Shown here piece after piece: positions 1-35,957 of a stretch of DNA of 35,957 nucleotides (within the stretch, counting starts at the first letter, position 1; each line of letters opens with the position of its first letter). The notes under the pieces are model-generated. The model had not been told where the DNA came from and searched no databases. It worked only from the letters and a program-made list of their open reading frames with translations. The DNA comes from an uncultured Clostridiaceae bacterium. Its GTDB lineage: Bacteria; Bacillota; Clostridia; DUPQ01. A program made the position numbers and the translations under genes. The DNA is taken from the NCBI GenBank assembly GCA_964475455.1, contig CAYYXJ010000006.1, positions 1 to 35,957 on the forward strand, in the 5' to 3' direction.

Positions 1-718
1 ATGTCGAGATATTCAAGGGGAGACCTGCATTGCATTGACACATTTTCATCCCTTTATATAAACCACCGCAGGGGTCCTGCCACCCTCCTCTTGTCCCAAG
101 AAACTGCTCTGTTTCAAAGACTTTATTCACCACATCACAATCATCAGAATCATACCCAAAAAGTCTGTAAAGCCCTTTAATAATAGCAGCTGCAAGAATG
201 GAACTGGTTCCCAGGCCTGATCCAAGAGGTAGTCTTGACTCCGTTGTTATCCGTACTCCACCCTTTACCCCGCATACATCACATCCAGCCTTATGAAGTC
301 CGAAATAATCATCCTCCTCACAAACTTTCAAATCCGAAACTGAATCAACAAAACACTTTTCTTCCCCCGGCACAATTTCAAACTCAAATCCTGCTCTGTT
401 AATGGAAGAAACAACTGCCCTGATTGGATATTTGCCATTGCATAAAACAGGTGCATTGATAACAGCACCTCCATTTTCGTAACAATAGGGAGGTATATCT
501 GTAAAAACCCCGCCAAAATTAACCCGGGCCACAATATCAACAGTAATTTTGGTGTTATTTCGGGGAGTAAGTTCAAAAAGCTCTTTTTTACCTGATTTTG
601 AAATATATTTACGGATTACTTCATAAGCCATGGCTCTGAAATTTTCCTCACCACTATCCTTCCACTTTTTAATCAAACGCCTGGGCTCATCATTAAAATT
701 ATTTCTGTCATTTATCAT
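1..718 (-). CDS. GHMP-family sugar kinase (fucokinase / heptose-7-phosphate-kinase-like), N-terminal 239 aa only; ORF runs off the left window edge
   Basis: Absent from the ORF track because it has no stop in the window. My translation of the reverse strand from ATG 718-716 stays open to position 2: MINDRNNF...ARVNFGGVFTDIPPYCYENGGAVINAPV...ESRLPLGSGLGTSSILAAAIIKGL...EQFLGTRGGWQDPCGG. PxGSGLGxSS is GHMP motif II. The GG-x-x-D-x-PPY and GGWQD blocks are typical of the fucokinase/HddA branch. Confidence 0.75.
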   Translation of the reverse strand, partial: MINDRNNFNDEPRRLIKKWKDSGEENFRAMAYEVIRKYISKSGKKELFELTPRNNTKITVDIVARVNFGGVFTDIPPYCYENGGAVINAPVLCNGKYPIRAVVSSINRAGFEFEIVPGEEKCFVDSVSDLKVCEEDDYFGLHKAGCDVCGVKGGVRITTESRLPLGSGLGTSSILAAAIIKGLYRLFGYDSDDCDVVNKVFETEQFLGTRGGWQDPCGGLYKGMKMCQCNAGLPLNIST

Positions 719-743
719 AGTCACTCTTTTACATTCCAGTTTA

Positions 744-1631
744 CTACCGGGAGTATTTATCCTTCCAAATCGATAGATCCAGTCCTGTTATATGCTGGAG
801 CTTTAGAACATCCTCTTTATATGCCTCAAATATTTCCCTGCATAGAATTGGATTCTTCTCCGATTTCAAATGCTCACCTTTTGAGTATACTATCTTATTG
901 GCTTTTTCAAGGAATTTTATTCGTAATTTTGTAGGTATTGCTGTTTTTATTCTTTGCGGTACTATTCCAATCAGCTTTCTTAGCATAACCGTCGAACGGG
1001 ATTGCTTGCTGATTATGGTTTTATTCTTCCATACGTCAATCTTAATCCCGGGTTCAAATTCAAGATTGAGAAACCTAAAAATACTTGACACGGTACCAAA
1101 AGTATCATTTATAAAATCATCAAAGAGCACAAAAATAAGATTCTCCACAGGATACCTTTCAATAAACCATGAAACCTGTCTTCCGTAAAGACCATGGGAA
1201 AAATACTCTGATGTGTCAGGGTTCTTTTTAAACAACTCATAATCCCTGTGAAAAACATTGGCTATTTCTGTTTCGGATTCTGATGCATTTTTTCGCTTCA
1301 TGTAGAATTGTGAATAAAATCGGTCTACCGGATTCCTAAGCATAATAATTATTTTTATATCACTTCCCAGGGTATCGAGCATTCGCTGTACATATGCTTC
1401 GTTGGTCATATAGAGAACCGTAAAATCCATGATATATTTTTCTTCAGATGCCCCTTTATACAGTTTGCTATAAGCTTTTAGCCCTTTGTCAAAATACCTG
1501 TTGAAAAACATAGGTTCCTTTATACCGCAGTTATATATTTCGCTATGCTGTTTCAGGATGGAATACAGACTGGTTGTTCCGGCCTTTTCTGCTCCCGGAC
1601 ATATCAGGTTTGGTAATCTTTCCTTCATCAT
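744..1631 (-). CDS. PAPS-type sulfotransferase (canonical Sulfotransfer_1/3-like)
   Basis: ORF 744..1685 carries a 5'-PSB loop CPGAEKAGTTSL and a 3'-PB element RNPVDRFYS. I moved the start to ATG 1631 (MMKERLPNLI), which lies just after the TAG stop (1638-1636) of the upstream gene and is preceded by AGGAAG. The track start at 1685 is a TTG 50 nt inside the upstream gene. Confidence 0.8.
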   Translation of the reverse strand: MMKERLPNLICPGAEKAGTTSLYSILKQHSEIYNCGIKEPMFFNRYFDKGLKAYSKLYKGASEEKYIMDFTVLYMTNEAYVQRMLDTLGSDIKIIIMLRNPVDRFYSQFYMKRKNASESETEIANVFHRDYELFKKNPDTSEYFSHGLYGRQVSWFIERYPVENLIFVLFDDFINDTFGTVSSIFRFLNLEFEPGIKIDVWKNKTIISKQSRSTVMLRKLIGIVPQRIKTAIPTKLRIKFLEKANKIVYSKGEHLKSEKNPILCREIFEAYKEDVLKLQHITGLDLSIWKDKYSR

Positions 1632-1635
1632 CTTC

Positions 1636-2520
1636 CTATTTTCTTTTTTTCCATACATCAAAATTTCTACCGGTGATTTTTTCAAGTAATTTTGTGTCCT
1701 CTGCTATTATTCCTTTTACATCATCTGATATAGAAATTTCCTTATAATAATCAATAGCCTTGTAATTTCCAATTTTCCTTTTTAATCGACCGGCAATTTT
1801 CTTGATGAATCCCGCTCTCCAATTTCTTTTTCTGATATACGGAAGGCTCTTCACCTTATTGCTTAATTTATCGATGCCAATATGTCTTGAAGCAATTATT
1901 GTTGGATTGGTATTAACATTTAAATCAAAATCAAAATCAGGATCTATTCCCAAAAAGCAGCAAACATCCCTGATTGAGGAAGTCATATCCACAATGAATT
2001 CTTCAAGCACAATAATCTTGATGTTTGCAACAGGAAACCTGTCGATATAATTCTTGATTGCTTCTCCATATAGACTGCTTTTAATATAATTGAACCCATG
2101 CGGGTGCCCATAGATTTCCAGTGACCTGGATTGTCTGTCCTCAATATTCCTATTAAAAGAATCATCCCATGAAAGGTTTTCATGAAGCAGCCTTTTTTCC
2201 ATGAAGTAATGGGATTTTAGTCTTCTAACAGGCTCCCTGACCATAAAAATGAATTTAACATCATCCCCCGACAATGACTCTATCCTCTCAGGTATAGAAT
2301 CATCAACTGCATATGCCGGTGAAAAGTCCACTGCTAAATTGCAGGAATCTTGTATCCCAAGTTTTTTCTTATAAAATTCAATATCCTTTTTATAATCAAG
2401 CAAAAAATAATTAATTTCCTTTGAATATGGCCTGCAAACTTCCGGATGCTGTATAAGTAAGTTGAATAAGGTCGAAGTTCCACATCTTGTAAATCCCGGA
2501 CATATAACATATCTGCTCAT
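1636..2520 (-). CDS. PAPS-type sulfotransferase, second canonical copy
   Basis: 5'-PSB-like CPGFTRCGTSTL and 3'-PB REPVRRLKS. ATGA start/stop overlap with the upstream GT2 gene. Confidence 0.75.
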   Translation of the reverse strand: MSRYVICPGFTRCGTSTLFNLLIQHPEVCRPYSKEINYFLLDYKKDIEFYKKKLGIQDSCNLAVDFSPAYAVDDSIPERIESLSGDDVKFIFMVREPVRRLKSHYFMEKRLLHENLSWDDSFNRNIEDRQSRSLEIYGHPHGFNYIKSSLYGEAIKNYIDRFPVANIKIIVLEEFIVDMTSSIRDVCCFLGIDPDFDFDLNVNTNPTIIASRHIGIDKLSNKVKSLPYIRKRNWRAGFIKKIAGRLKRKIGNYKAIDYYKEISISDDVKGIIAEDTKLLEKITGRNFDVWKKRK

Positions 2521-3557
2521 TTATTTAACCTTGCTTCCTTAAAAACTGAATATAAATGAATCGGCAGTAAAATTACTGGCAATGTAATCCTGTTGAAAAA
2601 ATAAATGGACCGAACAAAAGTCATGGTTCTTTTTTTAATTTTATCTGTGTTTACCTTTCCTGATTCAAGCATGTTTTTTACCATATCAGCCAGAACAAGG
2701 GTTTTCTCAATTCTCTCCCCTAAGGGGATTTTTTCTGTGGAAGTTACTTCCCTGTAACATGAAAAAGCCAGAGCTCTGAATTCCCACTGTTTTATTGCCG
2801 ATTCTATTACTCCTTCAGGCAGCCTGCTTTTTACAAGAACCCTCATTTTTTCATTGACAACCTTCCCTACGGTATCAACTGAATTCGGATCTCTTCTTGA
2901 TGACAGACTTGATGAGTACTTAACATAATTATATAGGGGCAGTCTGATATAACTGACATGGTTGCAATAAAGTAAATATTCCATATTAAAGACAATATCA
3001 CTATTGACTATGGCTTTTTCAGAAAATTCAATTTTATTCCCGGAAATAATTTTTGTCTTATACAACTTGCTCCAGCATGCAGAAAGAATATTATATTCAG
3101 CAAGAAACGCCATCAACTTATCTGAACTGCCCTCTTCATTCAATAATGCCGGTTCAAAATCCTCCAGATATCTCTCCAACCCTTTGTTCCCTGAAATTTC
3201 CTTACAACCGCAAACCGCAAGGTCCGCCCCTTTCGATTCCAAAGTTTCCTTTAATTTCATTAGATAATCAATTTCACACCAATCATCAGCATCAATAAAT
3301 GTGGCATATTCACCGGTCATTTGGGAAATAGCTGAATTCCTGGCTGTACTTACATTGCCGTGTTCCATCTGCAATACAATTATCCTGGAATCCAAATTGC
3401 TGTAGTTTTTCAGGATTCTCACCGAATCATCAGTAGACCCGTCGTCGACTGCTATAACTTCAAATTCCCTGTATGTTTGGTTCAAAAGACTTTCAATACA
3501 TCTCTCCAAATATTTTTCTGCGTTATAGACCGGAAGTATTATACTGATTTTTTTCAT
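2517..3557 (-). CDS. Family 2 glycosyltransferase (GT-A fold)
   Basis: ISIILPVYNAEKYLERCIESLLNQTY, VIAVDDGSTDDS and FIDADD (DxD) motifs. TAATG overlap with the upstream gene. Confidence 0.85.
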   Translation of the reverse strand: MKKISIILPVYNAEKYLERCIESLLNQTYREFEVIAVDDGSTDDSVRILKNYSNLDSRIIVLQMEHGNVSTARNSAISQMTGEYATFIDADDWCEIDYLMKLKETLESKGADLAVCGCKEISGNKGLERYLEDFEPALLNEEGSSDKLMAFLAEYNILSACWSKLYKTKIISGNKIEFSEKAIVNSDIVFNMEYLLYCNHVSYIRLPLYNYVKYSSSLSSRRDPNSVDTVGKVVNEKMRVLVKSRLPEGVIESAIKQWEFRALAFSCYREVTSTEKIPLGERIEKTLVLADMVKNMLESGKVNTDKIKKRTMTFVRSIYFFNRITLPVILLPIHLYSVFKEARLNK

Positions 3558-4651
3558 TATGTTCCAAACCTCTCATTTGTTAGCATGGTATACAATTCCT
3601 TCAGTTTATCCATATAAGTATTCTTGTCATATTTTTCATCAATGAACCTTTTTGCAGCCAGTGATATCCCGTCAATCAGTTTTTTATTTCTCACCAAATA
3701 CTCAAGTTTTCTGACGAAAGCCTTATAGTCACCGGATTCGCAGGTCCATCCATTGACACCGTCTTCAATGATTTCAGGGATAGCCCCTGTTGCCATAGCC
3801 AATATCGGTGTTCCAACCGACATAGCCTCAAGAACAGTCAGAGGGAGCCCTTCATACCTGGATGGCAAAATAAGCAAATCAAAGGACTTCATCCATTCAT
3901 AAGGATTTTCACAATAACCTTCAAATTTAATATTCAACCCGTTGGATAGCTCAATCAGCATATCTTTCATACTGCCTTTTCCCACTACATGTATCATAGT
4001 ATGTTCCCACAGGGTTGATTTTTGTAACTTAAGTTCACTTAAGAAAGCATCAAGGCCCTTCTGGTATTCAAGCCGACCGATGAATCCGATTCTGAATTTA
4101 TCTTTGTCACTGAAAACAACTCCTTCGCCCGCTCTGCTATTATTGAATTTCACATCTGTAAAGTTATCCATGACAATGACACCTTTTATCCTATTGAAGT
4201 AAGGTGCATGCTTCATATAATAATCTCGTGTAAGTCCTGAACAAAAAATGTTTGCCGAATATCTGGTTCTGAAAATACTGTCCACGAGTTTATGCAGACC
4301 CGTTTTTTTTAAGTACGGATAAGAATTATGTATATGAGATACTATAATAGGTTTCTTCTTTAACCCGGGAACAGCAATATATGATATAAGGGAAGCCTTG
4401 TTATCGTGTGCATGGATAATATCAGGTTTATAATCATCTGCAATTTTTCTGATTATCCCGGATTTCAAGGAAGACAAAGCAACATATTCAACACCCATCT
4501 CTTCAAGAGTTTTTCTAATGGGTCCGTCCGGTGAAGTATAAATAATGTCAAACCCCTCTTGAGTCAGGTTTTTACATATTTCAACTGCAATTTTTTCTGC
4601 GCCCCATAGATTATTCGAACCCAGCACATGTATTATCCTAATTTTTCTCAT
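3557..4651 (-). CDS. Family 4 (GT-B) glycosyltransferase
   Basis: C-terminal EGLPLTVLEAMSVGTPILA block (E-x7-E region) and N-terminal MRKIRIIHV...GAEK typical of GT4. Confidence 0.8.
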   Translation of the reverse strand: MRKIRIIHVLGSNNLWGAEKIAVEICKNLTQEGFDIIYTSPDGPIRKTLEEMGVEYVALSSLKSGIIRKIADDYKPDIIHAHDNKASLISYIAVPGLKKKPIIVSHIHNSYPYLKKTGLHKLVDSIFRTRYSANIFCSGLTRDYYMKHAPYFNRIKGVIVMDNFTDVKFNNSRAGEGVVFSDKDKFRIGFIGRLEYQKGLDAFLSELKLQKSTLWEHTMIHVVGKGSMKDMLIELSNGLNIKFEGYCENPYEWMKSFDLLILPSRYEGLPLTVLEAMSVGTPILAMATGAIPEIIEDGVNGWTCESGDYKAFVRKLEYLVRNKKLIDGISLAAKRFIDEKYDKNTYMDKLKELYTMLTNERFGT

Positions 4652-5777
4652 CCAAACACCTATTATATAGTCTCAACATTTCCTTAACCAACTGGCTTTT
4701 TTCATACTCAGGAACTTTATCCCTATTGAAAGTTCCCATAATTTGCCTTTTATCAGAATCATCAATTAACTTAACAATTTCATTACGAAATTCATTGGCA
4801 TCGTCAAATGGAACAAGGCAGCCACCCTTTCCATCGGCAATAAGATCCCTGTTACCGCGTATATTAAAACAAACAATGGGAAGCCCCGTTGCCATTGCTT
4901 CGATAATATTTACCGGAAGCCCTTCCTGTCTTGATGCTGATACATATATATCCGAATTTTTCATCAGCCTCTTTATATCAGTACGGAATCCGAGAAAATG
5001 AACTTTATCCAAAATCCCCTTTTTAAAAGCAATTTCTTTATATTTATCCGTGTAAGAACCTTCTCCCGCAAGAATCAGATGAACCTTTGTTTCAGTATTC
5101 AGATCAGCAACCAACCTTATCAAAAAGTCCTGATGCTTTCTATAACTCATTTCGCCTGCAAACACTAAAACAATGCTGTCATTGGGTATATTCAGTTCAT
5201 TTCTAAATGCCATTCCATCGGGATCCGAGTAATTTATAAACTGCTCTGTGTCAATTCCAACCCCGTTCATTTTTTCCACCCACCTGCATTTAAAAGTTTT
5301 TGCACGATGATAATCCTCATCATTTATAGTAATTATCAAATCCGTGAGCTTTGCCAGAATTCTCTCAGCCGGATAATAAAACATCCAGTTTACTGCTGAA
5401 GCACCATCGAAAAAGTGAAAACCATGTGCGGTGTAAATAACCTTACTTCCTTTTTTCCTTGCTTTTCCGGCAGCAAGCCTGGCCAATGCTCCGCCTATGG
5501 GGGTATGGCAATGTATAATGTCATAATTCCCTGAATCAATGATTTTCTTTAATTTAAAATATGCTTTTATATTTCGGGGATGAATAGGTATTCTATGAAA
5601 TGAAACATCAAAGAAAACATCACACCCGGGAATAACACAATCTTCCTTATCTTTATAGTCATTTGATGCACAGACATTGACTTCATATCCTTTTGCTTTC
5701 AACTCAATAAAAAACGGAATATGAAATAAATTTATATGAAGTTTTACCTTGGATGCCACATACAGTACCTTTTTCAT
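4638..5777 (-). CDS. Family 4 (GT-B) glycosyltransferase
   Basis: EGLPVNIIEAMATGLPIVC block. Start placed at ATG 5777 (MKKVLYVASK) rather than 5819, because the extra 14 codons overlap a promoter-like TGgTATATA element. Confidence 0.8.
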   Translation of the reverse strand: MKKVLYVASKVKLHINLFHIPFFIELKAKGYEVNVCASNDYKDKEDCVIPGCDVFFDVSFHRIPIHPRNIKAYFKLKKIIDSGNYDIIHCHTPIGGALARLAAGKARKKGSKVIYTAHGFHFFDGASAVNWMFYYPAERILAKLTDLIITINDEDYHRAKTFKCRWVEKMNGVGIDTEQFINYSDPDGMAFRNELNIPNDSIVLVFAGEMSYRKHQDFLIRLVADLNTETKVHLILAGEGSYTDKYKEIAFKKGILDKVHFLGFRTDIKRLMKNSDIYVSASRQEGLPVNIIEAMATGLPIVCFNIRGNRDLIADGKGGCLVPFDDANEFRNEIVKLIDDSDKRQIMGTFNRDKVPEYEKSQLVKEMLRLYNRCLDEKN

Positions 5778-5809
5778 ATTGTTGCAATCCTTTTCTATAC
5801 AAAACATAT

Positions 5810-5818
5810 TATATACCA
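5810..5818 (-). promoter_or_regulatory. Extended -10-like element (TGgTATATA) in the 80-nt gap upstream of GT4 gene 4638..5777
   Basis: The reverse strand reads aaTGgTATATAat about 35 nt upstream of ATG 5777. No good -35. Motif only. Confidence 0.3.
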
Positions 5819-5899
5819 TTCATCCGGATTAGTTTTCTGATACAAAAAACCTTATCAGCATCAACCTTAAATATTCCCGGTTTCACCAGGTCTTTTTTG

Positions 5900-6409
5900 T
5901 TAAGTTGAACTATTATTAATACTTCTTCGAACGCCGATATAAATAGTGAGCAAAATCATAAAATAAGCCAGAACCATCCCAAGGCTGTCAAAAATTATGT
6001 CCTTTAGCTGAAAACCTCTTCCATCAACAAAAATCTGAATGGTCTCATCAGCCATTATAATAATAAAACCGTACAAGAAGGCATAAGCCGGGAAATTTAA
6101 TATTCTTTTAAAAGATTGCAAGGCCCTGCTGACCAGGATATAAAGGACGAAAAATTCAAAAATATGTGCAGCATTTCTTATGTCGTCCACTAAATTGACT
6201 TCTATGTATCTCATCATACGTGTAGGAGTCACATCGCCATAAATGGTCTTGGTAATTTTAATGAATATTTCTACAAAAACTCCTGATTGCTCAAGTGATT
6301 CGGTGGCTGTTTGAAGAGAATTATAAAAAATAAACCCGGTCCAAAGTATCCCGGCCAGTATGAATGCAATATCAATTATTTTATTTAAGCTTTGTTTTTT
6401 CCTTTTCAT
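5900..6409 (-). CDS. VanZ-like family membrane protein
   Basis: Four hydrophobic segments and the VanZ-type block ADETIQIFVDGRGFQLKDIIFDSLG (DE..Q....R......D...G). ATGA overlap with the wzx stop. Confidence 0.65.
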   Translation of the reverse strand: MKRKKQSLNKIIDIAFILAGILWTGFIFYNSLQTATESLEQSGVFVEIFIKITKTIYGDVTPTRMMRYIEVNLVDDIRNAAHIFEFFVLYILVSRALQSFKRILNFPAYAFLYGFIIIMADETIQIFVDGRGFQLKDIIFDSLGMVLAYFMILLTIYIGVRRSINNSST

Positions 6410-7902
6410 TGAAACTCCTTGTTTATTTCCTGATTATAACCAATGCTACCCCTGTTCAGTATGTCCCATTTTTTCTTTAGATATTTAAAATATATTCCAA
6501 AATAAATCAAAAGCCATAACACCCCGAATATAATGGATTCCGCAATCTGTCCCAGCAATAAATCCAATTTAATATATCTCCCCAGCAAAAAGAATATGGC
6601 TCCGAAAGCAATATTGACAACACTGATATAACCCATGCTTTTCCAAGGAAATATCACCTTGAATTCACTTCCGGTTAACCTGACGGTGGCTCCAAGCTGA
6701 AAAAGAGCAAATATTGCGAATGATATCAAAGTTGCTATGGCAGGTCCAACGAACCCTAATAATGAATACAAAGCAAGACTTATTACAATATTCGCACCAA
6801 TTGACAACAATGTACTGTAAAAAATGTATTTTGTTTTTCCCATGGAATTTATAATTATATTAAATGTAGTAACATTCAATATAAGAATTAAACTGTAAAT
6901 TCTGAACACTGTAACACCGGGGAGATATTTGGGTGAATATAATATTGAAATAATCTCAGGGGCATAAACAATCAAAGCTACCGTAAAAAAGCACATGAAT
7001 ATATATGATAATTTTATTGATTCTCCCCATAATTCAATAGCCTTGCCTTTTCTTTTTTCCTTGATCAACAGTATTATCCTTGGAAGTAATGCAGATGCAA
7101 TTGAAATTCCCACAAGATTCAAAGGCAGTTCCCTGGCTGCATTTGTATATATTGCAAGGTTTTCTGTGGAAAAAAATCTACCGATAATAAGTTTGTCTAT
7201 ATTTTTATTAATGCTGCCCAGGGTCGAAGACAAACCAATTGGAATTGAATATTTAAGCATGTTCAACATGAGTTTGGAATTAAAGTTCATTACAAATCCA
7301 CCGGAAACATAGGAGGCGATAAAATATACAATCAATGCGAAAACAGCTTCGATGACAATGAACATTATCATATAAACATAAAAATCAAGCTGCAGTATCA
7401 GGGTAATTGCAACAGCAATAAGAATCAGCAAACTGTGGGATACTTTGTAAAATATCAGCCATGTAGTCTTATTGTAAACAATAAGTATGCTTGTTATTGA
7501 ATTAAATACTGTCCTGGCCCATGGAAACAGCGCAATTATCAGTATAATCTTTCCCAGCATTGGATTTGAAAAATAATTTATAAGAAAAGGCTTCATCACC
7601 AGAATTATTATGCCTGTCAAAACCCCGAGGACTGTCGTGGAAAGCAGATTCATATAAAGAAACTGCCGCTTATCCAGATCAGTGGTTCCCCTTGTGAGAA
7701 AATATGAAATACTCGCAGGGATACCAAGCATTGCAAGGGGAGCAACAATCTCTGCGATTATATAAATCTGTGAATATGTACCGTACTCTCCCAAAGTTCT
7801 GAATCGTGAAAGAAGCATGGCAGAAATCATACCTATCAAAAGGGAACTCATCTGAGAAATTGTCAGTTTAAGGCTGTCTTTACCTATGTTTCCTCTATCC
7901 AT
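6406..7902 (-). CDS. wzx: Wzx-type oligosaccharide flippase (MOP superfamily polysaccharide biosynthesis protein)
   Basis: 498 aa, roughly 12-14 hydrophobic segments and no soluble domain. The N-terminal pattern LLIGMISAMLLSRFRTLGEYGTYS is typical of polysaccharide flippases. Confidence 0.75.
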   Translation of the reverse strand: MDRGNIGKDSLKLTISQMSSLLIGMISAMLLSRFRTLGEYGTYSQIYIIAEIVAPLAMLGIPASISYFLTRGTTDLDKRQFLYMNLLSTTVLGVLTGIIILVMKPFLINYFSNPMLGKIILIIALFPWARTVFNSITSILIVYNKTTWLIFYKVSHSLLILIAVAITLILQLDFYVYMIMFIVIEAVFALIVYFIASYVSGGFVMNFNSKLMLNMLKYSIPIGLSSTLGSINKNIDKLIIGRFFSTENLAIYTNAARELPLNLVGISIASALLPRIILLIKEKRKGKAIELWGESIKLSYIFMCFFTVALIVYAPEIISILYSPKYLPGVTVFRIYSLILILNVTTFNIIINSMGKTKYIFYSTLLSIGANIVISLALYSLLGFVGPAIATLISFAIFALFQLGATVRLTGSEFKVIFPWKSMGYISVVNIAFGAIFFLLGRYIKLDLLLGQIAESIIFGVLWLLIYFGIYFKYLKKKWDILNRGSIGYNQEINKEFQ

Positions 7903-7903
7903 T

Positions 7904-9016
7904 TCAATCCTTCATTCCTATATAAAGCTCTTCAAGCTTACTTGCTTCATTTTTAATATCAAATCCTTTTATTTTCAACTTTTCTAATGCTGAGCATCTC
8001 TCATAGGGAGTTTTCAGTACTTTTTGTATTTCATCCGCCCAATTCCCAGCACTTGATTCCAGTTTTAATATCTTTAATAAGTCTGCAGGATTTGATTCCT
8101 CTGTCAGATTATCTGAAACGATGCATCTAAGACCGGAGGCCTGTGCTTCAATTAAAACCAATGGCAATCCTTCATTAAAAGAGGTAAGGACAAACAAGTC
8201 AAAGACCTGATAAAGGCTGACAACATCATCCCGGCATCCCAAAAAGAGAACCTTGTCCTCAATATTCAGGCTCTTAGCTTTTTCCCTCACGGATTCCATC
8301 AGTCTGCCTTGACCCACGAGAACAAGCTTTGCCTCGGGAACCACTTCCAATAGTCTATTGAATACTTCAATCATAAATCCATGGTTCTTGAAAGGAAGGA
8401 AGTTCCCTACATTTCCCAGCACAACATTATCTTTAAGCCCTAAACTTTTTCTGACTTTTAGACGCTCATCCGGATTGTATTCAAATGCCTCAATATCTAT
8501 GGCATTATTTATCACTGTAACTTTTCCTTTTTCACTTTTCTTTATACCATAAAGGATGTCTCCGGCTATCTTTGAACAGGCAAAATAATGTGTTGATATC
8601 AGATTCAAAAATCCAATGATACTTTTACTAAAAAACTTCAAAACCGGATTATGTGGTAAATAAGAATTGTGACTGTGCGATATCCTGATCTTTGCACCAC
8701 TCAATAAAGCCGTAAAAAGTATTAATACATTTCTGAAATTCATATGACTGTGCACTATTCTATATCTGTTCTTTCTAATTATCTTACTTAATCTAACATA
8801 GAATTTAAAACTATCTGTCAGGGCACCTATCTTGTGAATCTTCCCTCCCAAAGATATTATTTCATCATCAAAAACATCCTGTTCAGATGCTTCTACAGCA
8901 AAATCAAACTGAACTCTGGACCTGTCAATATTCCTGTAATAATTCATAAGCATCACAGGCACTCCACTCCGGTTCATACCCATAAATACATGTAAAACCC
9001 TGATAGGTTCATTCAT
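7904..9016 (-). CDS. Family 4 (GT-B) glycosyltransferase
   Basis: EGLPLVLIEAQASGLRCIVSD block. The start overlaps the upstream stop by 8 nt, with a GGAGG 9 nt upstream. Confidence 0.8.
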   Translation of the reverse strand: MNEPIRVLHVFMGMNRSGVPVMLMNYYRNIDRSRVQFDFAVEASEQDVFDDEIISLGGKIHKIGALTDSFKFYVRLSKIIRKNRYRIVHSHMNFRNVLILFTALLSGAKIRISHSHNSYLPHNPVLKFFSKSIIGFLNLISTHYFACSKIAGDILYGIKKSEKGKVTVINNAIDIEAFEYNPDERLKVRKSLGLKDNVVLGNVGNFLPFKNHGFMIEVFNRLLEVVPEAKLVLVGQGRLMESVREKAKSLNIEDKVLFLGCRDDVVSLYQVFDLFVLTSFNEGLPLVLIEAQASGLRCIVSDNLTEESNPADLLKILKLESSAGNWADEIQKVLKTPYERCSALEKLKIKGFDIKNEASKLEELYIGMKD

Positions 9017-10085
9017 TTACCTGAACCTCCTCGACAAGTTTTGACCAGCTCATGACAACTGTTTTGGAATCATATTTTAACAAAGTTTCATATGCGCTTC
9101 TCCCCAGGTTATTTCGCATAACCGGATTATCTATCATATCCATCATTGCAACCTTCATCTGATCCACATCATTAACCCTGACAATATATGCATTATCATT
9201 ATTTACTATCCCCTCATGCCCAGGTAAATCAGTCGTGATGCATGGCATTCCAATAGCCATAGCTTCCATCAATGCATTGGATTGCCCTTCATAATCTGAG
9301 GATAAAACAAAAGTCTCGCATTCCAGTATTTTTGTATGTATACCATTTACAATTCCGGGCAAAAATACTTTTTCAGAAATACTAAGTCTGTTTATTAAAT
9401 TTTCTAAATCTTTTCTAAGCGGTCCTTCCCCATAAATGTAAAGTCTGTATTCGGGGTATTTTTTTAACAGCTCTGCAAAAGCCTTTATCAGCATGCTTTG
9501 ATTTTTCTGGGGAGCAAGCCTTCCAACATTAACAAATGCTTTTTCAATAACTTCAGGTTTCTTCAAATCATATGGACCTATGGGATTGGGAATCACTATA
9601 CTCTTATCCCTGATTTTGCCGTTGAAAATATTCCTGGCATATTCAGACTGAAATACCACGGCATCTGCCATGGGATATAAAACGCGGGTTGCCATTCGGG
9701 TTAAAAAGCCCCTTCCGTCTCTTTTGGGATCATTTCTTTCAGATACTATGACCGGCAGCCCGGTTATCAGATTTGCCACCAATGCGACAGTATTCACTCT
9801 GGCTATAAATGATATTACAACAGCTTCACTCTTTTTTGATTTTTTGAATTCACGGACCAACGCAATAATCCAGTAAGGAATTTTCAAAAACCTGAACTTG
9901 TCTTTCTTAGACAAATTAACAATTTGTATAGAGCTGTTGATTTCATATTCTTGTTGCCCTGAAAGCAATGTTATTATTTTAACCTTATTGTCGCAGGAAA
10001 AACTATTGGCCAGAATAGAGATGACTCTCTCTCCTCCGCCTTTATCCAACTTTCCTGATATAAATATAATTTCCCTGTTTTTCAT
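9009..10085 (-). CDS. Family 4 (GT-B) glycosyltransferase
   Basis: N-terminal FISGKLDKGGGERV and C-terminal EGQSNALMEAMAIGMPCITTD. Confidence 0.8.
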   Translation of the reverse strand: MKNREIIFISGKLDKGGGERVISILANSFSCDNKVKIITLLSGQQEYEINSSIQIVNLSKKDKFRFLKIPYWIIALVREFKKSKKSEAVVISFIARVNTVALVANLITGLPVIVSERNDPKRDGRGFLTRMATRVLYPMADAVVFQSEYARNIFNGKIRDKSIVIPNPIGPYDLKKPEVIEKAFVNVGRLAPQKNQSMLIKAFAELLKKYPEYRLYIYGEGPLRKDLENLINRLSISEKVFLPGIVNGIHTKILECETFVLSSDYEGQSNALMEAMAIGMPCITTDLPGHEGIVNNDNAYIVRVNDVDQMKVAMMDMIDNPVMRNNLGRSAYETLLKYDSKTVVMSWSKLVEEVQVNE

Positions 10086-10106
10086 TTCAATCCAACAATT
10101 CTGTTT

Positions 10107-12293
10107 TCATACCGGCAAAGTGAGCTTTTTTCCCAGTTCCAGGTCATACTCATCCGGGTTCCACTTTTTGATACCGCTGTAATGATGGAAAGTAAGCTCA
10201 CCGAAATAGATTTTTTCATCTATCACATATGCATCAACCCTTATATGTAAAAATGGTTTTGCCAGTTCTCTGACCATATCAACCAATTTATCGTATACTG
10301 CCGGCTTTGTAAGTTCATCTGTATAGGTTCTTCGTCCGTAAACTTTGATTGGATTGAATTCGATGTCAAAAAAATTATTGGTCCTGGCTTCACCCAGATT
10401 GGTTGCCAAAAGTAAAACTTCCGGTTCACCATTAAAGCAGAAGAACTTGTAATTCATGGGATGTCCGTATTTCTCATCTTTCATGAACTTCTCGCATAAA
10501 ATCCTTACTTCCATGTCCTTGTACTGCCACTCACGGTGTTCAAGATAAAAATCTCTTTTCATCCATCGGTCAATCATCCTTTTTAGTTTTTTATGATTAA
10601 TTGTAGTTTTATCTTCACATAAAAAGTAATCACCCGAAGTGTGGTTTGGCTTCAGTACGAATTCATTTGGAAGTTTATCAAAATCTATCTCATCATAACT
10701 ATCATAAATACCAAGCAGGGGGAAGAGGTACTCGTTGCCTAATTTTTGAGAAATATACTCTCTCATCTTATATTTATCAGCCAAATCCCTGTAAATTGGT
10801 TTTCTGTCATTCAATTTAAGCCATTGGATTTTTTCTGTATAACGCATAGGATTTTCCAGGTTGAGTTTTCTTCCCATGGCAAACCTGTAGTCAAGTTGAA
10901 TATATCTTTCATCAGAAAGTTTTCTGCCTATTTTACATCTGATAAAGTAAGTAAAAGGTTTTATCAAATTCTTCCAGTGCTTATGGATGGAAAATACATC
11001 CCCATCACCAGCCAGAAGATAAATAGTCAAAATGATAATCAAACTTTTTAATCTATGTCTCATAGCAGTTCCTGCGGTGAAGGTTCCCTGTGCAAAGAAT
11101 AATACAAACAAGAAAAACTGGATTATAAAAATCGCCAGTAAAAATCTCTTGTCCTTATCAGTTTTTCTATACATAGGAATCAGTGCTACAATAAAAACCA
11201 AATAAAACATTGCATCGATTATAAACGCACCCATATCCTTTATTCCGCGCCAGGCCCATGGTACCGGTGAAAATAAAAAATAGAAAATACGCGGAAAGGA
11301 ATAAATGAATATATCCGCAATACTGTCATACTCCAGATTCTTCAAATATGCCGAGCCACCAAAATCCCTGCCAAGAATCTTATATATACGATTAAGTGCA
11401 TCCTCTTTTAAAACTCCAAGTTTGTCAAAAAATATTCTTGACGAAAAGGCAAATAGCAAAACCAAGATTGCAAACACTGCACCAATTATTATCATGGATT
11501 TCCATGAAATACGCAGTTTCTTGTTTTCCCGGTCATAAAATGCAAATACAAAGAGTACAGCGGGAAGCAGGGCCAACACACCAACATGCATTATCATTGC
11601 CGGCAGAAATAGCGCTAAAGTCCAAATCACATATGTTTTACGCCCTTCTTTAAACCACCTTATAAAGAAGTAAAACATTGAAACCATTAAAAACACAATT
11701 ATCGACTCTCTGATAAGCATTGAAAAAAACGGGAATGACAAAGGGAAAAAACACAATATAAACATGGGGAAAATCATTTTTTTCTCTTCAATCTTCAACA
11801 ATCTTCCAATACCGAGGAAAATTAGCTGGGTTACTGACGCCAGCATTATGTTCAGATATTGAGCCATGAATCTGTTGACCCCGATGGTCTTATATAGATA
11901 CACAAGGAAAATAGGATAGTTTCCTTTTTCATTTTCATTCCATTTCATAGTTCCGTTCAAAATTGACAATGCCCTGTTTTGAAATCCAGTTGAATCTATG
12001 TAATCATTGAAAATAACATATGTTAAATCCATATAAACATCCAAAAAGATGTATGTTAATTTGAATATATATGAAAGCACAAGAAAAACAAGAATTGTTC
12101 TTGTTGTAGTGTTCTTTTTGAACGCATATATTAAAACCGCAGTATGTAATATTATTGAAAAGATATTTAGTATTTCCTGTTTAATGATATTCTTAAATAT
12201 CAGAAATACTACTAAATCAAATAAAAACGCAACTAAAAGCAATGCCAGGGGAAACCATTTTCTATCACTGTACTTCTTTATTGATCTTTTCAT
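10107..12293 (-). CDS. Fusion protein: N-terminal Wzy/GT-C-like polytopic membrane domain (aa 1-~430) plus C-terminal TupA-type ATP-grasp amidoligase domain (aa ~445-728)
   Basis: The N-terminal half has about a dozen hydrophobic segments and one larger loop (KLGVLKEDALNRIYKILGRDFGGSAYLKNLEYDS). The C-terminal half carries TupA-like ATP-grasp blocks: EKIQWLKLNDRKPIY, FVLKPNHTSGD, REWQYKD, NYKFFCFNGEP, IRVDAYVIDEKIYFGELTFHHYSG. It aligns end to end with the stand-alone ORF 34264..35175. Confidence 0.7.
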   Translation of the reverse strand: MKRSIKKYSDRKWFPLALLLVAFLFDLVVFLIFKNIIKQEILNIFSIILHTAVLIYAFKKNTTTRTILVFLVLSYIFKLTYIFLDVYMDLTYVIFNDYIDSTGFQNRALSILNGTMKWNENEKGNYPIFLVYLYKTIGVNRFMAQYLNIMLASVTQLIFLGIGRLLKIEEKKMIFPMFILCFFPLSFPFFSMLIRESIIVFLMVSMFYFFIRWFKEGRKTYVIWTLALFLPAMIMHVGVLALLPAVLFVFAFYDRENKKLRISWKSMIIIGAVFAILVLLFAFSSRIFFDKLGVLKEDALNRIYKILGRDFGGSAYLKNLEYDSIADIFIYSFPRIFYFLFSPVPWAWRGIKDMGAFIIDAMFYLVFIVALIPMYRKTDKDKRFLLAIFIIQFFLFVLFFAQGTFTAGTAMRHRLKSLIIILTIYLLAGDGDVFSIHKHWKNLIKPFTYFIRCKIGRKLSDERYIQLDYRFAMGRKLNLENPMRYTEKIQWLKLNDRKPIYRDLADKYKMREYISQKLGNEYLFPLLGIYDSYDEIDFDKLPNEFVLKPNHTSGDYFLCEDKTTINHKKLKRMIDRWMKRDFYLEHREWQYKDMEVRILCEKFMKDEKYGHPMNYKFFCFNGEPEVLLLATNLGEARTNNFFDIEFNPIKVYGRRTYTDELTKPAVYDKLVDMVRELAKPFLHIRVDAYVIDEKIYFGELTFHHYSGIKKWNPDEYDLELGKKLTLPV

Positions 12294-12356
12294 ATGTTTT
12301 AAGTCCCCGCTTCCCGATGATAAAATTTATACTGTTTTAATGTTACCAAATTTCAC

Positions 12357-12385
12357 ACTATAAAGCACCCTAAAACACTTCTGAA
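12357..12385 (-). promoter_or_regulatory. Sigma-A-like promoter TTCAGA-17-TATAGT upstream of the Wzy-like/ATP-grasp fusion gene
   Basis: Read on the reverse strand within the 138-nt gap 12294..12431. Motif only. Confidence 0.35.
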
Positions 12386-12431
12386 ATGCTTTTTGTGTCT
12401 TGCAGTTAACTACATTTCCCAAGCAGGCGCT

Positions 12432-13268
12432 CTATCTTTCAGCTAAATACTCAAAAAACCCACCCTTTGATTTGACTGCCAGATAGTTAGGTGAAGAATT
12501 CCAGAAGTTGAACCTGTCTTTCATTTCAAAATCAATGTATTCTGGATATATTTTCCCTACACGATATTCATCCCCAAGGAATTGTTCAAAATCATTGGGT
12601 GTTATCCCCAGATTAATACCATATTCATTCAACTCAAATTGAATTATGTCTATATTCCCATCCCTGAGCATATTACTGAAACCATTCAAAACCTTCAATT
12701 CGTGGCCTTCTACATCAATTTTAAGAAAATTGATTCTTTTGATGTCATTATTCGCACAAAACGAATCCCCGGTCAACATCGGTACTTTGAATTTTTCATA
12801 AAATTCTTCCTGTGGAAAATCAATTGAGTTACGGGTGTAATTACCCTCCCTGCAATTTACTGCAAAGTCTTTGTTATTGCAATCCGACAAAGCCGAATTA
12901 ATACAATTCACATTGTATTTTTCTGTATTTTTCTGAAGCTCTTGAAAGGTCTGGGGACACATTTCAAAGGAGTATATATTTCCCTGTTTAAATATTTTGG
13001 CTGCCATTACACTCCAATTACCGACATTAGCTCCGACATCAAAAATTGTGTTAAACCTTTCTGATTCTAGTTTACTGAGCTTATCAAGCAGATTCCTCTC
13101 CCCGTTCTTATCCATTTTATAAATGAAGTTACGATATCCCTTCAAATAATTGAAGGCTATCTTATAAAAAAGAGGTTCCTTGTTCCTCTTATACCTGTCC
13201 CGGCTACCTCTTTCTCTTATCCAATCTCCAAGAAAAATTTTTAATCTGCCCGATTTTTTAGAATCCAT
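12432..13268 (-). CDS. FkbM-family SAM-dependent methyltransferase
   Basis: FDVGANVGNWS (SAM motif I) and LKIDVEGHELKVLNG, both typical of FkbM-family methyltransferases. ATG 13268 is preceded by AGGTGAGG with a 5-nt spacer. An alternative GTG at 13277 overlaps the ABC gene stop (GTGA). Confidence 0.75.
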   Translation of the reverse strand: MDSKKSGRLKIFLGDWIRERGSRDRYKRNKEPLFYKIAFNYLKGYRNFIYKMDKNGERNLLDKLSKLESERFNTIFDVGANVGNWSVMAAKIFKQGNIYSFEMCPQTFQELQKNTEKYNVNCINSALSDCNNKDFAVNCREGNYTRNSIDFPQEEFYEKFKVPMLTGDSFCANNDIKRINFLKIDVEGHELKVLNGFSNMLRDGNIDIIQFELNEYGINLGITPNDFEQFLGDEYRVGKIYPEYIDFEMKDRFNFWNSSPNYLAVKSKGGFFEYLAER

Positions 13269-13273
13269 CAGCC

Positions 13274-14998
13274 TCACCTTTTATCTATAATATCTATGGT
13301 TCCGTTATCTTTTACATCAATTATAAAATCCGCATCCGCAACAGTGCTTTGTCTATGGGCTATGACTATAACTGTAACACTGTCTTTCAGAGACTTTATT
13401 GTTTCCATTATACCGCTTTCATTTTTCGCATCCAGGGCACTGGTTGCTTCATCCAAAATCAACATACTTGGCCTGTTAACCAAAGCCCTTGCCAGAGCAA
13501 TCCGCTGCTTCTCTCCACCCGACAACCTAATTCCCTTGTTCCCCATCAATGTATCAAGGCCTTCCGGCAATTTCCGCACAAAATCCAGGGCCTGTGATTT
13601 TTCAAGTGCTTCCATTATGTCTTTGTCTGATGAATCCGGGTTAAACCTGGTTATATTCTCCCTTATACTTTTATTCAGAATAATGGGTTCCTGAGCCATA
13701 TAGCCAATCGACTTTCTCCAGGACCTTACATTGTTGCTGTCCAGTATCCTGGAATCTATGGAAATAGTTCCCTCAACCGGCTTAAGAAGCCCCATGATCA
13801 AATCAACTATGGTACTCTTGCCGACACCTGACCTTCCCTGTATGGCTGTTATTGTTTTTGCTGCGATTGAGAATGATGCGTTTTCAAGTATTTTATCTTC
13901 AGTTCCCTTATATGAGAATGTAACATTGTCAAAAACAATCTCTTTGCCCAGTTCAATATGTTTCTCCTGACCATTCCGGACATCAGACGCATTACCAAGT
14001 GAAACCAATATACTGCTTACATTGTCAAATGAAGGGAGGGCACTGTAAAGATTCTGAACCTGCTTATGGAACTGGGAAAACACCGGCCAAATTCTGGCAA
14101 AAATGTAAACTATCAAAAACAATTCCACCGTATCAACTTTAAGAACAACATTTGCTATATAAAAGATAACTGCAATTAAAACTGTAGAGCTCATCGAAAA
14201 CAACAATGTGGGCAATGAAGACATCCTGGTACGTCTTATATTGGCCGTTTCATATTCATCCAGGACTTCATGGAGTAATTCCTTATGTGAATCCTCAACT
14301 CCGTAGCTTTTAATCTCCTTAATACTATCCAGCTGGTTCTTAATTTCTCCGAGATATCTCCTGTTGGCAACCCGCAGGCTCTCTCCGTTTTTTTTCGCAA
14401 TATCAAAGAACTTCCTGAATGAAAAAAAGAAAAATCCACCTACAAAAATTACAATTGCCGTTAATGGAACATTCAATGCAAAAGCTATTGTCATCTGGGT
14501 AGCAGCTGAAATAATTATTGAGATTAAAACAGGGAAAATAGTTATTGCTATGCTTATCTGCGCTGTTTCATTTGTTAGTGTATTCAGTAAATCCTCATGC
14601 TTCTGGGCAGTCAGTACTTCCCAGTCCGCATCTATGACAGCATCATAAACCTTTAATCTCAATTGCTTGACATATTTTTGTACGAATTTTGTATTATAGA
14701 CTGCCATCCAGCGTGTTACCAATGAGACCAGTAAAATCAGTGAAATATACACAAGCAGCAAAATAATAATCCTGAGTGAATAAGGCATATTTGAGAACAG
14801 TGAAACAGCAAATGAAAATATTCCGATGTCCGTTCCGCTGATGTTAATCACATCAAGCATAGGTATCAGCATGACAACACTGATTCCGTTTGTCAGTGAG
14901 CTTATGACCGACAACAGAATGATGACTATCATTTCCTTTGTGTAATTTTTAAAAGCGCTTTTTACCATTTTGAACATCCGCAGGATACTCCTTATCAT
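13274..14998 (-). CDS. ABC half-transporter, type I exporter (fused 6-TM domain plus NBD; MsbA/PglK-like)
   Basis: Walker A GRSGVGKST, Q-loop MAQEP, signature LSGGEKQRIALARAL, Walker B LILDEATSALD and H-loop VIAHR. The N-terminal half is hydrophobic. An alternative start at ATG 14977 follows an AGGAG. Confidence 0.85.
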   Translation of the reverse strand: MIRSILRMFKMVKSAFKNYTKEMIVIILLSVISSLTNGISVVMLIPMLDVINISGTDIGIFSFAVSLFSNMPYSLRIIILLLVYISLILLVSLVTRWMAVYNTKFVQKYVKQLRLKVYDAVIDADWEVLTAQKHEDLLNTLTNETAQISIAITIFPVLISIIISAATQMTIAFALNVPLTAIVIFVGGFFFFSFRKFFDIAKKNGESLRVANRRYLGEIKNQLDSIKEIKSYGVEDSHKELLHEVLDEYETANIRRTRMSSLPTLLFSMSSTVLIAVIFYIANVVLKVDTVELFLIVYIFARIWPVFSQFHKQVQNLYSALPSFDNVSSILVSLGNASDVRNGQEKHIELGKEIVFDNVTFSYKGTEDKILENASFSIAAKTITAIQGRSGVGKSTIVDLIMGLLKPVEGTISIDSRILDSNNVRSWRKSIGYMAQEPIILNKSIRENITRFNPDSSDKDIMEALEKSQALDFVRKLPEGLDTLMGNKGIRLSGGEKQRIALARALVNRPSMLILDEATSALDAKNESGIMETIKSLKDSVTVIVIAHRQSTVADADFIIDVKDNGTIDIIDKR

Positions 14999-15063
14999 CC
15001 GAACACTTGTTGTCAGCTCAAGAATAAACTTTCAAATCCACACCATTTTGCAACATACAGTTA

Positions 15064-15072
15064 ATTATACCA
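15064..15072 (-). promoter_or_regulatory. Extended -10 element TGGTATAAT upstream of the ABC exporter / FkbM pair
   Basis: The reverse strand of the 86-nt gap 14999..15084 reads tttTGGTATAATtaac. Motif only. Confidence 0.3.
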
Positions 15073-15084
15073 AAAATCTGCGCA

Positions 15085-16266
15085 TTACCTGCCAATAAAC
15101 ATTTTTATGAGTTTTCTTGCAATCCCATAAAAATCAACTTTTCTTCCAGCAATTTCTTTGTTATATCTTCGTACAAATCCCATGGGAATTTCTTTATTAT
15201 TGAATTCAACACCAAAAATTGCAGCAATGCATTTGCACAAACTAATCTGATTCATCTTGTGGTTAGCAATAATCTGATTTGCAAGATTTCGTTTGTCTTC
15301 GTCGGTCAATAGAATCCTCTGGTCCAGAGCGACATCAGGAAGTGGTTTTTTATTGAATAATTCCCCATCATAACCGAAATATCTCCTGGCAATTTCTCTG
15401 TTCCCCGAATCAAATACCTGTTGATATTCCTTACTCAATAACATACTGACCTGGGGGCTCTCAATGGCGGTATCCACAACCATTCTATTGAGCTGATGCC
15501 TTGCCCTGTAAGCATTGGGATCAGCTAAATTGTAAAGATTTGAATTAATTATCCGCATGAACTCACACTGTTTTACATTGAGTGAAGTATTCAATCTCAC
15601 TTCTTCCATGGAAAACCTGGGAATCCCAATTGTTTTACAAAAATCACTGATAATATCATGCTCATACAAACTGCTTTTATCAAAAATTCTCAGTATGATA
15701 TTCTCTATACCAAAAACATCCTCCCACAATTTAAGTTTTTTATTGAAATCATAAAAATCCGCATTTGCAAAATCTGTAAGCCTGCTTATTACTTTGGCCT
15801 CATTGTTTTTAACTGAAGTTGAATACCTGCTGCAAAGAAGCTCACTTTGTTCCCTGAGATATAAAACAATCTTAACATTTTCGCTCAATCCACTGAGTAA
15901 ATCCTTCAATCTTGCTATTTCCTCGGGGTATTTAAGTGATTGATAGCAGTGCTCATTGGACAAAATGACATTTTTACCATTAAATCCACCTATTTCAGCC
16001 CTAAGAGCCTTATAAAACCTTTTCCTGAATGAAATAATCTGTTTCCTGGTTTCAGTTTTGCATATACTCCTCATTCGGGATGTTCTGTTTTCATTCATTG
16101 CATAGTTAGCTAAATAAATATTATTGGGATTAATCTTCCTTGGTTCTTCAGGAACAAGGAATCCTGCATCATAAAGGCGGCCTGCATTCTTCGCCAAATA
16201 ATATTGGAGAGTTGTTGTTCCGGTCTTCGGACTTCCTATATGCAAATAGATAGTTTCCCTGCTCAT
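15085..16266 (-). CDS. Divergent sulfotransferase-like protein (P-loop core plus conserved C-terminal tail), pair 1 copy b
   Basis: HIGSPKTGTTTLQ (5'-PSB-like) and YLREQSELLCSRY (R-x7-S, 3'-PB-like). Start moved to ATG 16266 (MSRETIYLHIG), preceded by GGAAGGA with a 7-nt spacer. Paralog of 16298..17509. Confidence 0.55.
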   Translation of the reverse strand: MSRETIYLHIGSPKTGTTTLQYYLAKNAGRLYDAGFLVPEEPRKINPNNIYLANYAMNENRTSRMRSICKTETRKQIISFRKRFYKALRAEIGGFNGKNVILSNEHCYQSLKYPEEIARLKDLLSGLSENVKIVLYLREQSELLCSRYSTSVKNNEAKVISRLTDFANADFYDFNKKLKLWEDVFGIENIILRIFDKSSLYEHDIISDFCKTIGIPRFSMEEVRLNTSLNVKQCEFMRIINSNLYNLADPNAYRARHQLNRMVVDTAIESPQVSMLLSKEYQQVFDSGNREIARRYFGYDGELFNKKPLPDVALDQRILLTDEDKRNLANQIIANHKMNQISLCKCIAAIFGVEFNNKEIPMGFVRRYNKEIAGRKVDFYGIARKLIKMFIGR

Positions 16267-16297
16267 ATTCAATTCCTTCCATCGGATTGTTGGAATT

Positions 16298-17509
16298 TTA
16301 CCTTTTGTAAACTTTTTTTATAATTGAAACCAATTTTTTCCGTATTTTTTTCAGAACACGCCTGAAGCCACCCCTTTGGTATCTGCTTACCTTATTCATG
16401 TCAAGTGATTCAATGAATTCCCTGGAAATTAATTCATCATTATACTTAACATTGAAAATAGCTGCTATACATTTACACAAAACTTCGTTACTGTTCCTGT
16501 ATTTATCTATTATTTCTGATGCCATGGTTCTTTTTTCATCTTCCGAGAGAATTTCGCATTGAGAAAGGCTTTTATCAGATAATTTTTTCTTATCAAAGAG
16601 ATCTTTTTCGAAACCAAAATATCTTTGAAACAATTTCACATTCTCCTGCTCATATACGGTTTGGTAATCCTTGTTGATAAGAACCGATAATTCCGGACTG
16701 TCGGGTTTTATACCCTCAACCATGTCAACAAGACCATTTCTGATGACATTGATTCTGTTTTTACTGTAATAAGGGATATATTCATTTATTAAACGCAAAA
16801 ATTCACATTGCGCAGCATTGAGTTTCTCATTCAAATACTGCGGAACAAATCCGACTTTCTCCAAACCTAAAGCCATTGTAAAATCACTGACTATATCATT
16901 GTCAATCATCTTACTCCTGTCAAATATACGCAGAATAATATTCTCAATACCAAAAACCTTTTCCCATAATTTCAACCGCTCGTTATAATTAAATACATCA
17001 TTACCTGCAAATTCATTTATATCCGGCATTTCAAATGTTTTTCCGCCTCTCATCCTTGTAGAATATAAACTGCAAAGCATATCAGCCTGTTCCCTTATGT
17101 AGACAATAATTTTAATATCAACATTCAAATCACTGAACAAATCCTTGAGTTTTTGGATTTCATCCTGTGTTTTAAGGTTTTCGTAGCATTGTTCACTTGA
17201 AAATATAATCTTGGAACCGGTGAAATTCCTTATTTCAGCTGACAGCTTATTTTTAAACTTTTTTCTAAAAACCCTCAACTGTCTTTCGGTGTAAATGCCG
17301 TTTCGGATACTGACTTCAGTTATTGTGGTTTTATTTATACAATAGTTTGCCAAAAGTGTATGATTTGCCAGATATCTGCGGGATGAAGCAGGTACAAGAC
17401 ATCCCTTTTTGCTTAGCAAATCACTGTTTGAGGCCAAATAATTTTGTATGGAAGTAGTTCCTGTCTTAGGTGTTCCTATATGTATATATATTGTTTTTTT
17501 CTGTGTCAT
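16298..17509 (-). CDS. Divergent sulfotransferase-like protein, pair 1 copy a
   Basis: HIGTPKTGTTSIQ and YIREQADMLCSLY. Shares LKLWE(K/D)VFGIENIILRIFD and CKCIAAIF blocks with 15085..16266. Confidence 0.55.
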   Translation of the reverse strand: MTQKKTIYIHIGTPKTGTTSIQNYLASNSDLLSKKGCLVPASSRRYLANHTLLANYCINKTTITEVSIRNGIYTERQLRVFRKKFKNKLSAEIRNFTGSKIIFSSEQCYENLKTQDEIQKLKDLFSDLNVDIKIIVYIREQADMLCSLYSTRMRGGKTFEMPDINEFAGNDVFNYNERLKLWEKVFGIENIILRIFDRSKMIDNDIVSDFTMALGLEKVGFVPQYLNEKLNAAQCEFLRLINEYIPYYSKNRINVIRNGLVDMVEGIKPDSPELSVLINKDYQTVYEQENVKLFQRYFGFEKDLFDKKKLSDKSLSQCEILSEDEKRTMASEIIDKYRNSNEVLCKCIAAIFNVKYNDELISREFIESLDMNKVSRYQRGGFRRVLKKIRKKLVSIIKKVYKR

Positions 17510-17524
17510 TAACTCTCCACATAT

Positions 17525-18604
17525 TTACTTGAATTTTTTTAATATTCCGGTGATTTTTTCACTGAACTTAACAAGTGAAAACTCCTCCGCCCTTTTCCTA
17601 ATCACTGTTTTATCCGGTTTCATATTCATTACTTCCAAAACCGCTTCATGTAGTTCCGAAACAGACCCTGGTTTTATAACTCTTCCTGTAACACCGTCAA
17701 TGTTATGATAACTGGTACCTGTCCCCAGTTCAGTGGATATCACCGGAACTGAACAGGCCATTGCCTCTACAGCAACCAAGCCAAACGCCTCTGCCTTGTC
17801 AGTTGAAGGCATTAGAAGCAAGTCAGCACTGCTGTAATAAAAAGGCAGGTCATCATAATGGGCATCATTGATCTTTGTTATCCTGGGATATAGGTTATTT
17901 TCCCTGATGAACTTTTCATCCTTTTTTTTGTAAGCATCCCTGGAAACAACCAAAAGTCTGTATTTTTCATCCAGTTTTTGCAGACATTCAAGAATATGGG
18001 TGAAACCTTTGTACCTTGACATTCTGCCAACGAAAAGAAGGATTTTGTCCTCTCCGGTTTTCAAGATTCTGTTCCTGTAATTATTCTCTCTGTAATAGAA
18101 ATGGTCAACATCAATACCCAAAGGAACTACTGTACATTTATCCTTGAAGTATTTCAAAACTGAAGATGTGTTTATTATATTGGGATTTGAAACAAGTATT
18201 ATATCGGCATCCCTTAGAAACCTTCTGGTAATTGTCATTTGGTAGAATCTGCCTATAATTTTGAACTTGGTTACATCAGCATGAAAATATACGATTTTAT
18301 TTTTAAAATCCGATTTATATAGTTCCGGTTGAAAAGATGGATAATGATAAAAGACAGTTTCATTGGTTTTTGCAAGTTCCCTGAGTGTTTTTTTGAAAGC
18401 ACCGGACCATCTGACAGGGCCAATTCTAAAGGCTGTGCCCAGTCTCAGGCTTTTTACATTCTTATATTCTACAATCTCAGTTTTCTTAGTATTGCTGTAA
18501 GTCAGTACCTCGACTTTTTCGGGATTGAGTGCATCAAGCATCTGCTTTAAAACCACCTCAACACCGCCTACATCTGAAGCCTCCCGCTTATTTATTACTA
18601 TCAT
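17525..18604 (-). CDS. Family 4 (GT-B) glycosyltransferase
   Basis: EAFGLVAVEAMACSVPVISTELGTG block. ATGA overlap with the upstream gene and an AGGTG RBS. Confidence 0.8.
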   Translation of the reverse strand: MIVINKREASDVGGVEVVLKQMLDALNPEKVEVLTYSNTKKTEIVEYKNVKSLRLGTAFRIGPVRWSGAFKKTLRELAKTNETVFYHYPSFQPELYKSDFKNKIVYFHADVTKFKIIGRFYQMTITRRFLRDADIILVSNPNIINTSSVLKYFKDKCTVVPLGIDVDHFYYRENNYRNRILKTGEDKILLFVGRMSRYKGFTHILECLQKLDEKYRLLVVSRDAYKKKDEKFIRENNLYPRITKINDAHYDDLPFYYSSADLLLMPSTDKAEAFGLVAVEAMACSVPVISTELGTGTSYHNIDGVTGRVIKPGSVSELHEAVLEVMNMKPDKTVIRKRAEEFSLVKFSEKITGILKKFK

Positions 18605-19752
18605 TTCACACCTAAAAGCCTTTCATATACCTCCAGGGTTTTTTCTGCACTCTTTTTCCAAGAAAAAGTCAATGCATGCTTTATTCCTTTTTCGATCATA
18701 GCATTCCTAAGTTCATCATCATCAAGCACCCTTGCGATATTATCGGCAATGCCTTTTATGTCAGTAGCATTTGAATAAAGTGCAGCATCACCGCCCGCTT
18801 CTTTCAAGGACGAATTATCTGCTGTAACTACCGGGGTACCGCTGGCCATGGATTCAATTACAGGTATTCCAAACCCCTCATACAATGACGGAAAAACAAA
18901 AACATCTGCTGCTCCGTAAATAAGATTCTTATCCTCTTCATCCACATATCCCAGGCGAATTATATTTTTTGAAGACGGCGAAGTCTTTATTTTATTCAAA
19001 GTTTCTTCTGCCTTCCATCCTATTCCTCCGGCAATGACCAGTTTGTAATCCCTTTTAATTTCATCCCTTTGCAGATTATATGCATCAACAATCGAAATAA
19101 TGTTTTTCCTTGGTTCTATGGTTCCCAGATACAAAATGAATTTTTCAGGCAAATTATATTTCATTCTCAGACCTGCAAGAGTATCGTCATTTATATTTTG
19201 AGCTTTTTTGAAAAATTCATAATCAATACCGGGATTTACAATGCTTATTTTACTTTGGTCTATATCGTGGAATTTCAATAAATCAAGCTTCGAATTTTCC
19301 GAAACGGTTATTATTGCATCTGCCCTTCTTACGGACCTCTCCATCTCCCTGTTCAATATATACAGTGTCTTGTAGCTTACGGTTTCAGGCATGATTTTAT
19401 AGACCATATCATGGATTGTTATTATCACTTTTTTCTTCCTTGAAATGGATGGTGCAGTAAAATTAAAGTAGTGATAAATGTCTCCTTTTGGGAAAAACCA
19501 ATCATAGTTGATCGGCAGCAAACCAGTCAGCAACCGGTATACCTTTGAAGGAATGAATTTGTTGATATATAGGTTATCCGGTTTTATATCGCTCAGTTTT
19601 TCAGCAACATGATTTTTCCCCAAGAAATCAAAACACATCCCCATGACTTCTATATCGTCTTGATTTAAATTGTTTATAATATTGTAGGTATACCAGCCTA
19701 TCCCGGACCGTTTACCGACAAGTGGTTGCAGATCAAAACAAATTCTGGGCAT
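18601..19752 (-). CDS. Family 4 (GT-B) glycosyltransferase
   Basis: EGFGIPVIESMASGTPVVTADNSSLKE block. Start moved to ATG 19752 (MPRICFDL), preceded by AAGGCGG with a 7-nt spacer; the track start at 19758 is a TTG. Confidence 0.8.
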   Translation of the reverse strand: MPRICFDLQPLVGKRSGIGWYTYNIINNLNQDDIEVMGMCFDFLGKNHVAEKLSDIKPDNLYINKFIPSKVYRLLTGLLPINYDWFFPKGDIYHYFNFTAPSISRKKKVIITIHDMVYKIMPETVSYKTLYILNREMERSVRRADAIITVSENSKLDLLKFHDIDQSKISIVNPGIDYEFFKKAQNINDDTLAGLRMKYNLPEKFILYLGTIEPRKNIISIVDAYNLQRDEIKRDYKLVIAGGIGWKAEETLNKIKTSPSSKNIIRLGYVDEEDKNLIYGAADVFVFPSLYEGFGIPVIESMASGTPVVTADNSSLKEAGGDAALYSNATDIKGIADNIARVLDDDELRNAMIEKGIKHALTFSWKKSAEKTLEVYERLLGVK

Positions 19753-19765
19753 ATTCAAACCGCCT

Positions 19766-21406
19766 TTATCTTATTTTCAATGCTTCATTAATATAGTTTT
19801 CAAGCTTAACTAATATTTGAAGTCCATCACTTTCTTCAAGGTCATTCATCTTTTTTTTAACAAAATCATGCATGCATGATTTTATGCTGTCATTGGACTT
19901 ATTAAAAGCTTCAATAAACATTTTACTATATTCTTCATCATATTTTATCATTGGGTTTTCATCGTCTTTATAATTCAACGGATATTTGATGCCGAAGGTC
20001 AGCCCAAGCCACAACAAATCAAATAAAGAAAGCTTTACAACCATTCTCATGCGCTTGCCTGACATTGAATATTTATTCCCCGGAATTTGGGTTATTGCAT
20101 CTATATCCCCGTTGTATCTTCTGTCATTCAATTTGCCGCCAAAAATCAAAGGTTGTTCTTTATTAATGAATTCAATGATCTCAATGGCCTGTGAAGAGAC
20201 ACTTTTGTTGATTCTTGGTATTTCAAGCTCACACAGCTCCCCCGTTGGTATTCCAAGTTTCATAATAAAATAGCCGACGGGACCGAACTCATGGGTCAAT
20301 GTTTCCTCAAATTTATAAACCGATATGCATTTTTTCCCAAATATCATAATCGCCCTTATCAGTCTTCGGAAATAAATATTGGAATAGACCATCAAAAGCC
20401 TTTTTTTGCTGAAAGAATCACCCATTCTAACTGCTTGCTGATAACCGGATGAAGCATAACCAGGAATTGAACGCACACAGTAAAGTATGTCGATTTTGGC
20501 ATCCGGCATAAGAGTTTTTATGAGCTTTTTAAAAACCTTAAGTTCATTGAAATGAAACCCGCATATACCTTCGCCATAGAAAATATAAGTTTCCCGGCGG
20601 CATTCTTTTACCCCTTTGCACAATGCAGAAAGATTCCTCATATTATACCGGGCAACTTCATCCTTATCATGTCCGGACACAACATGCCAGTAGATTTTAT
20701 CCGGTTTCTTATGAACCAGGCTCTTAAGCGGAACAGAATGATTGTCCGAACCCCAATTTGTCCTGTATTCATGTGAATTTTTATTAAGCCATTCCCTGTT
20801 GCGTGATAAAAATACCTGTATTGAAGTGGATGCGGTTTTGTCCATTCCCATTTGAACAACAACTTTTTTGATACCGGAATTTGAATAATGTTTCATGAAG
20901 TTTAAGATCCATGTCTTTTTTTTCGATTTTATCCTTTCAAGTGAATCGTTCGGTTGATTATTATCTAAACCGAGAAAATAATTGCTTATTCTGTGAAAAA
21001 TCTCCAGCTCATCCCCATTGGTTGTGTTTTGAATTTTTTCAAGGATAAATTCATGGAAAACACCTTTTAAAAAGTCATTCAGTTTGTCATAGGCTCTGGT
21101 GCAATCATTGTAATACACTTCATCATAAACAGGTTTTAAATCCTCCGCTTCCCATGTATTGGCTGTATAATCTATACCAAAATTGTTCTTTAGCCAGAGG
21201 ATGTCAGGCTTTGCCCTTTCAATTATTTTTTCATTGATATCATCAGAAAGCCTGAATCTGACACCCGTAATTTCCTTCAAAGGGAATATATCCTTAAGTT
21301 GTCTATACTTGTTTCTAATTCCTTTGTTAATTGCAGGATACTTTTCATTGATATATTCCATTATTTCAATGGCATTTTTCGATAATGCTGTATTTTCCCT
21401 GTGCAT
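19766..21406 (-). CDS. Divergent sulfotransferase-like protein, pair 2; the ORF is [tail of upstream paralog] + [core] + [tail]
   Basis: The core has QMGMDKTASTSIQ and YCVRSIPGYASSGYQ. The first ~185 aa (SKNAIEIMEYINEKYP...DILWLKNNFGIDY...) repeat the ORF's own C-terminal tail (SSQAIEIIEFINKEQP...DLLWLGLTFGIKY...). No Shine-Dalgarno precedes ATG 21406. Confidence 0.5.
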   Translation of the reverse strand: MHRENTALSKNAIEIMEYINEKYPAINKGIRNKYRQLKDIFPLKEITGVRFRLSDDINEKIIERAKPDILWLKNNFGIDYTANTWEAEDLKPVYDEVYYNDCTRAYDKLNDFLKGVFHEFILEKIQNTTNGDELEIFHRISNYFLGLDNNQPNDSLERIKSKKKTWILNFMKHYSNSGIKKVVVQMGMDKTASTSIQVFLSRNREWLNKNSHEYRTNWGSDNHSVPLKSLVHKKPDKIYWHVVSGHDKDEVARYNMRNLSALCKGVKECRRETYIFYGEGICGFHFNELKVFKKLIKTLMPDAKIDILYCVRSIPGYASSGYQQAVRMGDSFSKKRLLMVYSNIYFRRLIRAIMIFGKKCISVYKFEETLTHEFGPVGYFIMKLGIPTGELCELEIPRINKSVSSQAIEIIEFINKEQPLIFGGKLNDRRYNGDIDAITQIPGNKYSMSGKRMRMVVKLSLFDLLWLGLTFGIKYPLNYKDDENPMIKYDEEYSKMFIEAFNKSNDSIKSCMHDFVKKKMNDLEESDGLQILVKLENYINEALKIR

Positions 21407-21417
21407 TTCAAGGTTGA

Positions 21418-22239
21418 TTAACTTGCAGGCAAACCTATTTTATCTATGAAGTAACCAACCGGTCCATAAATGTGATTAACAGCATCTTCAAACTTGTATA
21501 CTGATAACCTGTCTTTTCCAAAAACCTTCACAGCATTTTTAATTCTTTTTTCATAAATTCCGGAATAAATATTCACTGTGTCGTCACAATTCTGAAAGCG
21601 ACCGGTTTTCATTGCCTGCTGATATGCCGAAGAAGCATACCCGGTATTTGACCTGGTGCAATACATCAACTTAATCCCGGCCTCCGGCATAAGGGCTTTG
21701 AGCAAATCCCGGAATCTCATGAATTCTTTTTGTGTGAAGCTGCATATTCCTTCACCATAAAAAATATATGTTTCAAATGGACACGCCCTTATACCTTTGC
21801 ACAAAGAAATGAGATTTCTATAATTATATTCTGCAATCTTTCGTTTATCATATCTTCTCAATATATGTTCCTGTATTTTTTCAGGCTGTTCCCTTAGTAG
21901 ACTCATTATTGGAACAGAATGGTTTTCAGTACCCCAGTCGCTTTTATAATCAGCCGAATGACTGTGCAACCAGTCCTGATTTTCCACGAGAAAATGCTGA
22001 ATTGTTGTTGAGGCTGTTTTATCCATTCCGATTTGTATAAAAACCCGTTTAATCCCGTTATTGGCATATGATGCCAGATATCTTTTGGCATTATATGTTT
22101 TAAAGTACTCTTGTATGCATTTTTCTTCACTTTTAGGCATACCGAAAAGCATGAATTTAAGATTCATAAGTGGATAAAATATTCTTTTTGATAAAACACT
22201 CCTGAACCTCTTGAAAAAAATTGATACAGCTTTCTCCAA
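21418..22239 (-). CDS. Divergent sulfotransferase-like protein, pair 2 core only (tail displaced into the next ORF by a frame change)
   Basis: QIGMDKTASTTIQ and YCTRSNTGYASSAYQ. It ends at ...VGYFIDKIGLPAS, where the paralog continues. Start tentatively set to the in-frame TTG at 22239, 10 nt after GGAGGGG. The track start at 22419 would sit 5 nt from the divergent sortase gene and adds a Cys-rich, non-protein-like extension. ATG 22167 is an alternative start. Confidence 0.5.
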   Translation of the reverse strand: MEKAVSIFFKRFRSVLSKRIFYPLMNLKFMLFGMPKSEEKCIQEYFKTYNAKRYLASYANNGIKRVFIQIGMDKTASTTIQHFLVENQDWLHSHSADYKSDWGTENHSVPIMSLLREQPEKIQEHILRRYDKRKIAEYNYRNLISLCKGIRACPFETYIFYGEGICSFTQKEFMRFRDLLKALMPEAGIKLMYCTRSNTGYASSAYQQAMKTGRFQNCDDTVNIYSGIYEKRIKNAVKVFGKDRLSVYKFEDAVNHIYGPVGYFIDKIGLPAS

Positions 22240-22269
22240 ATTTAAAACACCCCTCCATAAATCATGTTT

Positions 22270-22278
22270 ATTATAGCA
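22270..22278 (-). promoter_or_regulatory. Extended -10 element TGCTATAAT, candidate primary promoter of the glycan operon
   Basis: The reverse strand reads catatGCTATAATaaacatg, followed about 14 nt later by GGAGGGG (22256-22250) and the in-frame TTG at 22239. Confidence 0.45.
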
Positions 22279-22369
22279 TATGAAATGAGCCTGTTTTCTC
22301 CCGGGTAAGCCTGAATAATCTGATTTAGCAGAACAGACACACAGCCTCCGGGGAAATAACATGTTTGGG

Positions 22370-22398
22370 TTACACAAATTCCCATCAGATGATAATAT
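22370..22398 (+). promoter_or_regulatory. Sigma-A-like promoter TTACAC-17-TAATAT for the sortase module
   Basis: Exact 17-nt spacer. Lies about 27 nt upstream of ATG 22425, with the RBS AAGGGGGA in between. Confidence 0.45.
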
Positions 22399-22424
22399 AT
22401 TAGTCAAAGGGGGATTCATTCTGA

Positions 22425-23183
22425 ATGACGGCGACAGAGAATACCCGGTATCCAGGAAAAGAAAAACATCGCAGATTTAAAGCCTTATCCGGATTTTTGA
22501 TAGGCAGCATTCCCTATATATTGTTTTTGGTCAGCCTGACTTTAATCAGCATGGGGTTTTTCAGATATGTGGAAAATCAATCTGTACTTGCACTCTTTCT
22601 GACCGACCGAGGCAAGGCAGTGTCAATTGAGTGGGATGGAAAAAGCTGGGCTGAATCTGTTCCAACTCCTGCCTTGGTTGCAACCAGGGAACCACATCAA
22701 ACTGTAACACCCCGGAGTACGCCGGAACCTCTTATCGAACCCGAACCCGAAAGATTCATTGTACCTTTCTTTTATATCGGGGATAAAATCGGAACATTGA
22801 AAATACCCAGTGTTGACCTAGCTGTTGATGTTTTTCAAGGTGACAGGGAAGCTGAGTTGCGGCTTGGCGCAGGACATTATACCGGTTCATATCTACCCGG
22901 ACAGGATAACAACATTCTCATAGCCGGACACCGCACAACCTACTTCCGTAGTTTTGAATATCTGGAAGTCGGTGCCGCAATAACATTTACAACCACCTAC
23001 GGAATTTATGAATACATTATTGAGGAAATAAAAATAATTGAAGGGACAGACAATTCAGTGGCAGAAGAAACAGTCGGTGAACAGCTGACCCTATATACCT
23101 GCTACCCCTTCATTTACTTTGGAAATGCTCCCAATAGATTCGTTGTAATATGCCGTTTGGCAGAAGAGCAGGTCAACCCATGA
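22425..23183 (+). CDS. Sortase family transpeptidase (class not assignable by eye)
   Basis: N-terminal basic stretch plus a TM segment (FLIGSIPYILFLVSLTLISMGFF) and a Pro/Glu-rich linker. Catalytic His in LIAGHRTTYF, TLxTC Cys in LTLYTCYP, and a downstream Arg (NRFVVICRL). RBS AAGGGGGA upstream. Confidence 0.8.
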   Translation: MTATENTRYPGKEKHRRFKALSGFLIGSIPYILFLVSLTLISMGFFRYVENQSVLALFLTDRGKAVSIEWDGKSWAESVPTPALVATREPHQTVTPRSTPEPLIEPEPERFIVPFFYIGDKIGTLKIPSVDLAVDVFQGDREAELRLGAGHYTGSYLPGQDNNILIAGHRTTYFRSFEYLEVGAAITFTTTYGIYEYIIEEIKIIEGTDNSVAEETVGEQLTLYTCYPFIYFGNAPNRFVVICRLAEEQVNP

Positions 23184-24058
23184 AAAAACTTCCGAAAACT
23201 TTAATATCATTAATATTATGTATTCCGGTTATCATCGGCATCCTGGGGTTTGTTGTGATTTCCACCATCAATTCAACGATTCTATCAGAAGACTTCTATT
23301 TAAATGTCTCTGATTCGGATGTTTATTCCACAAAGGTGATGAAAGCAATTGAAAATGATGTACAGGCACAAAGCAGTTATGTAGGTATACCTTCCGGAAT
23401 TCTTCTAAAAGGGTTTGAATTACAGATCCTGCAGAAATATCTCAATGAATATATGCTTAATACAGTAGATTTCATGAACCTTCGGACTGATTACATACCA
23501 ACGGTTTTCCCCGTGGATTTCTTCCTGCCGGCTTTGACTGAATTTTTAGAGGAAGATGCTGAATTGAATTCCTACATCCCCTCATCAGAACAATATGATT
23601 TATTGAAGGTTGTGGCAGCAGACACTTCGCACATTATAGATAAGCATATTGACCTTTTCCAGCTGAATATGTTTAAAAATGTCGGATTTTTCAGGCAGGC
23701 ACATAAAATACTATATCAAATAAGCCGTCTTGGACTTCCTGCACTTTGGATACTGCTGCTTGCTGGTTCCTGTCTGGTACTTCTTCACCGTAAAAACCTG
23801 CACATCTGGCTTTTTTATCAATTCACATCCTTTTGGATATTTGGAAGCCTGCTTACCATCCCTGTGATTGTTCTTGAAGGTTACCGACTTACACGACGAA
23901 TTGCCATAGAATTGCCTTATCTCAAATATGCGGTGGATATGTTTCTGACAAACATATCCATGCATCTATTATATCGGGGTCTTTTGATTTTCCTTCTATC
24001 TTCAATGGGGCTGATATTAAGAAATTTTAAAGAAAATCGCTTTTATCATAATAGTTGA
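23180..24058 (+). CDS. Polytopic membrane protein of unknown function, translationally coupled to the sortase
   Basis: Start ATG 23180 (MKKLPKTLISLIL) overlaps the sortase TGA (ATGA). It has one N-terminal TM segment, a ~190 aa predicted extracytoplasmic region, then 3-4 C-terminal hydrophobic segments. I recognise no family. Confidence 0.6.
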   Translation: MKKLPKTLISLILCIPVIIGILGFVVISTINSTILSEDFYLNVSDSDVYSTKVMKAIENDVQAQSSYVGIPSGILLKGFELQILQKYLNEYMLNTVDFMNLRTDYIPTVFPVDFFLPALTEFLEEDAELNSYIPSSEQYDLLKVVAADTSHIIDKHIDLFQLNMFKNVGFFRQAHKILYQISRLGLPALWILLLAGSCLVLLHRKNLHIWLFYQFTSFWIFGSLLTIPVIVLEGYRLTRRIAIELPYLKYAVDMFLTNISMHLLYRGLLIFLLSSMGLILRNFKENRFYHNS

Positions 24059-24083
24059 TATTATAATCATTTAACTGTATAAT
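24055..24083 (+). promoter_or_regulatory. Near-consensus sigma-A promoter TTGATA-17-TATAAT upstream of the small secreted protein gene
   Basis: The -35 overlaps the TGA stop of the upstream gene. Exact 17-nt spacer and a perfect -10. Implies a ~55-nt leader before ATG 24146. Confidence 0.55.
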
Positions 24084-24145
24084 CTATATCAAACAGAGCA
24101 TACATTTTTTATAGAGAGCATATACAAGTTAGAGAGGGAGAAATT

Positions 24146-24655
24146 ATGAGAAAATCAATTTTAATCGTTGTTGTTTCTGTAGTTATTTTGCTTGCATTTT
24201 CAATTACAGCTTCAGCAGCAACAGTTAATGACATCCTGCAGTCACTTCGTGACGCAGGTGTGCCGGAGGTTTATGTCCTGCAGGCTGAATCATATATGGC
24301 TGACAAAACAATTACTTCAACAACTGCCGATGCGGTGATAACCCACATAACCAACGCAGCAACCATTGCAGACGGAGAAACCAAGATTTCTGTTCTTACG
24401 GGAGAACAAAAATCCGGTATAGCAGTTGAATTTGCTGCTGCATGCGCACTGTTGAATCTAAGGGCAGAATTCGGCGACCACAACCTGACAGTTTACGACG
24501 AAAGCGACAACATTGTTTTCATAGTAACTTCTGAAGAAGCCATTAAACATACCGGCTATGATTACAATCTGATTTTATACGGATTTATACTGCTTGCACT
24601 TTCCGCAGCTTCAGTTTTTGTAACAAAAAGAATATTGCTCCAACGGAACTCTTAG
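24146..24655 (+). CDS. Small secreted protein with a cell-wall-sorting-signal-like C-terminus (IKHTG + hydrophobic segment + basic tail)
   Basis: Strong RBS GAGGGAG. Signal peptide MRKSILIVVVSVVILLAFSITASA|A. The C-terminus reads EEAIKHTGYDYN-LILYGFILLALSAASVFV-TKRILLQRNS. Confidence 0.6.
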   Translation: MRKSILIVVVSVVILLAFSITASAATVNDILQSLRDAGVPEVYVLQAESYMADKTITSTTADAVITHITNAATIADGETKISVLTGEQKSGIAVEFAAACALLNLRAEFGDHNLTVYDESDNIVFIVTSEEAIKHTGYDYNLILYGFILLALSAASVFVTKRILLQRNS

Positions 24656-24711
24656 AGATTTACAGACTATAATCCAAAACCGCTCTTAATATAATTTTAT
24701 TAAGTAGAGTG

Positions 24712-24744
24712 AGCCACTGAATAAAACCGGTGGTTCTTCTTTTC
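24712..24744 (+). terminator. Rho-independent terminator candidate after the sortase-module genes
   Basis: Stem AGCCACTG / CGGTGGTT (8 bp including two G:U pairs), an 8-nt loop, then CTTCTTTTC. Confidence 0.45.
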
Positions 24745-24779
24745 AAAACAATATACCCACTGTAATCATGCAATTTAGG

Positions 24780-24808
24780 TTGACTCTTAACCCAAACAGT
24801 ACTAATGT
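24780..24808 (+). promoter_or_regulatory. Sigma-A-like promoter TTGACT-17-TAATGT upstream of the Gfo/Idh/MocA gene
   Basis: Exact 17-nt spacer, about 25 nt upstream of ATG 24833. Motif only. Confidence 0.4.
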
Positions 24809-24832
24809 AGAATTGAAAGTCAGGTGATTTCT

Positions 24833-25819
24833 ATGAACAGGACTAGATTCGGTGTATTGGGAGTATCAGGGCACTTTATCAAAAGAATTGTTATGCCTCT
24901 TATGAAATCGGAGACGACTAGAATATTCGGCATTGCATCAAGGAACATCGAGAAGGCCCAGCAGACGGCAGAAACCTATGGAATTCCCAAAGCTTATGGG
25001 TCGTATGAGGAGCTTCTTGCAGATTCCAAGATTGATGCGGTTTTCATTCCACTTCCCAACCATATGCACAAGGAATGGATTTTCAAATGTCTTGATGCAG
25101 GAAAACATGTGCTTTGTGAAAAACCTCTTTCAATGGATGCCTCAGAAACCCTTGAAATAATTGAATACGCCAAAAACAAAGGGCTTAAAGTGATGGAAGC
25201 ATTCATGATTCGGTCACATCCCAAATGGAAGAAGGCTAAAAGCCTTGTTGAAAACCGGTATATCGGAGATGTAACCCATATTCATACTGTATTTTCATAT
25301 AATAATCAGGATCCGTCCAATATTCGGAACATCAAGGATTACGGCGGAGGAGCTTTGTATGACATAGGTTGTTATGCAATAAACACCGCCAGATTCATCC
25401 TGGATAAAGCTCCGGTAAAAGTTGTTTCTCTTATTGCAGAACACCCGGATTTCAAAACAGACATGACTACATCCGCCATTCTTGATTTTGATGGGATACA
25501 CACTTTATTTACAGTTTCAACATCTGCCTTTCCTCAACAGCAAGTAAAGATTTTCGGTACCGAAGGTACGATTACTGTAACCATACCATTCAATGATATA
25601 AGTGAAATACCCGGTAAAATCCTTTTTGAAAACAATGATACAACAAAAGTCATTGAGTTTGAACCAACCAACCAATATCGGATTATGTTTGAAGAATTTG
25701 CCGAATGTATAAAGAACGACGGACCGGTACCGGTTCCTCTGACCGACAGCCTTGAAAACATGAAAACTATTGACGCAATATTCAAATCAGCCAACACAGG
25801 AACCTGGGAACAAGTTTGA
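24833..25819 (+). CDS. Gfo/Idh/MocA family NAD(P)-dependent oxidoreductase
   Basis: N-terminal Rossmann segment RFGVLGVSGHF and the family motif VLCEKPLS. ATG 24833 is preceded by AGGTGA with a 5-nt spacer; the track start at 24824 is the GTG inside that RBS. Confidence 0.85.
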   Translation: MNRTRFGVLGVSGHFIKRIVMPLMKSETTRIFGIASRNIEKAQQTAETYGIPKAYGSYEELLADSKIDAVFIPLPNHMHKEWIFKCLDAGKHVLCEKPLSMDASETLEIIEYAKNKGLKVMEAFMIRSHPKWKKAKSLVENRYIGDVTHIHTVFSYNNQDPSNIRNIKDYGGGALYDIGCYAINTARFILDKAPVKVVSLIAEHPDFKTDMTTSAILDFDGIHTLFTVSTSAFPQQQVKIFGTEGTITVTIPFNDISEIPGKILFENNDTTKVIEFEPTNQYRIMFEEFAECIKNDGPVPVPLTDSLENMKTIDAIFKSANTGTWEQV

Positions 25820-25836
25820 ATTTAAGTATCCACTGC

Positions 25837-26829
25837 TCAGATCTTTTTGTTTGTGTACCATTTTATAGTATCTGAAATGCCTTTTTGAAATGTGACTGAA
25901 GGTTTCCATCCCAGGCTTTTCCTTAGCTTTGAACTGTCTATTGAATAACGTCGGTCGTGACCCGGCCGGTCTTTGACATGCTTGATCAGGCCCTTTGTTG
26001 CGTCCATTGAGTCTATGATCAATTCTACGATTTCCAGATTTGTTCTTTCATTGTTTCCACCGATATTATAAATTTCTCCGTTTTTACCATTTTGCATCAC
26101 TATATCTATTGCAGAACAATGATCATAAACATGCAGCCAGTCCCTTATCTGAAGTCCGTCTCCGTATACAGGCAAATCACTGCCGCTGATGCATCTATTA
26201 ATCATAAGTGGAATAAGTTTCTCCGGGTACTGTCCGGGCCCGTAATTGTTGCTGCATCTCGTTATATTCACGGGAATTCCGTAGGTATTTGCATATGCCA
26301 TGACCAACAGGTCAGCTGCTGCCTTGGATGCTGCATATGGGCTGCCCGGCAGAAGCTGCATTTCCTCAGTGAACATATTTCCGTGAGCTGCTGACCCGTA
26401 AACCTCGTCAGTTGAAATCTGCAGGAATTTTACCCCGGCCTTGTATTCCCTGCTGTATTTGTCATCAGGATGTATTTTCCAATGCTCTACTGCTGCGTTT
26501 ATCAGCACCTGAGTTCCGATTATGTTGGTAATTAAAAAGATATCAGGCTCATCAATGCTTCTGTCCACATGAGTCTCGGCAGCGAAATTCACAACAATAT
26601 CAATATCATATGAATTGAAAACCATTTCAACAGTCTCTTTTTGTGATATGTCACCTTTTATAAATTTATAATTGCCCTTTTGTTCAATATCGACGAGATT
26701 CTGTAGATTTCCGGCATAAGTCAGCTTATCCAGATTGATGACAAAGTAATCCGGATATTTTTCCATGATATATCTTATGAAATTGCTGCCGATGAATCCT
26801 GCACCACCGGTTACAAGTATGGTCCTCAT
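25837..26829 (-). CDS. rfbB: dTDP-glucose 4,6-dehydratase
   Basis: ILVTGGAGFIGSNF, catalytic YAASKAAAD (YxxxK) and the highly conserved RPGHDRRYSID block. RBS GGTGGGAG. Confidence 0.9.
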   Translation of the reverse strand: MRTILVTGGAGFIGSNFIRYIMEKYPDYFVINLDKLTYAGNLQNLVDIEQKGNYKFIKGDISQKETVEMVFNSYDIDIVVNFAAETHVDRSIDEPDIFLITNIIGTQVLINAAVEHWKIHPDDKYSREYKAGVKFLQISTDEVYGSAAHGNMFTEEMQLLPGSPYAASKAAADLLVMAYANTYGIPVNITRCSNNYGPGQYPEKLIPLMINRCISGSDLPVYGDGLQIRDWLHVYDHCSAIDIVMQNGKNGEIYNIGGNNERTNLEIVELIIDSMDATKGLIKHVKDRPGHDRRYSIDSSKLRKSLGWKPSVTFQKGISDTIKWYTNKKI

Positions 26830-26855
26830 GTTTTTTCTCCCACCAAACTATATTA

Positions 26856-27704
26856 TCACTGCATTTTTGCCAGGTACCTGGCCGTTTTACTGAGTAAAAT
26901 CAATACATCACCATACAGTTCCACCGGAAACCCTTTATAAAAAGCATCAGCTTCCAGGGTCATGTCACCCTCGTATCCTATTTCATTCAGGGCTTTGGTT
27001 ATTTCATTGAAATCTATACTTCTGGAAAACGGAATGGTATGGAGGTCAGTTATACCGTCGTTGTCGTGTATGTGAAGGCACCTGAGCCGCTCCTTGCCGA
27101 GTTTTCTTATCATATCCGGGGCACTTTCGCCTACTAAACCGCAATGGCCTACATCGAGGCATACCACGGCATACTCACTGTCAAGGGAGTCAACATAGTC
27201 TATCAATTCCTCAGCATCTGAACAAACATTTTTTATCAGGACATCTTTTTCCGGATCCCAGCCGAACATATTCTCCAGTGCCAGTTTGACATTATGTTTT
27301 TTTGCATGAGGTAAAAGTGACCGGAAAAATTCCATATTTGCCTGCTTCTTGTCAACCGAAACATAAAAAGGATGAACCACCATATATTCAGCACCAAGAA
27401 TCGAAGTTGCTTCTATGGATTTTATTATCAAGGGCTTAACCCATTCATTGTATGTGTCATCCCCTTCCTTAAATGATCCAAATGGAGCATGTGTTTGGTT
27501 GAATTTTACACCATATGAGTCAGCAATGGCTTTCACAGCCTTAAGTTTTTCGAGGTAACCTTCCTCTTCAATGTAAAGGCTTCCGTTTACCCCTGAAAAC
27601 AGCGAATGGTCTATGCAGTCAAAACCTGCTTCACATATCATTTGAACAGCTTTTTCAATTCCGAATTCATCGGTCAGTCTTAGTGTCAGTGTTGAAGTCT
27701 TCAT
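26856..27704 (-). CDS. Sugar phosphate isomerase/epimerase (xylose-isomerase-like TIM barrel) family protein
   Basis: 282 aa with the pattern typical of this family: YMVVHP, KLALENM, VCLDVGH, LHIHDND (metal-ligand-bearing strands). Confidence 0.75.
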   Translation of the reverse strand: MKTSTLTLRLTDEFGIEKAVQMICEAGFDCIDHSLFSGVNGSLYIEEEGYLEKLKAVKAIADSYGVKFNQTHAPFGSFKEGDDTYNEWVKPLIIKSIEATSILGAEYMVVHPFYVSVDKKQANMEFFRSLLPHAKKHNVKLALENMFGWDPEKDVLIKNVCSDAEELIDYVDSLDSEYAVVCLDVGHCGLVGESAPDMIRKLGKERLRCLHIHDNDGITDLHTIPFSRSIDFNEITKALNEIGYEGDMTLEADAFYKGFPVELYGDVLILLSKTARYLAKMQ

Positions 27705-27743
27705 AATATCTCCCGTTGTATTTTATTGTCCATAATAAATATA

Positions 27744-27767
27744 CACCATTACCCCGCAGGGATGGTG
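27744..27767 (-). terminator. Rho-independent terminator candidate after the DUF1858-DUF438-PAS operon
   Basis: The reverse strand reads CACCATCCC-TGCG-GGG(TA)ATGGTG (9 bp with a 2-nt bulge), followed by TATATTTATTATGG. Confidence 0.5.
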
Positions 27768-27811
27768 CATATTTTAAAATTGATTCATTTATATAGGCAA
27801 CTAAACTGCAG

Positions 27812-28930
27812 CTAGAGTCTTTTTTCGCCTTCCAGCCTTTGTATCTGCGTAATGTCCTGGGTTATTTCAAGGGTTCCAAGATAATTTCCCGAGCCGTCCC
27901 TGACTGCACTGTACTTGATCAAGACCTTTTTGCCATGATGTTCTATCCAGAACTCCGCAATATTGCTTTCATTATTTTTAAAACCCTCAAGGATAGCAGT
28001 TACTGCATCCATGCTTTTTGGTGGATGGCAGTTCTGAACCTTTCTGCCAATAACCGATCCCGAACGCGGGAATATCCTTTCACCTTCTGAAAAAAATGCG
28101 ACTTCATCCTTTTCGTTTACGAAAGTTATATCAAATGGCAGAGACCGCAGTACCCCGTCAAGCTGCTGCTTGTTCAATCCCCCGTTTGAAGTTAGTGTAT
28201 GCTTTTCCGGGTCCAAAGAGCGCTCAACAAAGGCATATCCAAAGACATCAGCCTGTATTTGCATGCCATCCATGACCTCCTGCGGAATCCATGATGCAGC
28301 CGCCGGAAAAAGCAGAAGCTCCTGTTTTTGAACCAGCCCGTAGAACATGAAATAAAGCTCTCCCAGTAATTCAACAAACCGTCTTTGTGATACCTGCTCA
28401 CCTTCAAAAAGCATCCTGGCATCACGGACCATTCCTCGGGCTTTGTCATGCATGGCCCAAAGCATTGCAAGACCTTCAAACATTGAATCTCTTTTTTCAA
28501 GTTCAGGGAATAGAATATTCTCAAGTTTCAATAACTGAACATTGTAATCTGAAAGTTTGCCAATAAAATAAAGCCACCCGCTTCGTTGCGGCGCATCGGT
28601 GCTTTTTCCCCTGGATTCTTTATACTCTTCAAGATGCTTTACCAAACCTATGTTTTCTTCCATCAGATAGTACAAAAAGGTCCCCTCTGCAGGTTTTTCC
28701 CATTGGTATAAGGATAATTTGTTGTGAAGCAGATTCATGGCCTTGCCTATCACAGGCAACATATCCTCTGGTTTGCCTGATTCCTGCATCAGTCTGTGCA
28801 TTACCCGAAAAACATCATCAGGCAGTACGGGCAGACTGCTCTTTGAAAGATTGCCATAGACCTCCTTTATCGGCTCGCCGTTTTTCATCTTGCTGATCAA
28901 AGAATAAATTGTATCTTCGGACAATCCCAC
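27812..28930 (-). CDS. PAS-domain sensor protein, paralog of the DUF438 protein (divergent N-terminus)
   Basis: The C-terminal 120 aa match the upstream gene almost block for block: DITFVNEKDEVAFFSEGERIF.R...IGRKVQNCHPPKS...FWIEHHGKKVLIKYSAVRD..GNYLGTLEITQDITQIQRLEGEKRL. GTG start with an AGGGGG RBS. Confidence 0.6.
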   Translation of the reverse strand: MGLSEDTIYSLISKMKNGEPIKEVYGNLSKSSLPVLPDDVFRVMHRLMQESGKPEDMLPVIGKAMNLLHNKLSLYQWEKPAEGTFLYYLMEENIGLVKHLEEYKESRGKSTDAPQRSGWLYFIGKLSDYNVQLLKLENILFPELEKRDSMFEGLAMLWAMHDKARGMVRDARMLFEGEQVSQRRFVELLGELYFMFYGLVQKQELLLFPAAASWIPQEVMDGMQIQADVFGYAFVERSLDPEKHTLTSNGGLNKQQLDGVLRSLPFDITFVNEKDEVAFFSEGERIFPRSGSVIGRKVQNCHPPKSMDAVTAILEGFKNNESNIAEFWIEHHGKKVLIKYSAVRDGSGNYLGTLEITQDITQIQRLEGEKRL

Positions 28931-28960
28931 ATCAACCCCCTATGAATATTGAACAACAGA

Positions 28961-30223
28961 TTATGACATCAGTCGTTTTTCACCTTCCAGCTCAGTTATG
29001 TTCTTTATGTCCTGGGTTACTTCCAGAACACCGAGAAACTCATTTTTCTTGTTCCTGACAGCAAAATACCTTATGTATACAAAGGCCTCGCCCATATGTA
29101 TCCAGAAATCTTCATGGTCCTTCCTGCCCGCACGTAAATCCTCAACAATCTTCTCCACGACATCAACACTCTTCGGAGGGTGACAATGCTTTACTTCCCT
29201 TCCGATGATGGTTACGGGCCTTTCGAAAATGCGTTCCTTACCCTGGGTGAAGTATTTAACCCTGTTGTCAGCTCCTACAAAAGTCATATCAAGGGGAACG
29301 GTATTAAGTATAGAATTCACTTCTTCAGCGGTCAGCATTCCTGCATCAAAGGCTATTTTAGACACAGAGTCCTTACCAACAAAGTCGGGACCACCAGGTT
29401 TAACTTCGGTTGGTTTTTCATTCTTCCCATTATCAGCCGGGTTTTCGGGCTGCCATCTTTTCACACTATCAATAAGGGTGTAACCGGCTGCTTCGCCCGA
29501 TTTTTCTATATCAACCCATTCTGAATCCGTGAATAAATCAGCTATCATAGGAATCATTATTTCTTCTTCCTTGAAGATCATATCCTTGATGCGAACAGAA
29601 AGACTCTGGATGTCATCAAGTGTCTTACCGGGATTGGTTTCACCGGATAACAGGCCTTCAATGACTTCCTTGAGTTCTTCCCTTATTTCATCATCCACAC
29701 CCCACATGACCTGAGGCGGTGCAGTTATGTTATATTTCTCCATGAATGGAAATATGTGGTTTTCCTTGCGGCTGTAATGCACATCAATGGTCTGAAGTCT
29801 TTTAAGTGAAACAAGTAGCTTTTCCTTGTTTTCCTTTGAGCTGTCAACAAGATAGTCCCCTGCATTTATCATGACAACATCGTCAATCAAGTTCTCAATG
29901 GCGCGGTTTTCCGCTTTGATAGTATGAATTGGATGACCTTCCCTGTCCCATGGCTTTGCTACATTAGTAACTGCATGAATTTCCTCGATGGATCCCTTGA
30001 ACACAGCCGCATGCACATCACAAAGCCGCTGTATTTCTGAAACCGGCATTCCCTCATTCACCAACGCCTGTTCCATCTCGGTTATTTCGGTAGGTGAAAC
30101 ATTGATTGTAAGTTTGTTGAAATCTTCCTTGACCGATTCTACGGATTCTCCGTCATGGAGCCTTTTAATTAACTCCCCAAGCTTCTTCTTCTTAAACTCC
30201 CTGTTATTGATCAGTTCACTCAT
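28961..30223 (-). CDS. DUF438 / hemerythrin-like / PAS domain protein
   Basis: N-terminal DUF438-type block (KKKLGELIKRLHDGESVESVKEDF...ISPTEITEMEQALVNEGMPVSEIQRLCDVHAAVFKG). C-terminal PAS-like block (DMTFVGADNRVKYFTQGKERIF...CHPPKSV...EGEKRL). Confidence 0.7.
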   Translation of the reverse strand: MSELINNREFKKKKLGELIKRLHDGESVESVKEDFNKLTINVSPTEITEMEQALVNEGMPVSEIQRLCDVHAAVFKGSIEEIHAVTNVAKPWDREGHPIHTIKAENRAIENLIDDVVMINAGDYLVDSSKENKEKLLVSLKRLQTIDVHYSRKENHIFPFMEKYNITAPPQVMWGVDDEIREELKEVIEGLLSGETNPGKTLDDIQSLSVRIKDMIFKEEEIMIPMIADLFTDSEWVDIEKSGEAAGYTLIDSVKRWQPENPADNGKNEKPTEVKPGGPDFVGKDSVSKIAFDAGMLTAEEVNSILNTVPLDMTFVGADNRVKYFTQGKERIFERPVTIIGREVKHCHPPKSVDVVEKIVEDLRAGRKDHEDFWIHMGEAFVYIRYFAVRNKKNEFLGVLEVTQDIKNITELEGEKRLMS

Positions 30224-30224
30224 A

Positions 30225-30458
30225 TCATTTCTCCCTTATCAAAAATCCATGTCTTTCAAACAACACCTTCAGTTCTTCAATATCAATTCCCTTCATCAAG
30301 GCCCCTTTTTTGATAGTCATCACACGACCTGCACTTTGCAGCATTCCGGGCATGGTAATATTCCCAAATCCCGCTTCAACCATAATATCCTTTATCACAG
30401 GATACTTTTTTACCAATTCAAATACTGTTTCATCAGAGCCTATGTCAATCAAATACAC
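30225..30458 (-). CDS. DUF1858-like small protein
   Basis: 77 aa (VFELVKKYPVIKDIMVEAGFGNI...MTIKKGALMKGIDIEELKVLFERHGF), immediately upstream of the DUF438 gene, which is the usual pairing. The true start may be TTG 30452, 5 nt after GAGGTGA. Confidence 0.65.
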   Translation of the reverse strand: MYLIDIGSDETVFELVKKYPVIKDIMVEAGFGNITMPGMLQSAGRVMTIKKGALMKGIDIEELKVLFERHGFLIREK

Positions 30459-30513
30459 TCACCTCAATACAACATATTTACCCTTAACACCTTGCTTTAT
30501 GCCTTTATCGCCT

Positions 30514-30534
30514 AAATAATCCCTGGGATTATTT
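30514..30534. repeat. Perfect 10-1-10 palindrome AAATAATCCC-T-GGGATTATTT between the hydrolase gene and the DUF1858 gene (operator or hairpin terminator candidate)
   Basis: I verified all 10 arm positions pairwise. It lies about 40 nt after the hydrolase stop and about 55 nt upstream of the DUF1858 start. Confidence 0.5.
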
Positions 30535-30574
30535 CGCCCTCCAGGTGTTATTGGGGTTTGTTAAGAGTTTTTCG

Positions 30575-31972
30575 TTAAGGAGTATAGTTCACCTTAAATA
30601 CCAATTCATGTTCACTCATCAGTGAATCAGTTTTATCTTCCTCATCAAGTAGCCAATGGTTCATGAAATTGGCAATGAAGGCTTGTTGGATAGCTGCACT
30701 TTCAAATCCCTTGGGTTCGCCGCTGATTCCCAGTATTCCCGGTATCGGCCCCATTTGATACAGCATGGAGAAATCCTGATGTTTGGATCCTGTTATCTCA
30801 TAGCTTGTAATATCAGCAGATTCATTACCGGTCAATATCTTAATATAGTCCTCATTGATACCCCCGGTCCAGCTGCTGCTTCTAAAAAACATAGCAGGTT
30901 GAGATAATCCATATGAAAGCATCCCTTCACCTATCGGTTCAACCCAGGGATCCAGGCCTATGACTACATCAATCATTGGATTTTCAATTGCCTGCTTTAC
31001 TACACCGCCGCCGCCTGTAGAGTGACCGATGACACCAACACGTTCCAAATCAATGCGGCCTTTAAAGAAATCCGACTGGTCGTTCAGATATACGATGTGG
31101 TCTAGTACCATACCGGCATCCTTTGAGTAAGTATCGACTAAATTTCCTGCATAAGTAAGAAATGAATCAGTTTTGTCTCTGTCAGGCAATGCATTGCGGT
31201 CTACGGTGGCTTCACTGCCGTCATCAAACACCAGTCCTATTGATCCATAAGTATGATCAATGCTGATGGCCAGGTATCCCATGCTGGCAAACATTTCTCC
31301 AAGGTCTGTATGCAGGTTTCTAAAGCCTGTCCAACCGTGGGAAATTATAACCACAGGCATCTTTGAAATACTACTGTCAAGAGGTGCATCCACATAGCTG
31401 TTTGAACTTATCAGAGTAATATTGTCATATAGAAAAGTGGGGACATTATAACCTTCAAGCAGCTGCCTGGGCACTATGGTGCCGTCTTGTATCCAGGGAG
31501 CCTTCGGACCCTTGCTATCGCTGTTTGCCGGATACCACATCTGGATTCGGATTTTCCTTGCATCCCCTTCCCTGTCGCCATAAAGCTCTGTTCTCGATTC
31601 ATCTGTCAAATCATAGGTCAGGGTACCAACTTTATATGGACCTATGGGTTTTTGCATGTCATTTACAGGAAAAAGAACGAGTAAAACCAAGGTTAAGACT
31701 CCCATGAAAATACCTGTGATATAAATCCACCGTTTCATATGCATTGATTTTTTACTTGCTGTAAGGTCAGCCTTTATATGACAAAAAACTATACATACAA
31801 TTATGAGATATATACCGTACATCTGCCATCTCTGACCTTCAATAATTATCTGCAGGACAACCGGTACTACGATTCCATATTCCCATATTGGTGGAGTGCG
31901 CCTGCTGCGCATCATTCTTTCAATAATGATGCCTAAAACAAACAGGACGGTGATAATTTCAAATACTCTCAT
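30575..31972 (-). CDS. Membrane-anchored alpha/beta hydrolase (PAF-acetylhydrolase-like / dienelactone-hydrolase-like)
   Basis: Three to four N-terminal hydrophobic segments, then a hydrolase domain with the nucleophile elbow VIGHSTGGGG (GxSxG) and a PVVIISHGW oxyanion-region block. Confidence 0.7.
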   Translation of the reverse strand: MRVFEIITVLFVLGIIIERMMRSRRTPPIWEYGIVVPVVLQIIIEGQRWQMYGIYLIIVCIVFCHIKADLTASKKSMHMKRWIYITGIFMGVLTLVLLVLFPVNDMQKPIGPYKVGTLTYDLTDESRTELYGDREGDARKIRIQMWYPANSDSKGPKAPWIQDGTIVPRQLLEGYNVPTFLYDNITLISSNSYVDAPLDSSISKMPVVIISHGWTGFRNLHTDLGEMFASMGYLAISIDHTYGSIGLVFDDGSEATVDRNALPDRDKTDSFLTYAGNLVDTYSKDAGMVLDHIVYLNDQSDFFKGRIDLERVGVIGHSTGGGGVVKQAIENPMIDVVIGLDPWVEPIGEGMLSYGLSQPAMFFRSSSWTGGINEDYIKILTGNESADITSYEITGSKHQDFSMLYQMGPIPGILGISGEPKGFESAAIQQAFIANFMNHWLLDEEDKTDSLMSEHELVFKVNYTP

Positions 31973-31990
31973 ATGTTTCTCTTTCTGTCG

Positions 31991-33016
31991 TTAATTTAAA
32001 TTACCGCAGCAGTTCTTATATTTTTTACCTGAACCACATGGACATAAATCATTTCGCCCGGGTTTTTGAGTTTTGCCCTTACCGGCACTTATTGAAACAA
32101 CATTTCCCTTATCTATATCAGCTAAGTTCCGCAGCATGCTGATGCGCAGTTCTTCAGACGGAAAATCCATTTCCATTATTTCCCTTCGAAGCTCATTGAC
32201 ATCCCATTCCCCATCCTGCAATTTTTTTCGGATATTCGGCCCAAAGTTCAGTGAGGTGGGCATTCTGTCCTTAGGGTTTGTCATACTGGCTATTTCAAAG
32301 GGAGTATGGCCTCTGTTGATAGCCATTCTTGTATTGTTATGTAAATCATTATAGATTTCCATAAACCTTTTCACTCTTTTTTCACTGTCAAACTCCAGTT
32401 TTTCGCGGGTTAATTCCTTAAAAAAACGGTCTATGATTCCCGTGGGAGTATACTCCGGCATCAAGAGCATTGTAATTAAATCAAACAAAAGATCCTCTGT
32501 TGTTTCATCATCAGGGTTTCTTCCGTCCCTGTAAGTGAGCTCATTTTTTATAAAGCTATACATCGCCTTTGTGTAGCGTGTTTCTTCATGATAAAAATGA
32601 TCAGCATACTTCAGCAGCTCTTTTTTGGGTGGTATATAAAATGGCTTGTCGACCTGTCTGTCAACAGTATAATAGTAGTCATCAAAATCTATGCATATAA
32701 GGGATTCGTGGATGATTTCCCGCTCAATATCTTTTTCTGTGGTTGCATCACTATACAAGTCCTCGAGTCCAAGTATTAGATAATTCTGATTCTCTCTTCT
32801 GACTATATTGGAAAACTCCGTGAACTTTTCTTCACTTATAAGGTTTTTGTTCTGCTTTTTGATTATTGAATATGCCTTGCTAAGTTTTATAACACCATAC
32901 AAATTGGCCATGGCATCAAAATAGCTGTGAAGTAAATCAACTGTTTCCCGGGGCAATGCCAGCTTACTATAAAGCCTCTTTAATGTACTCTCAGCATACG
33001 GTTTTGGAAATGCCAT
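31991..33016 (-). CDS. SEC-C motif domain protein of unknown function
   Basis: C-terminal GRNDLCPCGSGKKYKNCCG (SEC-C metal-binding motif). Start moved to ATG 33016 (MAFPKPY), preceded by GGAGGT with a 7-nt spacer; the track start is a TTG inside the RBS. Confidence 0.7.
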   Translation of the reverse strand: MAFPKPYAESTLKRLYSKLALPRETVDLLHSYFDAMANLYGVIKLSKAYSIIKKQNKNLISEEKFTEFSNIVRRENQNYLILGLEDLYSDATTEKDIEREIIHESLICIDFDDYYYTVDRQVDKPFYIPPKKELLKYADHFYHEETRYTKAMYSFIKNELTYRDGRNPDDETTEDLLFDLITMLLMPEYTPTGIIDRFFKELTREKLEFDSEKRVKRFMEIYNDLHNNTRMAINRGHTPFEIASMTNPKDRMPTSLNFGPNIRKKLQDGEWDVNELRREIMEMDFPSEELRISMLRNLADIDKGNVVSISAGKGKTQKPGRNDLCPCGSGKKYKNCCGNLN

Positions 33017-33087
33017 TTCTTTTACCTCCAAATGGATTTTTATTAATATATCTCATACATCTGCTTTTTTCTACCCAACCGGTAAAT

Positions 33088-34242
33088 TTATATACTCTTA
33101 AATTCCTTGTCAATTGCCTTGAAGTCCAGTGGATATTTGCCAAAGTCCTTTAACAGTTCAACCATATATTCATAGCTTTCGGGGCCTACGCCGCTTGAAA
33201 CAGAATGGTCGGACTGACAGATCCATCCGCCCCCGGCTGATGCCCTGATTTTTCTAAGCACCTCTTTTCTTATTCTGTCTCTATCCCCTGACTCCAGTTC
33301 CCTGACATCAATGTTTCCAACGAATGCCAGCTTTCCTTTGTAATCTTCCCTAAGTTCAGTTATATCAAGATGAGCCTTTGCCTCAACAGGATTATACCCA
33401 TCAAGTCCCATGTCTATGAAATCGCTGTAAATTGCCCTTGCATCACCGCAACCATGGTAAATGACCATAAGTCCCGCTTCCTTACATGTTCGGATATACT
33501 TTTCGGTCCATGGTTTAAACAGTTCCCTCCAGATTTCGGGGCTGAACATCATGCCGTTTACATATGCAACATCACCCCAGATGTACATGCCGTCAATCTG
33601 ACCCTTCAGCAAATCTATCTGCGCCTCCAGAATCTTTTGCATGAATGCCCCGGCTCTGTCAATAAAAGCTTTTAGTTTTTCAGGTTCAAGAACCATCCAG
33701 TAAAGTGAATTTTCTGTTCCTATTATTCTCCAGATGAATTCATACATTTCACATACAGACCCAAACATGCAAAAATCATCCTTATATGAATTGAACCTGT
33801 CTGTGAAACTTGGTATTCCAAAGGATATTGCATCACCCAGACAGTTAAGCTGGTCGGCTCCTGACCGGCCCAATCGCCCTGCTATATCAGTATCATCAAA
33901 CTCAAATTTAGCCATGTCCTCAGGTGTCTTTATGGCAAATTCCTCGAAATGAGGCATTGGTAAATCACCTCTTCGGCGAACGGTGGCCTCAAAGCCGGTT
34001 TTTACAACGATGTCGTCCCCATTTTTTTCGATTATCTCAAAATCCTTAAGATGCGGATCCATGTTGGGGTTCACTACAACATAATCAAGATCAAAATGCC
34101 TGTATGGGTCAAAATCAGTTCCCCACTTTAATTTTGCATTTTTAGCAAACCCGGTCCAAAAGAAATCACTCACGGGAATGCGGTCATATTCTCTGTGGTT
34201 TAGTGCTGCTTTTACCCTTTTACATTTTTCAATCCTGCTCAT
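33088..34242 (-). CDS. Uroporphyrinogen decarboxylase (URO-D) family protein (MtaA/CmuA-like methyltransferase-type paralog)
   Basis: Length and blocks (VIYHGCGDARAIYSDFIDMGLDGYNPVE, LAFVGNID) are typical of URO-D family proteins of anaerobes. RBS AGGGGG. Confidence 0.65.
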   Translation of the reverse strand: MSRIEKCKRVKAALNHREYDRIPVSDFFWTGFAKNAKLKWGTDFDPYRHFDLDYVVVNPNMDPHLKDFEIIEKNGDDIVVKTGFEATVRRRGDLPMPHFEEFAIKTPEDMAKFEFDDTDIAGRLGRSGADQLNCLGDAISFGIPSFTDRFNSYKDDFCMFGSVCEMYEFIWRIIGTENSLYWMVLEPEKLKAFIDRAGAFMQKILEAQIDLLKGQIDGMYIWGDVAYVNGMMFSPEIWRELFKPWTEKYIRTCKEAGLMVIYHGCGDARAIYSDFIDMGLDGYNPVEAKAHLDITELREDYKGKLAFVGNIDVRELESGDRDRIRKEVLRKIRASAGGGWICQSDHSVSSGVGPESYEYMVELLKDFGKYPLDFKAIDKEFKSI

Positions 34243-34263
34243 GCATTACCCCCTGCAGTTCTA

Positions 34264-35175
34264 CTAATTATGTGTCTTTGGTTTAATTATATCAGCCGAC
34301 TCAATGGTTGCGGGTAGTTTTAGCATTCCTCCGAGAATATAGTTGTAATCCGGAGGCTCCCAGTTTATTAATCCACTGGCACCATGCTGAGTGAACTCAC
34401 CGACAAAAGTTTTACCCTCTATTAAATACATGTCCATACGAATAAAGTTAAATGGCTTGGATAATTCACTCACAATCCTCACCAATTCGTCAAACCCCTC
34501 CGGCTTATCCAGTTTTTCAATCAGTCGGTATTTCTCATGTGCCCGGACTGGATTTAGTTCCATATCAAAAAAACTATAGTTCTTTCGGCCTTCGGTTGCA
34601 AATGACACAAAGAAAATAAATGGTTTGCCTTCAAAGCACATGAACTTGTAGTTAAGAGGCAGTCCGTAGTCCTTGTCCTCCATGTATTTTTCACAAAGAA
34701 GCTTCCTCTTTATGCCCTTGTACTGCCACTCCCTGTGCTCAAAATAGTAGTCATATCTCATCCATTGCCGAATTGTCTTTTTCAACTCCCTATGGTTAAT
34801 ATTATTTTTATCTTCGCAAAAGAAAATATCACCTGAACTGTGATTGGGCTTTAGTACAAACTTATCAGGCAGGCTTTCAAAATCGATGTCTTCATATCTG
34901 TCATAAACCCCCAGAAGCGGGAACATGTACCCATCCCCTATTTTTTCTGCTACATAGTTCCTGACCAATAATTTATCTGCGATGATTCTATAAATTGGGT
35001 TTCTGTCATGAAGCTTGAGCCACTGGAGTTTTTCGCTGTAGGTTTTTGGATTCCTTAAATCAGGCCAGGTTTTGAATATCCTCCTGTAATCCAGTGAAAT
35101 ATATATTCTGTCGGGTATCAATCGCCCGAGCCCATATCGCAAGAACCTGCCCCAGAAAGATTTTCCGTGTGTCAT
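34264..35175 (-). CDS. TupA-type ATP-grasp fold amidoligase (stand-alone)
   Basis: EKLQWLKLHDRNPIY, FVLKPNHSSGD, REWQYKG, NYKFMCFEGKP, IRMDMYLIEGKTFVGEFTQHGASG. Roughly 55-60 percent identical by eye to the C-terminal domain of 10107..12293. RBS GGCGGAG. Confidence 0.8.
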   Translation of the reverse strand: MTHGKSFWGRFLRYGLGRLIPDRIYISLDYRRIFKTWPDLRNPKTYSEKLQWLKLHDRNPIYRIIADKLLVRNYVAEKIGDGYMFPLLGVYDRYEDIDFESLPDKFVLKPNHSSGDIFFCEDKNNINHRELKKTIRQWMRYDYYFEHREWQYKGIKRKLLCEKYMEDKDYGLPLNYKFMCFEGKPFIFFVSFATEGRKNYSFFDMELNPVRAHEKYRLIEKLDKPEGFDELVRIVSELSKPFNFIRMDMYLIEGKTFVGEFTQHGASGLINWEPPDYNYILGGMLKLPATIESADIIKPKTHN

Positions 35176-35205
35176 AAAAAAATCTCCGCCAACCCTTTTA
35201 AATCA

Positions 35206-35226
35206 CTTTTTCGATATCGCAAAAAG
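35206..35226. repeat. Near-perfect palindrome CTTTTT-CGATATCG-(C)-AAAAAG in the spacer between the ATP-grasp fragment and the TupA-type ATP-grasp gene
   Basis: 6-bp outer arms plus a self-complementary CGATATCG core, with one unpaired C. Confidence 0.4.
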
Positions 35227-35263
35227 CTTATTTCATTTTTCTTTGAATACAAATTCCAATACT

Positions 35264-35830
35264 TTATCTGTCATGATTCCAAACAGCGGACCATTGTTTA
35301 GCTGTTGCTGCACCTTCACCGGGCACAATGAATTCAATCTTTCTTCCACCGCCTGAAATCAGTGTGGGCTTTATTACTATTTCTCTGGTTCCGGAACAGA
35401 AATCGATTGCTTTTTCTTTGGTAATCAGTTCGAAGTCTGAAGTTAAGAACATGCCGTTTACGTTCCTTATAACCGTGGCGGGTCTTTTAAAATCAGGCAT
35501 AAGCAAATCAAAATTTGTTTTATCTGCCATGGTAAAAACCAATTGTTCCTTGTTAAGCGCAGGTTCTATCCTGCAGTAATACAGGTCCTCTGGAATATAC
35601 CTTACATCCTTTAACCCATTCCTGCTGGAATACCACCTATGCCAGTCTTTTTTTATACGAACCCCAAATTTTTGCCAGTAACTATCTATTTCTTTACTAT
35701 ATTCTAAAGACATGGAATCAGATGGTGCAAGGAATTGCCTTCTTATCTGTTTTCTGTAAAAACGCCGGTAAAACAGGTTTCTTGCCAATCTTATCGTGCC
35801 TGTTACCAGTTTTTTAACCAAGTCCTTCAT
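35264..35830 (-). CDS. N-terminal half of a sugar-transfer-associated-type ATP-grasp protein; probably a 3'-truncated remnant
   Basis: YWQKFGVRIKKDWHRWYSSRNGLKDVRYIPEDLYYCRIEPALN...ADKTNFDLL...PATVIRNVNGMF...IVIKPTLISGGGRKIEF resembles, from memory, the first half of the Pfam ATPgrasp_ST family. The ORF stops about 20 aa after the glycine-rich loop and no continuation exists in any frame. Strong RBS GGGGGG. Confidence 0.4.
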   Translation of the reverse strand: MKDLVKKLVTGTIRLARNLFYRRFYRKQIRRQFLAPSDSMSLEYSKEIDSYWQKFGVRIKKDWHRWYSSRNGLKDVRYIPEDLYYCRIEPALNKEQLVFTMADKTNFDLLMPDFKRPATVIRNVNGMFLTSDFELITKEKAIDFCSGTREIVIKPTLISGGGRKIEFIVPGEGAATAKQWSAVWNHDR

Positions 35831-35861
35831 TCATTCCCCCCGTGCACGACTGCTTGATTCC

Positions 35862-35890
35862 ATACTATAGCCCTCACTTTGAATCGTCAA
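35862..35890 (-). promoter_or_regulatory. Sigma-A-like promoter TTGACG-(15)-TATAGT / (17)-TAGTAT upstream of ORF 35264..35830
   Basis: The reverse strand reads ccTTGACGattcaaagtgagggcTATAGTATgg. It sits between the terminator hairpin and the GGGGGG RBS. Confidence 0.4.
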
Positions 35891-35919
35891 GGGAACGGAC
35901 AGTAATTAAACCCTTGAAA

Positions 35920-35949
35920 ACAAGCCGTCACCCTTGGGTTACGGCTTGT
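35920..35949 (-). terminator. Rho-independent terminator candidate for a minus-strand gene lying beyond the right window edge
   Basis: 9-bp stem ACAAGCCGT / ACGGCTTGT with a 12-nt loop, flanked by GAAAA on one side and CTTTTG on the other. It could therefore act in either direction. Confidence 0.45.
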
Positions 35950-35957
35950 CTTTTGCT

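Follow-up and report, generated by a model that had tools for sequence, protein, structure and literature searches.

The Nod factor system of Sinorhizobium meliloti comprises the sulfotransferase NodH, a dedicated ATP sulfurylase/APS kinase NodPQ, and the ABC exporter NodIJ; its logic is that of a small cytoplasmic glycan, a soluble PAPS-dependent sulfotransferase, adjacent dedicated cysDN/cysC paralogues, and ABC export. Another type is represented by the synechan xss cluster of Synechocystis sp. PCC 6803, with two sulfotransferases and eight glycosyltransferases (PMC8205485), and by the wps-1 cluster of Actinoplanes missouriensis, with two sulfotransferases and a methyltransferase (PMC13390465). 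These clusters and the related predicted cyanobacterial ones are of the Wzx/Wzy type, and their Pfam-recognisable sulfotransferases lie beside many glycosyltransferases. Here we analyze a 22-kb run of genes from a Clostridia-like, sortase-bearing organism, contained in a window of 35,957 nucleotides (the whole stretch of DNA studied). The sequence-only reading of this DNA had proposed a glycan-biosynthesis locus of same-strand, overlapping or abutting genes, and this description holds: all genes in 744-22419 are on the minus strand, and their junctions are overlapping or short, with gaps of -50 to +138 nt. Its further proposal, one Wzx/Wzy operon making one multiply sulfated glycan, agrees less well with our data. 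We think, with moderate confidence, that the run comprises two neighboring glycoconjugate modules, each conserved independently of the other, with PAPS for both made elsewhere in the genome. The first, cassette A (13274-22419, minus strand), has the order ST6-ST5-GT4-GT4-ST4-ST3 followed by a PglK/MsbA-type ABC exporter; the second, cluster B (1-12293, minus strand, cut by the contig end), is of the Wzx type and includes ST1 and ST2.

Each of the six sulfotransferase ORFs contains a P-loop followed by an R-x7-S element (positions in brackets): KAGTTSL (34) and RNPVDRFYS (117) in ST1, RCGTSTL (12) and REPVRRLKS (95) in ST2, KTGTTTL (16) and REQSELLCS (140) in ST3, KTGTTSI (15) and REQADMLCS (139) in ST4, KTASTSI (190) and RSIPGYASS (312) in ST5, and KTASTTI (134) and RSNTGYASS (256) in ST6. 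The two PAPS-binding signatures reported earlier are thus present in all six ORFs at the reported spacing. The six reading frames contain 34 ORF segments of at least 150 aa; ST1-ST6, and no others, carry both elements in combination, and the homology statistics given below show that this co-occurrence is not due to chance. Judged by these comparisons, all six proteins are homologs of genuine PAPS-dependent sulfotransferases. Their closest solved structures and sequences are the heparan sulfate (HS) 3-O-sulfotransferases 3-OST-1/3/5, NDST1, and 3rnl, a sulfotransferase of Alicyclobacillus acidocaldarius, with which they share the 5'-PSB loop, the Arg/Ser pair of the 3'-PB element, and the catalytic-acid position.

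The two canonical enzymes belong to cluster B. ST1 (744-1685, minus strand; likely to start at one of two Met codons, 1631 or 1628, with a length of about 295 aa) and ST2 (1636-2520, minus strand) both score above the Pfam Sulfotransfer_1 cutoff, with E = 1.2e-14 and 6.7e-7, respectively. The PDB matches of ST1 are 3rnl (6.8e-22) and HS 3-OST-3 (7.9e-16), and those of ST2 are 3rnl (2.3e-18) and HS 3-OST-5 (7.9e-14). At E <= 1e-10, ST1 has 844 relatives, the best 120 of which all carry PF00685/PF13469; the nearest one among the matches listed, 60% identical, is named sulfotransferase [Clostridia bacterium]. Both proteins have Asp where 3-OST-3 and 3rnl carry the catalytic Glu, and ST2 in addition has Arg in place of the P-loop Lys (TRCGTSTL). 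Resembling the heparan sulfate 3-O-sulfotransferases, ST1 and ST2 would sulfate the repeat unit of cluster B.

The other four ORFs, which fall below Pfam thresholds, form two divergent, previously unannotated sulfotransferase families. ST3 (15085-16272, minus strand; core plus helical C-terminal domain, sub-threshold Pfam matches only) and ST4 (16298-17509, minus strand) are 40% identical, and PF00685 is matched by 14 of 55 relatives in this ST3/4 family. The only PDB match of the family profile is the sulfotransferase 3rnl (E = 0.0015), in an alignment that spans the R-x7-S element; a second, weak segment covers the P-loop. Comparison of the ST3/4 profile A1 with the family of ST1 by hhalign gives a probability of 98% (E = 2.5e-13, 256 columns). 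The ST5/6 family aligns with the ST3/4 family at 99.9% (E = 1.9e-32) and with the family of ST1 at 95.5% (E = 1.5e-8), the P-loop, GEGIC/gEaS, and R...S columns being matched in the latter case. The AF2 model of ST4 (pLDDT 93.9) has 3rnl (2.4e-5) and HS 3-OST-5 (2.4e-4) as top Foldseek matches, and that of ST5 residues 170-546 (pLDDT 90.4) has 3rnl (3e-4), the CurM sulfotransferase, retinol dehydratase, and 3-OSTs. The TM-scores of both models are modest, 0.34-0.41 on query and 0.51-0.57 on target, and identity of ST4 and ST5 to the 3-OSTs, NDST1, and 3rnl is 9-16%; compared with these three groups, ST3-ST6 possess an additional C-terminal domain, helical and some 150 residues long.

It could be argued that ST3-ST6 share the sulfotransferase/P-loop-kinase fold, yet are kinases, enzymes using another donor, or non-catalytic proteins, so that only ST1 and ST2 sulfate. 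All four are indeed below both Pfam and NCBIfam thresholds, P-loop kinases stand close behind sulfotransferases in the Foldseek ranking by E-value (PFKFB, PSTK, and zeta toxin at about 1e-3), and the loop of ST5 and ST6 is atypical, DKTAST versus PKxGTT. Nevertheless, we regard this explanation as very improbable. The top structural matches and the only sequence-profile PDB matches are sulfotransferases, both families align with a bona fide sulfotransferase family at the above hhalign probabilities, and the Walker-A motif GxxxxGK[ST] is absent. Moreover, both families conserve, with few or no exceptions, the Lys, Arg, and Ser of the two PAPS-binding elements and an acidic residue at the catalytic position, and their genes directly adjoin PAPS genes in four related loci. 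For the ST3/4 family, the acidic residue E106 may be placed at the catalytic position only transitively, via ST5/6, as it lies off the catalytic column in the direct alignment to the family of ST1. The sequence-only reading had named a non-sulfotransferase fold of the four divergent ORFs as the first result that would refute it; the two pairs fall in no other fold, their best structural matches being those given above for ST4 and ST5. Family membership, fold, and motif conservation are therefore taken here as established.

The six ORFs correspond to five ancestral genes, since ST6 and ST5 together represent one frameshifted two-module gene; the earlier count of six sulfotransferase genes is correct for ORFs of the superfamily, but not for ancestral genes. 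ST6 (21418-22419, minus strand) has an ST5/6-family core, 51% identical to that of ST5 (E = 1e-81), and ends before the C-terminal domain. The missing domain is found, displaced, at residues 1-145 of the ST5 ORF (19766-21406, minus strand), whose residues from about 170 to 546 form a complete module with core and C-terminal domain; accordingly, the N-terminal and C-terminal ends of ST5 are homologous to each other (E = 8e-24). At the split (21404-21422, minus strand), the three-frame translation reads 'GLPAS*' in one frame and continues as 'KLINLEMHRENTALSKNAIEIM' in another. This arrangement is colinear both with the intact 820-aa homolog P0084 and with the junction of core and C-terminal domain in ST5 itself, and on this comparison ST6 and ST5 are pieces of a single gene broken by a frameshift near 21407-21420. 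The N-terminus of ST6 aligns with P0084 and P0092-P0095 from 'MNLKF...' on. As the homologs begin at or slightly upstream of 22167, the ORF-derived start at 22419 is probably too far upstream, and the first 60-84 codons or so are probably non-coding.

The frameshift may be an assembly error; if real, it may cost one or two modules their activity. It raises the possibility of a silent or partly decayed locus, in which a horizontally acquired cassette is degenerating in a genome perhaps devoid of a PAPS route and yields no polysulfated product. The replacement of Lys by Arg in ST2 would fit such decay, as would the fact that the PAPS genes accompanying the cassette elsewhere are missing here, with FkbM and cluster B in their place. 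We consider it quite unlikely, though somewhat less so than the non-sulfotransferase explanation: the remaining 17 genes are intact, tightly coupled ORFs, both pieces stay open after the frameshift, and a complete module survives in the ST5 piece. Linkage of PAPS genes is not obligatory either, as none were found in the available sequence of the cassette-bearing loci L004 and L086.

Within the window, neither tblastn nor Pfam analysis of the remaining ORFs detected cysC, cysD, cysN, cysQ, or sat, in agreement with the earlier observation. In related metagenomic loci, sulfotransferase genes of the cassette families are contiguous with cysQ-cysD-cysNC (L003, L090), cysC (L089), or cysNC (L087). 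CysQ removes PAP, the product of PAPS use, and PAPS consumers are expected to be encoded next to such cys genes. This linkage in relatives is an observed feature of the cassette. Since cassette A lies beside its own PAPS-donor genes in those bacteria, its product is probably a heavily sulfated sugar compound, a type that has so far not been reported from Gram-positive bacteria. The likeness to the Nod factor system is that relatives of the cassette bear cysQ-cysD-cysNC or cysC adjoining the ABC gene. That system, however, has one sulfotransferase placing one sulfate, a GT2-made backbone (NodC), and an ABC-2-type exporter, whereas the cassette has four to five sulfotransferase modules, GT4 enzymes, and an exporter with fused TMD and NBD; we know of no sequence relationship between the two past the superfamily level.

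Cassette A is a rare, portable unit of sulfotransferases, two sugar-adding enzymes, and an ABC exporter, and was found in at least five other metagenomic loci with no Wzx/Wzy gene inside it and with flanks that vary from locus to locus. Its gene order (ST6-like, ST5-like, GT4a, sometimes GT4b, two or three ST3/4-like, ABC) is kept in L003, L004, L086, and L089, and in L091 and L088 as far as the contigs reach. GT4a (18601-19758, minus strand), with best PDB matches to MshA (1.8e-23), GlgM, and PimA/PimB, has full-length counterparts of 61-74% identity in the first four of these loci; it is in two pieces in L091 (52-57%), and L088 has only its first 105 residues. GT4b (17525-18604, minus strand) has counterparts of 58-73% identity in L003, L086, and L091 and none in L004 and L089; its best NCBIfam and PDB matches are small-acceptor GT4s, namely sucrose-phosphate-synthase-like Tll1590, MshA, and BshA. 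Predicted transmembrane segments are absent from all the sulfotransferases and GT4a, and GT4b has one marginal hydrophobic segment. Genes for GDP-mannose supply lie next to the cassette or to a variant form: ManC in both L091 and L090, and PGM/PMM in L086.

The exporter gene (13274-14998, minus strand), which the sequence-only reading did not mention and which is central to ours, encodes a half-transporter of the ABCB/PglK/MsbA type with fused TMD and NBD (Pfam ABC_membrane and ABC_tran), 64-77% identical to its counterpart in every cassette locus. It matches the lipid-linked-oligosaccharide flippase PglK over its full length (1e-56). In PglK-dependent export, as in Campylobacter N-glycosylation, the substrate is lipid-linked; for the cassette this is not established, because BmrA, MsbA, and ABCB1/4 are matched equally well, and neither a priming transferase nor an oligosaccharyltransferase was found in any cassette locus. 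The product would be short, with one or two glycosyltransferases and no use of Wzy. We propose that the GT4 enzymes attach one or two hexose residues, perhaps mannose with GDP-mannose as donor, to a cytoplasmic or membrane-bound acceptor; that four sulfotransferase modules of two families, each with a PAPS-binding core and a helical C-terminal domain, would act as soluble enzymes on the cytoplasmic side, each sulfating a different hydroxyl with PAPS; and that the exporter would carry the polyanionic product across the membrane. The FkbM-family methyltransferase (12432-13277, minus strand; Pfam Methyltransf_21 E = 5.6e-18), whose start overlaps the exporter stop by 4 nt, would join the cassette in this window only, as no homolog was found in the other cassette loci.

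Cluster B, in turn, is likely a heteropolysaccharide cluster with five glycosyltransferases, Wzx, a membrane/TupA ATP-grasp fusion, a VanZ-like protein, and a GHMP kinase. All its genes are on the minus strand. The 5' part of the GHMP-family sugar kinase gene (2-718; GHMP_kinases_N E = 1e-12) runs off the left contig end, so the cluster extends past the window. Upstream of the ST1 and ST2 genes lie those for a GT2 enzyme (2517-3557; Glycos_transf_2 E = 1.4e-38), two GT4 enzymes (3557-4651, Glycos_transf_1/Glyco_trans_1_4 about 5e-31; 4638-5819, Glycos_transf_1 E = 5.2e-38), the VanZ-like membrane protein (5900-6409; VanZ E = 8.9e-19), the Wzx-type flippase (6406-7902; Polysacc_synt_3 2e-19, Polysacc_synt 1.5e-18), two further GT4 enzymes (7904-9016 and 9009-10085; Glycos_transf_1 E = 1.1e-23 and 2.4e-32), and the fusion protein (10107-12293). 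Pfam thus bears out the seven glycosyltransferases counted earlier (one GT2 and six GT4, including GT4a and GT4b), as well as the flippase, the FkbM methyltransferase, and the ATP-grasp enzyme, which is of the TupA type (residues 487-724, ATPgrasp_TupA E = 2.7e-51). The 'Wzy-like domain' stands as a polytopic membrane domain with about 10 hydrophobic segments (residues 1-436); it is possibly a Wzy, unproven as such, with no Pfam match and a sub-threshold match to TIGR04370 (E = 0.023).

All 22 kb could alternatively be one operon for one Wzx/Wzy surface polysaccharide with a seven-sugar repeat, methylated, amidated, and sulfated at up to six positions. Such a product is compatible with the co-directional, closely spaced genes and with the numbers of glycosyltransferases (seven) and sulfotransferase modules (six), and xss shows that Wzx/Wzy clusters can hold sulfotransferases (PMC8205485). 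The two modules are separated here by only 138 nt (12294-12431), where no convincing terminator was found between the ABC/FkbM side and the membrane/TupA gene, so that co-transcription and joint work on a single product can be envisaged. We nonetheless judge this improbable, even if it is the strongest competitor. The cassette has its own exporter, which would be redundant with Wzx for one product, and none of L003, L004, L086, L089, L091, and L088 contains cluster B genes. In L086, the closest relative, FkbM and cluster B do not follow the cassette; instead PGM/PMM comes next and, past it, two genes beyond the exporter, a partial gene for a MurJ-type flippase. Conversely, the gene order of cluster B is conserved in its closest relative, L092/L093, with one sulfotransferase, and none of the cassette genes occurs in the 15.7 kb available there. 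We therefore return to two modules, which most likely make two sulfated glycoconjugates, one with a high degree of sulfation; the number of products, the substrates, and actual sulfation in this organism are inferred.

With ST1, ST2, five glycosyltransferases, and Wzx, cluster B follows the same logic as xss and wps-1. It differs in its Clostridia-like host and in that no PCP/OPX component, chain-length regulator, recognisable Wzy, or priming phosphoglycosyltransferase is present in the window. Xss, for its part, has no counterpart of cassette A, with its other sulfotransferase families, ABCB-type exporter, and two to five sulfotransferases per glycosyltransferase. In L092, which lacks a counterpart of ST2, the ST1-like gene is followed by genes for a 401-aa GHMP kinase, an epimerase, a Gtf3-like glycosyltransferase, and Glf, and a VanZ-like gene occupies the equivalent position. 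The fused membrane/TupA ATP-grasp protein, a further difference from xss and wps-1, recurs in L092 with the same architecture (728 aa).

All six sulfotransferase-type ORFs of the window (ST1-ST6), read from the sequence alone as carrying both PAPS-binding signatures, do carry them: each motif pair was found at the described spacing, and the pair is absent from all the other long ORF segments of the window (34 segments in total, these six included). Membership of all six in the sulfotransferase superfamily also stands, by Pfam for ST1 and ST2 and by hhalign comparison of profiles for the two divergent families, ST3/4 and ST5/6. In the Pfam search, ST1 (744-1685, minus strand) and ST2 (1636-2520, minus strand) exceed the 22-bit cutoff of PF00685 (Sulfotransfer_1) with 54.8 and 29.4 bits, whereas ST3-ST6 stay below threshold; an NCBIfam scan of the six proteins gave no match. 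ST1 and ST2 match 3rnl, the sulfotransferase of Alicyclobacillus acidocaldarius in PDB (7e-22 and 2e-18), and the heparan-sulfate 3-O-sulfotransferases (3-OST; 8e-16 and 8e-14), and NDST1 is matched by ST1 only, at about 1e-6. The ST1 family comprises 844 relatives, counted at a cut-off of E <= 1e-10; all 120 matches listed carry PF00685/PF13469, and the nearest relative among the matches listed, at 60% identity, is a protein of a Clostridia bacterium named sulfotransferase. Because the relatives are 295 aa long, the start taken for the ST1 ORF (TTG at 1685) probably lies 18-19 codons ahead of the true one.

The divergent proteins required comparison at the family level. ST3 (15085-16272, minus strand) and ST4 (16298-17509, minus strand), 40% identical to each other, have only sub-threshold matches among the Pfam sulfotransferase profiles, the best being Sulfotransfer_3 at E = 0.035 and 0.23, and ST5 (19766-21406, minus strand) and ST6 (21418-22419, minus strand), whose cores are 51% identical, have no Pfam match. 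However, PF00685 is matched individually by 14 of the 55 ST3/4 relatives, and the sole PDB match of the ST3/4 profile is the sulfotransferase 3rnl, aligned through 'IKIIVYLRrQddylvS' and 'ILIMLRNPVDRAFS'. The same profile aligns with the family of ST1 over 256 columns (hhalign, 98%, E = 2.5e-13). The ST5/6 profile aligns with that of ST3/4 over a span of 305 columns that takes in the C-terminal helical domain (99.9%, E = 1.9e-32), and with the family of ST1 at 95.5% (E = 1.5e-8). The sulfotransferase assignment of the six proteins is well supported by these comparisons. A chance coincidence of the motifs was rejected in view of between-family E-values down to 1e-32.

The P-loop Lys is present in ST1 and ST3-ST6 and invariant in both divergent families (K15 in A1, the ST3/4 alignment; K21 in A2, the ST5/6 alignment), and its loop aligns to 'GAAKCGTSSL' of 3rnl. 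ST2 has Arg instead of this Lys (TRCGTSTL), and the loop of ST5 and ST6 is DKTAST, not PKxGTT, with Pro and Gly missing. The R-x7-S element, located after the third core strand and predicted to provide the 3'-phosphate-binding Arg and Ser, occurs in all six proteins; R139 and S147 show little or no variation across alignments A1 and A3, R143 and S151 are invariant in A2, and the element aligns to 'LRNPVDRAFS' of 3rnl and to the consensus of the ST1 family. A Glu after the second core strand, where the catalytic base is Glu in heparan-sulfate sulfotransferases and His in cytosolic SULTs, is a candidate for this role and likewise varies little or not at all within ST3/4 and ST5/6. In ST5/6 it (GEGIC) aligns with the consensus Glu of the ST1 family, and E106 of ST4 meets that Glu only transitively, via the ST5/6 alignment, the direct comparison of ST3/4 with the ST1 family not pairing them. 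ST1 and ST2 carry Asp at the Glu position of 3-OST-3 'MEKTPSYF' and 3rnl 'GEASVFY'.

Structure comparison agrees with a sulfotransferase fold for the divergent ORFs. AlphaFold (AF2) models were built from the family alignments for ST4 (pLDDT 93.9) and for residues 170-546 of ST5 (pLDDT 90.4), and the top Foldseek matches of both in PDB are 3rnl, 3-OST-5/3/1, the CurM sulfotransferase, retinol dehydratase, and cytosolic SULTs, with probability 1.00. Since the TM-scores reach no more than modest values (0.5-0.57 on target) and P-loop kinases rank close behind with E-values that are only slightly worse, this fold evidence is supportive rather than decisive on its own.

The absence of PAPS-supply genes from the window, noted from the sequence alone, was confirmed by the Pfam annotation of the remaining genes and by tblastn with CysQ, CysD, and CysNC, which found no match there. 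Such genes do accompany the sulfotransferases in related metagenomic loci. In L003, the block of ST6-like, ST5-like, GT4a, GT4b, three ST3/4-like genes, and the ABC exporter is directly followed by an inositol-monophosphatase-family gene (CysQ-type PAP phosphatase), a PAPS_reduct-family gene (CysD), and a GTP_EFTU + APS_kinase fusion (CysNC). An APS kinase gene (cysC) stands immediately ahead of the block in L089; in L090, a two-module sulfotransferase (ST3/4-type + ST5/6-type) is followed by ABC, CysQ, CysD, CysNC, and ManC; and in L087, another sulfotransferase of this two-module type lies inside a Wzm/Wzt/RgpF cluster that starts with CysNC. This linkage in four loci is the expected metabolic pattern and serves as independent evidence that these families would use PAPS. 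A scan of species-representative genomes for the ST3/4-type motif HIGxxKTGT, made with a 17-sequence alignment, confirmed at least 566 relatives, and the 80 loci kept from it are mostly from Proteobacteria, with cyanobacteria and other phyla also represented. Among these distant loci (~30% identity), cysD/N is found within 10 kb in 4 of 80, by a rough estimate made without a control about ten times the chance expectation, and about one third adjoin glycosyltransferase, Wzm/Wzt, or RmlB-like genes.

A P-loop kinase identity of ST3-ST6, toward which the runner-up Foldseek matches might point, was rejected on the lack of a Walker A motif, on best matches that are sulfotransferases, and on the cysQ/cysNC linkage. 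As a separate observation, a Mem_trans (auxin-efflux-carrier family) transporter gene is located directly after cysQ-cysD-cysNC in L003 (16921-17832), and its product might be the sulfate importer of that system.

The ORFs in 744-22419 are all on the minus strand, their junctions ranging from a 50-nt overlap to a 138-nt gap, with transcription order running from 22419 down to 1; gene assignments from Pfam and NCBIfam bear out the count of seven glycosyltransferases. The upstream part, cassette A (13274-22419), consists of ST6, ST5, GT4a (18601-19758), GT4b (17525-18604), ST4, ST3, and an ABC exporter with fused TMD and NBD (13274-14998; ABC_membrane + ABC_tran). After an FkbM methyltransferase gene (12432-13277), cluster B (1-12293) encodes a polytopic membrane domain fused to a TupA-type ATP-grasp (Mem-TupA, 10107-12293), two GT4 enzymes (9009-10085 and 7904-9016), Wzx (6406-7902), a VanZ-like protein (5900-6409), two further GT4 enzymes (4638-5819 and 3557-4651), a GT2 (2517-3557), ST2, ST1, and a GHMP sugar kinase that extends past the contig end (2-718).

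The earlier interpretation of this run as one Wzx/Wzy operon for one glycan fits poorly with the related loci, in which cassette A and cluster B each recur without the other half. In a tblastn comparison of all window proteins with these loci, one block, ST6, ST5, GT4a, GT4b, ST4, ST3, and ABC, is kept in this order in L003, L004, L086, and L089, and in L091 and L088 as far as the contigs reach, with identities to the window of 64-77% for ABC, 52-74% for GT4a, and 58-73% for GT4b; the ABC exporter is present in every cassette locus. By tblastn, the cassette loci contain no relative of ST1, ST2, Wzx, the Mem-TupA fusion, FkbM, VanZ, or the other five glycosyltransferases. Conversely, the two loci syntenic with cluster B (L092 and L093) share the order Mem-TupA, GT4, GT4, Wzx, an extra gene, VanZ, GT4, GT4, GT2, ST1-like, and GHMP kinase, followed by an epimerase, a Gtf3-like glycosyltransferase, and Glf, and this stretch has a single sulfotransferase and no cassette A gene. 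Because each half is conserved separately, the window is, on gene order, a juxtaposition of two modules, a portable cassette A set beside a Wzx-type cluster B. A promoter/terminator scan detected no clear terminator in the 138-nt gap between the modules (12,294-12,431) and no informative boundary, the counts being near shuffle expectation, and the two modules may share a transcript here.

The flanks of the cassette vary: 6PGD/G6PD genes in L004, phage-defence and spore genes in L003, and GFO/TIM-barrel genes, as in the window, in L086. In the latter, the closest cassette relative, PGM/PMM and a MurJ-like gene occupy the place after ABC that FkbM and cluster B take in the window. On the upstream side, L086 (1-1731) and the window (24824-27704) both encode a GFO/IDH/MocA oxidoreductase and an AP_endonuc_2 TIM-barrel protein, and L086 is devoid of the sortase block; common upstream and differing downstream genes point to the same chromosomal site with different downstream partners.

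The count of six sulfotransferase genes holds for ORFs, but not for ancestral genes. The ST5 ORF shows homology between its residues 1-145 and its own C-terminal domain (E = 8e-24), ST6 stops exactly where its C-terminal domain should start, and a frame change at 21407-21420 restores colinearity with an intact 820-aa two-module homologue, P0084 (50% identical). A frameshift (21404-21422, minus strand) thus divides one two-module sulfotransferase gene: ST6 is left truncated, and its displaced C-terminal domain stands at the N-terminus of the ST5 ORF. As ST6 and ST5 rejoin into the P0084-like form, the six ORFs represent five ancestral genes. The shift lies outside any homopolymer run and could therefore be a genuine mutation or have arisen in assembly.

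GT4a matches MshA, GlgM, and PimA/B, and GT4b matches sucrose-phosphate-synthase-like proteins, MshA, and BshA; by these similarities the cassette GT4s resemble glycosyltransferases for small or lipid acceptors. No transmembrane segments are predicted in the cassette sulfotransferases and GT4a, and one marginal hydrophobic segment is found in GT4b. The exporter matches PglK over residues 12-560 (1e-56) and is predicted to be a glycoconjugate exporter of the ABCB/PglK/MsbA type. There are four sulfotransferase modules per cassette in the window, L004, and L086, and five in L003 and L089; two cassette loci carry GT4a without GT4b, and the number of modules per glycosyltransferase is 2.0 in the window and L086, 2.5 in L003, 4 in L004, and 5 in L089. 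The presence of ManC or PGM/PMM genes in three loci hints at GDP-mannose as a possible donor.

The most economical reading, we infer, is a short, multiply sulfated, ABC-exported glycan: the GT4s would build it on an acceptor (lipid, polyprenol, or small molecule), the sulfotransferases would modify many of its hydroxyls in the cytoplasm, and the ABC transporter would export the product. If GT4a is processive, a sulfated homopolymer may result instead. Starting again from the short glycan, we tentatively suggest a narrower version, which seems possible rather than probable: a self-contained, horizontally mobile pathway of anaerobic Firmicutes whose product, a glycoside or glycolipid with one or two sugars, would be close to per-sulfated and thus a small polyanion resembling heparin. 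One or two GT4s would make it, two new sulfotransferase families would place sulfate at four to five positions, a dedicated cysQ-cysD-cysNC set would supply the pathway, and an ABCB-type transporter would export the product. To our knowledge, neither such a class of small heparin-like per-sulfated metabolites nor the architecture of cassette A has been described in bacteria. The C-termini of ST3 (15085-16272) and ST4 (16298-17509) are long basic amphipathic helices, e.g. '...RGGFRRVLKKIRKKLVSIIKKVYKR', through which the enzymes could attach to the membrane surface, as would suit an acceptor located in the membrane.

In cluster B, the Wzx flippase assignment was upheld by matches to Polysacc_synt_3 (2e-19) and Polysacc_synt (1.5e-18). 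Residues 1-436 of the Mem-TupA fusion, the candidate Wzy polymerase, contain about 10 hydrophobic segments and have no Pfam match; TIGR04370 is reached only at E = 0.023, with 13.7 bits against a cutoff of 40. Pfam and NCBIfam detect no Bac_transf, WecA-type, or Wzz/CpsCD domain in any window ORF. The contig ends at position 1 within cluster B, and hence genes for a priming transferase and PCP may lie outside; the next 5 kb of L092 contain no priming phosphoglycosyltransferase or PCP gene either.

The ST5/6 subfamily is rare. A set of 5.8 billion sequences contains 16 of its cluster representatives, a scan of 185,579 species-representative genomes with two short ST5/6 peptide patterns yielded no close relative, and a scan of metagenome contigs added one further locus of 3 kb. 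An exhaustive ST5/6 profile search retrieved 7,777 cluster representatives at E <= 1e-3, of which 521 reach E <= 1e-30, and the subfamily is, by these profile matches, the tip of a large unannotated superfamily with a common core + C-domain architecture. Some of its proteins have up to four sulfotransferase-like modules, e.g. P0229 (1676 aa) and P0237 (1541 aa), and in P0096 and P0098 an ST3/4-type module is fused to an ST5/6-type module; the joining of several sulfotransferase modules in one protein seems to recur.

The Nod-factor sulfation system of Sinorhizobium meliloti comprises the sulfotransferase NodH, the ATP sulfurylase/APS kinase NodPQ, and the ABC exporter NodIJ. Cassette A would work like this system, differing in its four to five sulfotransferases of new families and in the class of exporter. 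Cluster B is similar to the synechan xss cluster (PMC8205485) and to the predicted cluster wps-1 of Actinoplanes (PMC13390465), which are of the Wzx/Wzy type with two sulfotransferases each. According to papers of 2021 and 2026, bacterial sulfated glycans are known only from cyanobacteria (PMC8205485, PMC13390465); a few marine Gram-negative capsules have also been described as sulfated, and a 2026 paper on gut-bacterial sulfotransferases deals with small metabolites, not glycans. Our literature search for Firmicutes and Clostridia found no pathway for a sulfated polysaccharide or glycolipid and no such sulfotransferase cluster.

Sulfated glycans are regarded as rare in bacteria, and the locus is a concrete, testable case in a Clostridia-like Gram-positive anaerobe. 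Two unannotated protein families are now tied to sulfotransferases, and their annotation would alter the reading of many glycan clusters. Moreover, a cassette this compact, in which each glycosyltransferase is matched by two to five sulfotransferase modules, could give highly charged heparin-mimetic molecules, and its enzymes could serve regiospecific glycan sulfation.

The window, an entire NCBI contig of 35,957 nt, is low in G+C (34-44%). Its remaining genes encode a GFO/IDH/MocA oxidoreductase, a dTDP-glucose-dehydratase-like enzyme, TIM-barrel, lipase-like, SEC-C, and URO-D-like proteins, one or two further TupA-like proteins, and two uncharacterized proteins that are membrane-bound or secreted. 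A tandem pair of paralogues that combine hemerythrin and PAS_10 domains (27812-30223, minus strand), one of them also with DUF438, has no obvious link to the glycan locus. A second, stand-alone TupA-like ATP-grasp gene (34264-35175, minus strand; Pfam 6.7e-46) lies 22 kb from the fused copy and adjoins a 188-aa ORF without a Pfam match at the contig edge (35264-35830, minus strand); it suggests more glycan-amidation genes, beyond the sulfotransferase finding. Finally, a sortase gene (22425-23183, plus strand) is divergent from cassette A and is followed by one gene for a polytopic membrane protein and one for a secreted protein of 169 aa (24146-24655, plus strand; whole region 22425-24655). 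At the end of the latter protein, '...IKHTGYDYN' precedes a hydrophobic segment and basic residues, an arrangement that may serve as an atypical sorting signal for sortase.

Follow-up and report, generated by a model that had tools for sequence, protein, structure and literature searches.

The window, by which we mean the whole stretch of 35 957 nucleotides analysed here (contig CAYYXJ010000006.1, from an uncultured Clostridiaceae bacterium), comes from a low-GC Bacillota host and carries a locus with many GT4 glycosyltransferases, sulfotransferases, a methyltransferase and a Wzx-type flippase. Within it lies a gene that joins a polytopic membrane domain to a TupA-like ATP-grasp domain. The main features are as follows.

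10107..12293, minus strand: the whole fusion ORF, 728 aa plus stop codon, uninterrupted, with an ATG start
10995..12293, minus strand: N-terminal domain (N-domain), aa 1-433, with 12 transmembrane (TM) helices and a predicted GT-C fold (hydropathy, AlphaFold, Foldseek)
10947..10994, minus strand: the junction, aa 434-449, a predicted short cytoplasmic linker that bridges TM12 and the point from which the sequence is homologous to the stand-alone ATP-grasp protein
10110..10946, minus strand: TupA-like ATP-grasp amidoligase domain (C-domain), aa 450-728 (Pfam match aa 487-724, window 10122-10835)
6406..7902, minus strand: Wzx-type flippase, 498 aa (Polysacc_synt_3, Polysacc_synt, MurJ)
7904-9016 and 9009-10085, minus strand: two GT4 glycosyltransferases directly downstream of the fusion (profile matches)
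12432..13277, minus strand: FkbM-family methyltransferase directly upstream of the fusion
13274..14998, minus strand: fused ABC exporter (ABC_membrane and ABC_tran) in the same operon
34264..35175, minus strand: stand-alone TupA-like ATP-grasp paralogue, 303 aa (PF14305, E 6.7e-46)

Much of this arrangement recurs in related loci. Synteny with wzx is conserved in five of them (L001, L003, L004, L005 and L007); the same two GT4 genes follow the fusion in L001 and L003 and are found further downstream, adjoining wzx, in L004; and the methyltransferase gene is also directly upstream in L002, L004 and L007. No ORF of the window has a match that would mark a priming phosphoglycosyltransferase (Bac_transf, Glycos_transf_4) or a chain-length regulator (Wzz), but the left contig end cuts the operon short, and such genes may lie beyond it. 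Four Pfam-less ORFs (15085-16272, 16298-17509, 19766-21406 and 21418-22419) were considered as polymerases and rejected on hydropathy, with 0-1 hydrophobic segments each; two of them have an N-terminal 'GxPKTGTT' motif, and there are weak Sulfotransfer_3 matches. An SDR gene (25837-26829) considered as a UDP-glucuronate epimerase turned out to encode a dTDP-glucose 4,6-dehydratase. The fusion is thus left as the only polytopic polymerase candidate in the window, as had been claimed from the sequence alone.

The fusion is one genuine, conserved gene and no artefact. A sequence-only reading of the same DNA had described a single uninterrupted ORF while worrying that its junction might hide an assembly or sequencing error. 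The ORF stands as described, and the worry has been removed by the relatives: the same junction is found in P0002, P0004, P0008, the MAG locus L007 and the split gene of L004, and six independent contigs, drawn from different projects, keep it along with the gene order, at identities of 41-61% (the fused relatives come from separate JGI, ENA and NCBI assemblies). Identity to the N-domain of the window protein is 58% for P0002 and 55% for P0004, and P0008 is 41% identical to the window protein over its full length, with a linker 24 aa longer. The junction region itself (aa 430-460, window 10914-11006) is free of homopolymer runs, and the GC contents of the two halves of the ORF are alike (33.4% and 35.6%). 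One observation could be taken to mean that two adjacent genes have been merged, namely that the homologue in L004 is called as two ORFs (522 and 156 aa); but that break falls inside the ATP-grasp domain, about 70 residues downstream of the junction, and we consider a merging artefact extremely improbable. Fusion to ATP-grasp is rare in the N-domain family: two representatives (P0004 and P0008) and the split gene P0003 were found among the best 150. Both halves belong to known enzyme classes, and a literature search for a Wzy and ATP-grasp fusion found no published description of their combination.

The C-domain is readily assigned. It matches ATPgrasp_TupA (PF14305) with E 2.7e-51 and 174.9 bits (cut-off 25) over profile positions 1-240 of 241, and aa 450-728 align without gaps to residues 11-289 of the stand-alone paralogue at 49% identity (E 5e-105), bearing out the alignment noted earlier. 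Ten TupA-like sequences share a set of invariant residues, every one of which the domain has (K548, E588-W589, E601, K616, R685, D687, E699 and T701), so it does carry the full set of TupA-like blocks claimed for it, with the presumed catalytic residues intact. We take the conserved Lys and Asp/Glu residues to be the ATP-grasp lysines and the metal-ligand set. Foldseek matches of the domain include LysX, Ddl and RimK, while sequence searches of PDB, with this domain and with profiles of the N-domain family, gave no matches. In L005 the equivalent stand-alone copy sits within the polysaccharide locus, and L011, L013 (two copies) and L023, in which the N-domain gene is unfused, also have stand-alone TupA genes less than 10 kb from it.

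Stand-alone TupA-like proteins, such as TupA of Bacillus halodurans and WemR of Proteus mirabilis, belong to surface polysaccharide loci and are predicted to add amino-acid-type decorations (PMC13419641). They share the Pfam family of our C-domain, but are soluble proteins of about 300 aa, whereas here a membrane enzyme carries nearly the whole of such a sequence, from about residue 11 on, as an in-frame extension. The earlier description of TupA-like proteins as normally stand-alone overlooks Cj1438 of Campylobacter jejuni NCTC 11168 (HS:2 capsule), in which a polymerising GT2 is fused to a TupA-like ATP-grasp domain (PMC11800379). The C-terminal part of that protein, Cj1438C, amidates the C6 carboxylate of glucuronate once the sugar is on the chain (PMC11800397; its supplement is our source of the sequence), and our C-domain is 32% identical to it (BLASTP, E 1e-37), with shared VLK(P/T)NH, REWxYKD, YKF and VRVDxY...GELTF motifs and without its 35-aa insert. 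Both proteins would combine an enzyme that builds surface-polysaccharide chains with an ATP-dependent amidoligase. The GT2 of Cj1438, however, is soluble and cytoplasmic and serves an ABC-transporter-dependent capsule, so that both reactions take place on one side of the membrane, whereas the partner here is a 12-TM GT-C enzyme with a predicted external active site in a Wzx-containing locus. The Campylobacter locus also encodes the UDP-glucose dehydrogenase Cj1441, whereas a search of the window and of every fused locus gave no UDP-sugar 6-dehydrogenase homologue. The suggestion made from the sequence alone, of an amino acid added onto a uronic acid, therefore finds no support in the locus.

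The N-domain has 12 TM helices within aa 14-428, judged from hydropathy and AlphaFold helices, and two large external loops (aa 86-140 and 284-350); the sequence-only reading had the number of hydrophobic segments about right (a dozen), but saw one larger loop instead of two. By the positive-inside rule both termini are predicted to be inside (N-in, 12 TM, C-in), with 28 lysines or arginines in 79 inside-loop residues vs 16 in 146 outside-loop residues. The ATP-grasp domain is thus predicted to be cytoplasmic, in line with what had been expected of it. Four sites on the membrane domain need to be located for what follows.

11994..11996, minus strand: D100, an Asp of the first long external loop that at least 90% of 145 sequences share (paired by hhalign with the Asp of 'DVGxDY' in EpsG)
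11706..11711, minus strand: R195-E196 ('LIRES'), where a TM helix ends on the external side (paired with 'IRQ' of EpsG in the same alignment)
11586..11588, minus strand: H236, an invariant His (aligns with the EpsG 'FHxSA' motif)
11046..11060, minus strand: R412-H413-R414-L-K416, a basic motif where TM12 begins on the external side (conservation judged from sets of 101 and 145 sequences)

R412, H413 and R414 are invariant and K416 is conserved in at least 90% of the sequences; D85, like D100, is conserved in at least 90% of the family sequences. The positive-inside rule puts D85, D100, R195-E196, H236, R349 and R412-H413-R414-K416 all on the external face, and the RHRxK motif may be a binding site for phosphate or diphosphate.

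The fold of the N-domain, as modelled, is GT-C. Its AlphaFold model has a pLDDT of 91.8 and a pTM of 0.92, and the top 19 Foldseek matches in PDB are all GT-C proteins, ALG3, STT3, PIG-M, Pmt4, PglB, ArnT, AftB and EmbC among them, although these matches are weak (E-values 0.014 to 0.7, TM-scores 0.32-0.50). The sequence-only reading had named a match to a transporter family unrelated to glycan polymerases as an outcome that would tell against it; every protein matched by the model is a GT-C glycosyltransferase, and a Foldseek run on viral structures added no information. With the enzymes of GT-C class A (ArnT/PMT_2, PMT, STT3/PglB, ALG3 and PIG-M) the N-domain shares the overall fold (TM-scores up to the 0.50 given above) and a first external loop with a conserved acidic residue, the combination that marks GT-C membership. 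It differs from them in having no soluble external domain, in an RHRxK cluster that we could not map onto those enzymes, and in its context of Wzx-dependent repeat-unit loci instead of lipid A, protein or N-glycan modification.

The N-domain family is very large, with at least 6351 representative proteins (E<=1e-3 in an exhaustive search of representatives of clusters at 50% identity), and spans Bacillota, Bacteroidota and Pseudomonadota; nearly all members are stand-alone proteins of about 430 aa. Pfam and NCBIfam have no model for the family. Word-indexed homologue searches with family profiles found almost nothing beyond the first seven matches, and the exhaustive representative search was necessary. 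Known names are scarce: cluster look-ups of the family gave one JGI label ('ArnT-like glycosyltransferase') and otherwise no useful names, and among plasmids a tblastn search with the N-domain had a single, partial match, to a hypothetical protein. At permissive thresholds, Pfam and NCBIfam picked up no more than three models in aa 1-450: DUF6057 (E 1.3), Sec61beta (a spurious match) and the oligosaccharide repeat unit polymerase model TIGR04370 (17.8 bits, E 0.0013, below its cut-off of 40 bits; one relative reaches E 9.3e-6). Wzy_C (PF04932) and O-ag_pol_Wzy (PF14296) have no match at E<=10 in aa 1-450 and none in 101 relatives. EpsG (PF14897, cut-off 30.1 bits) does not match the window protein, and its matches to four of the 101 relatives are sub-threshold (E 1e-3 to 1e-2).

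A possible link to EpsG emerges from profile comparison. The EpsG-family protein Wzy of Escherichia coli O104 (E 9.6e-44 to the family) is listed under CAZy family GT122 in clan GT-C3. Members of this clan conserve two Arg, one Asp and one His, and have a long loop near the N-terminus (Meitil et al. 2024). When our family profile was aligned by hhalign with a profile of four EpsG sequences that included O104 Wzy, the probability was 58.5% (E 9.6e-5, 152 columns), with D100 aligned to EpsG D57, R195-E196 to R142-Q143 and H236 to H176; against O104 Wzy alone the probability was 6.7%. Both groups are polytopic membrane proteins of Wzx-dependent loci, and in this alignment an Asp in the long N-terminal loop is followed in both by Arg-(Glu/Gln) and then, about 35-40 residues on, by the 'FH' His, in the same order and with similar spacing. 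The N-domain differs from EpsG in being about 70 residues longer and in its invariant C-terminal RHRxK motif and its WRG motif.

Genomic context points the same way. Two relatives of the N-domain (P0047 and P0139) occur as fusions with chain-length determinants of the Wzz/CpsC type. The nearest neighbours of N-domain genes are GT4, GT2, pyruvyl transferases, Wzx and Bac_transf. Among the other polytopic proteins of 38 related loci (n = 38) we counted 20 of Polysacc_synt (Wzx-type), two of Wzy_C, and none of EpsG or O-ag_pol_Wzy, and in loci with Wzx the N-domain family protein is usually the sole polymerase candidate. Of the original label 'Wzy-like', then, the general idea is partly supported by the GT-C fold, the apparent EpsG motif register, the Wzz fusions and the Wzx loci that have no canonical Wzy, but no Wzy, EpsG or PMT_2 model reaches its threshold with the window protein. 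We regard the label as plausible but not proven.

Much of the structural evidence would also fit a GT-C transferase that is not a polymerase, and that either adds a single sugar on the outside, from an undecaprenyl-phosphate-sugar donor as in ArnT, PMT_2 and three-component glycosylation, or, in the manner of a ligase or oligosaccharyltransferase, hands the finished glycan over to the molecule that is to carry it; on either view the ATP-grasp domain would keep its role as a cytoplasmic amidoligase. The closest structures are indeed enzymes that use lipid-phosphate sugars and oligosaccharyltransferases (ALG3, PIG-M, Pmt4, ArnT, STT3 and PglB), whereas RodA is matched with a Foldseek probability of only 0.30 and WaaL is absent from the PDB matches. 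Sub-threshold Pfam matches among the 101 family members are both more frequent and stronger for PMT_2 (n=12, best E 2.2e-8) and PMT (n=11, 3.2e-7) than for EpsG (n=4, 1.3e-3), and the JGI name points to ArnT. Moreover, the P0002 lineage (L007 and L002) has a second polytopic protein (411 aa, no Pfam match), encoded two genes upstream, which could be the real polymerase there. On the other hand, GtrB/DPM1-type polyprenyl-phosphate-sugar synthases are membrane-anchored, whereas the sole GT2 of the window (2517-3557) has no hydrophobic segment by hydropathy count, and the 25 most frequent neighbour families in 35 loci do not include GtrA. The Wzz fusions, the lack of another polymerase candidate in most Wzx loci and the apparent agreement in motif register with EpsG-type Wzy likewise speak for polymerisation. 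We consider a non-polymerase transferase possible but rather unlikely.

We therefore favour, with modest confidence, a bifunctional protein of the cytoplasmic membrane in a Wzx-dependent heteropolysaccharide locus, with an external polymerase and a cytoplasmic amidoligase. The N-domain would most likely be the repeat-unit polymerase (the equivalent of Wzy), taking undecaprenyl-diphosphate-linked units once Wzx has flipped them, with the basic RHRxK motif probably binding the diphosphate. The C-domain, which the linker (some 16 residues) holds at the cytoplasmic face, most likely spends ATP on converting a carboxylate via an acyl-phosphate to an amide; this would happen on the lipid-linked repeat unit, ahead of flipping, by analogy with the action of Cj1438C on glucuronate. 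With the ATP-grasp domain predicted in the cytoplasm and the conserved N-domain residues predicted outside, the two reactions would occur on opposite faces of the membrane and amidation would precede flipping. The earlier idea that the fusion couples polymerisation to amidation is not borne out in the catalytic sense, and substrate channelling between the two active sites would be impossible because they are predicted to face opposite sides. What the fusion may do instead is tether the modifying enzyme to the membrane site of assembly, in 1:1 stoichiometry with the polymerase.

Tethering alone could be the whole purpose, the N-domain being mainly an anchor or scaffold for the ATP-grasp domain whose own catalysis has been lost or is irrelevant in the fused proteins. 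The very short linker, which puts the ATP-grasp domain at the membrane, and the rarity of the fusion in the family are in keeping with this. But the fused N-domains have retained 41-58% identity from end to end, together with every invariant residue of the family: P184, R195, E196, H236, P343, G408, R412, H413, R414 and K416 are all present, as are D85 and D100, and the sole change at conserved sites is at position 78, which is mostly Arg in the family and here has a conservative K. A mere anchor is accordingly quite improbable, and the polymerase remains our preferred reading of the membrane domain.

A bolder and more doubtful proposal is that the N-domain family makes up a class of repeat-unit polymerases not classified before, its fold resembling GT-C class A, that the TupA and Wzz fusions reveal an integrated transmembrane assembly unit, and that only amidated units are efficiently incorporated. 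If this were true, the cytoplasmic domain would mark or feed lipid-linked units that the same polypeptide polymerises outside.

The general picture of either enzyme class is unchanged by the fusion. The TupA fusion and the separate Wzz fusions are Rosetta-stone evidence that ties a very large membrane family to surface-polysaccharide assembly, and give thousands of hypothetical proteins a testable name that annotators can use. The C-terminal domain, with its requirement for ATP, sets the topology of the membrane domain and would force amidation to the cytoplasmic face, on a lipid-linked intermediate, which amounts to a concrete statement on the timing of glycan decoration in a Wzx-dependent pathway. 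The protein may thus offer a natural, single-polypeptide handle on how cytoplasmic decoration is coordinated with external polymerisation.

The gene at 10107..12293 (minus strand) of the window is, as the sequence-only reading had it, one uninterrupted ORF. It has an ATG start and encodes a 728-aa protein with a membrane domain (N-domain, aa 1-433) and a TupA-like ATP-grasp domain (C-domain, aa 450-728). Searching with aa 1-450 turned up three further proteins of this architecture (728-745 aa, C-terminal PF14305): P0002 (from JGI, two metagenomes; N-domain 58% identical to the window protein), P0004 (from ENA; 55% identity) and P0008 (from ENA and Logan; 41% identity over the full length). Scanning a single genome per species added a Bacillota MAG (locus L007). 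In locus L004 the fusion gene (L004:1263-3307) is called as two ORFs of 522 and 156 aa; since the break falls within the ATP-grasp, ∼70 residues past the junction, the junction is conserved there as well. The split gene of L004 is either a pseudogene or a Logan assembly error. The junction DNA of the window (aa 430-460, window 10914-11006) contains no homopolymer run, and GC content is alike in the two halves of the gene (33.4% and 35.6%). Together with the architecture shared by relatives, this effectively excludes an assembly artefact, including the merged ORF that had been a worry at the junction. Fusions of this kind are rare: of the 150 best representatives, two (P0004 and P0008) have an intact ATP-grasp fusion, one is the split gene P0003 and two are fused to Wzz. 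As far as seen, it is confined to uncultured Bacillota with sulfotransferase-rich loci.

The fusion has one Pfam domain, ATPgrasp_TupA (PF14305; aa 487-724, E 2.7e-51), matched over profile positions 1-240 of 241 with 174.9 bits (cut-off 25). The 303-aa stand-alone ORF at 34264..35175 also matches PF14305 (E 6.7e-46), and its residues 11-289 align gap-free with residues 450-728 of the fusion (BLASTP, 49% identity, E 5e-105), in agreement with the TupA-type half proposed earlier. Across ten TupA-like sequences, taken from the window and from related loci, the invariant residues (window protein numbering) are K548 (VLKPNH), E588-W589 (REW), E601, K616, R685 and D687 (RVD), and E699 and T701 (GELT). 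We take these for the lysines that bind phosphate and the acidic residues that bind metal in ATP-grasp enzymes generally; the fusion retains them all, so the loss of catalytic residues that had been considered is not seen. The C-domain shares 32% identity (E 1e-37) and the same motifs with Cj1438C (sequence from the supplement of PMC11800397), which forms an ATP-dependent amide between the glucuronate C6 carboxylate and serinol phosphate or ethanolamine phosphate, and acts once the sugar is on the chain, not on UDP-GlcA. Because Cj1438C has a polymerising GT2 as its own fusion partner, TupA-like enzymes can be called normally stand-alone only with that qualification. No sequence relative of the C-domain was found among PDB entries. 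In the full-length AlphaFold model the C-domain region is poor because the alignment is shallow, yet it finds matches in LysX, Ddl, RimK and biotin carboxylase.

Hydropathy analysis and AlphaFold secondary structure place 12 transmembrane helices between aa 14 and 428, matching the dozen hydrophobic segments first noticed; there are, however, two large loops (aa 86-140 and 284-350), not one. The N-terminal part has no Pfam match and, in NCBIfam, only a sub-threshold match to TIGR04370 (17.8 bits vs 40). Its family is large: an exhaustive profile search gave 6351 representative proteins at E<=1e-3 and 926 at E<=1e-30, nearly all stand-alone proteins of 400-450 aa. Invariant in both family alignments (101 and 145 members) are P184, E196, H236, P343, G408, R412, H413 and R414; R78, D85, D100, R195, W213, R349, D353 and K416 are at least 90% conserved (some are invariant in the 101-member alignment), position 78 being mostly R in the family and K in the window protein. 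With a domain-only AlphaFold model (pLDDT 91.8, pTM 0.92), the first 19 Foldseek PDB matches are all GT-C proteins (ALG3, STT3, PIG-M, PIG-U, Pmt4, PglB, ArnT, AftB and EmbC), with probability 0.5-1.0 (>=0.9 in 15 out of 19), TM-score 0.32-0.50 and E 0.014-0.7; RodA has a probability of only 0.30 and WaaL is absent. The 101 family members were also scanned singly at an E-value limit of 0.01, and since only about one false match is expected overall, the concentration of matches on GT-C families is meaningful.

Profiles matched by the 101 N-domain family members
PMT_2: 12 members, best E 2.2e-8
PMT: 11 members, best E 3.2e-7
EpsG: 4 members, best E 1.3e-3
NF047440 (putative glycosyltransferase): 26 members, best E 7.9e-8
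TIGR04370: 1 member, best E 9.3e-6

The polysaccharide locus is on the minus strand and extends from the left end of the contig to about 22419, with the following genes by increasing window coordinate:
GHMP sugar kinase, truncated by the contig end, minus
744-2520, minus, two sulfotransferases
GT2, minus
two GT4 glycosyltransferases, minus
VanZ, minus
6406-7902, minus, Wzx-type flippase
two GT4, minus
10107..12293, minus, the fusion
FkbM methyltransferase, minus
13274-14998, minus, fused ABC exporter (ABC_membrane plus ABC_tran)
15085-16272 and 16298-17509, minus, two paralogous proteins with a 'GxPKTGTT' N-terminus
two GT4, minus
19766-21406 and 21418-22419, minus, two further paralogous proteins

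Gene order is conserved: GT4 genes and Wzx come after the fusion in every locus long enough to tell, and an FkbM methyltransferase is directly upstream of it in the window, L002, L004 and L007 (L005 has a GT4 in this place). None of the unassigned ORFs of the window is polytopic, so the fusion is indeed its only polymerase-like candidate. The ABC exporter, whose domain layout is presumably that of the MsbA and PglK exporters, shares an operon with the Wzx flippase, giving two different lipid-linked-glycan translocators in one locus. The two pairs of paralogous ORFs reach no Pfam threshold and contain 0-1 hydrophobic segments; in the first pair an N-terminal 'IGxPKTGTT' comes with a weak Sulfotransfer_3 match (E 0.035-0.23), and the second has a 'GMDKTASTS' motif. 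Sulfotransferases are found again in L004 and L005. Outside the locus, 27812-28930 and 28961-30223 (minus) encode adjacent paralogues with hemerythrin and PAS_10, one of them also with DUF438.

We rate it slightly more likely than not that the N-domain is a repeat-unit polymerase. Two relatives, P0047 (679 aa; L006:3373-5412) and P0139 (516 aa), end in a Wzz/CpsC chain-length-determinant domain (Pfam Wzz 2.3e-10, TIGR01006 2.5e-34), an arrangement that favours a polymerase. Gene neighbourhoods point the same way: the 38 other polytopic proteins within 10 kb at 38 loci of named genomes are mostly Wzx-type (20 match Polysacc_synt); six are Acyl_transf_3 acyltransferases, only two match Wzy_C and none EpsG or O-ag_pol_Wzy. 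Of 139 genes counted as the two closest on either flank of an N-domain gene, 47 are GT4, 15 GT2, seven pyruvyl transferases, seven Wzx, and five each Asn_synthase-type amidotransferases, ATPgrasp_ST (another ATP-grasp family) and Bac_transf; GtrA, which marks three-component side-chain glycosylation, does not appear in the 25 most frequent neighbour families, and this profile too favours a polymerase. A motif register also favours this assignment, as judged from sequence. Wzy polymerases of CAZy clan GT-C3 (GT122-124, defined by Meitil et al., PMC10920833) share a conserved Asp, His and two Arg as well as a long loop close to the N-terminus, and E. coli O104 Wzy is listed as GT122 (PMC10920833). 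The latter is a Pfam EpsG protein (E 9.6e-44), and an EpsG profile of four sequences has invariant R51, D57 (DVGxDY), R142-Q143 (IRQ), H176 (FHxSA) and R292. Aligned with this profile by hhalign (probability 58.5%, E 9.6e-5, 152 columns), the N-domain family has D100 with D57, R195-E196 with R142-Q143 and H236 with H176; against the O104 sequence alone the probability is only 6.7%.

On the other hand, the similarity of the family to PMT and PMT_2 exceeds that to EpsG and no curated threshold is reached; the Wzy-like label given earlier is partly supported, by the Wzz fusions, locus context and motif register. The similarity to PMT and PMT_2 would fit a side-chain transferase or ligase, a function that we consider less likely for the N-domain. 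The P0002 lineage moreover has a second polytopic protein, possibly the polymerase or ligase there (411 aa, no Pfam match, two genes upstream of the fusion; L007:7776-9011 and L002:24-587); it is related to neither the N-domain nor EpsG and has no homologue in the window, which carries the ABC exporter at this position. As a separate observation, a 718-aa protein directly downstream of an unfused N-domain gene in Holtiella tumoricola (L019:11133-13289) joins a Wzx-type flippase (Polysacc_synt) to a C-terminal P-loop ATPase domain (AAA_31/ParA/MipZ-type).

With helix borders taken from the model, predicted cytoplasmic segments have 28 K/R in 79 residues and external ones 16 in 146, a skew that indicates an N-in, 12-TM, C-in topology. 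All conserved N-domain residues are predicted on the external side, as in GT-C polymerase families, and the ATP-grasp on the cytoplasmic side, where ATP is available and where the sequence-only reading had required it. Homology to the stand-alone protein begins ∼16 residues beyond the end of TM12, so the ligase would be held against the inner membrane face. Given these opposite locations, amidation would act on the lipid-linked intermediate ahead of Wzx flipping, and polymerisation would follow on the other side of the membrane. The proposed coupling of the two steps could thus mean co-localisation and fixed stoichiometry, but not substrate channelling. The example once offered, an amino acid added onto a uronic acid, finds no support in the locus: no UDP-sugar 6-dehydrogenase homologue is found in the window or any fused locus, whereas nine unfused loci have one. 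The SDR at 25837-26829 is RmlB.

At three loci, L011, L013 and L023, an unfused N-domain gene has stand-alone TupA encoded within 10 kb (twice in L013), and L005 has both a fusion and a stand-alone gene within the locus; the window copy (34264-35175) is 22 kb distant. A sortase and unrelated genes separate it from the polysaccharide operon, and its neighbours (minus strand, 33088-35830) are a URO-D-like protein (33088-34242) and a 188-aa ORF without Pfam match (35264-35830). The P0008 ATP-grasp (L005:3485-4384) is only 36-39% identical to the fused ones of the window (10110-10946), P0002 and P0004, whereas the stand-alone paralogues (window 34264-35175, L005:5256-6176) share 48-52% with the window C-domain. 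The N-domains of P0008 and the window protein are ∼46% identical, and the P0008 linker is longer by 24 aa. The low identity may reflect paralogue replacement, faster divergence or a second fusion event.

Each domain falls into a known superfamily, and the joining of a TupA-like ATP-grasp to an enzyme that builds chains has a precedent in Cj1438; our literature search found no paper on one fused to a membrane GT-C enzyme. New here is the partner, a predicted membrane GT-C enzyme with a putative external active site, whose very large family has no curated model. Among the two genes closest on either side, unfused N-domain genes (loci L007-L044, alignment A7) have five Asn_synthase-type glutamine amidotransferases (e.g. 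L034:604-2538, which begins 'MCGF') and five ATPgrasp_ST (PF14397) proteins, which suggests that the N-domain family is recurrently associated with carboxylate-modifying enzymes. Besides the two clear sulfotransferases (744-2520) the locus encodes the two pairs of paralogous proteins, and its product may be a heavily sulfated polysaccharide, something unusual for a Gram-positive anaerobe.

Follow-up and report, generated by a model that had tools for sequence, protein, structure and literature searches.

Proline is, to our knowledge, carried by nearly all characterised sortase signals. The class D signals of the LPxTATN type have been studied experimentally, and the system concerned is that of the Bacillus cellulosilyticus LPXTAT carbohydrases, its sortase being described by the NCBIfam model NF058671 and its signal by NF058670. 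Characterised class D sortases anchor proteins to peptidoglycan, and in B. anthracis the class D enzyme SrtC (BaSrtD) and its dedicated substrate BasI, which has an LPNTA signal, are encoded in one operon (PMC3208642). The C. perfringens class D enzyme SrtD (CpSrtD, PDB 4D70) is clustered with its presumed substrate, an operon-encoded LPQTGS protein (PMC4498605). A second position other than proline is found in the C. difficile SrtB signal NVQTG (PMC5118464) and in the L. monocytogenes and B. anthracis SrtB signals NAKTN and NSKTA (PMC3208642), so proline is not absolutely required. A different type of example comes from Actinomyces oris, where the small transmembrane protein SafA is genetically linked to SrtA and is needed for SrtA stability, with contact through an FPW motif (PMC9282373), and where the sortase substrate GspA has a glycopolymer added to it by the LCP enzyme LcpA (PMC6381275).

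The window, i.e. the whole stretch of 35,957 nucleotides that was analysed, contains three consecutive genes for which a single explanation is favored here. They are read as one dedicated sorting system with a proline-less signal, peptidoglycan being the most likely acceptor (probability about 0.65).

22425 to 23183, forward strand: class-D-like sortase, 252 aa (ORF read from sequence)
23180 to 24058, forward strand: membrane partner without an assigned family, 292 aa (ORF unmatched in Pfam and NCBIfam)
24146 to 24655, forward strand: small secreted acidic protein, 169 aa (ORF with signal peptide, mature domain and C-terminal sorting signal)

As with B. anthracis SrtC and BasI, a sortase is encoded beside its putative dedicated substrate. 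However, the BasI signal has a proline, that system is linked to sporulation and not to glycan loci, no conserved polytopic membrane partner has been described for it, and the two substrate families are not demonstrably related. C. perfringens SrtD is likewise a clostridial class D sortase encoded beside a presumed substrate with Gly after the Thr, the differences being its canonical Leu-Pro motif and that no partner protein is reported. The NVQTG, NAKTN and NSKTA cases involve class B enzymes and minority substrates, whereas lysine is the consensus of the family considered here (83 of 121 representatives, with Pro in 2). The parallels to SafA, as a membrane protein linked to a sortase, and to GspA and LcpA, an LCP gene directly following one related cassette (locus L020), are functional analogies only, drawn from the published descriptions. 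Unlike SafA, the 292-aa partner in the window spans the membrane with about four helices, has an ectodomain that is helical, and contains no FPW in its sequence.

The sortase

about aa 22-46: N-terminal membrane anchor
after the anchor: conserved juxtamembrane segment FFRYVENQSVLALFLTDRG, then a Pro/Thr-rich linker
about aa 118-245: catalytic domain, containing His169, Cys226 and Arg238

The Pfam Sortase model (PF04203) matches aa 125-245 at 3e-25, with 88.8 bits where the gathering score is 26.6. The original prediction had the His, the Cys of TLxTC and the Arg intact, and this is borne out both by alignment, in which His169 (IAGHR), Cys226 (TLYTC) and Arg238 (APNRF) fall on the catalytic residues seen in PDB 2LN7, which is B. 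anthracis SrtD, and by the invariance of all three among five orthologs. The same structure is the best PDB relative (4e-14), the signature TCYPFxYxGxAPxR being common to both, and CpSrtD (4D70) is the second best (3e-11).

Classification with HMMs, a check named at the outset, points to class D. With NF058671, the LPxTATN-specific class D model, the window sortase is a borderline pass at 141.2 bits against a cutoff of 140, and 7 of 10 sortases from other cassette loci also reach that cutoff (scores 140-183), a point of likeness to the LPxTATN system. The generic class D model NF033746 gives 133.4 bits, below its cutoff of 165, which is missed too by all 10 of the other cassette sortases tested. 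The class C model gives 51 bits against a cutoff of 160, and for cassette sortases the class D NCBIfam models score above those for classes C, E and GN. With its nearest characterised relatives being class D enzymes, the window sortase is, as judged from such comparisons, class-D-like.

The small secreted protein and its sorting signal

aa 1-24: signal peptide, predicted to be cleaved after ITASA and before the next A
24542 to 24568, forward strand: sorting motif IKHTG-YDYN, from family conservation (whole motif aa 133-141; IKHTG aa 133-137, nt 24542-24556)
24569 to 24652, forward strand: hydrophobic segment of 18 residues, LILYGFILLALSAASVFV, aa 142-159, with basic tail TKRILLQRNS, aa 160-169

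Reading of the ORF agrees with the signal peptide originally proposed (cleavage after ASA, before A). The mature domain of about 110 aa has a net charge of -11 and no Pfam or NCBIfam model, and one family member carries the RefSeq label ‘hypothetical protein’. The AF2 model, helical with a three-stranded sheet and of mediocre confidence (pLDDT 66), gave no PDB match in Foldseek (best E 0.2), and a profile search of the family against PDB sequences gave nothing significant. Word-indexed searches badly underestimated both this family (9 matches) and that of the membrane protein (4 matches), and a 64-sequence profile yielded only 20 matches; an exhaustive profile search was needed, and for the small protein it reached (E<=1e-3) no fewer than 511 cluster representatives, which with few exceptions are 165-190 aa long and matched over their full length. 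The proposal of one dedicated pair stands in that the genes are linked in related loci, but the pair is not a one-off, its small member belonging to a family of at least 511 representatives.

A three-part sorting layout had been claimed for the C-terminus. It is legible in the window protein, and motif, membrane segment and basic tail recur in essentially all family members. The motif consensus is [IVL]-K-x-T-G-x-[DN]-Y, after which come a segment that spans the membrane and then the basic tail. Conservation was counted in 121 diverse representatives with mutual identity of at most about 50%. Thr136 (119/121) and Gly137 (111/121) are the most conserved positions of the mature protein, to a degree similar to that of Ala24 at the signal-peptidase site (118/121); Lys134 is present in 83, Asp or Asn at +3 in 98, and Pro at the second motif position in 2. 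As regards the unusual xKHTG motif to which attention was originally drawn, its T-G is thus the most conserved mature feature, but its His is a minority state at the third position. A lone T-G ahead of a C-terminal membrane segment is weak evidence by itself; conservation across the aligned family exceeds chance. The candidate sortase target is the motif-spanning peptide EEAIKHTGYDYN, with the Thr136-Gly137 bond predicted to be scissile.

The window protein has I-K-H-T-G in place of the L-P-x-T-G consensus, has no match to TIGR01167, and misses every NCBIfam sorting-signal cutoff. With NF058670 (the LPxTATN signal), whose cutoff is 32 bits, it reaches 16.3 bits, the membrane-segment part alone being matched, because [IVL]-Lys stands for Leu-Pro. 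Aligned with the class D LPxTATN signals, however, the window signal keeps the same register (LPDTATNLYNYLLIG against IKHTGYD-YNLILYG), the common layout being T-[AG]-x-[ND]-x-Y-N-x-L-L-x-G with a membrane segment and basic tail. Within the family the tails grade into xxxTATNYGN, and such tails score 19-28 bits with NF058670, the alignments beginning at profile position 1-4. The signal is best read as of class D LPxTATN type, with Leu-Pro replaced by [IVL]-Lys. Besides that replacement, the system would differ from the LPxTATN one in having one small dedicated substrate in place of many enzymes, and in its conserved membrane partner. A literature search by motif words for lysine-second K-x-T-G-type sorting motifs found nothing relevant. 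No other real ORF in the 36-kb window has a comparable sorting tail, and there is no alternative sortase substrate in the window.

The enzymes themselves differ by motif type, in the segment aligned to the beta6/beta7 specificity loop and in the residues after the catalytic His. Sortases of KxTG partners have D-N-S-[VI]-A and HRT[TS], and those of TATN-type partners resemble BaSrtD in carrying [ST]-x-I-I-x-K-S and HRDT, a co-variation that comprises few independent contrasts.

Three distant members of the small-protein family score 19-22 bits with TIGR04383, the Bacillus LPXTA ‘processed acidic surface protein’, whose equivalog cutoff is 50, and the window protein has no match to it; the similarity is a lead only. 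It is one of two points for a very improbable reading in which the sortase is mainly a processing protease, cutting between Thr and Gly with hydrolysis and so releasing the small acidic protein to the wall or medium, the other point being that sortases hydrolyse their acyl intermediates if no nucleophile is at hand. However, we know of no sortase system that works mainly as a release protease in vivo, and signal peptidase alone suffices for secretion, so the retention of three genes would be hard to explain.

The membrane partner

The sortase stop codon TGA (23181-23183) overlaps the ATG (23180-23182) of the 292-aa ORF in an ATGA junction, at coordinates that agree with the overlap first described. 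The original assignment of its product to an unknown family also held, as Pfam and NCBIfam scans of the window protein and, one by one, of 16 homologs gave only scattered Pfam noise. The protein begins with a membrane helix, continues with about 120-150 aa of helical ectodomain, in which AQSSYVGIP is conserved among close relatives, and ends in a group of about three further membrane helices. AF2 models aa 45-165 of the ectodomain as all-helical, with a pLDDT of about 90; Foldseek with this model found no PDB relative by fold (best E 0.4), and a profile search against PDB sequences found nothing significant. No polar residue, in the ectodomain or elsewhere, is invariant among the 16 homologs, and because of this an enzymatic role is judged unlikely. 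The protein is probably an obligate, non-catalytic partner, which may scaffold, stabilise or gate the sortase or the substrate.

Expression signals

24055 to 24083, forward strand: promoter-like TTGATA-17-TATAAT, upstream of the small gene (11 of 12 positions)
24134 to 24140, forward strand: Shine-Dalgarno-like GAGGGAG, 5 nt before the ATG at 24146 (read from sequence)
24711 to 24736, forward strand: terminator-like hairpin, then a T-rich run, at the end of the cassette

The near-consensus promoter originally noticed is the best match in the region, but promoter-like sites total 8 there against 8.9 expected in shuffled controls, so the site, though plausible, is no evidence on its own and was dropped as such. 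The strong ribosome-binding site ascribed to the small gene is recovered as GAGGGAG.

Linkage and glycan neighborhood

A sortase and an adjoining homolog of the 292-aa membrane protein are found in all 17 of the distinct related loci examined. The sortase is intact in 16; in the other, L007, a 3′ sortase remnant lies beside the membrane and small genes, which implies either that the pair may function without an adjacent sortase or that the contig is degraded or chimeric. The small protein is present in every locus save L024, whose contig stops before the gene position. Two gene orders occur, sortase-membrane-substrate and substrate-sortase-membrane. The membrane-protein homologs range in HMM E-value from 6e-145 to 4e-4, and substrate identity goes down to 25-40%. 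Linkage in 17 related loci, in two orders and across deep divergence, is the outcome for synteny elsewhere, on whose absence the original prediction was to fall. A genome scan with a narrower alignment gave only 8 loci, the motif itself having been the search pattern, and a metagenome scan with the membrane protein gave 2, one of them already known. The genes present, their catalytic residues, the conservation of the motif, the synteny and the surroundings of the loci are all direct observations.

These data also bear on the quite unlikely possibility that the tail is a mere membrane anchor, with K-x-T-G-x-D-Y as a juxtamembrane contact for the 292-aa partner and the sortase processing proteins encoded elsewhere. 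Such an arrangement would be in keeping with the lack of proline and the sub-threshold scores with sorting-signal models, with co-occurrence of the partner being as strict as that of the sortase, and with L007, which retains the membrane and small genes by a truncated sortase. It is opposed by the linkage of sortase to the pair in both gene orders and across deep divergence, and by the identity of the conserved residues, which are the Thr-Gly of the scissile site in the class D LPxTATN register; further, the basic tail and spacing are those of sorting signals, and the 36-kb window offers no alternative substrate.

In the window, the glycan genes comprise two GT1 glycosyltransferase genes and those for an ABC exporter, an FkbM methyltransferase, a TupA-like ATP-grasp protein and an RmlB-like dehydratase. 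Most related cassettes are also within or adjoining capsule, exopolysaccharide or wall-glycan gene clusters. For instance, L018 has Wzz, CpsD-like and CpsB upstream and CapD, NusG-like and Bac_transf downstream, L017, L015 and L013 have similar glycan genes on their flanks, L007 has Wzz, a CpsD-like ATPase and CpsB, the L020 cassette is directly followed by an LCP gene (LytR_cpsA_psr), and L025 and L026 are also in or beside glycan loci. The glycan link first suggested for the cassette is upheld for most related loci but is not general, as L019 is amid defence genes and L022 is beside GGDEF, MIP and an integrase. The three genes appear to be a hitherto undescribed cassette conserved in uncultured Clostridia, usually in cell-surface polysaccharide loci. 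Clostridium sp. 19966, with accession WP_315674482.1, is a cultured carrier of the system. Cassette carriers include gut and digester lineages of Clostridia known from metagenomes only.

Embedding in capsule and exopolysaccharide loci is pertinent to another reading, an unlikely one, in which the cut would still be between Thr and Gly but the acceptor would be other than peptidoglycan: an amine of a lipid-linked or nascent polysaccharide, a lysine of the partner, or a lysine of another copy of the small protein (yielding a polymer). Ordinary anchoring systems offer nothing comparable to the obligate membrane partner, and two lysines of the small protein are conserved, K134 inside the motif (83/121) and K89 (78/121). 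However, about one member in three has another residue in place of K89, the predicted fold is helical and not that of an Ig-like pilin, there is no pilin motif, the class C score of 51 bits falls well short of the 160-bit cutoff, and the partner ectodomain has no invariant polar residue. The cited characterised class D sortases, moreover, anchor to peptidoglycan (PMC3208642).

A sortase-assembled pilus was considered separately and rejected, the sortase not being of class C by the same score and the substrate model having no Ig-like pilin fold. The 169-aa protein has no pilin family match in Pfam or NCBIfam.

Proposed mechanism

For the favored reading, that of one dedicated sorting system, we infer the cleavage, the acceptor, the role of the partner and the link to glycan. 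The small acidic protein would be exported by the Sec route, lose its signal peptide after ASA, and then stay in the membrane through the hydrophobic segment and basic tail at its C-terminus. The adjacent class-D-like sortase would recognise [IVL]-K-x-T-G-x-[DN]-Y, in the window IKHTGYDY, and cut between Thr136 and Gly137 through a Cys226 thioester. The small protein would then be passed to an amine acceptor, most likely the cross-bridge of a peptidoglycan precursor, in class D fashion. Given that capsule or exopolysaccharide loci usually house the cassette, the anchored protein probably takes part in the assembly or display of surface glycan.

A more elaborate version, tentative and with the odds against it, is that the small protein is a carrier or primer for the polysaccharide of the locus, with the partner coupling it to glycan export or ligation and the sortase fixing the glycoconjugate to the wall. 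This version is drawn by analogy with the action of LcpA on GspA in Actinomyces, and the equally tentative suggestion that a proline-less KxTG signal would avoid interference from the housekeeping sortase belongs to the same joint reading.

Implications

If the favored reading is true, [IVL]-K-x-T-G-x-[DN]-Y is a new sorting signal, with lysine where nearly all known signals carry proline, and is backed by a family that numbers 500 or more sequence clusters. The system, in which a polytopic membrane partner is strictly co-inherited with the sortase, would then give a direct experimental handle on how sortase specificity and the organisation of the membrane are set, and from a practical perspective a K-x-T-G-reading sortase would be of use in protein ligation as an orthogonal tool. 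That cassettes recur in capsule and exopolysaccharide loci of Clostridia suggests a possible protein-mediated step in surface-glycan display. If the carrier or primer version were true, there would be in these organisms a sortase-dependent route for the attachment of capsule or exopolysaccharide.

The three genes as a proposed sorting cassette

The reading favoured for the three genes, at a probability of about 0.65, is a dedicated sorting system in which a class-D-like sortase, a substrate with a proline-less signal (type KxTG, IKHTG in the window) and an obligate membrane accessory act together, with peptidoglycan precursor as acceptor and with a connection to surface glycan. After Sec export and signal-peptide removal, the small protein would be retained by its tail until the sortase, recognising [IVL]KxTGx[DN]Y, cleaves between Thr136 and Gly137 and transfers it to the precursor. 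Gene content, conservation and synteny are the level at which the dedicated sortase-substrate pair with accessory membrane partner, as originally predicted, is upheld; functional steps beyond these, cleavage and transfer included, are proposals.

Features of the window cassette
22425-23183, + strand: sortase ORF, 252 aa (Pfam Sortase 3e-25)
23180 (ATG) to 24058, + strand: membrane protein ORF, 292 aa
24055-24083, + strand: promoter-like TTGATA-17-TATAAT, 11/12 positions
5' of ATG 24146, + strand: GAGGGAG, read from the sequence
24711-24736, + strand: terminator-like hairpin, 3' of the small gene

The sortase residues originally called intact, His169, Cys226 (TLYTC) and Arg238, line up with the catalytic residues of Bacillus anthracis class D sortase (BaSrtD, PDB 2LN7) and are invariant across orthologs, and the overlap of the sortase stop TGA with the ATG at 23180 is likewise as described. 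So are the signal peptide (ITASA|A) and three-part C-terminus of the 169-aa product, with IKHTG at aa 133-137, YDYN, 18 hydrophobic residues and the tail TKRILLQRNS; no second sorting-signal-like tail was found among the other genuine ORFs of the 36-kb window. The near-consensus promoter is plausibly real, though not independent evidence, because promoter-like sites in this AT-rich stretch number 8 vs 8.9 in shuffles.

Co-inheritance of the three genes

Genomic context was compared for 17 distinct related loci (L-numbers denote loci on other contigs), and the predicted three-gene synteny is kept across them in two gene orders; the trio has thus stayed together through deep divergence and rearrangement. 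The order sortase, membrane protein, small protein holds in L001/L002, L005, L008, L010 and L013-L018, with substrate identity as low as 33%, and also in L019, L025 and L026 (where the sortase position is off the contig). In 8/8 genome loci, the identity of both neighbours was borne out by HMMs derived from alignments of the sortase and of the membrane protein. Three distant members have the small gene first.

Distant members with the order small protein, sortase, membrane protein
L020: tail NTTATNYG
L021: tail FVQTGYDY
L022: 261-aa small protein, VEDTGYD

In each of L019-L022, a neighbouring protein of 270-297 aa that has no family assignment is homologous to the membrane protein of the window (E 2e-17, 9e-16, 1e-9 and 4e-4), and the sortases of these loci also match by HMM. 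L024, found via the membrane protein, has a sortase, then the membrane protein, then the contig end. The apparent exception is L007, on a MAG contig, where of the sortase only the 3' end, some 47 codons (E 8e-24; 1-430), is left immediately 5' of the membrane gene, and an unrelated small ORF comes before it; the membrane and small genes seem intact, and the remnant reflects either truncation of the sortase or a chimeric assembly. The database start of its small protein, P0008 (151 aa), is too short, with an in-frame MKKIISITLMVLVLVMG start upstream.

The L019 cassette (584-9191, tail LLAKTSTKNY) sits not among glycan genes but among those of defence/mobile type, namely GmrSD, NERD-HRDC, SocA_Panacea and PRiA4_ORF3, a setting that suggests an ability to move as a unit. 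A GGDEF-EAL gene lies between the membrane and small genes of L013 (3359-5836; an 825-aa 7TM-PAS-GGDEF-EAL protein), and a GGDEF protein is encoded immediately upstream of the cassette in L022 (173-1186). Both hint at control of the cassette by c-di-GMP, as is known of many exopolysaccharide systems.

The small-protein family and its signal

A lone T-G before a C-terminal membrane segment means little in itself. A word-indexed search gave only nine close relatives of the small protein, with K134, T136, G137, D139 and Y140 (window numbering) invariant in them; a profile search run exhaustively over 1.84 billion cluster representatives gave a family of 511 proteins at E<=1e-3, of which 128 reach E<=1e-10; almost all are 165-190 aa long and matched from end to end. 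Among 121 aligned representatives, of mutual identity at most about 50%, top conservation in the mature protein falls on Thr136 and Gly137, on a par with the signal-peptidase site, and the motif is followed by a hydrophobic segment and Lys/Arg tail in virtually every family member.

Conservation among the 121 representatives
Thr136: 119/121
Gly137: 111/121
Ala24 (signal-peptidase site): 118/121
Lys134: 83/121
Position 133: Ile, Val or Leu in 105/121
Position 139: Asp 71/121, Asn 27/121
Tyr140: 55/121
Pro at the Lys134 position: 2/121

The consensus that emerges for the family is [IVL]-K-x-T-G-x-[DN]-Y. The lysine, Thr-Gly and layout of the xKHTG motif first proposed hold, but its histidine is a minority state in the family. 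Were the tail a membrane anchor only, the conserved stretch would instead contact the partner, a reading that is judged quite unlikely.

For a sorting signal, the nearest comparison is with Bacillus cellulosilyticus LPXTAT proteins, whose tails, such as LPDTATNLYNYLLIGLL... and then a basic tail (PMC3617157), have in common with the window tail (IKHTGYD-YNLILYGFILL..., then basic) the Thr, a small residue next, Asn/Asp at +3, Tyr-Asn and a Gly inside the hydrophobic segment (Gly146 in 73/121 family members); the difference lies in [IVL]-Lys in place of Leu-Pro. Tails of some family members read MKKTATNYGN, MAQTATNYGN or NTTATNYG. On the NCBIfam model of the LPxTATN signal they align from profile position 1-4 to 31-32 and score 19-28 bits, short of the cutoff (32) solely for want of Leu-Pro; by these matches, the family grades continuously into the recognised class D signal. 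Sortases accepting non-LP motifs are indeed on record, with a non-proline second position in NVQTG of Clostridioides difficile (PMC5118464) and in NAKTN and NSKTA of class B sortases (PMC3208642), but these are exceptions in their systems, whereas the KxTG lysine is the family consensus.

The mature part, about 112 aa, is acidic (net charge -11 in the window protein, family median -5), and its AF2 model, of modest confidence, is helical with a three-stranded sheet; PDB holds no relatives by structure or by sequence. There is no NCBIfam model for the small protein, members matching assorted sorting-signal models weakly, and RefSeq names that of Clostridium sp. 19966 'hypothetical protein'. Likeness to TIGR04383 ('processed acidic surface protein'), a Bacillus LPXTA family, is only a lead, the matches of three distant members being sub-threshold (19-22 bits vs cutoff 50), though covering most of the protein in two of the three. 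That processing serves release of the small protein is very improbable.

The sortase

The top solved relatives of the window sortase are both class D, 2LN7 (B. anthracis SrtD, 4e-14) and 4D70 (Clostridium perfringens SrtD, 3e-11), and a TCYPFxYxGxAPxR signature is common to it and BaSrtD, which is LPNTA-specific. Its score on NF058671 ('class D sortase, LPxTATN-specific', cutoff 140) is 141.2 bits and that on the generic NCBIfam class D model 133.4, below the cutoff of 165, with far lower scores on class C, E and GN models; 7/10 cassette sortases of other loci pass the NF058671 cutoff (140-183 bits). The class-specific HMM classification originally called for, together with the PDB relatives, thus marks it as class-D-like, on the edge of the LPxTATN-specific group.

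Cassette sortases were aligned with BaSrtD and compared in two places, the stretch before TLxTC (counterpart of the beta6/beta7 specificity loop in the alignment) and the positions following the catalytic His. Eleven sortases of [IV]K[QH]TG substrates mostly have D-N-S-[VI]-A-x-x-T in the former, with some variation, and HRT[TSNG] at the catalytic His in 11/11; the two with TATN-like tails (L019 and L020), which have the highest NF058671 scores (177 and 183 bits), have [ST]-x-I-I-x-K-S and HRDT, as in BaSrtD. The fit to enzyme-signal co-evolution is only suggestive because independent contrasts are few.

The KxTG-group sortases also have a strongly conserved juxtamembrane segment (N51, S53, L55, F58 and D61-R62-G63 invariant) and then a variable Pro/Thr-rich linker of ~40 aa (window 22488-22780, sortase aa 22-118). 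This segment, missing from the shorter L019 and L020 sortases, is a candidate for the place of contact with the membrane partner.

The membrane partner

No Pfam or NCBIfam family was found for the 292-aa protein, also with 16 homologs scanned individually, and neither Foldseek nor sequence-profile search gave a PDB match. The AF2 model, from only four sequences, has an all-helical ectodomain (aa 45-165, pLDDT about 90), with a membrane helix N-terminal to it and, on the C-terminal side, a helical membrane block that is poorly modelled. AQSSYVGIP is common to close homologs; across the 16, near-invariance is limited to two non-polar residues, Ile57 and Pro228. Because of this, and the want of a family or fold match, we infer a non-catalytic role, probably as scaffold, stabiliser or gatekeeper. 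To our knowledge, the only precedent for a sortase-linked membrane factor is SafA of Actinomyces. This small protein shields SrtA from signal peptidase (PMC9282373) and has no evident likeness to the partner in size or motif.

Setting in polysaccharide loci

Neighbours of the cassette
Window, divergent strand: two paralogs without a family, two GT1 glycosyltransferases, two further ORFs without Pfam match, ABC exporter, FkbM methyltransferase, TupA-like ATP-grasp
Window, downstream: GFO/IDH/MocA oxidoreductase, RmlB-like dehydratase
L001/L002: upstream GT2 x2; downstream MurJ-type flippase, phosphoglucomutase
L005: upstream GT1, VanZ; downstream rmlA, rmlC
L007: downstream Wzz, CpsD-like ATPase, CpsB
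L008: TupA-like ATP-grasp
L013: upstream GT1; downstream heparinase II/III
L015: upstream epimerase, GT2; downstream YfhO, nucleotidyltransferase
L017: downstream NusG-like, Bac_transf, epimerase, GT1
L018: upstream Wzz, CpsD-like, CpsB; downstream CapD, NusG-like, Bac_transf
L020: LytR_cpsA_psr directly 3' of the cassette
L021: VanZ
L025: upstream CpsD-like; downstream CapD, DegT, Bac_transf
L026: downstream HTH, Bac_transf, epimerase, GT1 x2

Exceptions are L019 (GmrSD, NERD and SocA defence genes), L022 (GGDEF, MIP, integrase) and the short L010. The repeated place at the regulatory/initiating end of Wzy-type polysaccharide loci is judged to be far above chance expectation, and this recurrent position therefore lends support, of a comparative and not a mechanistic kind, to the glycan link originally suggested. 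Cleavage with glycan, the partner or another copy of the small protein as acceptor is an unlikely reading next to transfer to peptidoglycan precursor. Conceivable, if on the improbable side, is that the acidic protein may carry the polysaccharide of the locus and be attached to the wall by a sortase of its own; an analogue is Actinomyces GspA, glycosylated by LcpA (PMC6381275).

Several other features of these loci deserve mention. The window paralogs, adjacent ORFs of 546 aa (19766-21406, - strand) and 333 aa (21418-22419, - strand), divergent from the sortase and at the head of the glycosyltransferase operon, share 51% identity over 219 aa and the stretch GIK[KR]VxxQxGMDKTASTxIQ; neither has a Pfam or NCBIfam family, and the two are possible glycan-modifying enzymes not yet recognised as such. 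By Pfam, the cassette is flanked by VanZ-like membrane protein genes in L005 (4690-6025, with an IS66-family transposase fragment between two VanZ-like fragments) and L021 (3348-3842); in L024, the corresponding place is taken by a small membrane ORF (2531-3043) that is VanZ-like by eye only. An odd part for an exopolysaccharide locus is the type IV prepilin-like gene between post-cassette regulator genes and the initiating sugar transferase in L017 (7979-8368; FTLVELIIV read by eye) and L025 (8451-8822; Pfam N_methyl match). Two tandem hemerythrin/PAS_10 proteins, one with DUF438 (window 27812-30223, - strand), keep their position downstream of the glycan region in L001/L002 and are unrelated to the cassette.

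A class D sortase adjoining a dedicated substrate is already known. Literature full text, searched for KxTG motif strings, returned nothing relevant. What appears to be new is the proline-less, lysine-containing consensus signal, the large unannotated substrate family, the strictly co-inherited polytopic partner of unknown fold family, and the habitual place of the whole in capsule or exopolysaccharide loci.
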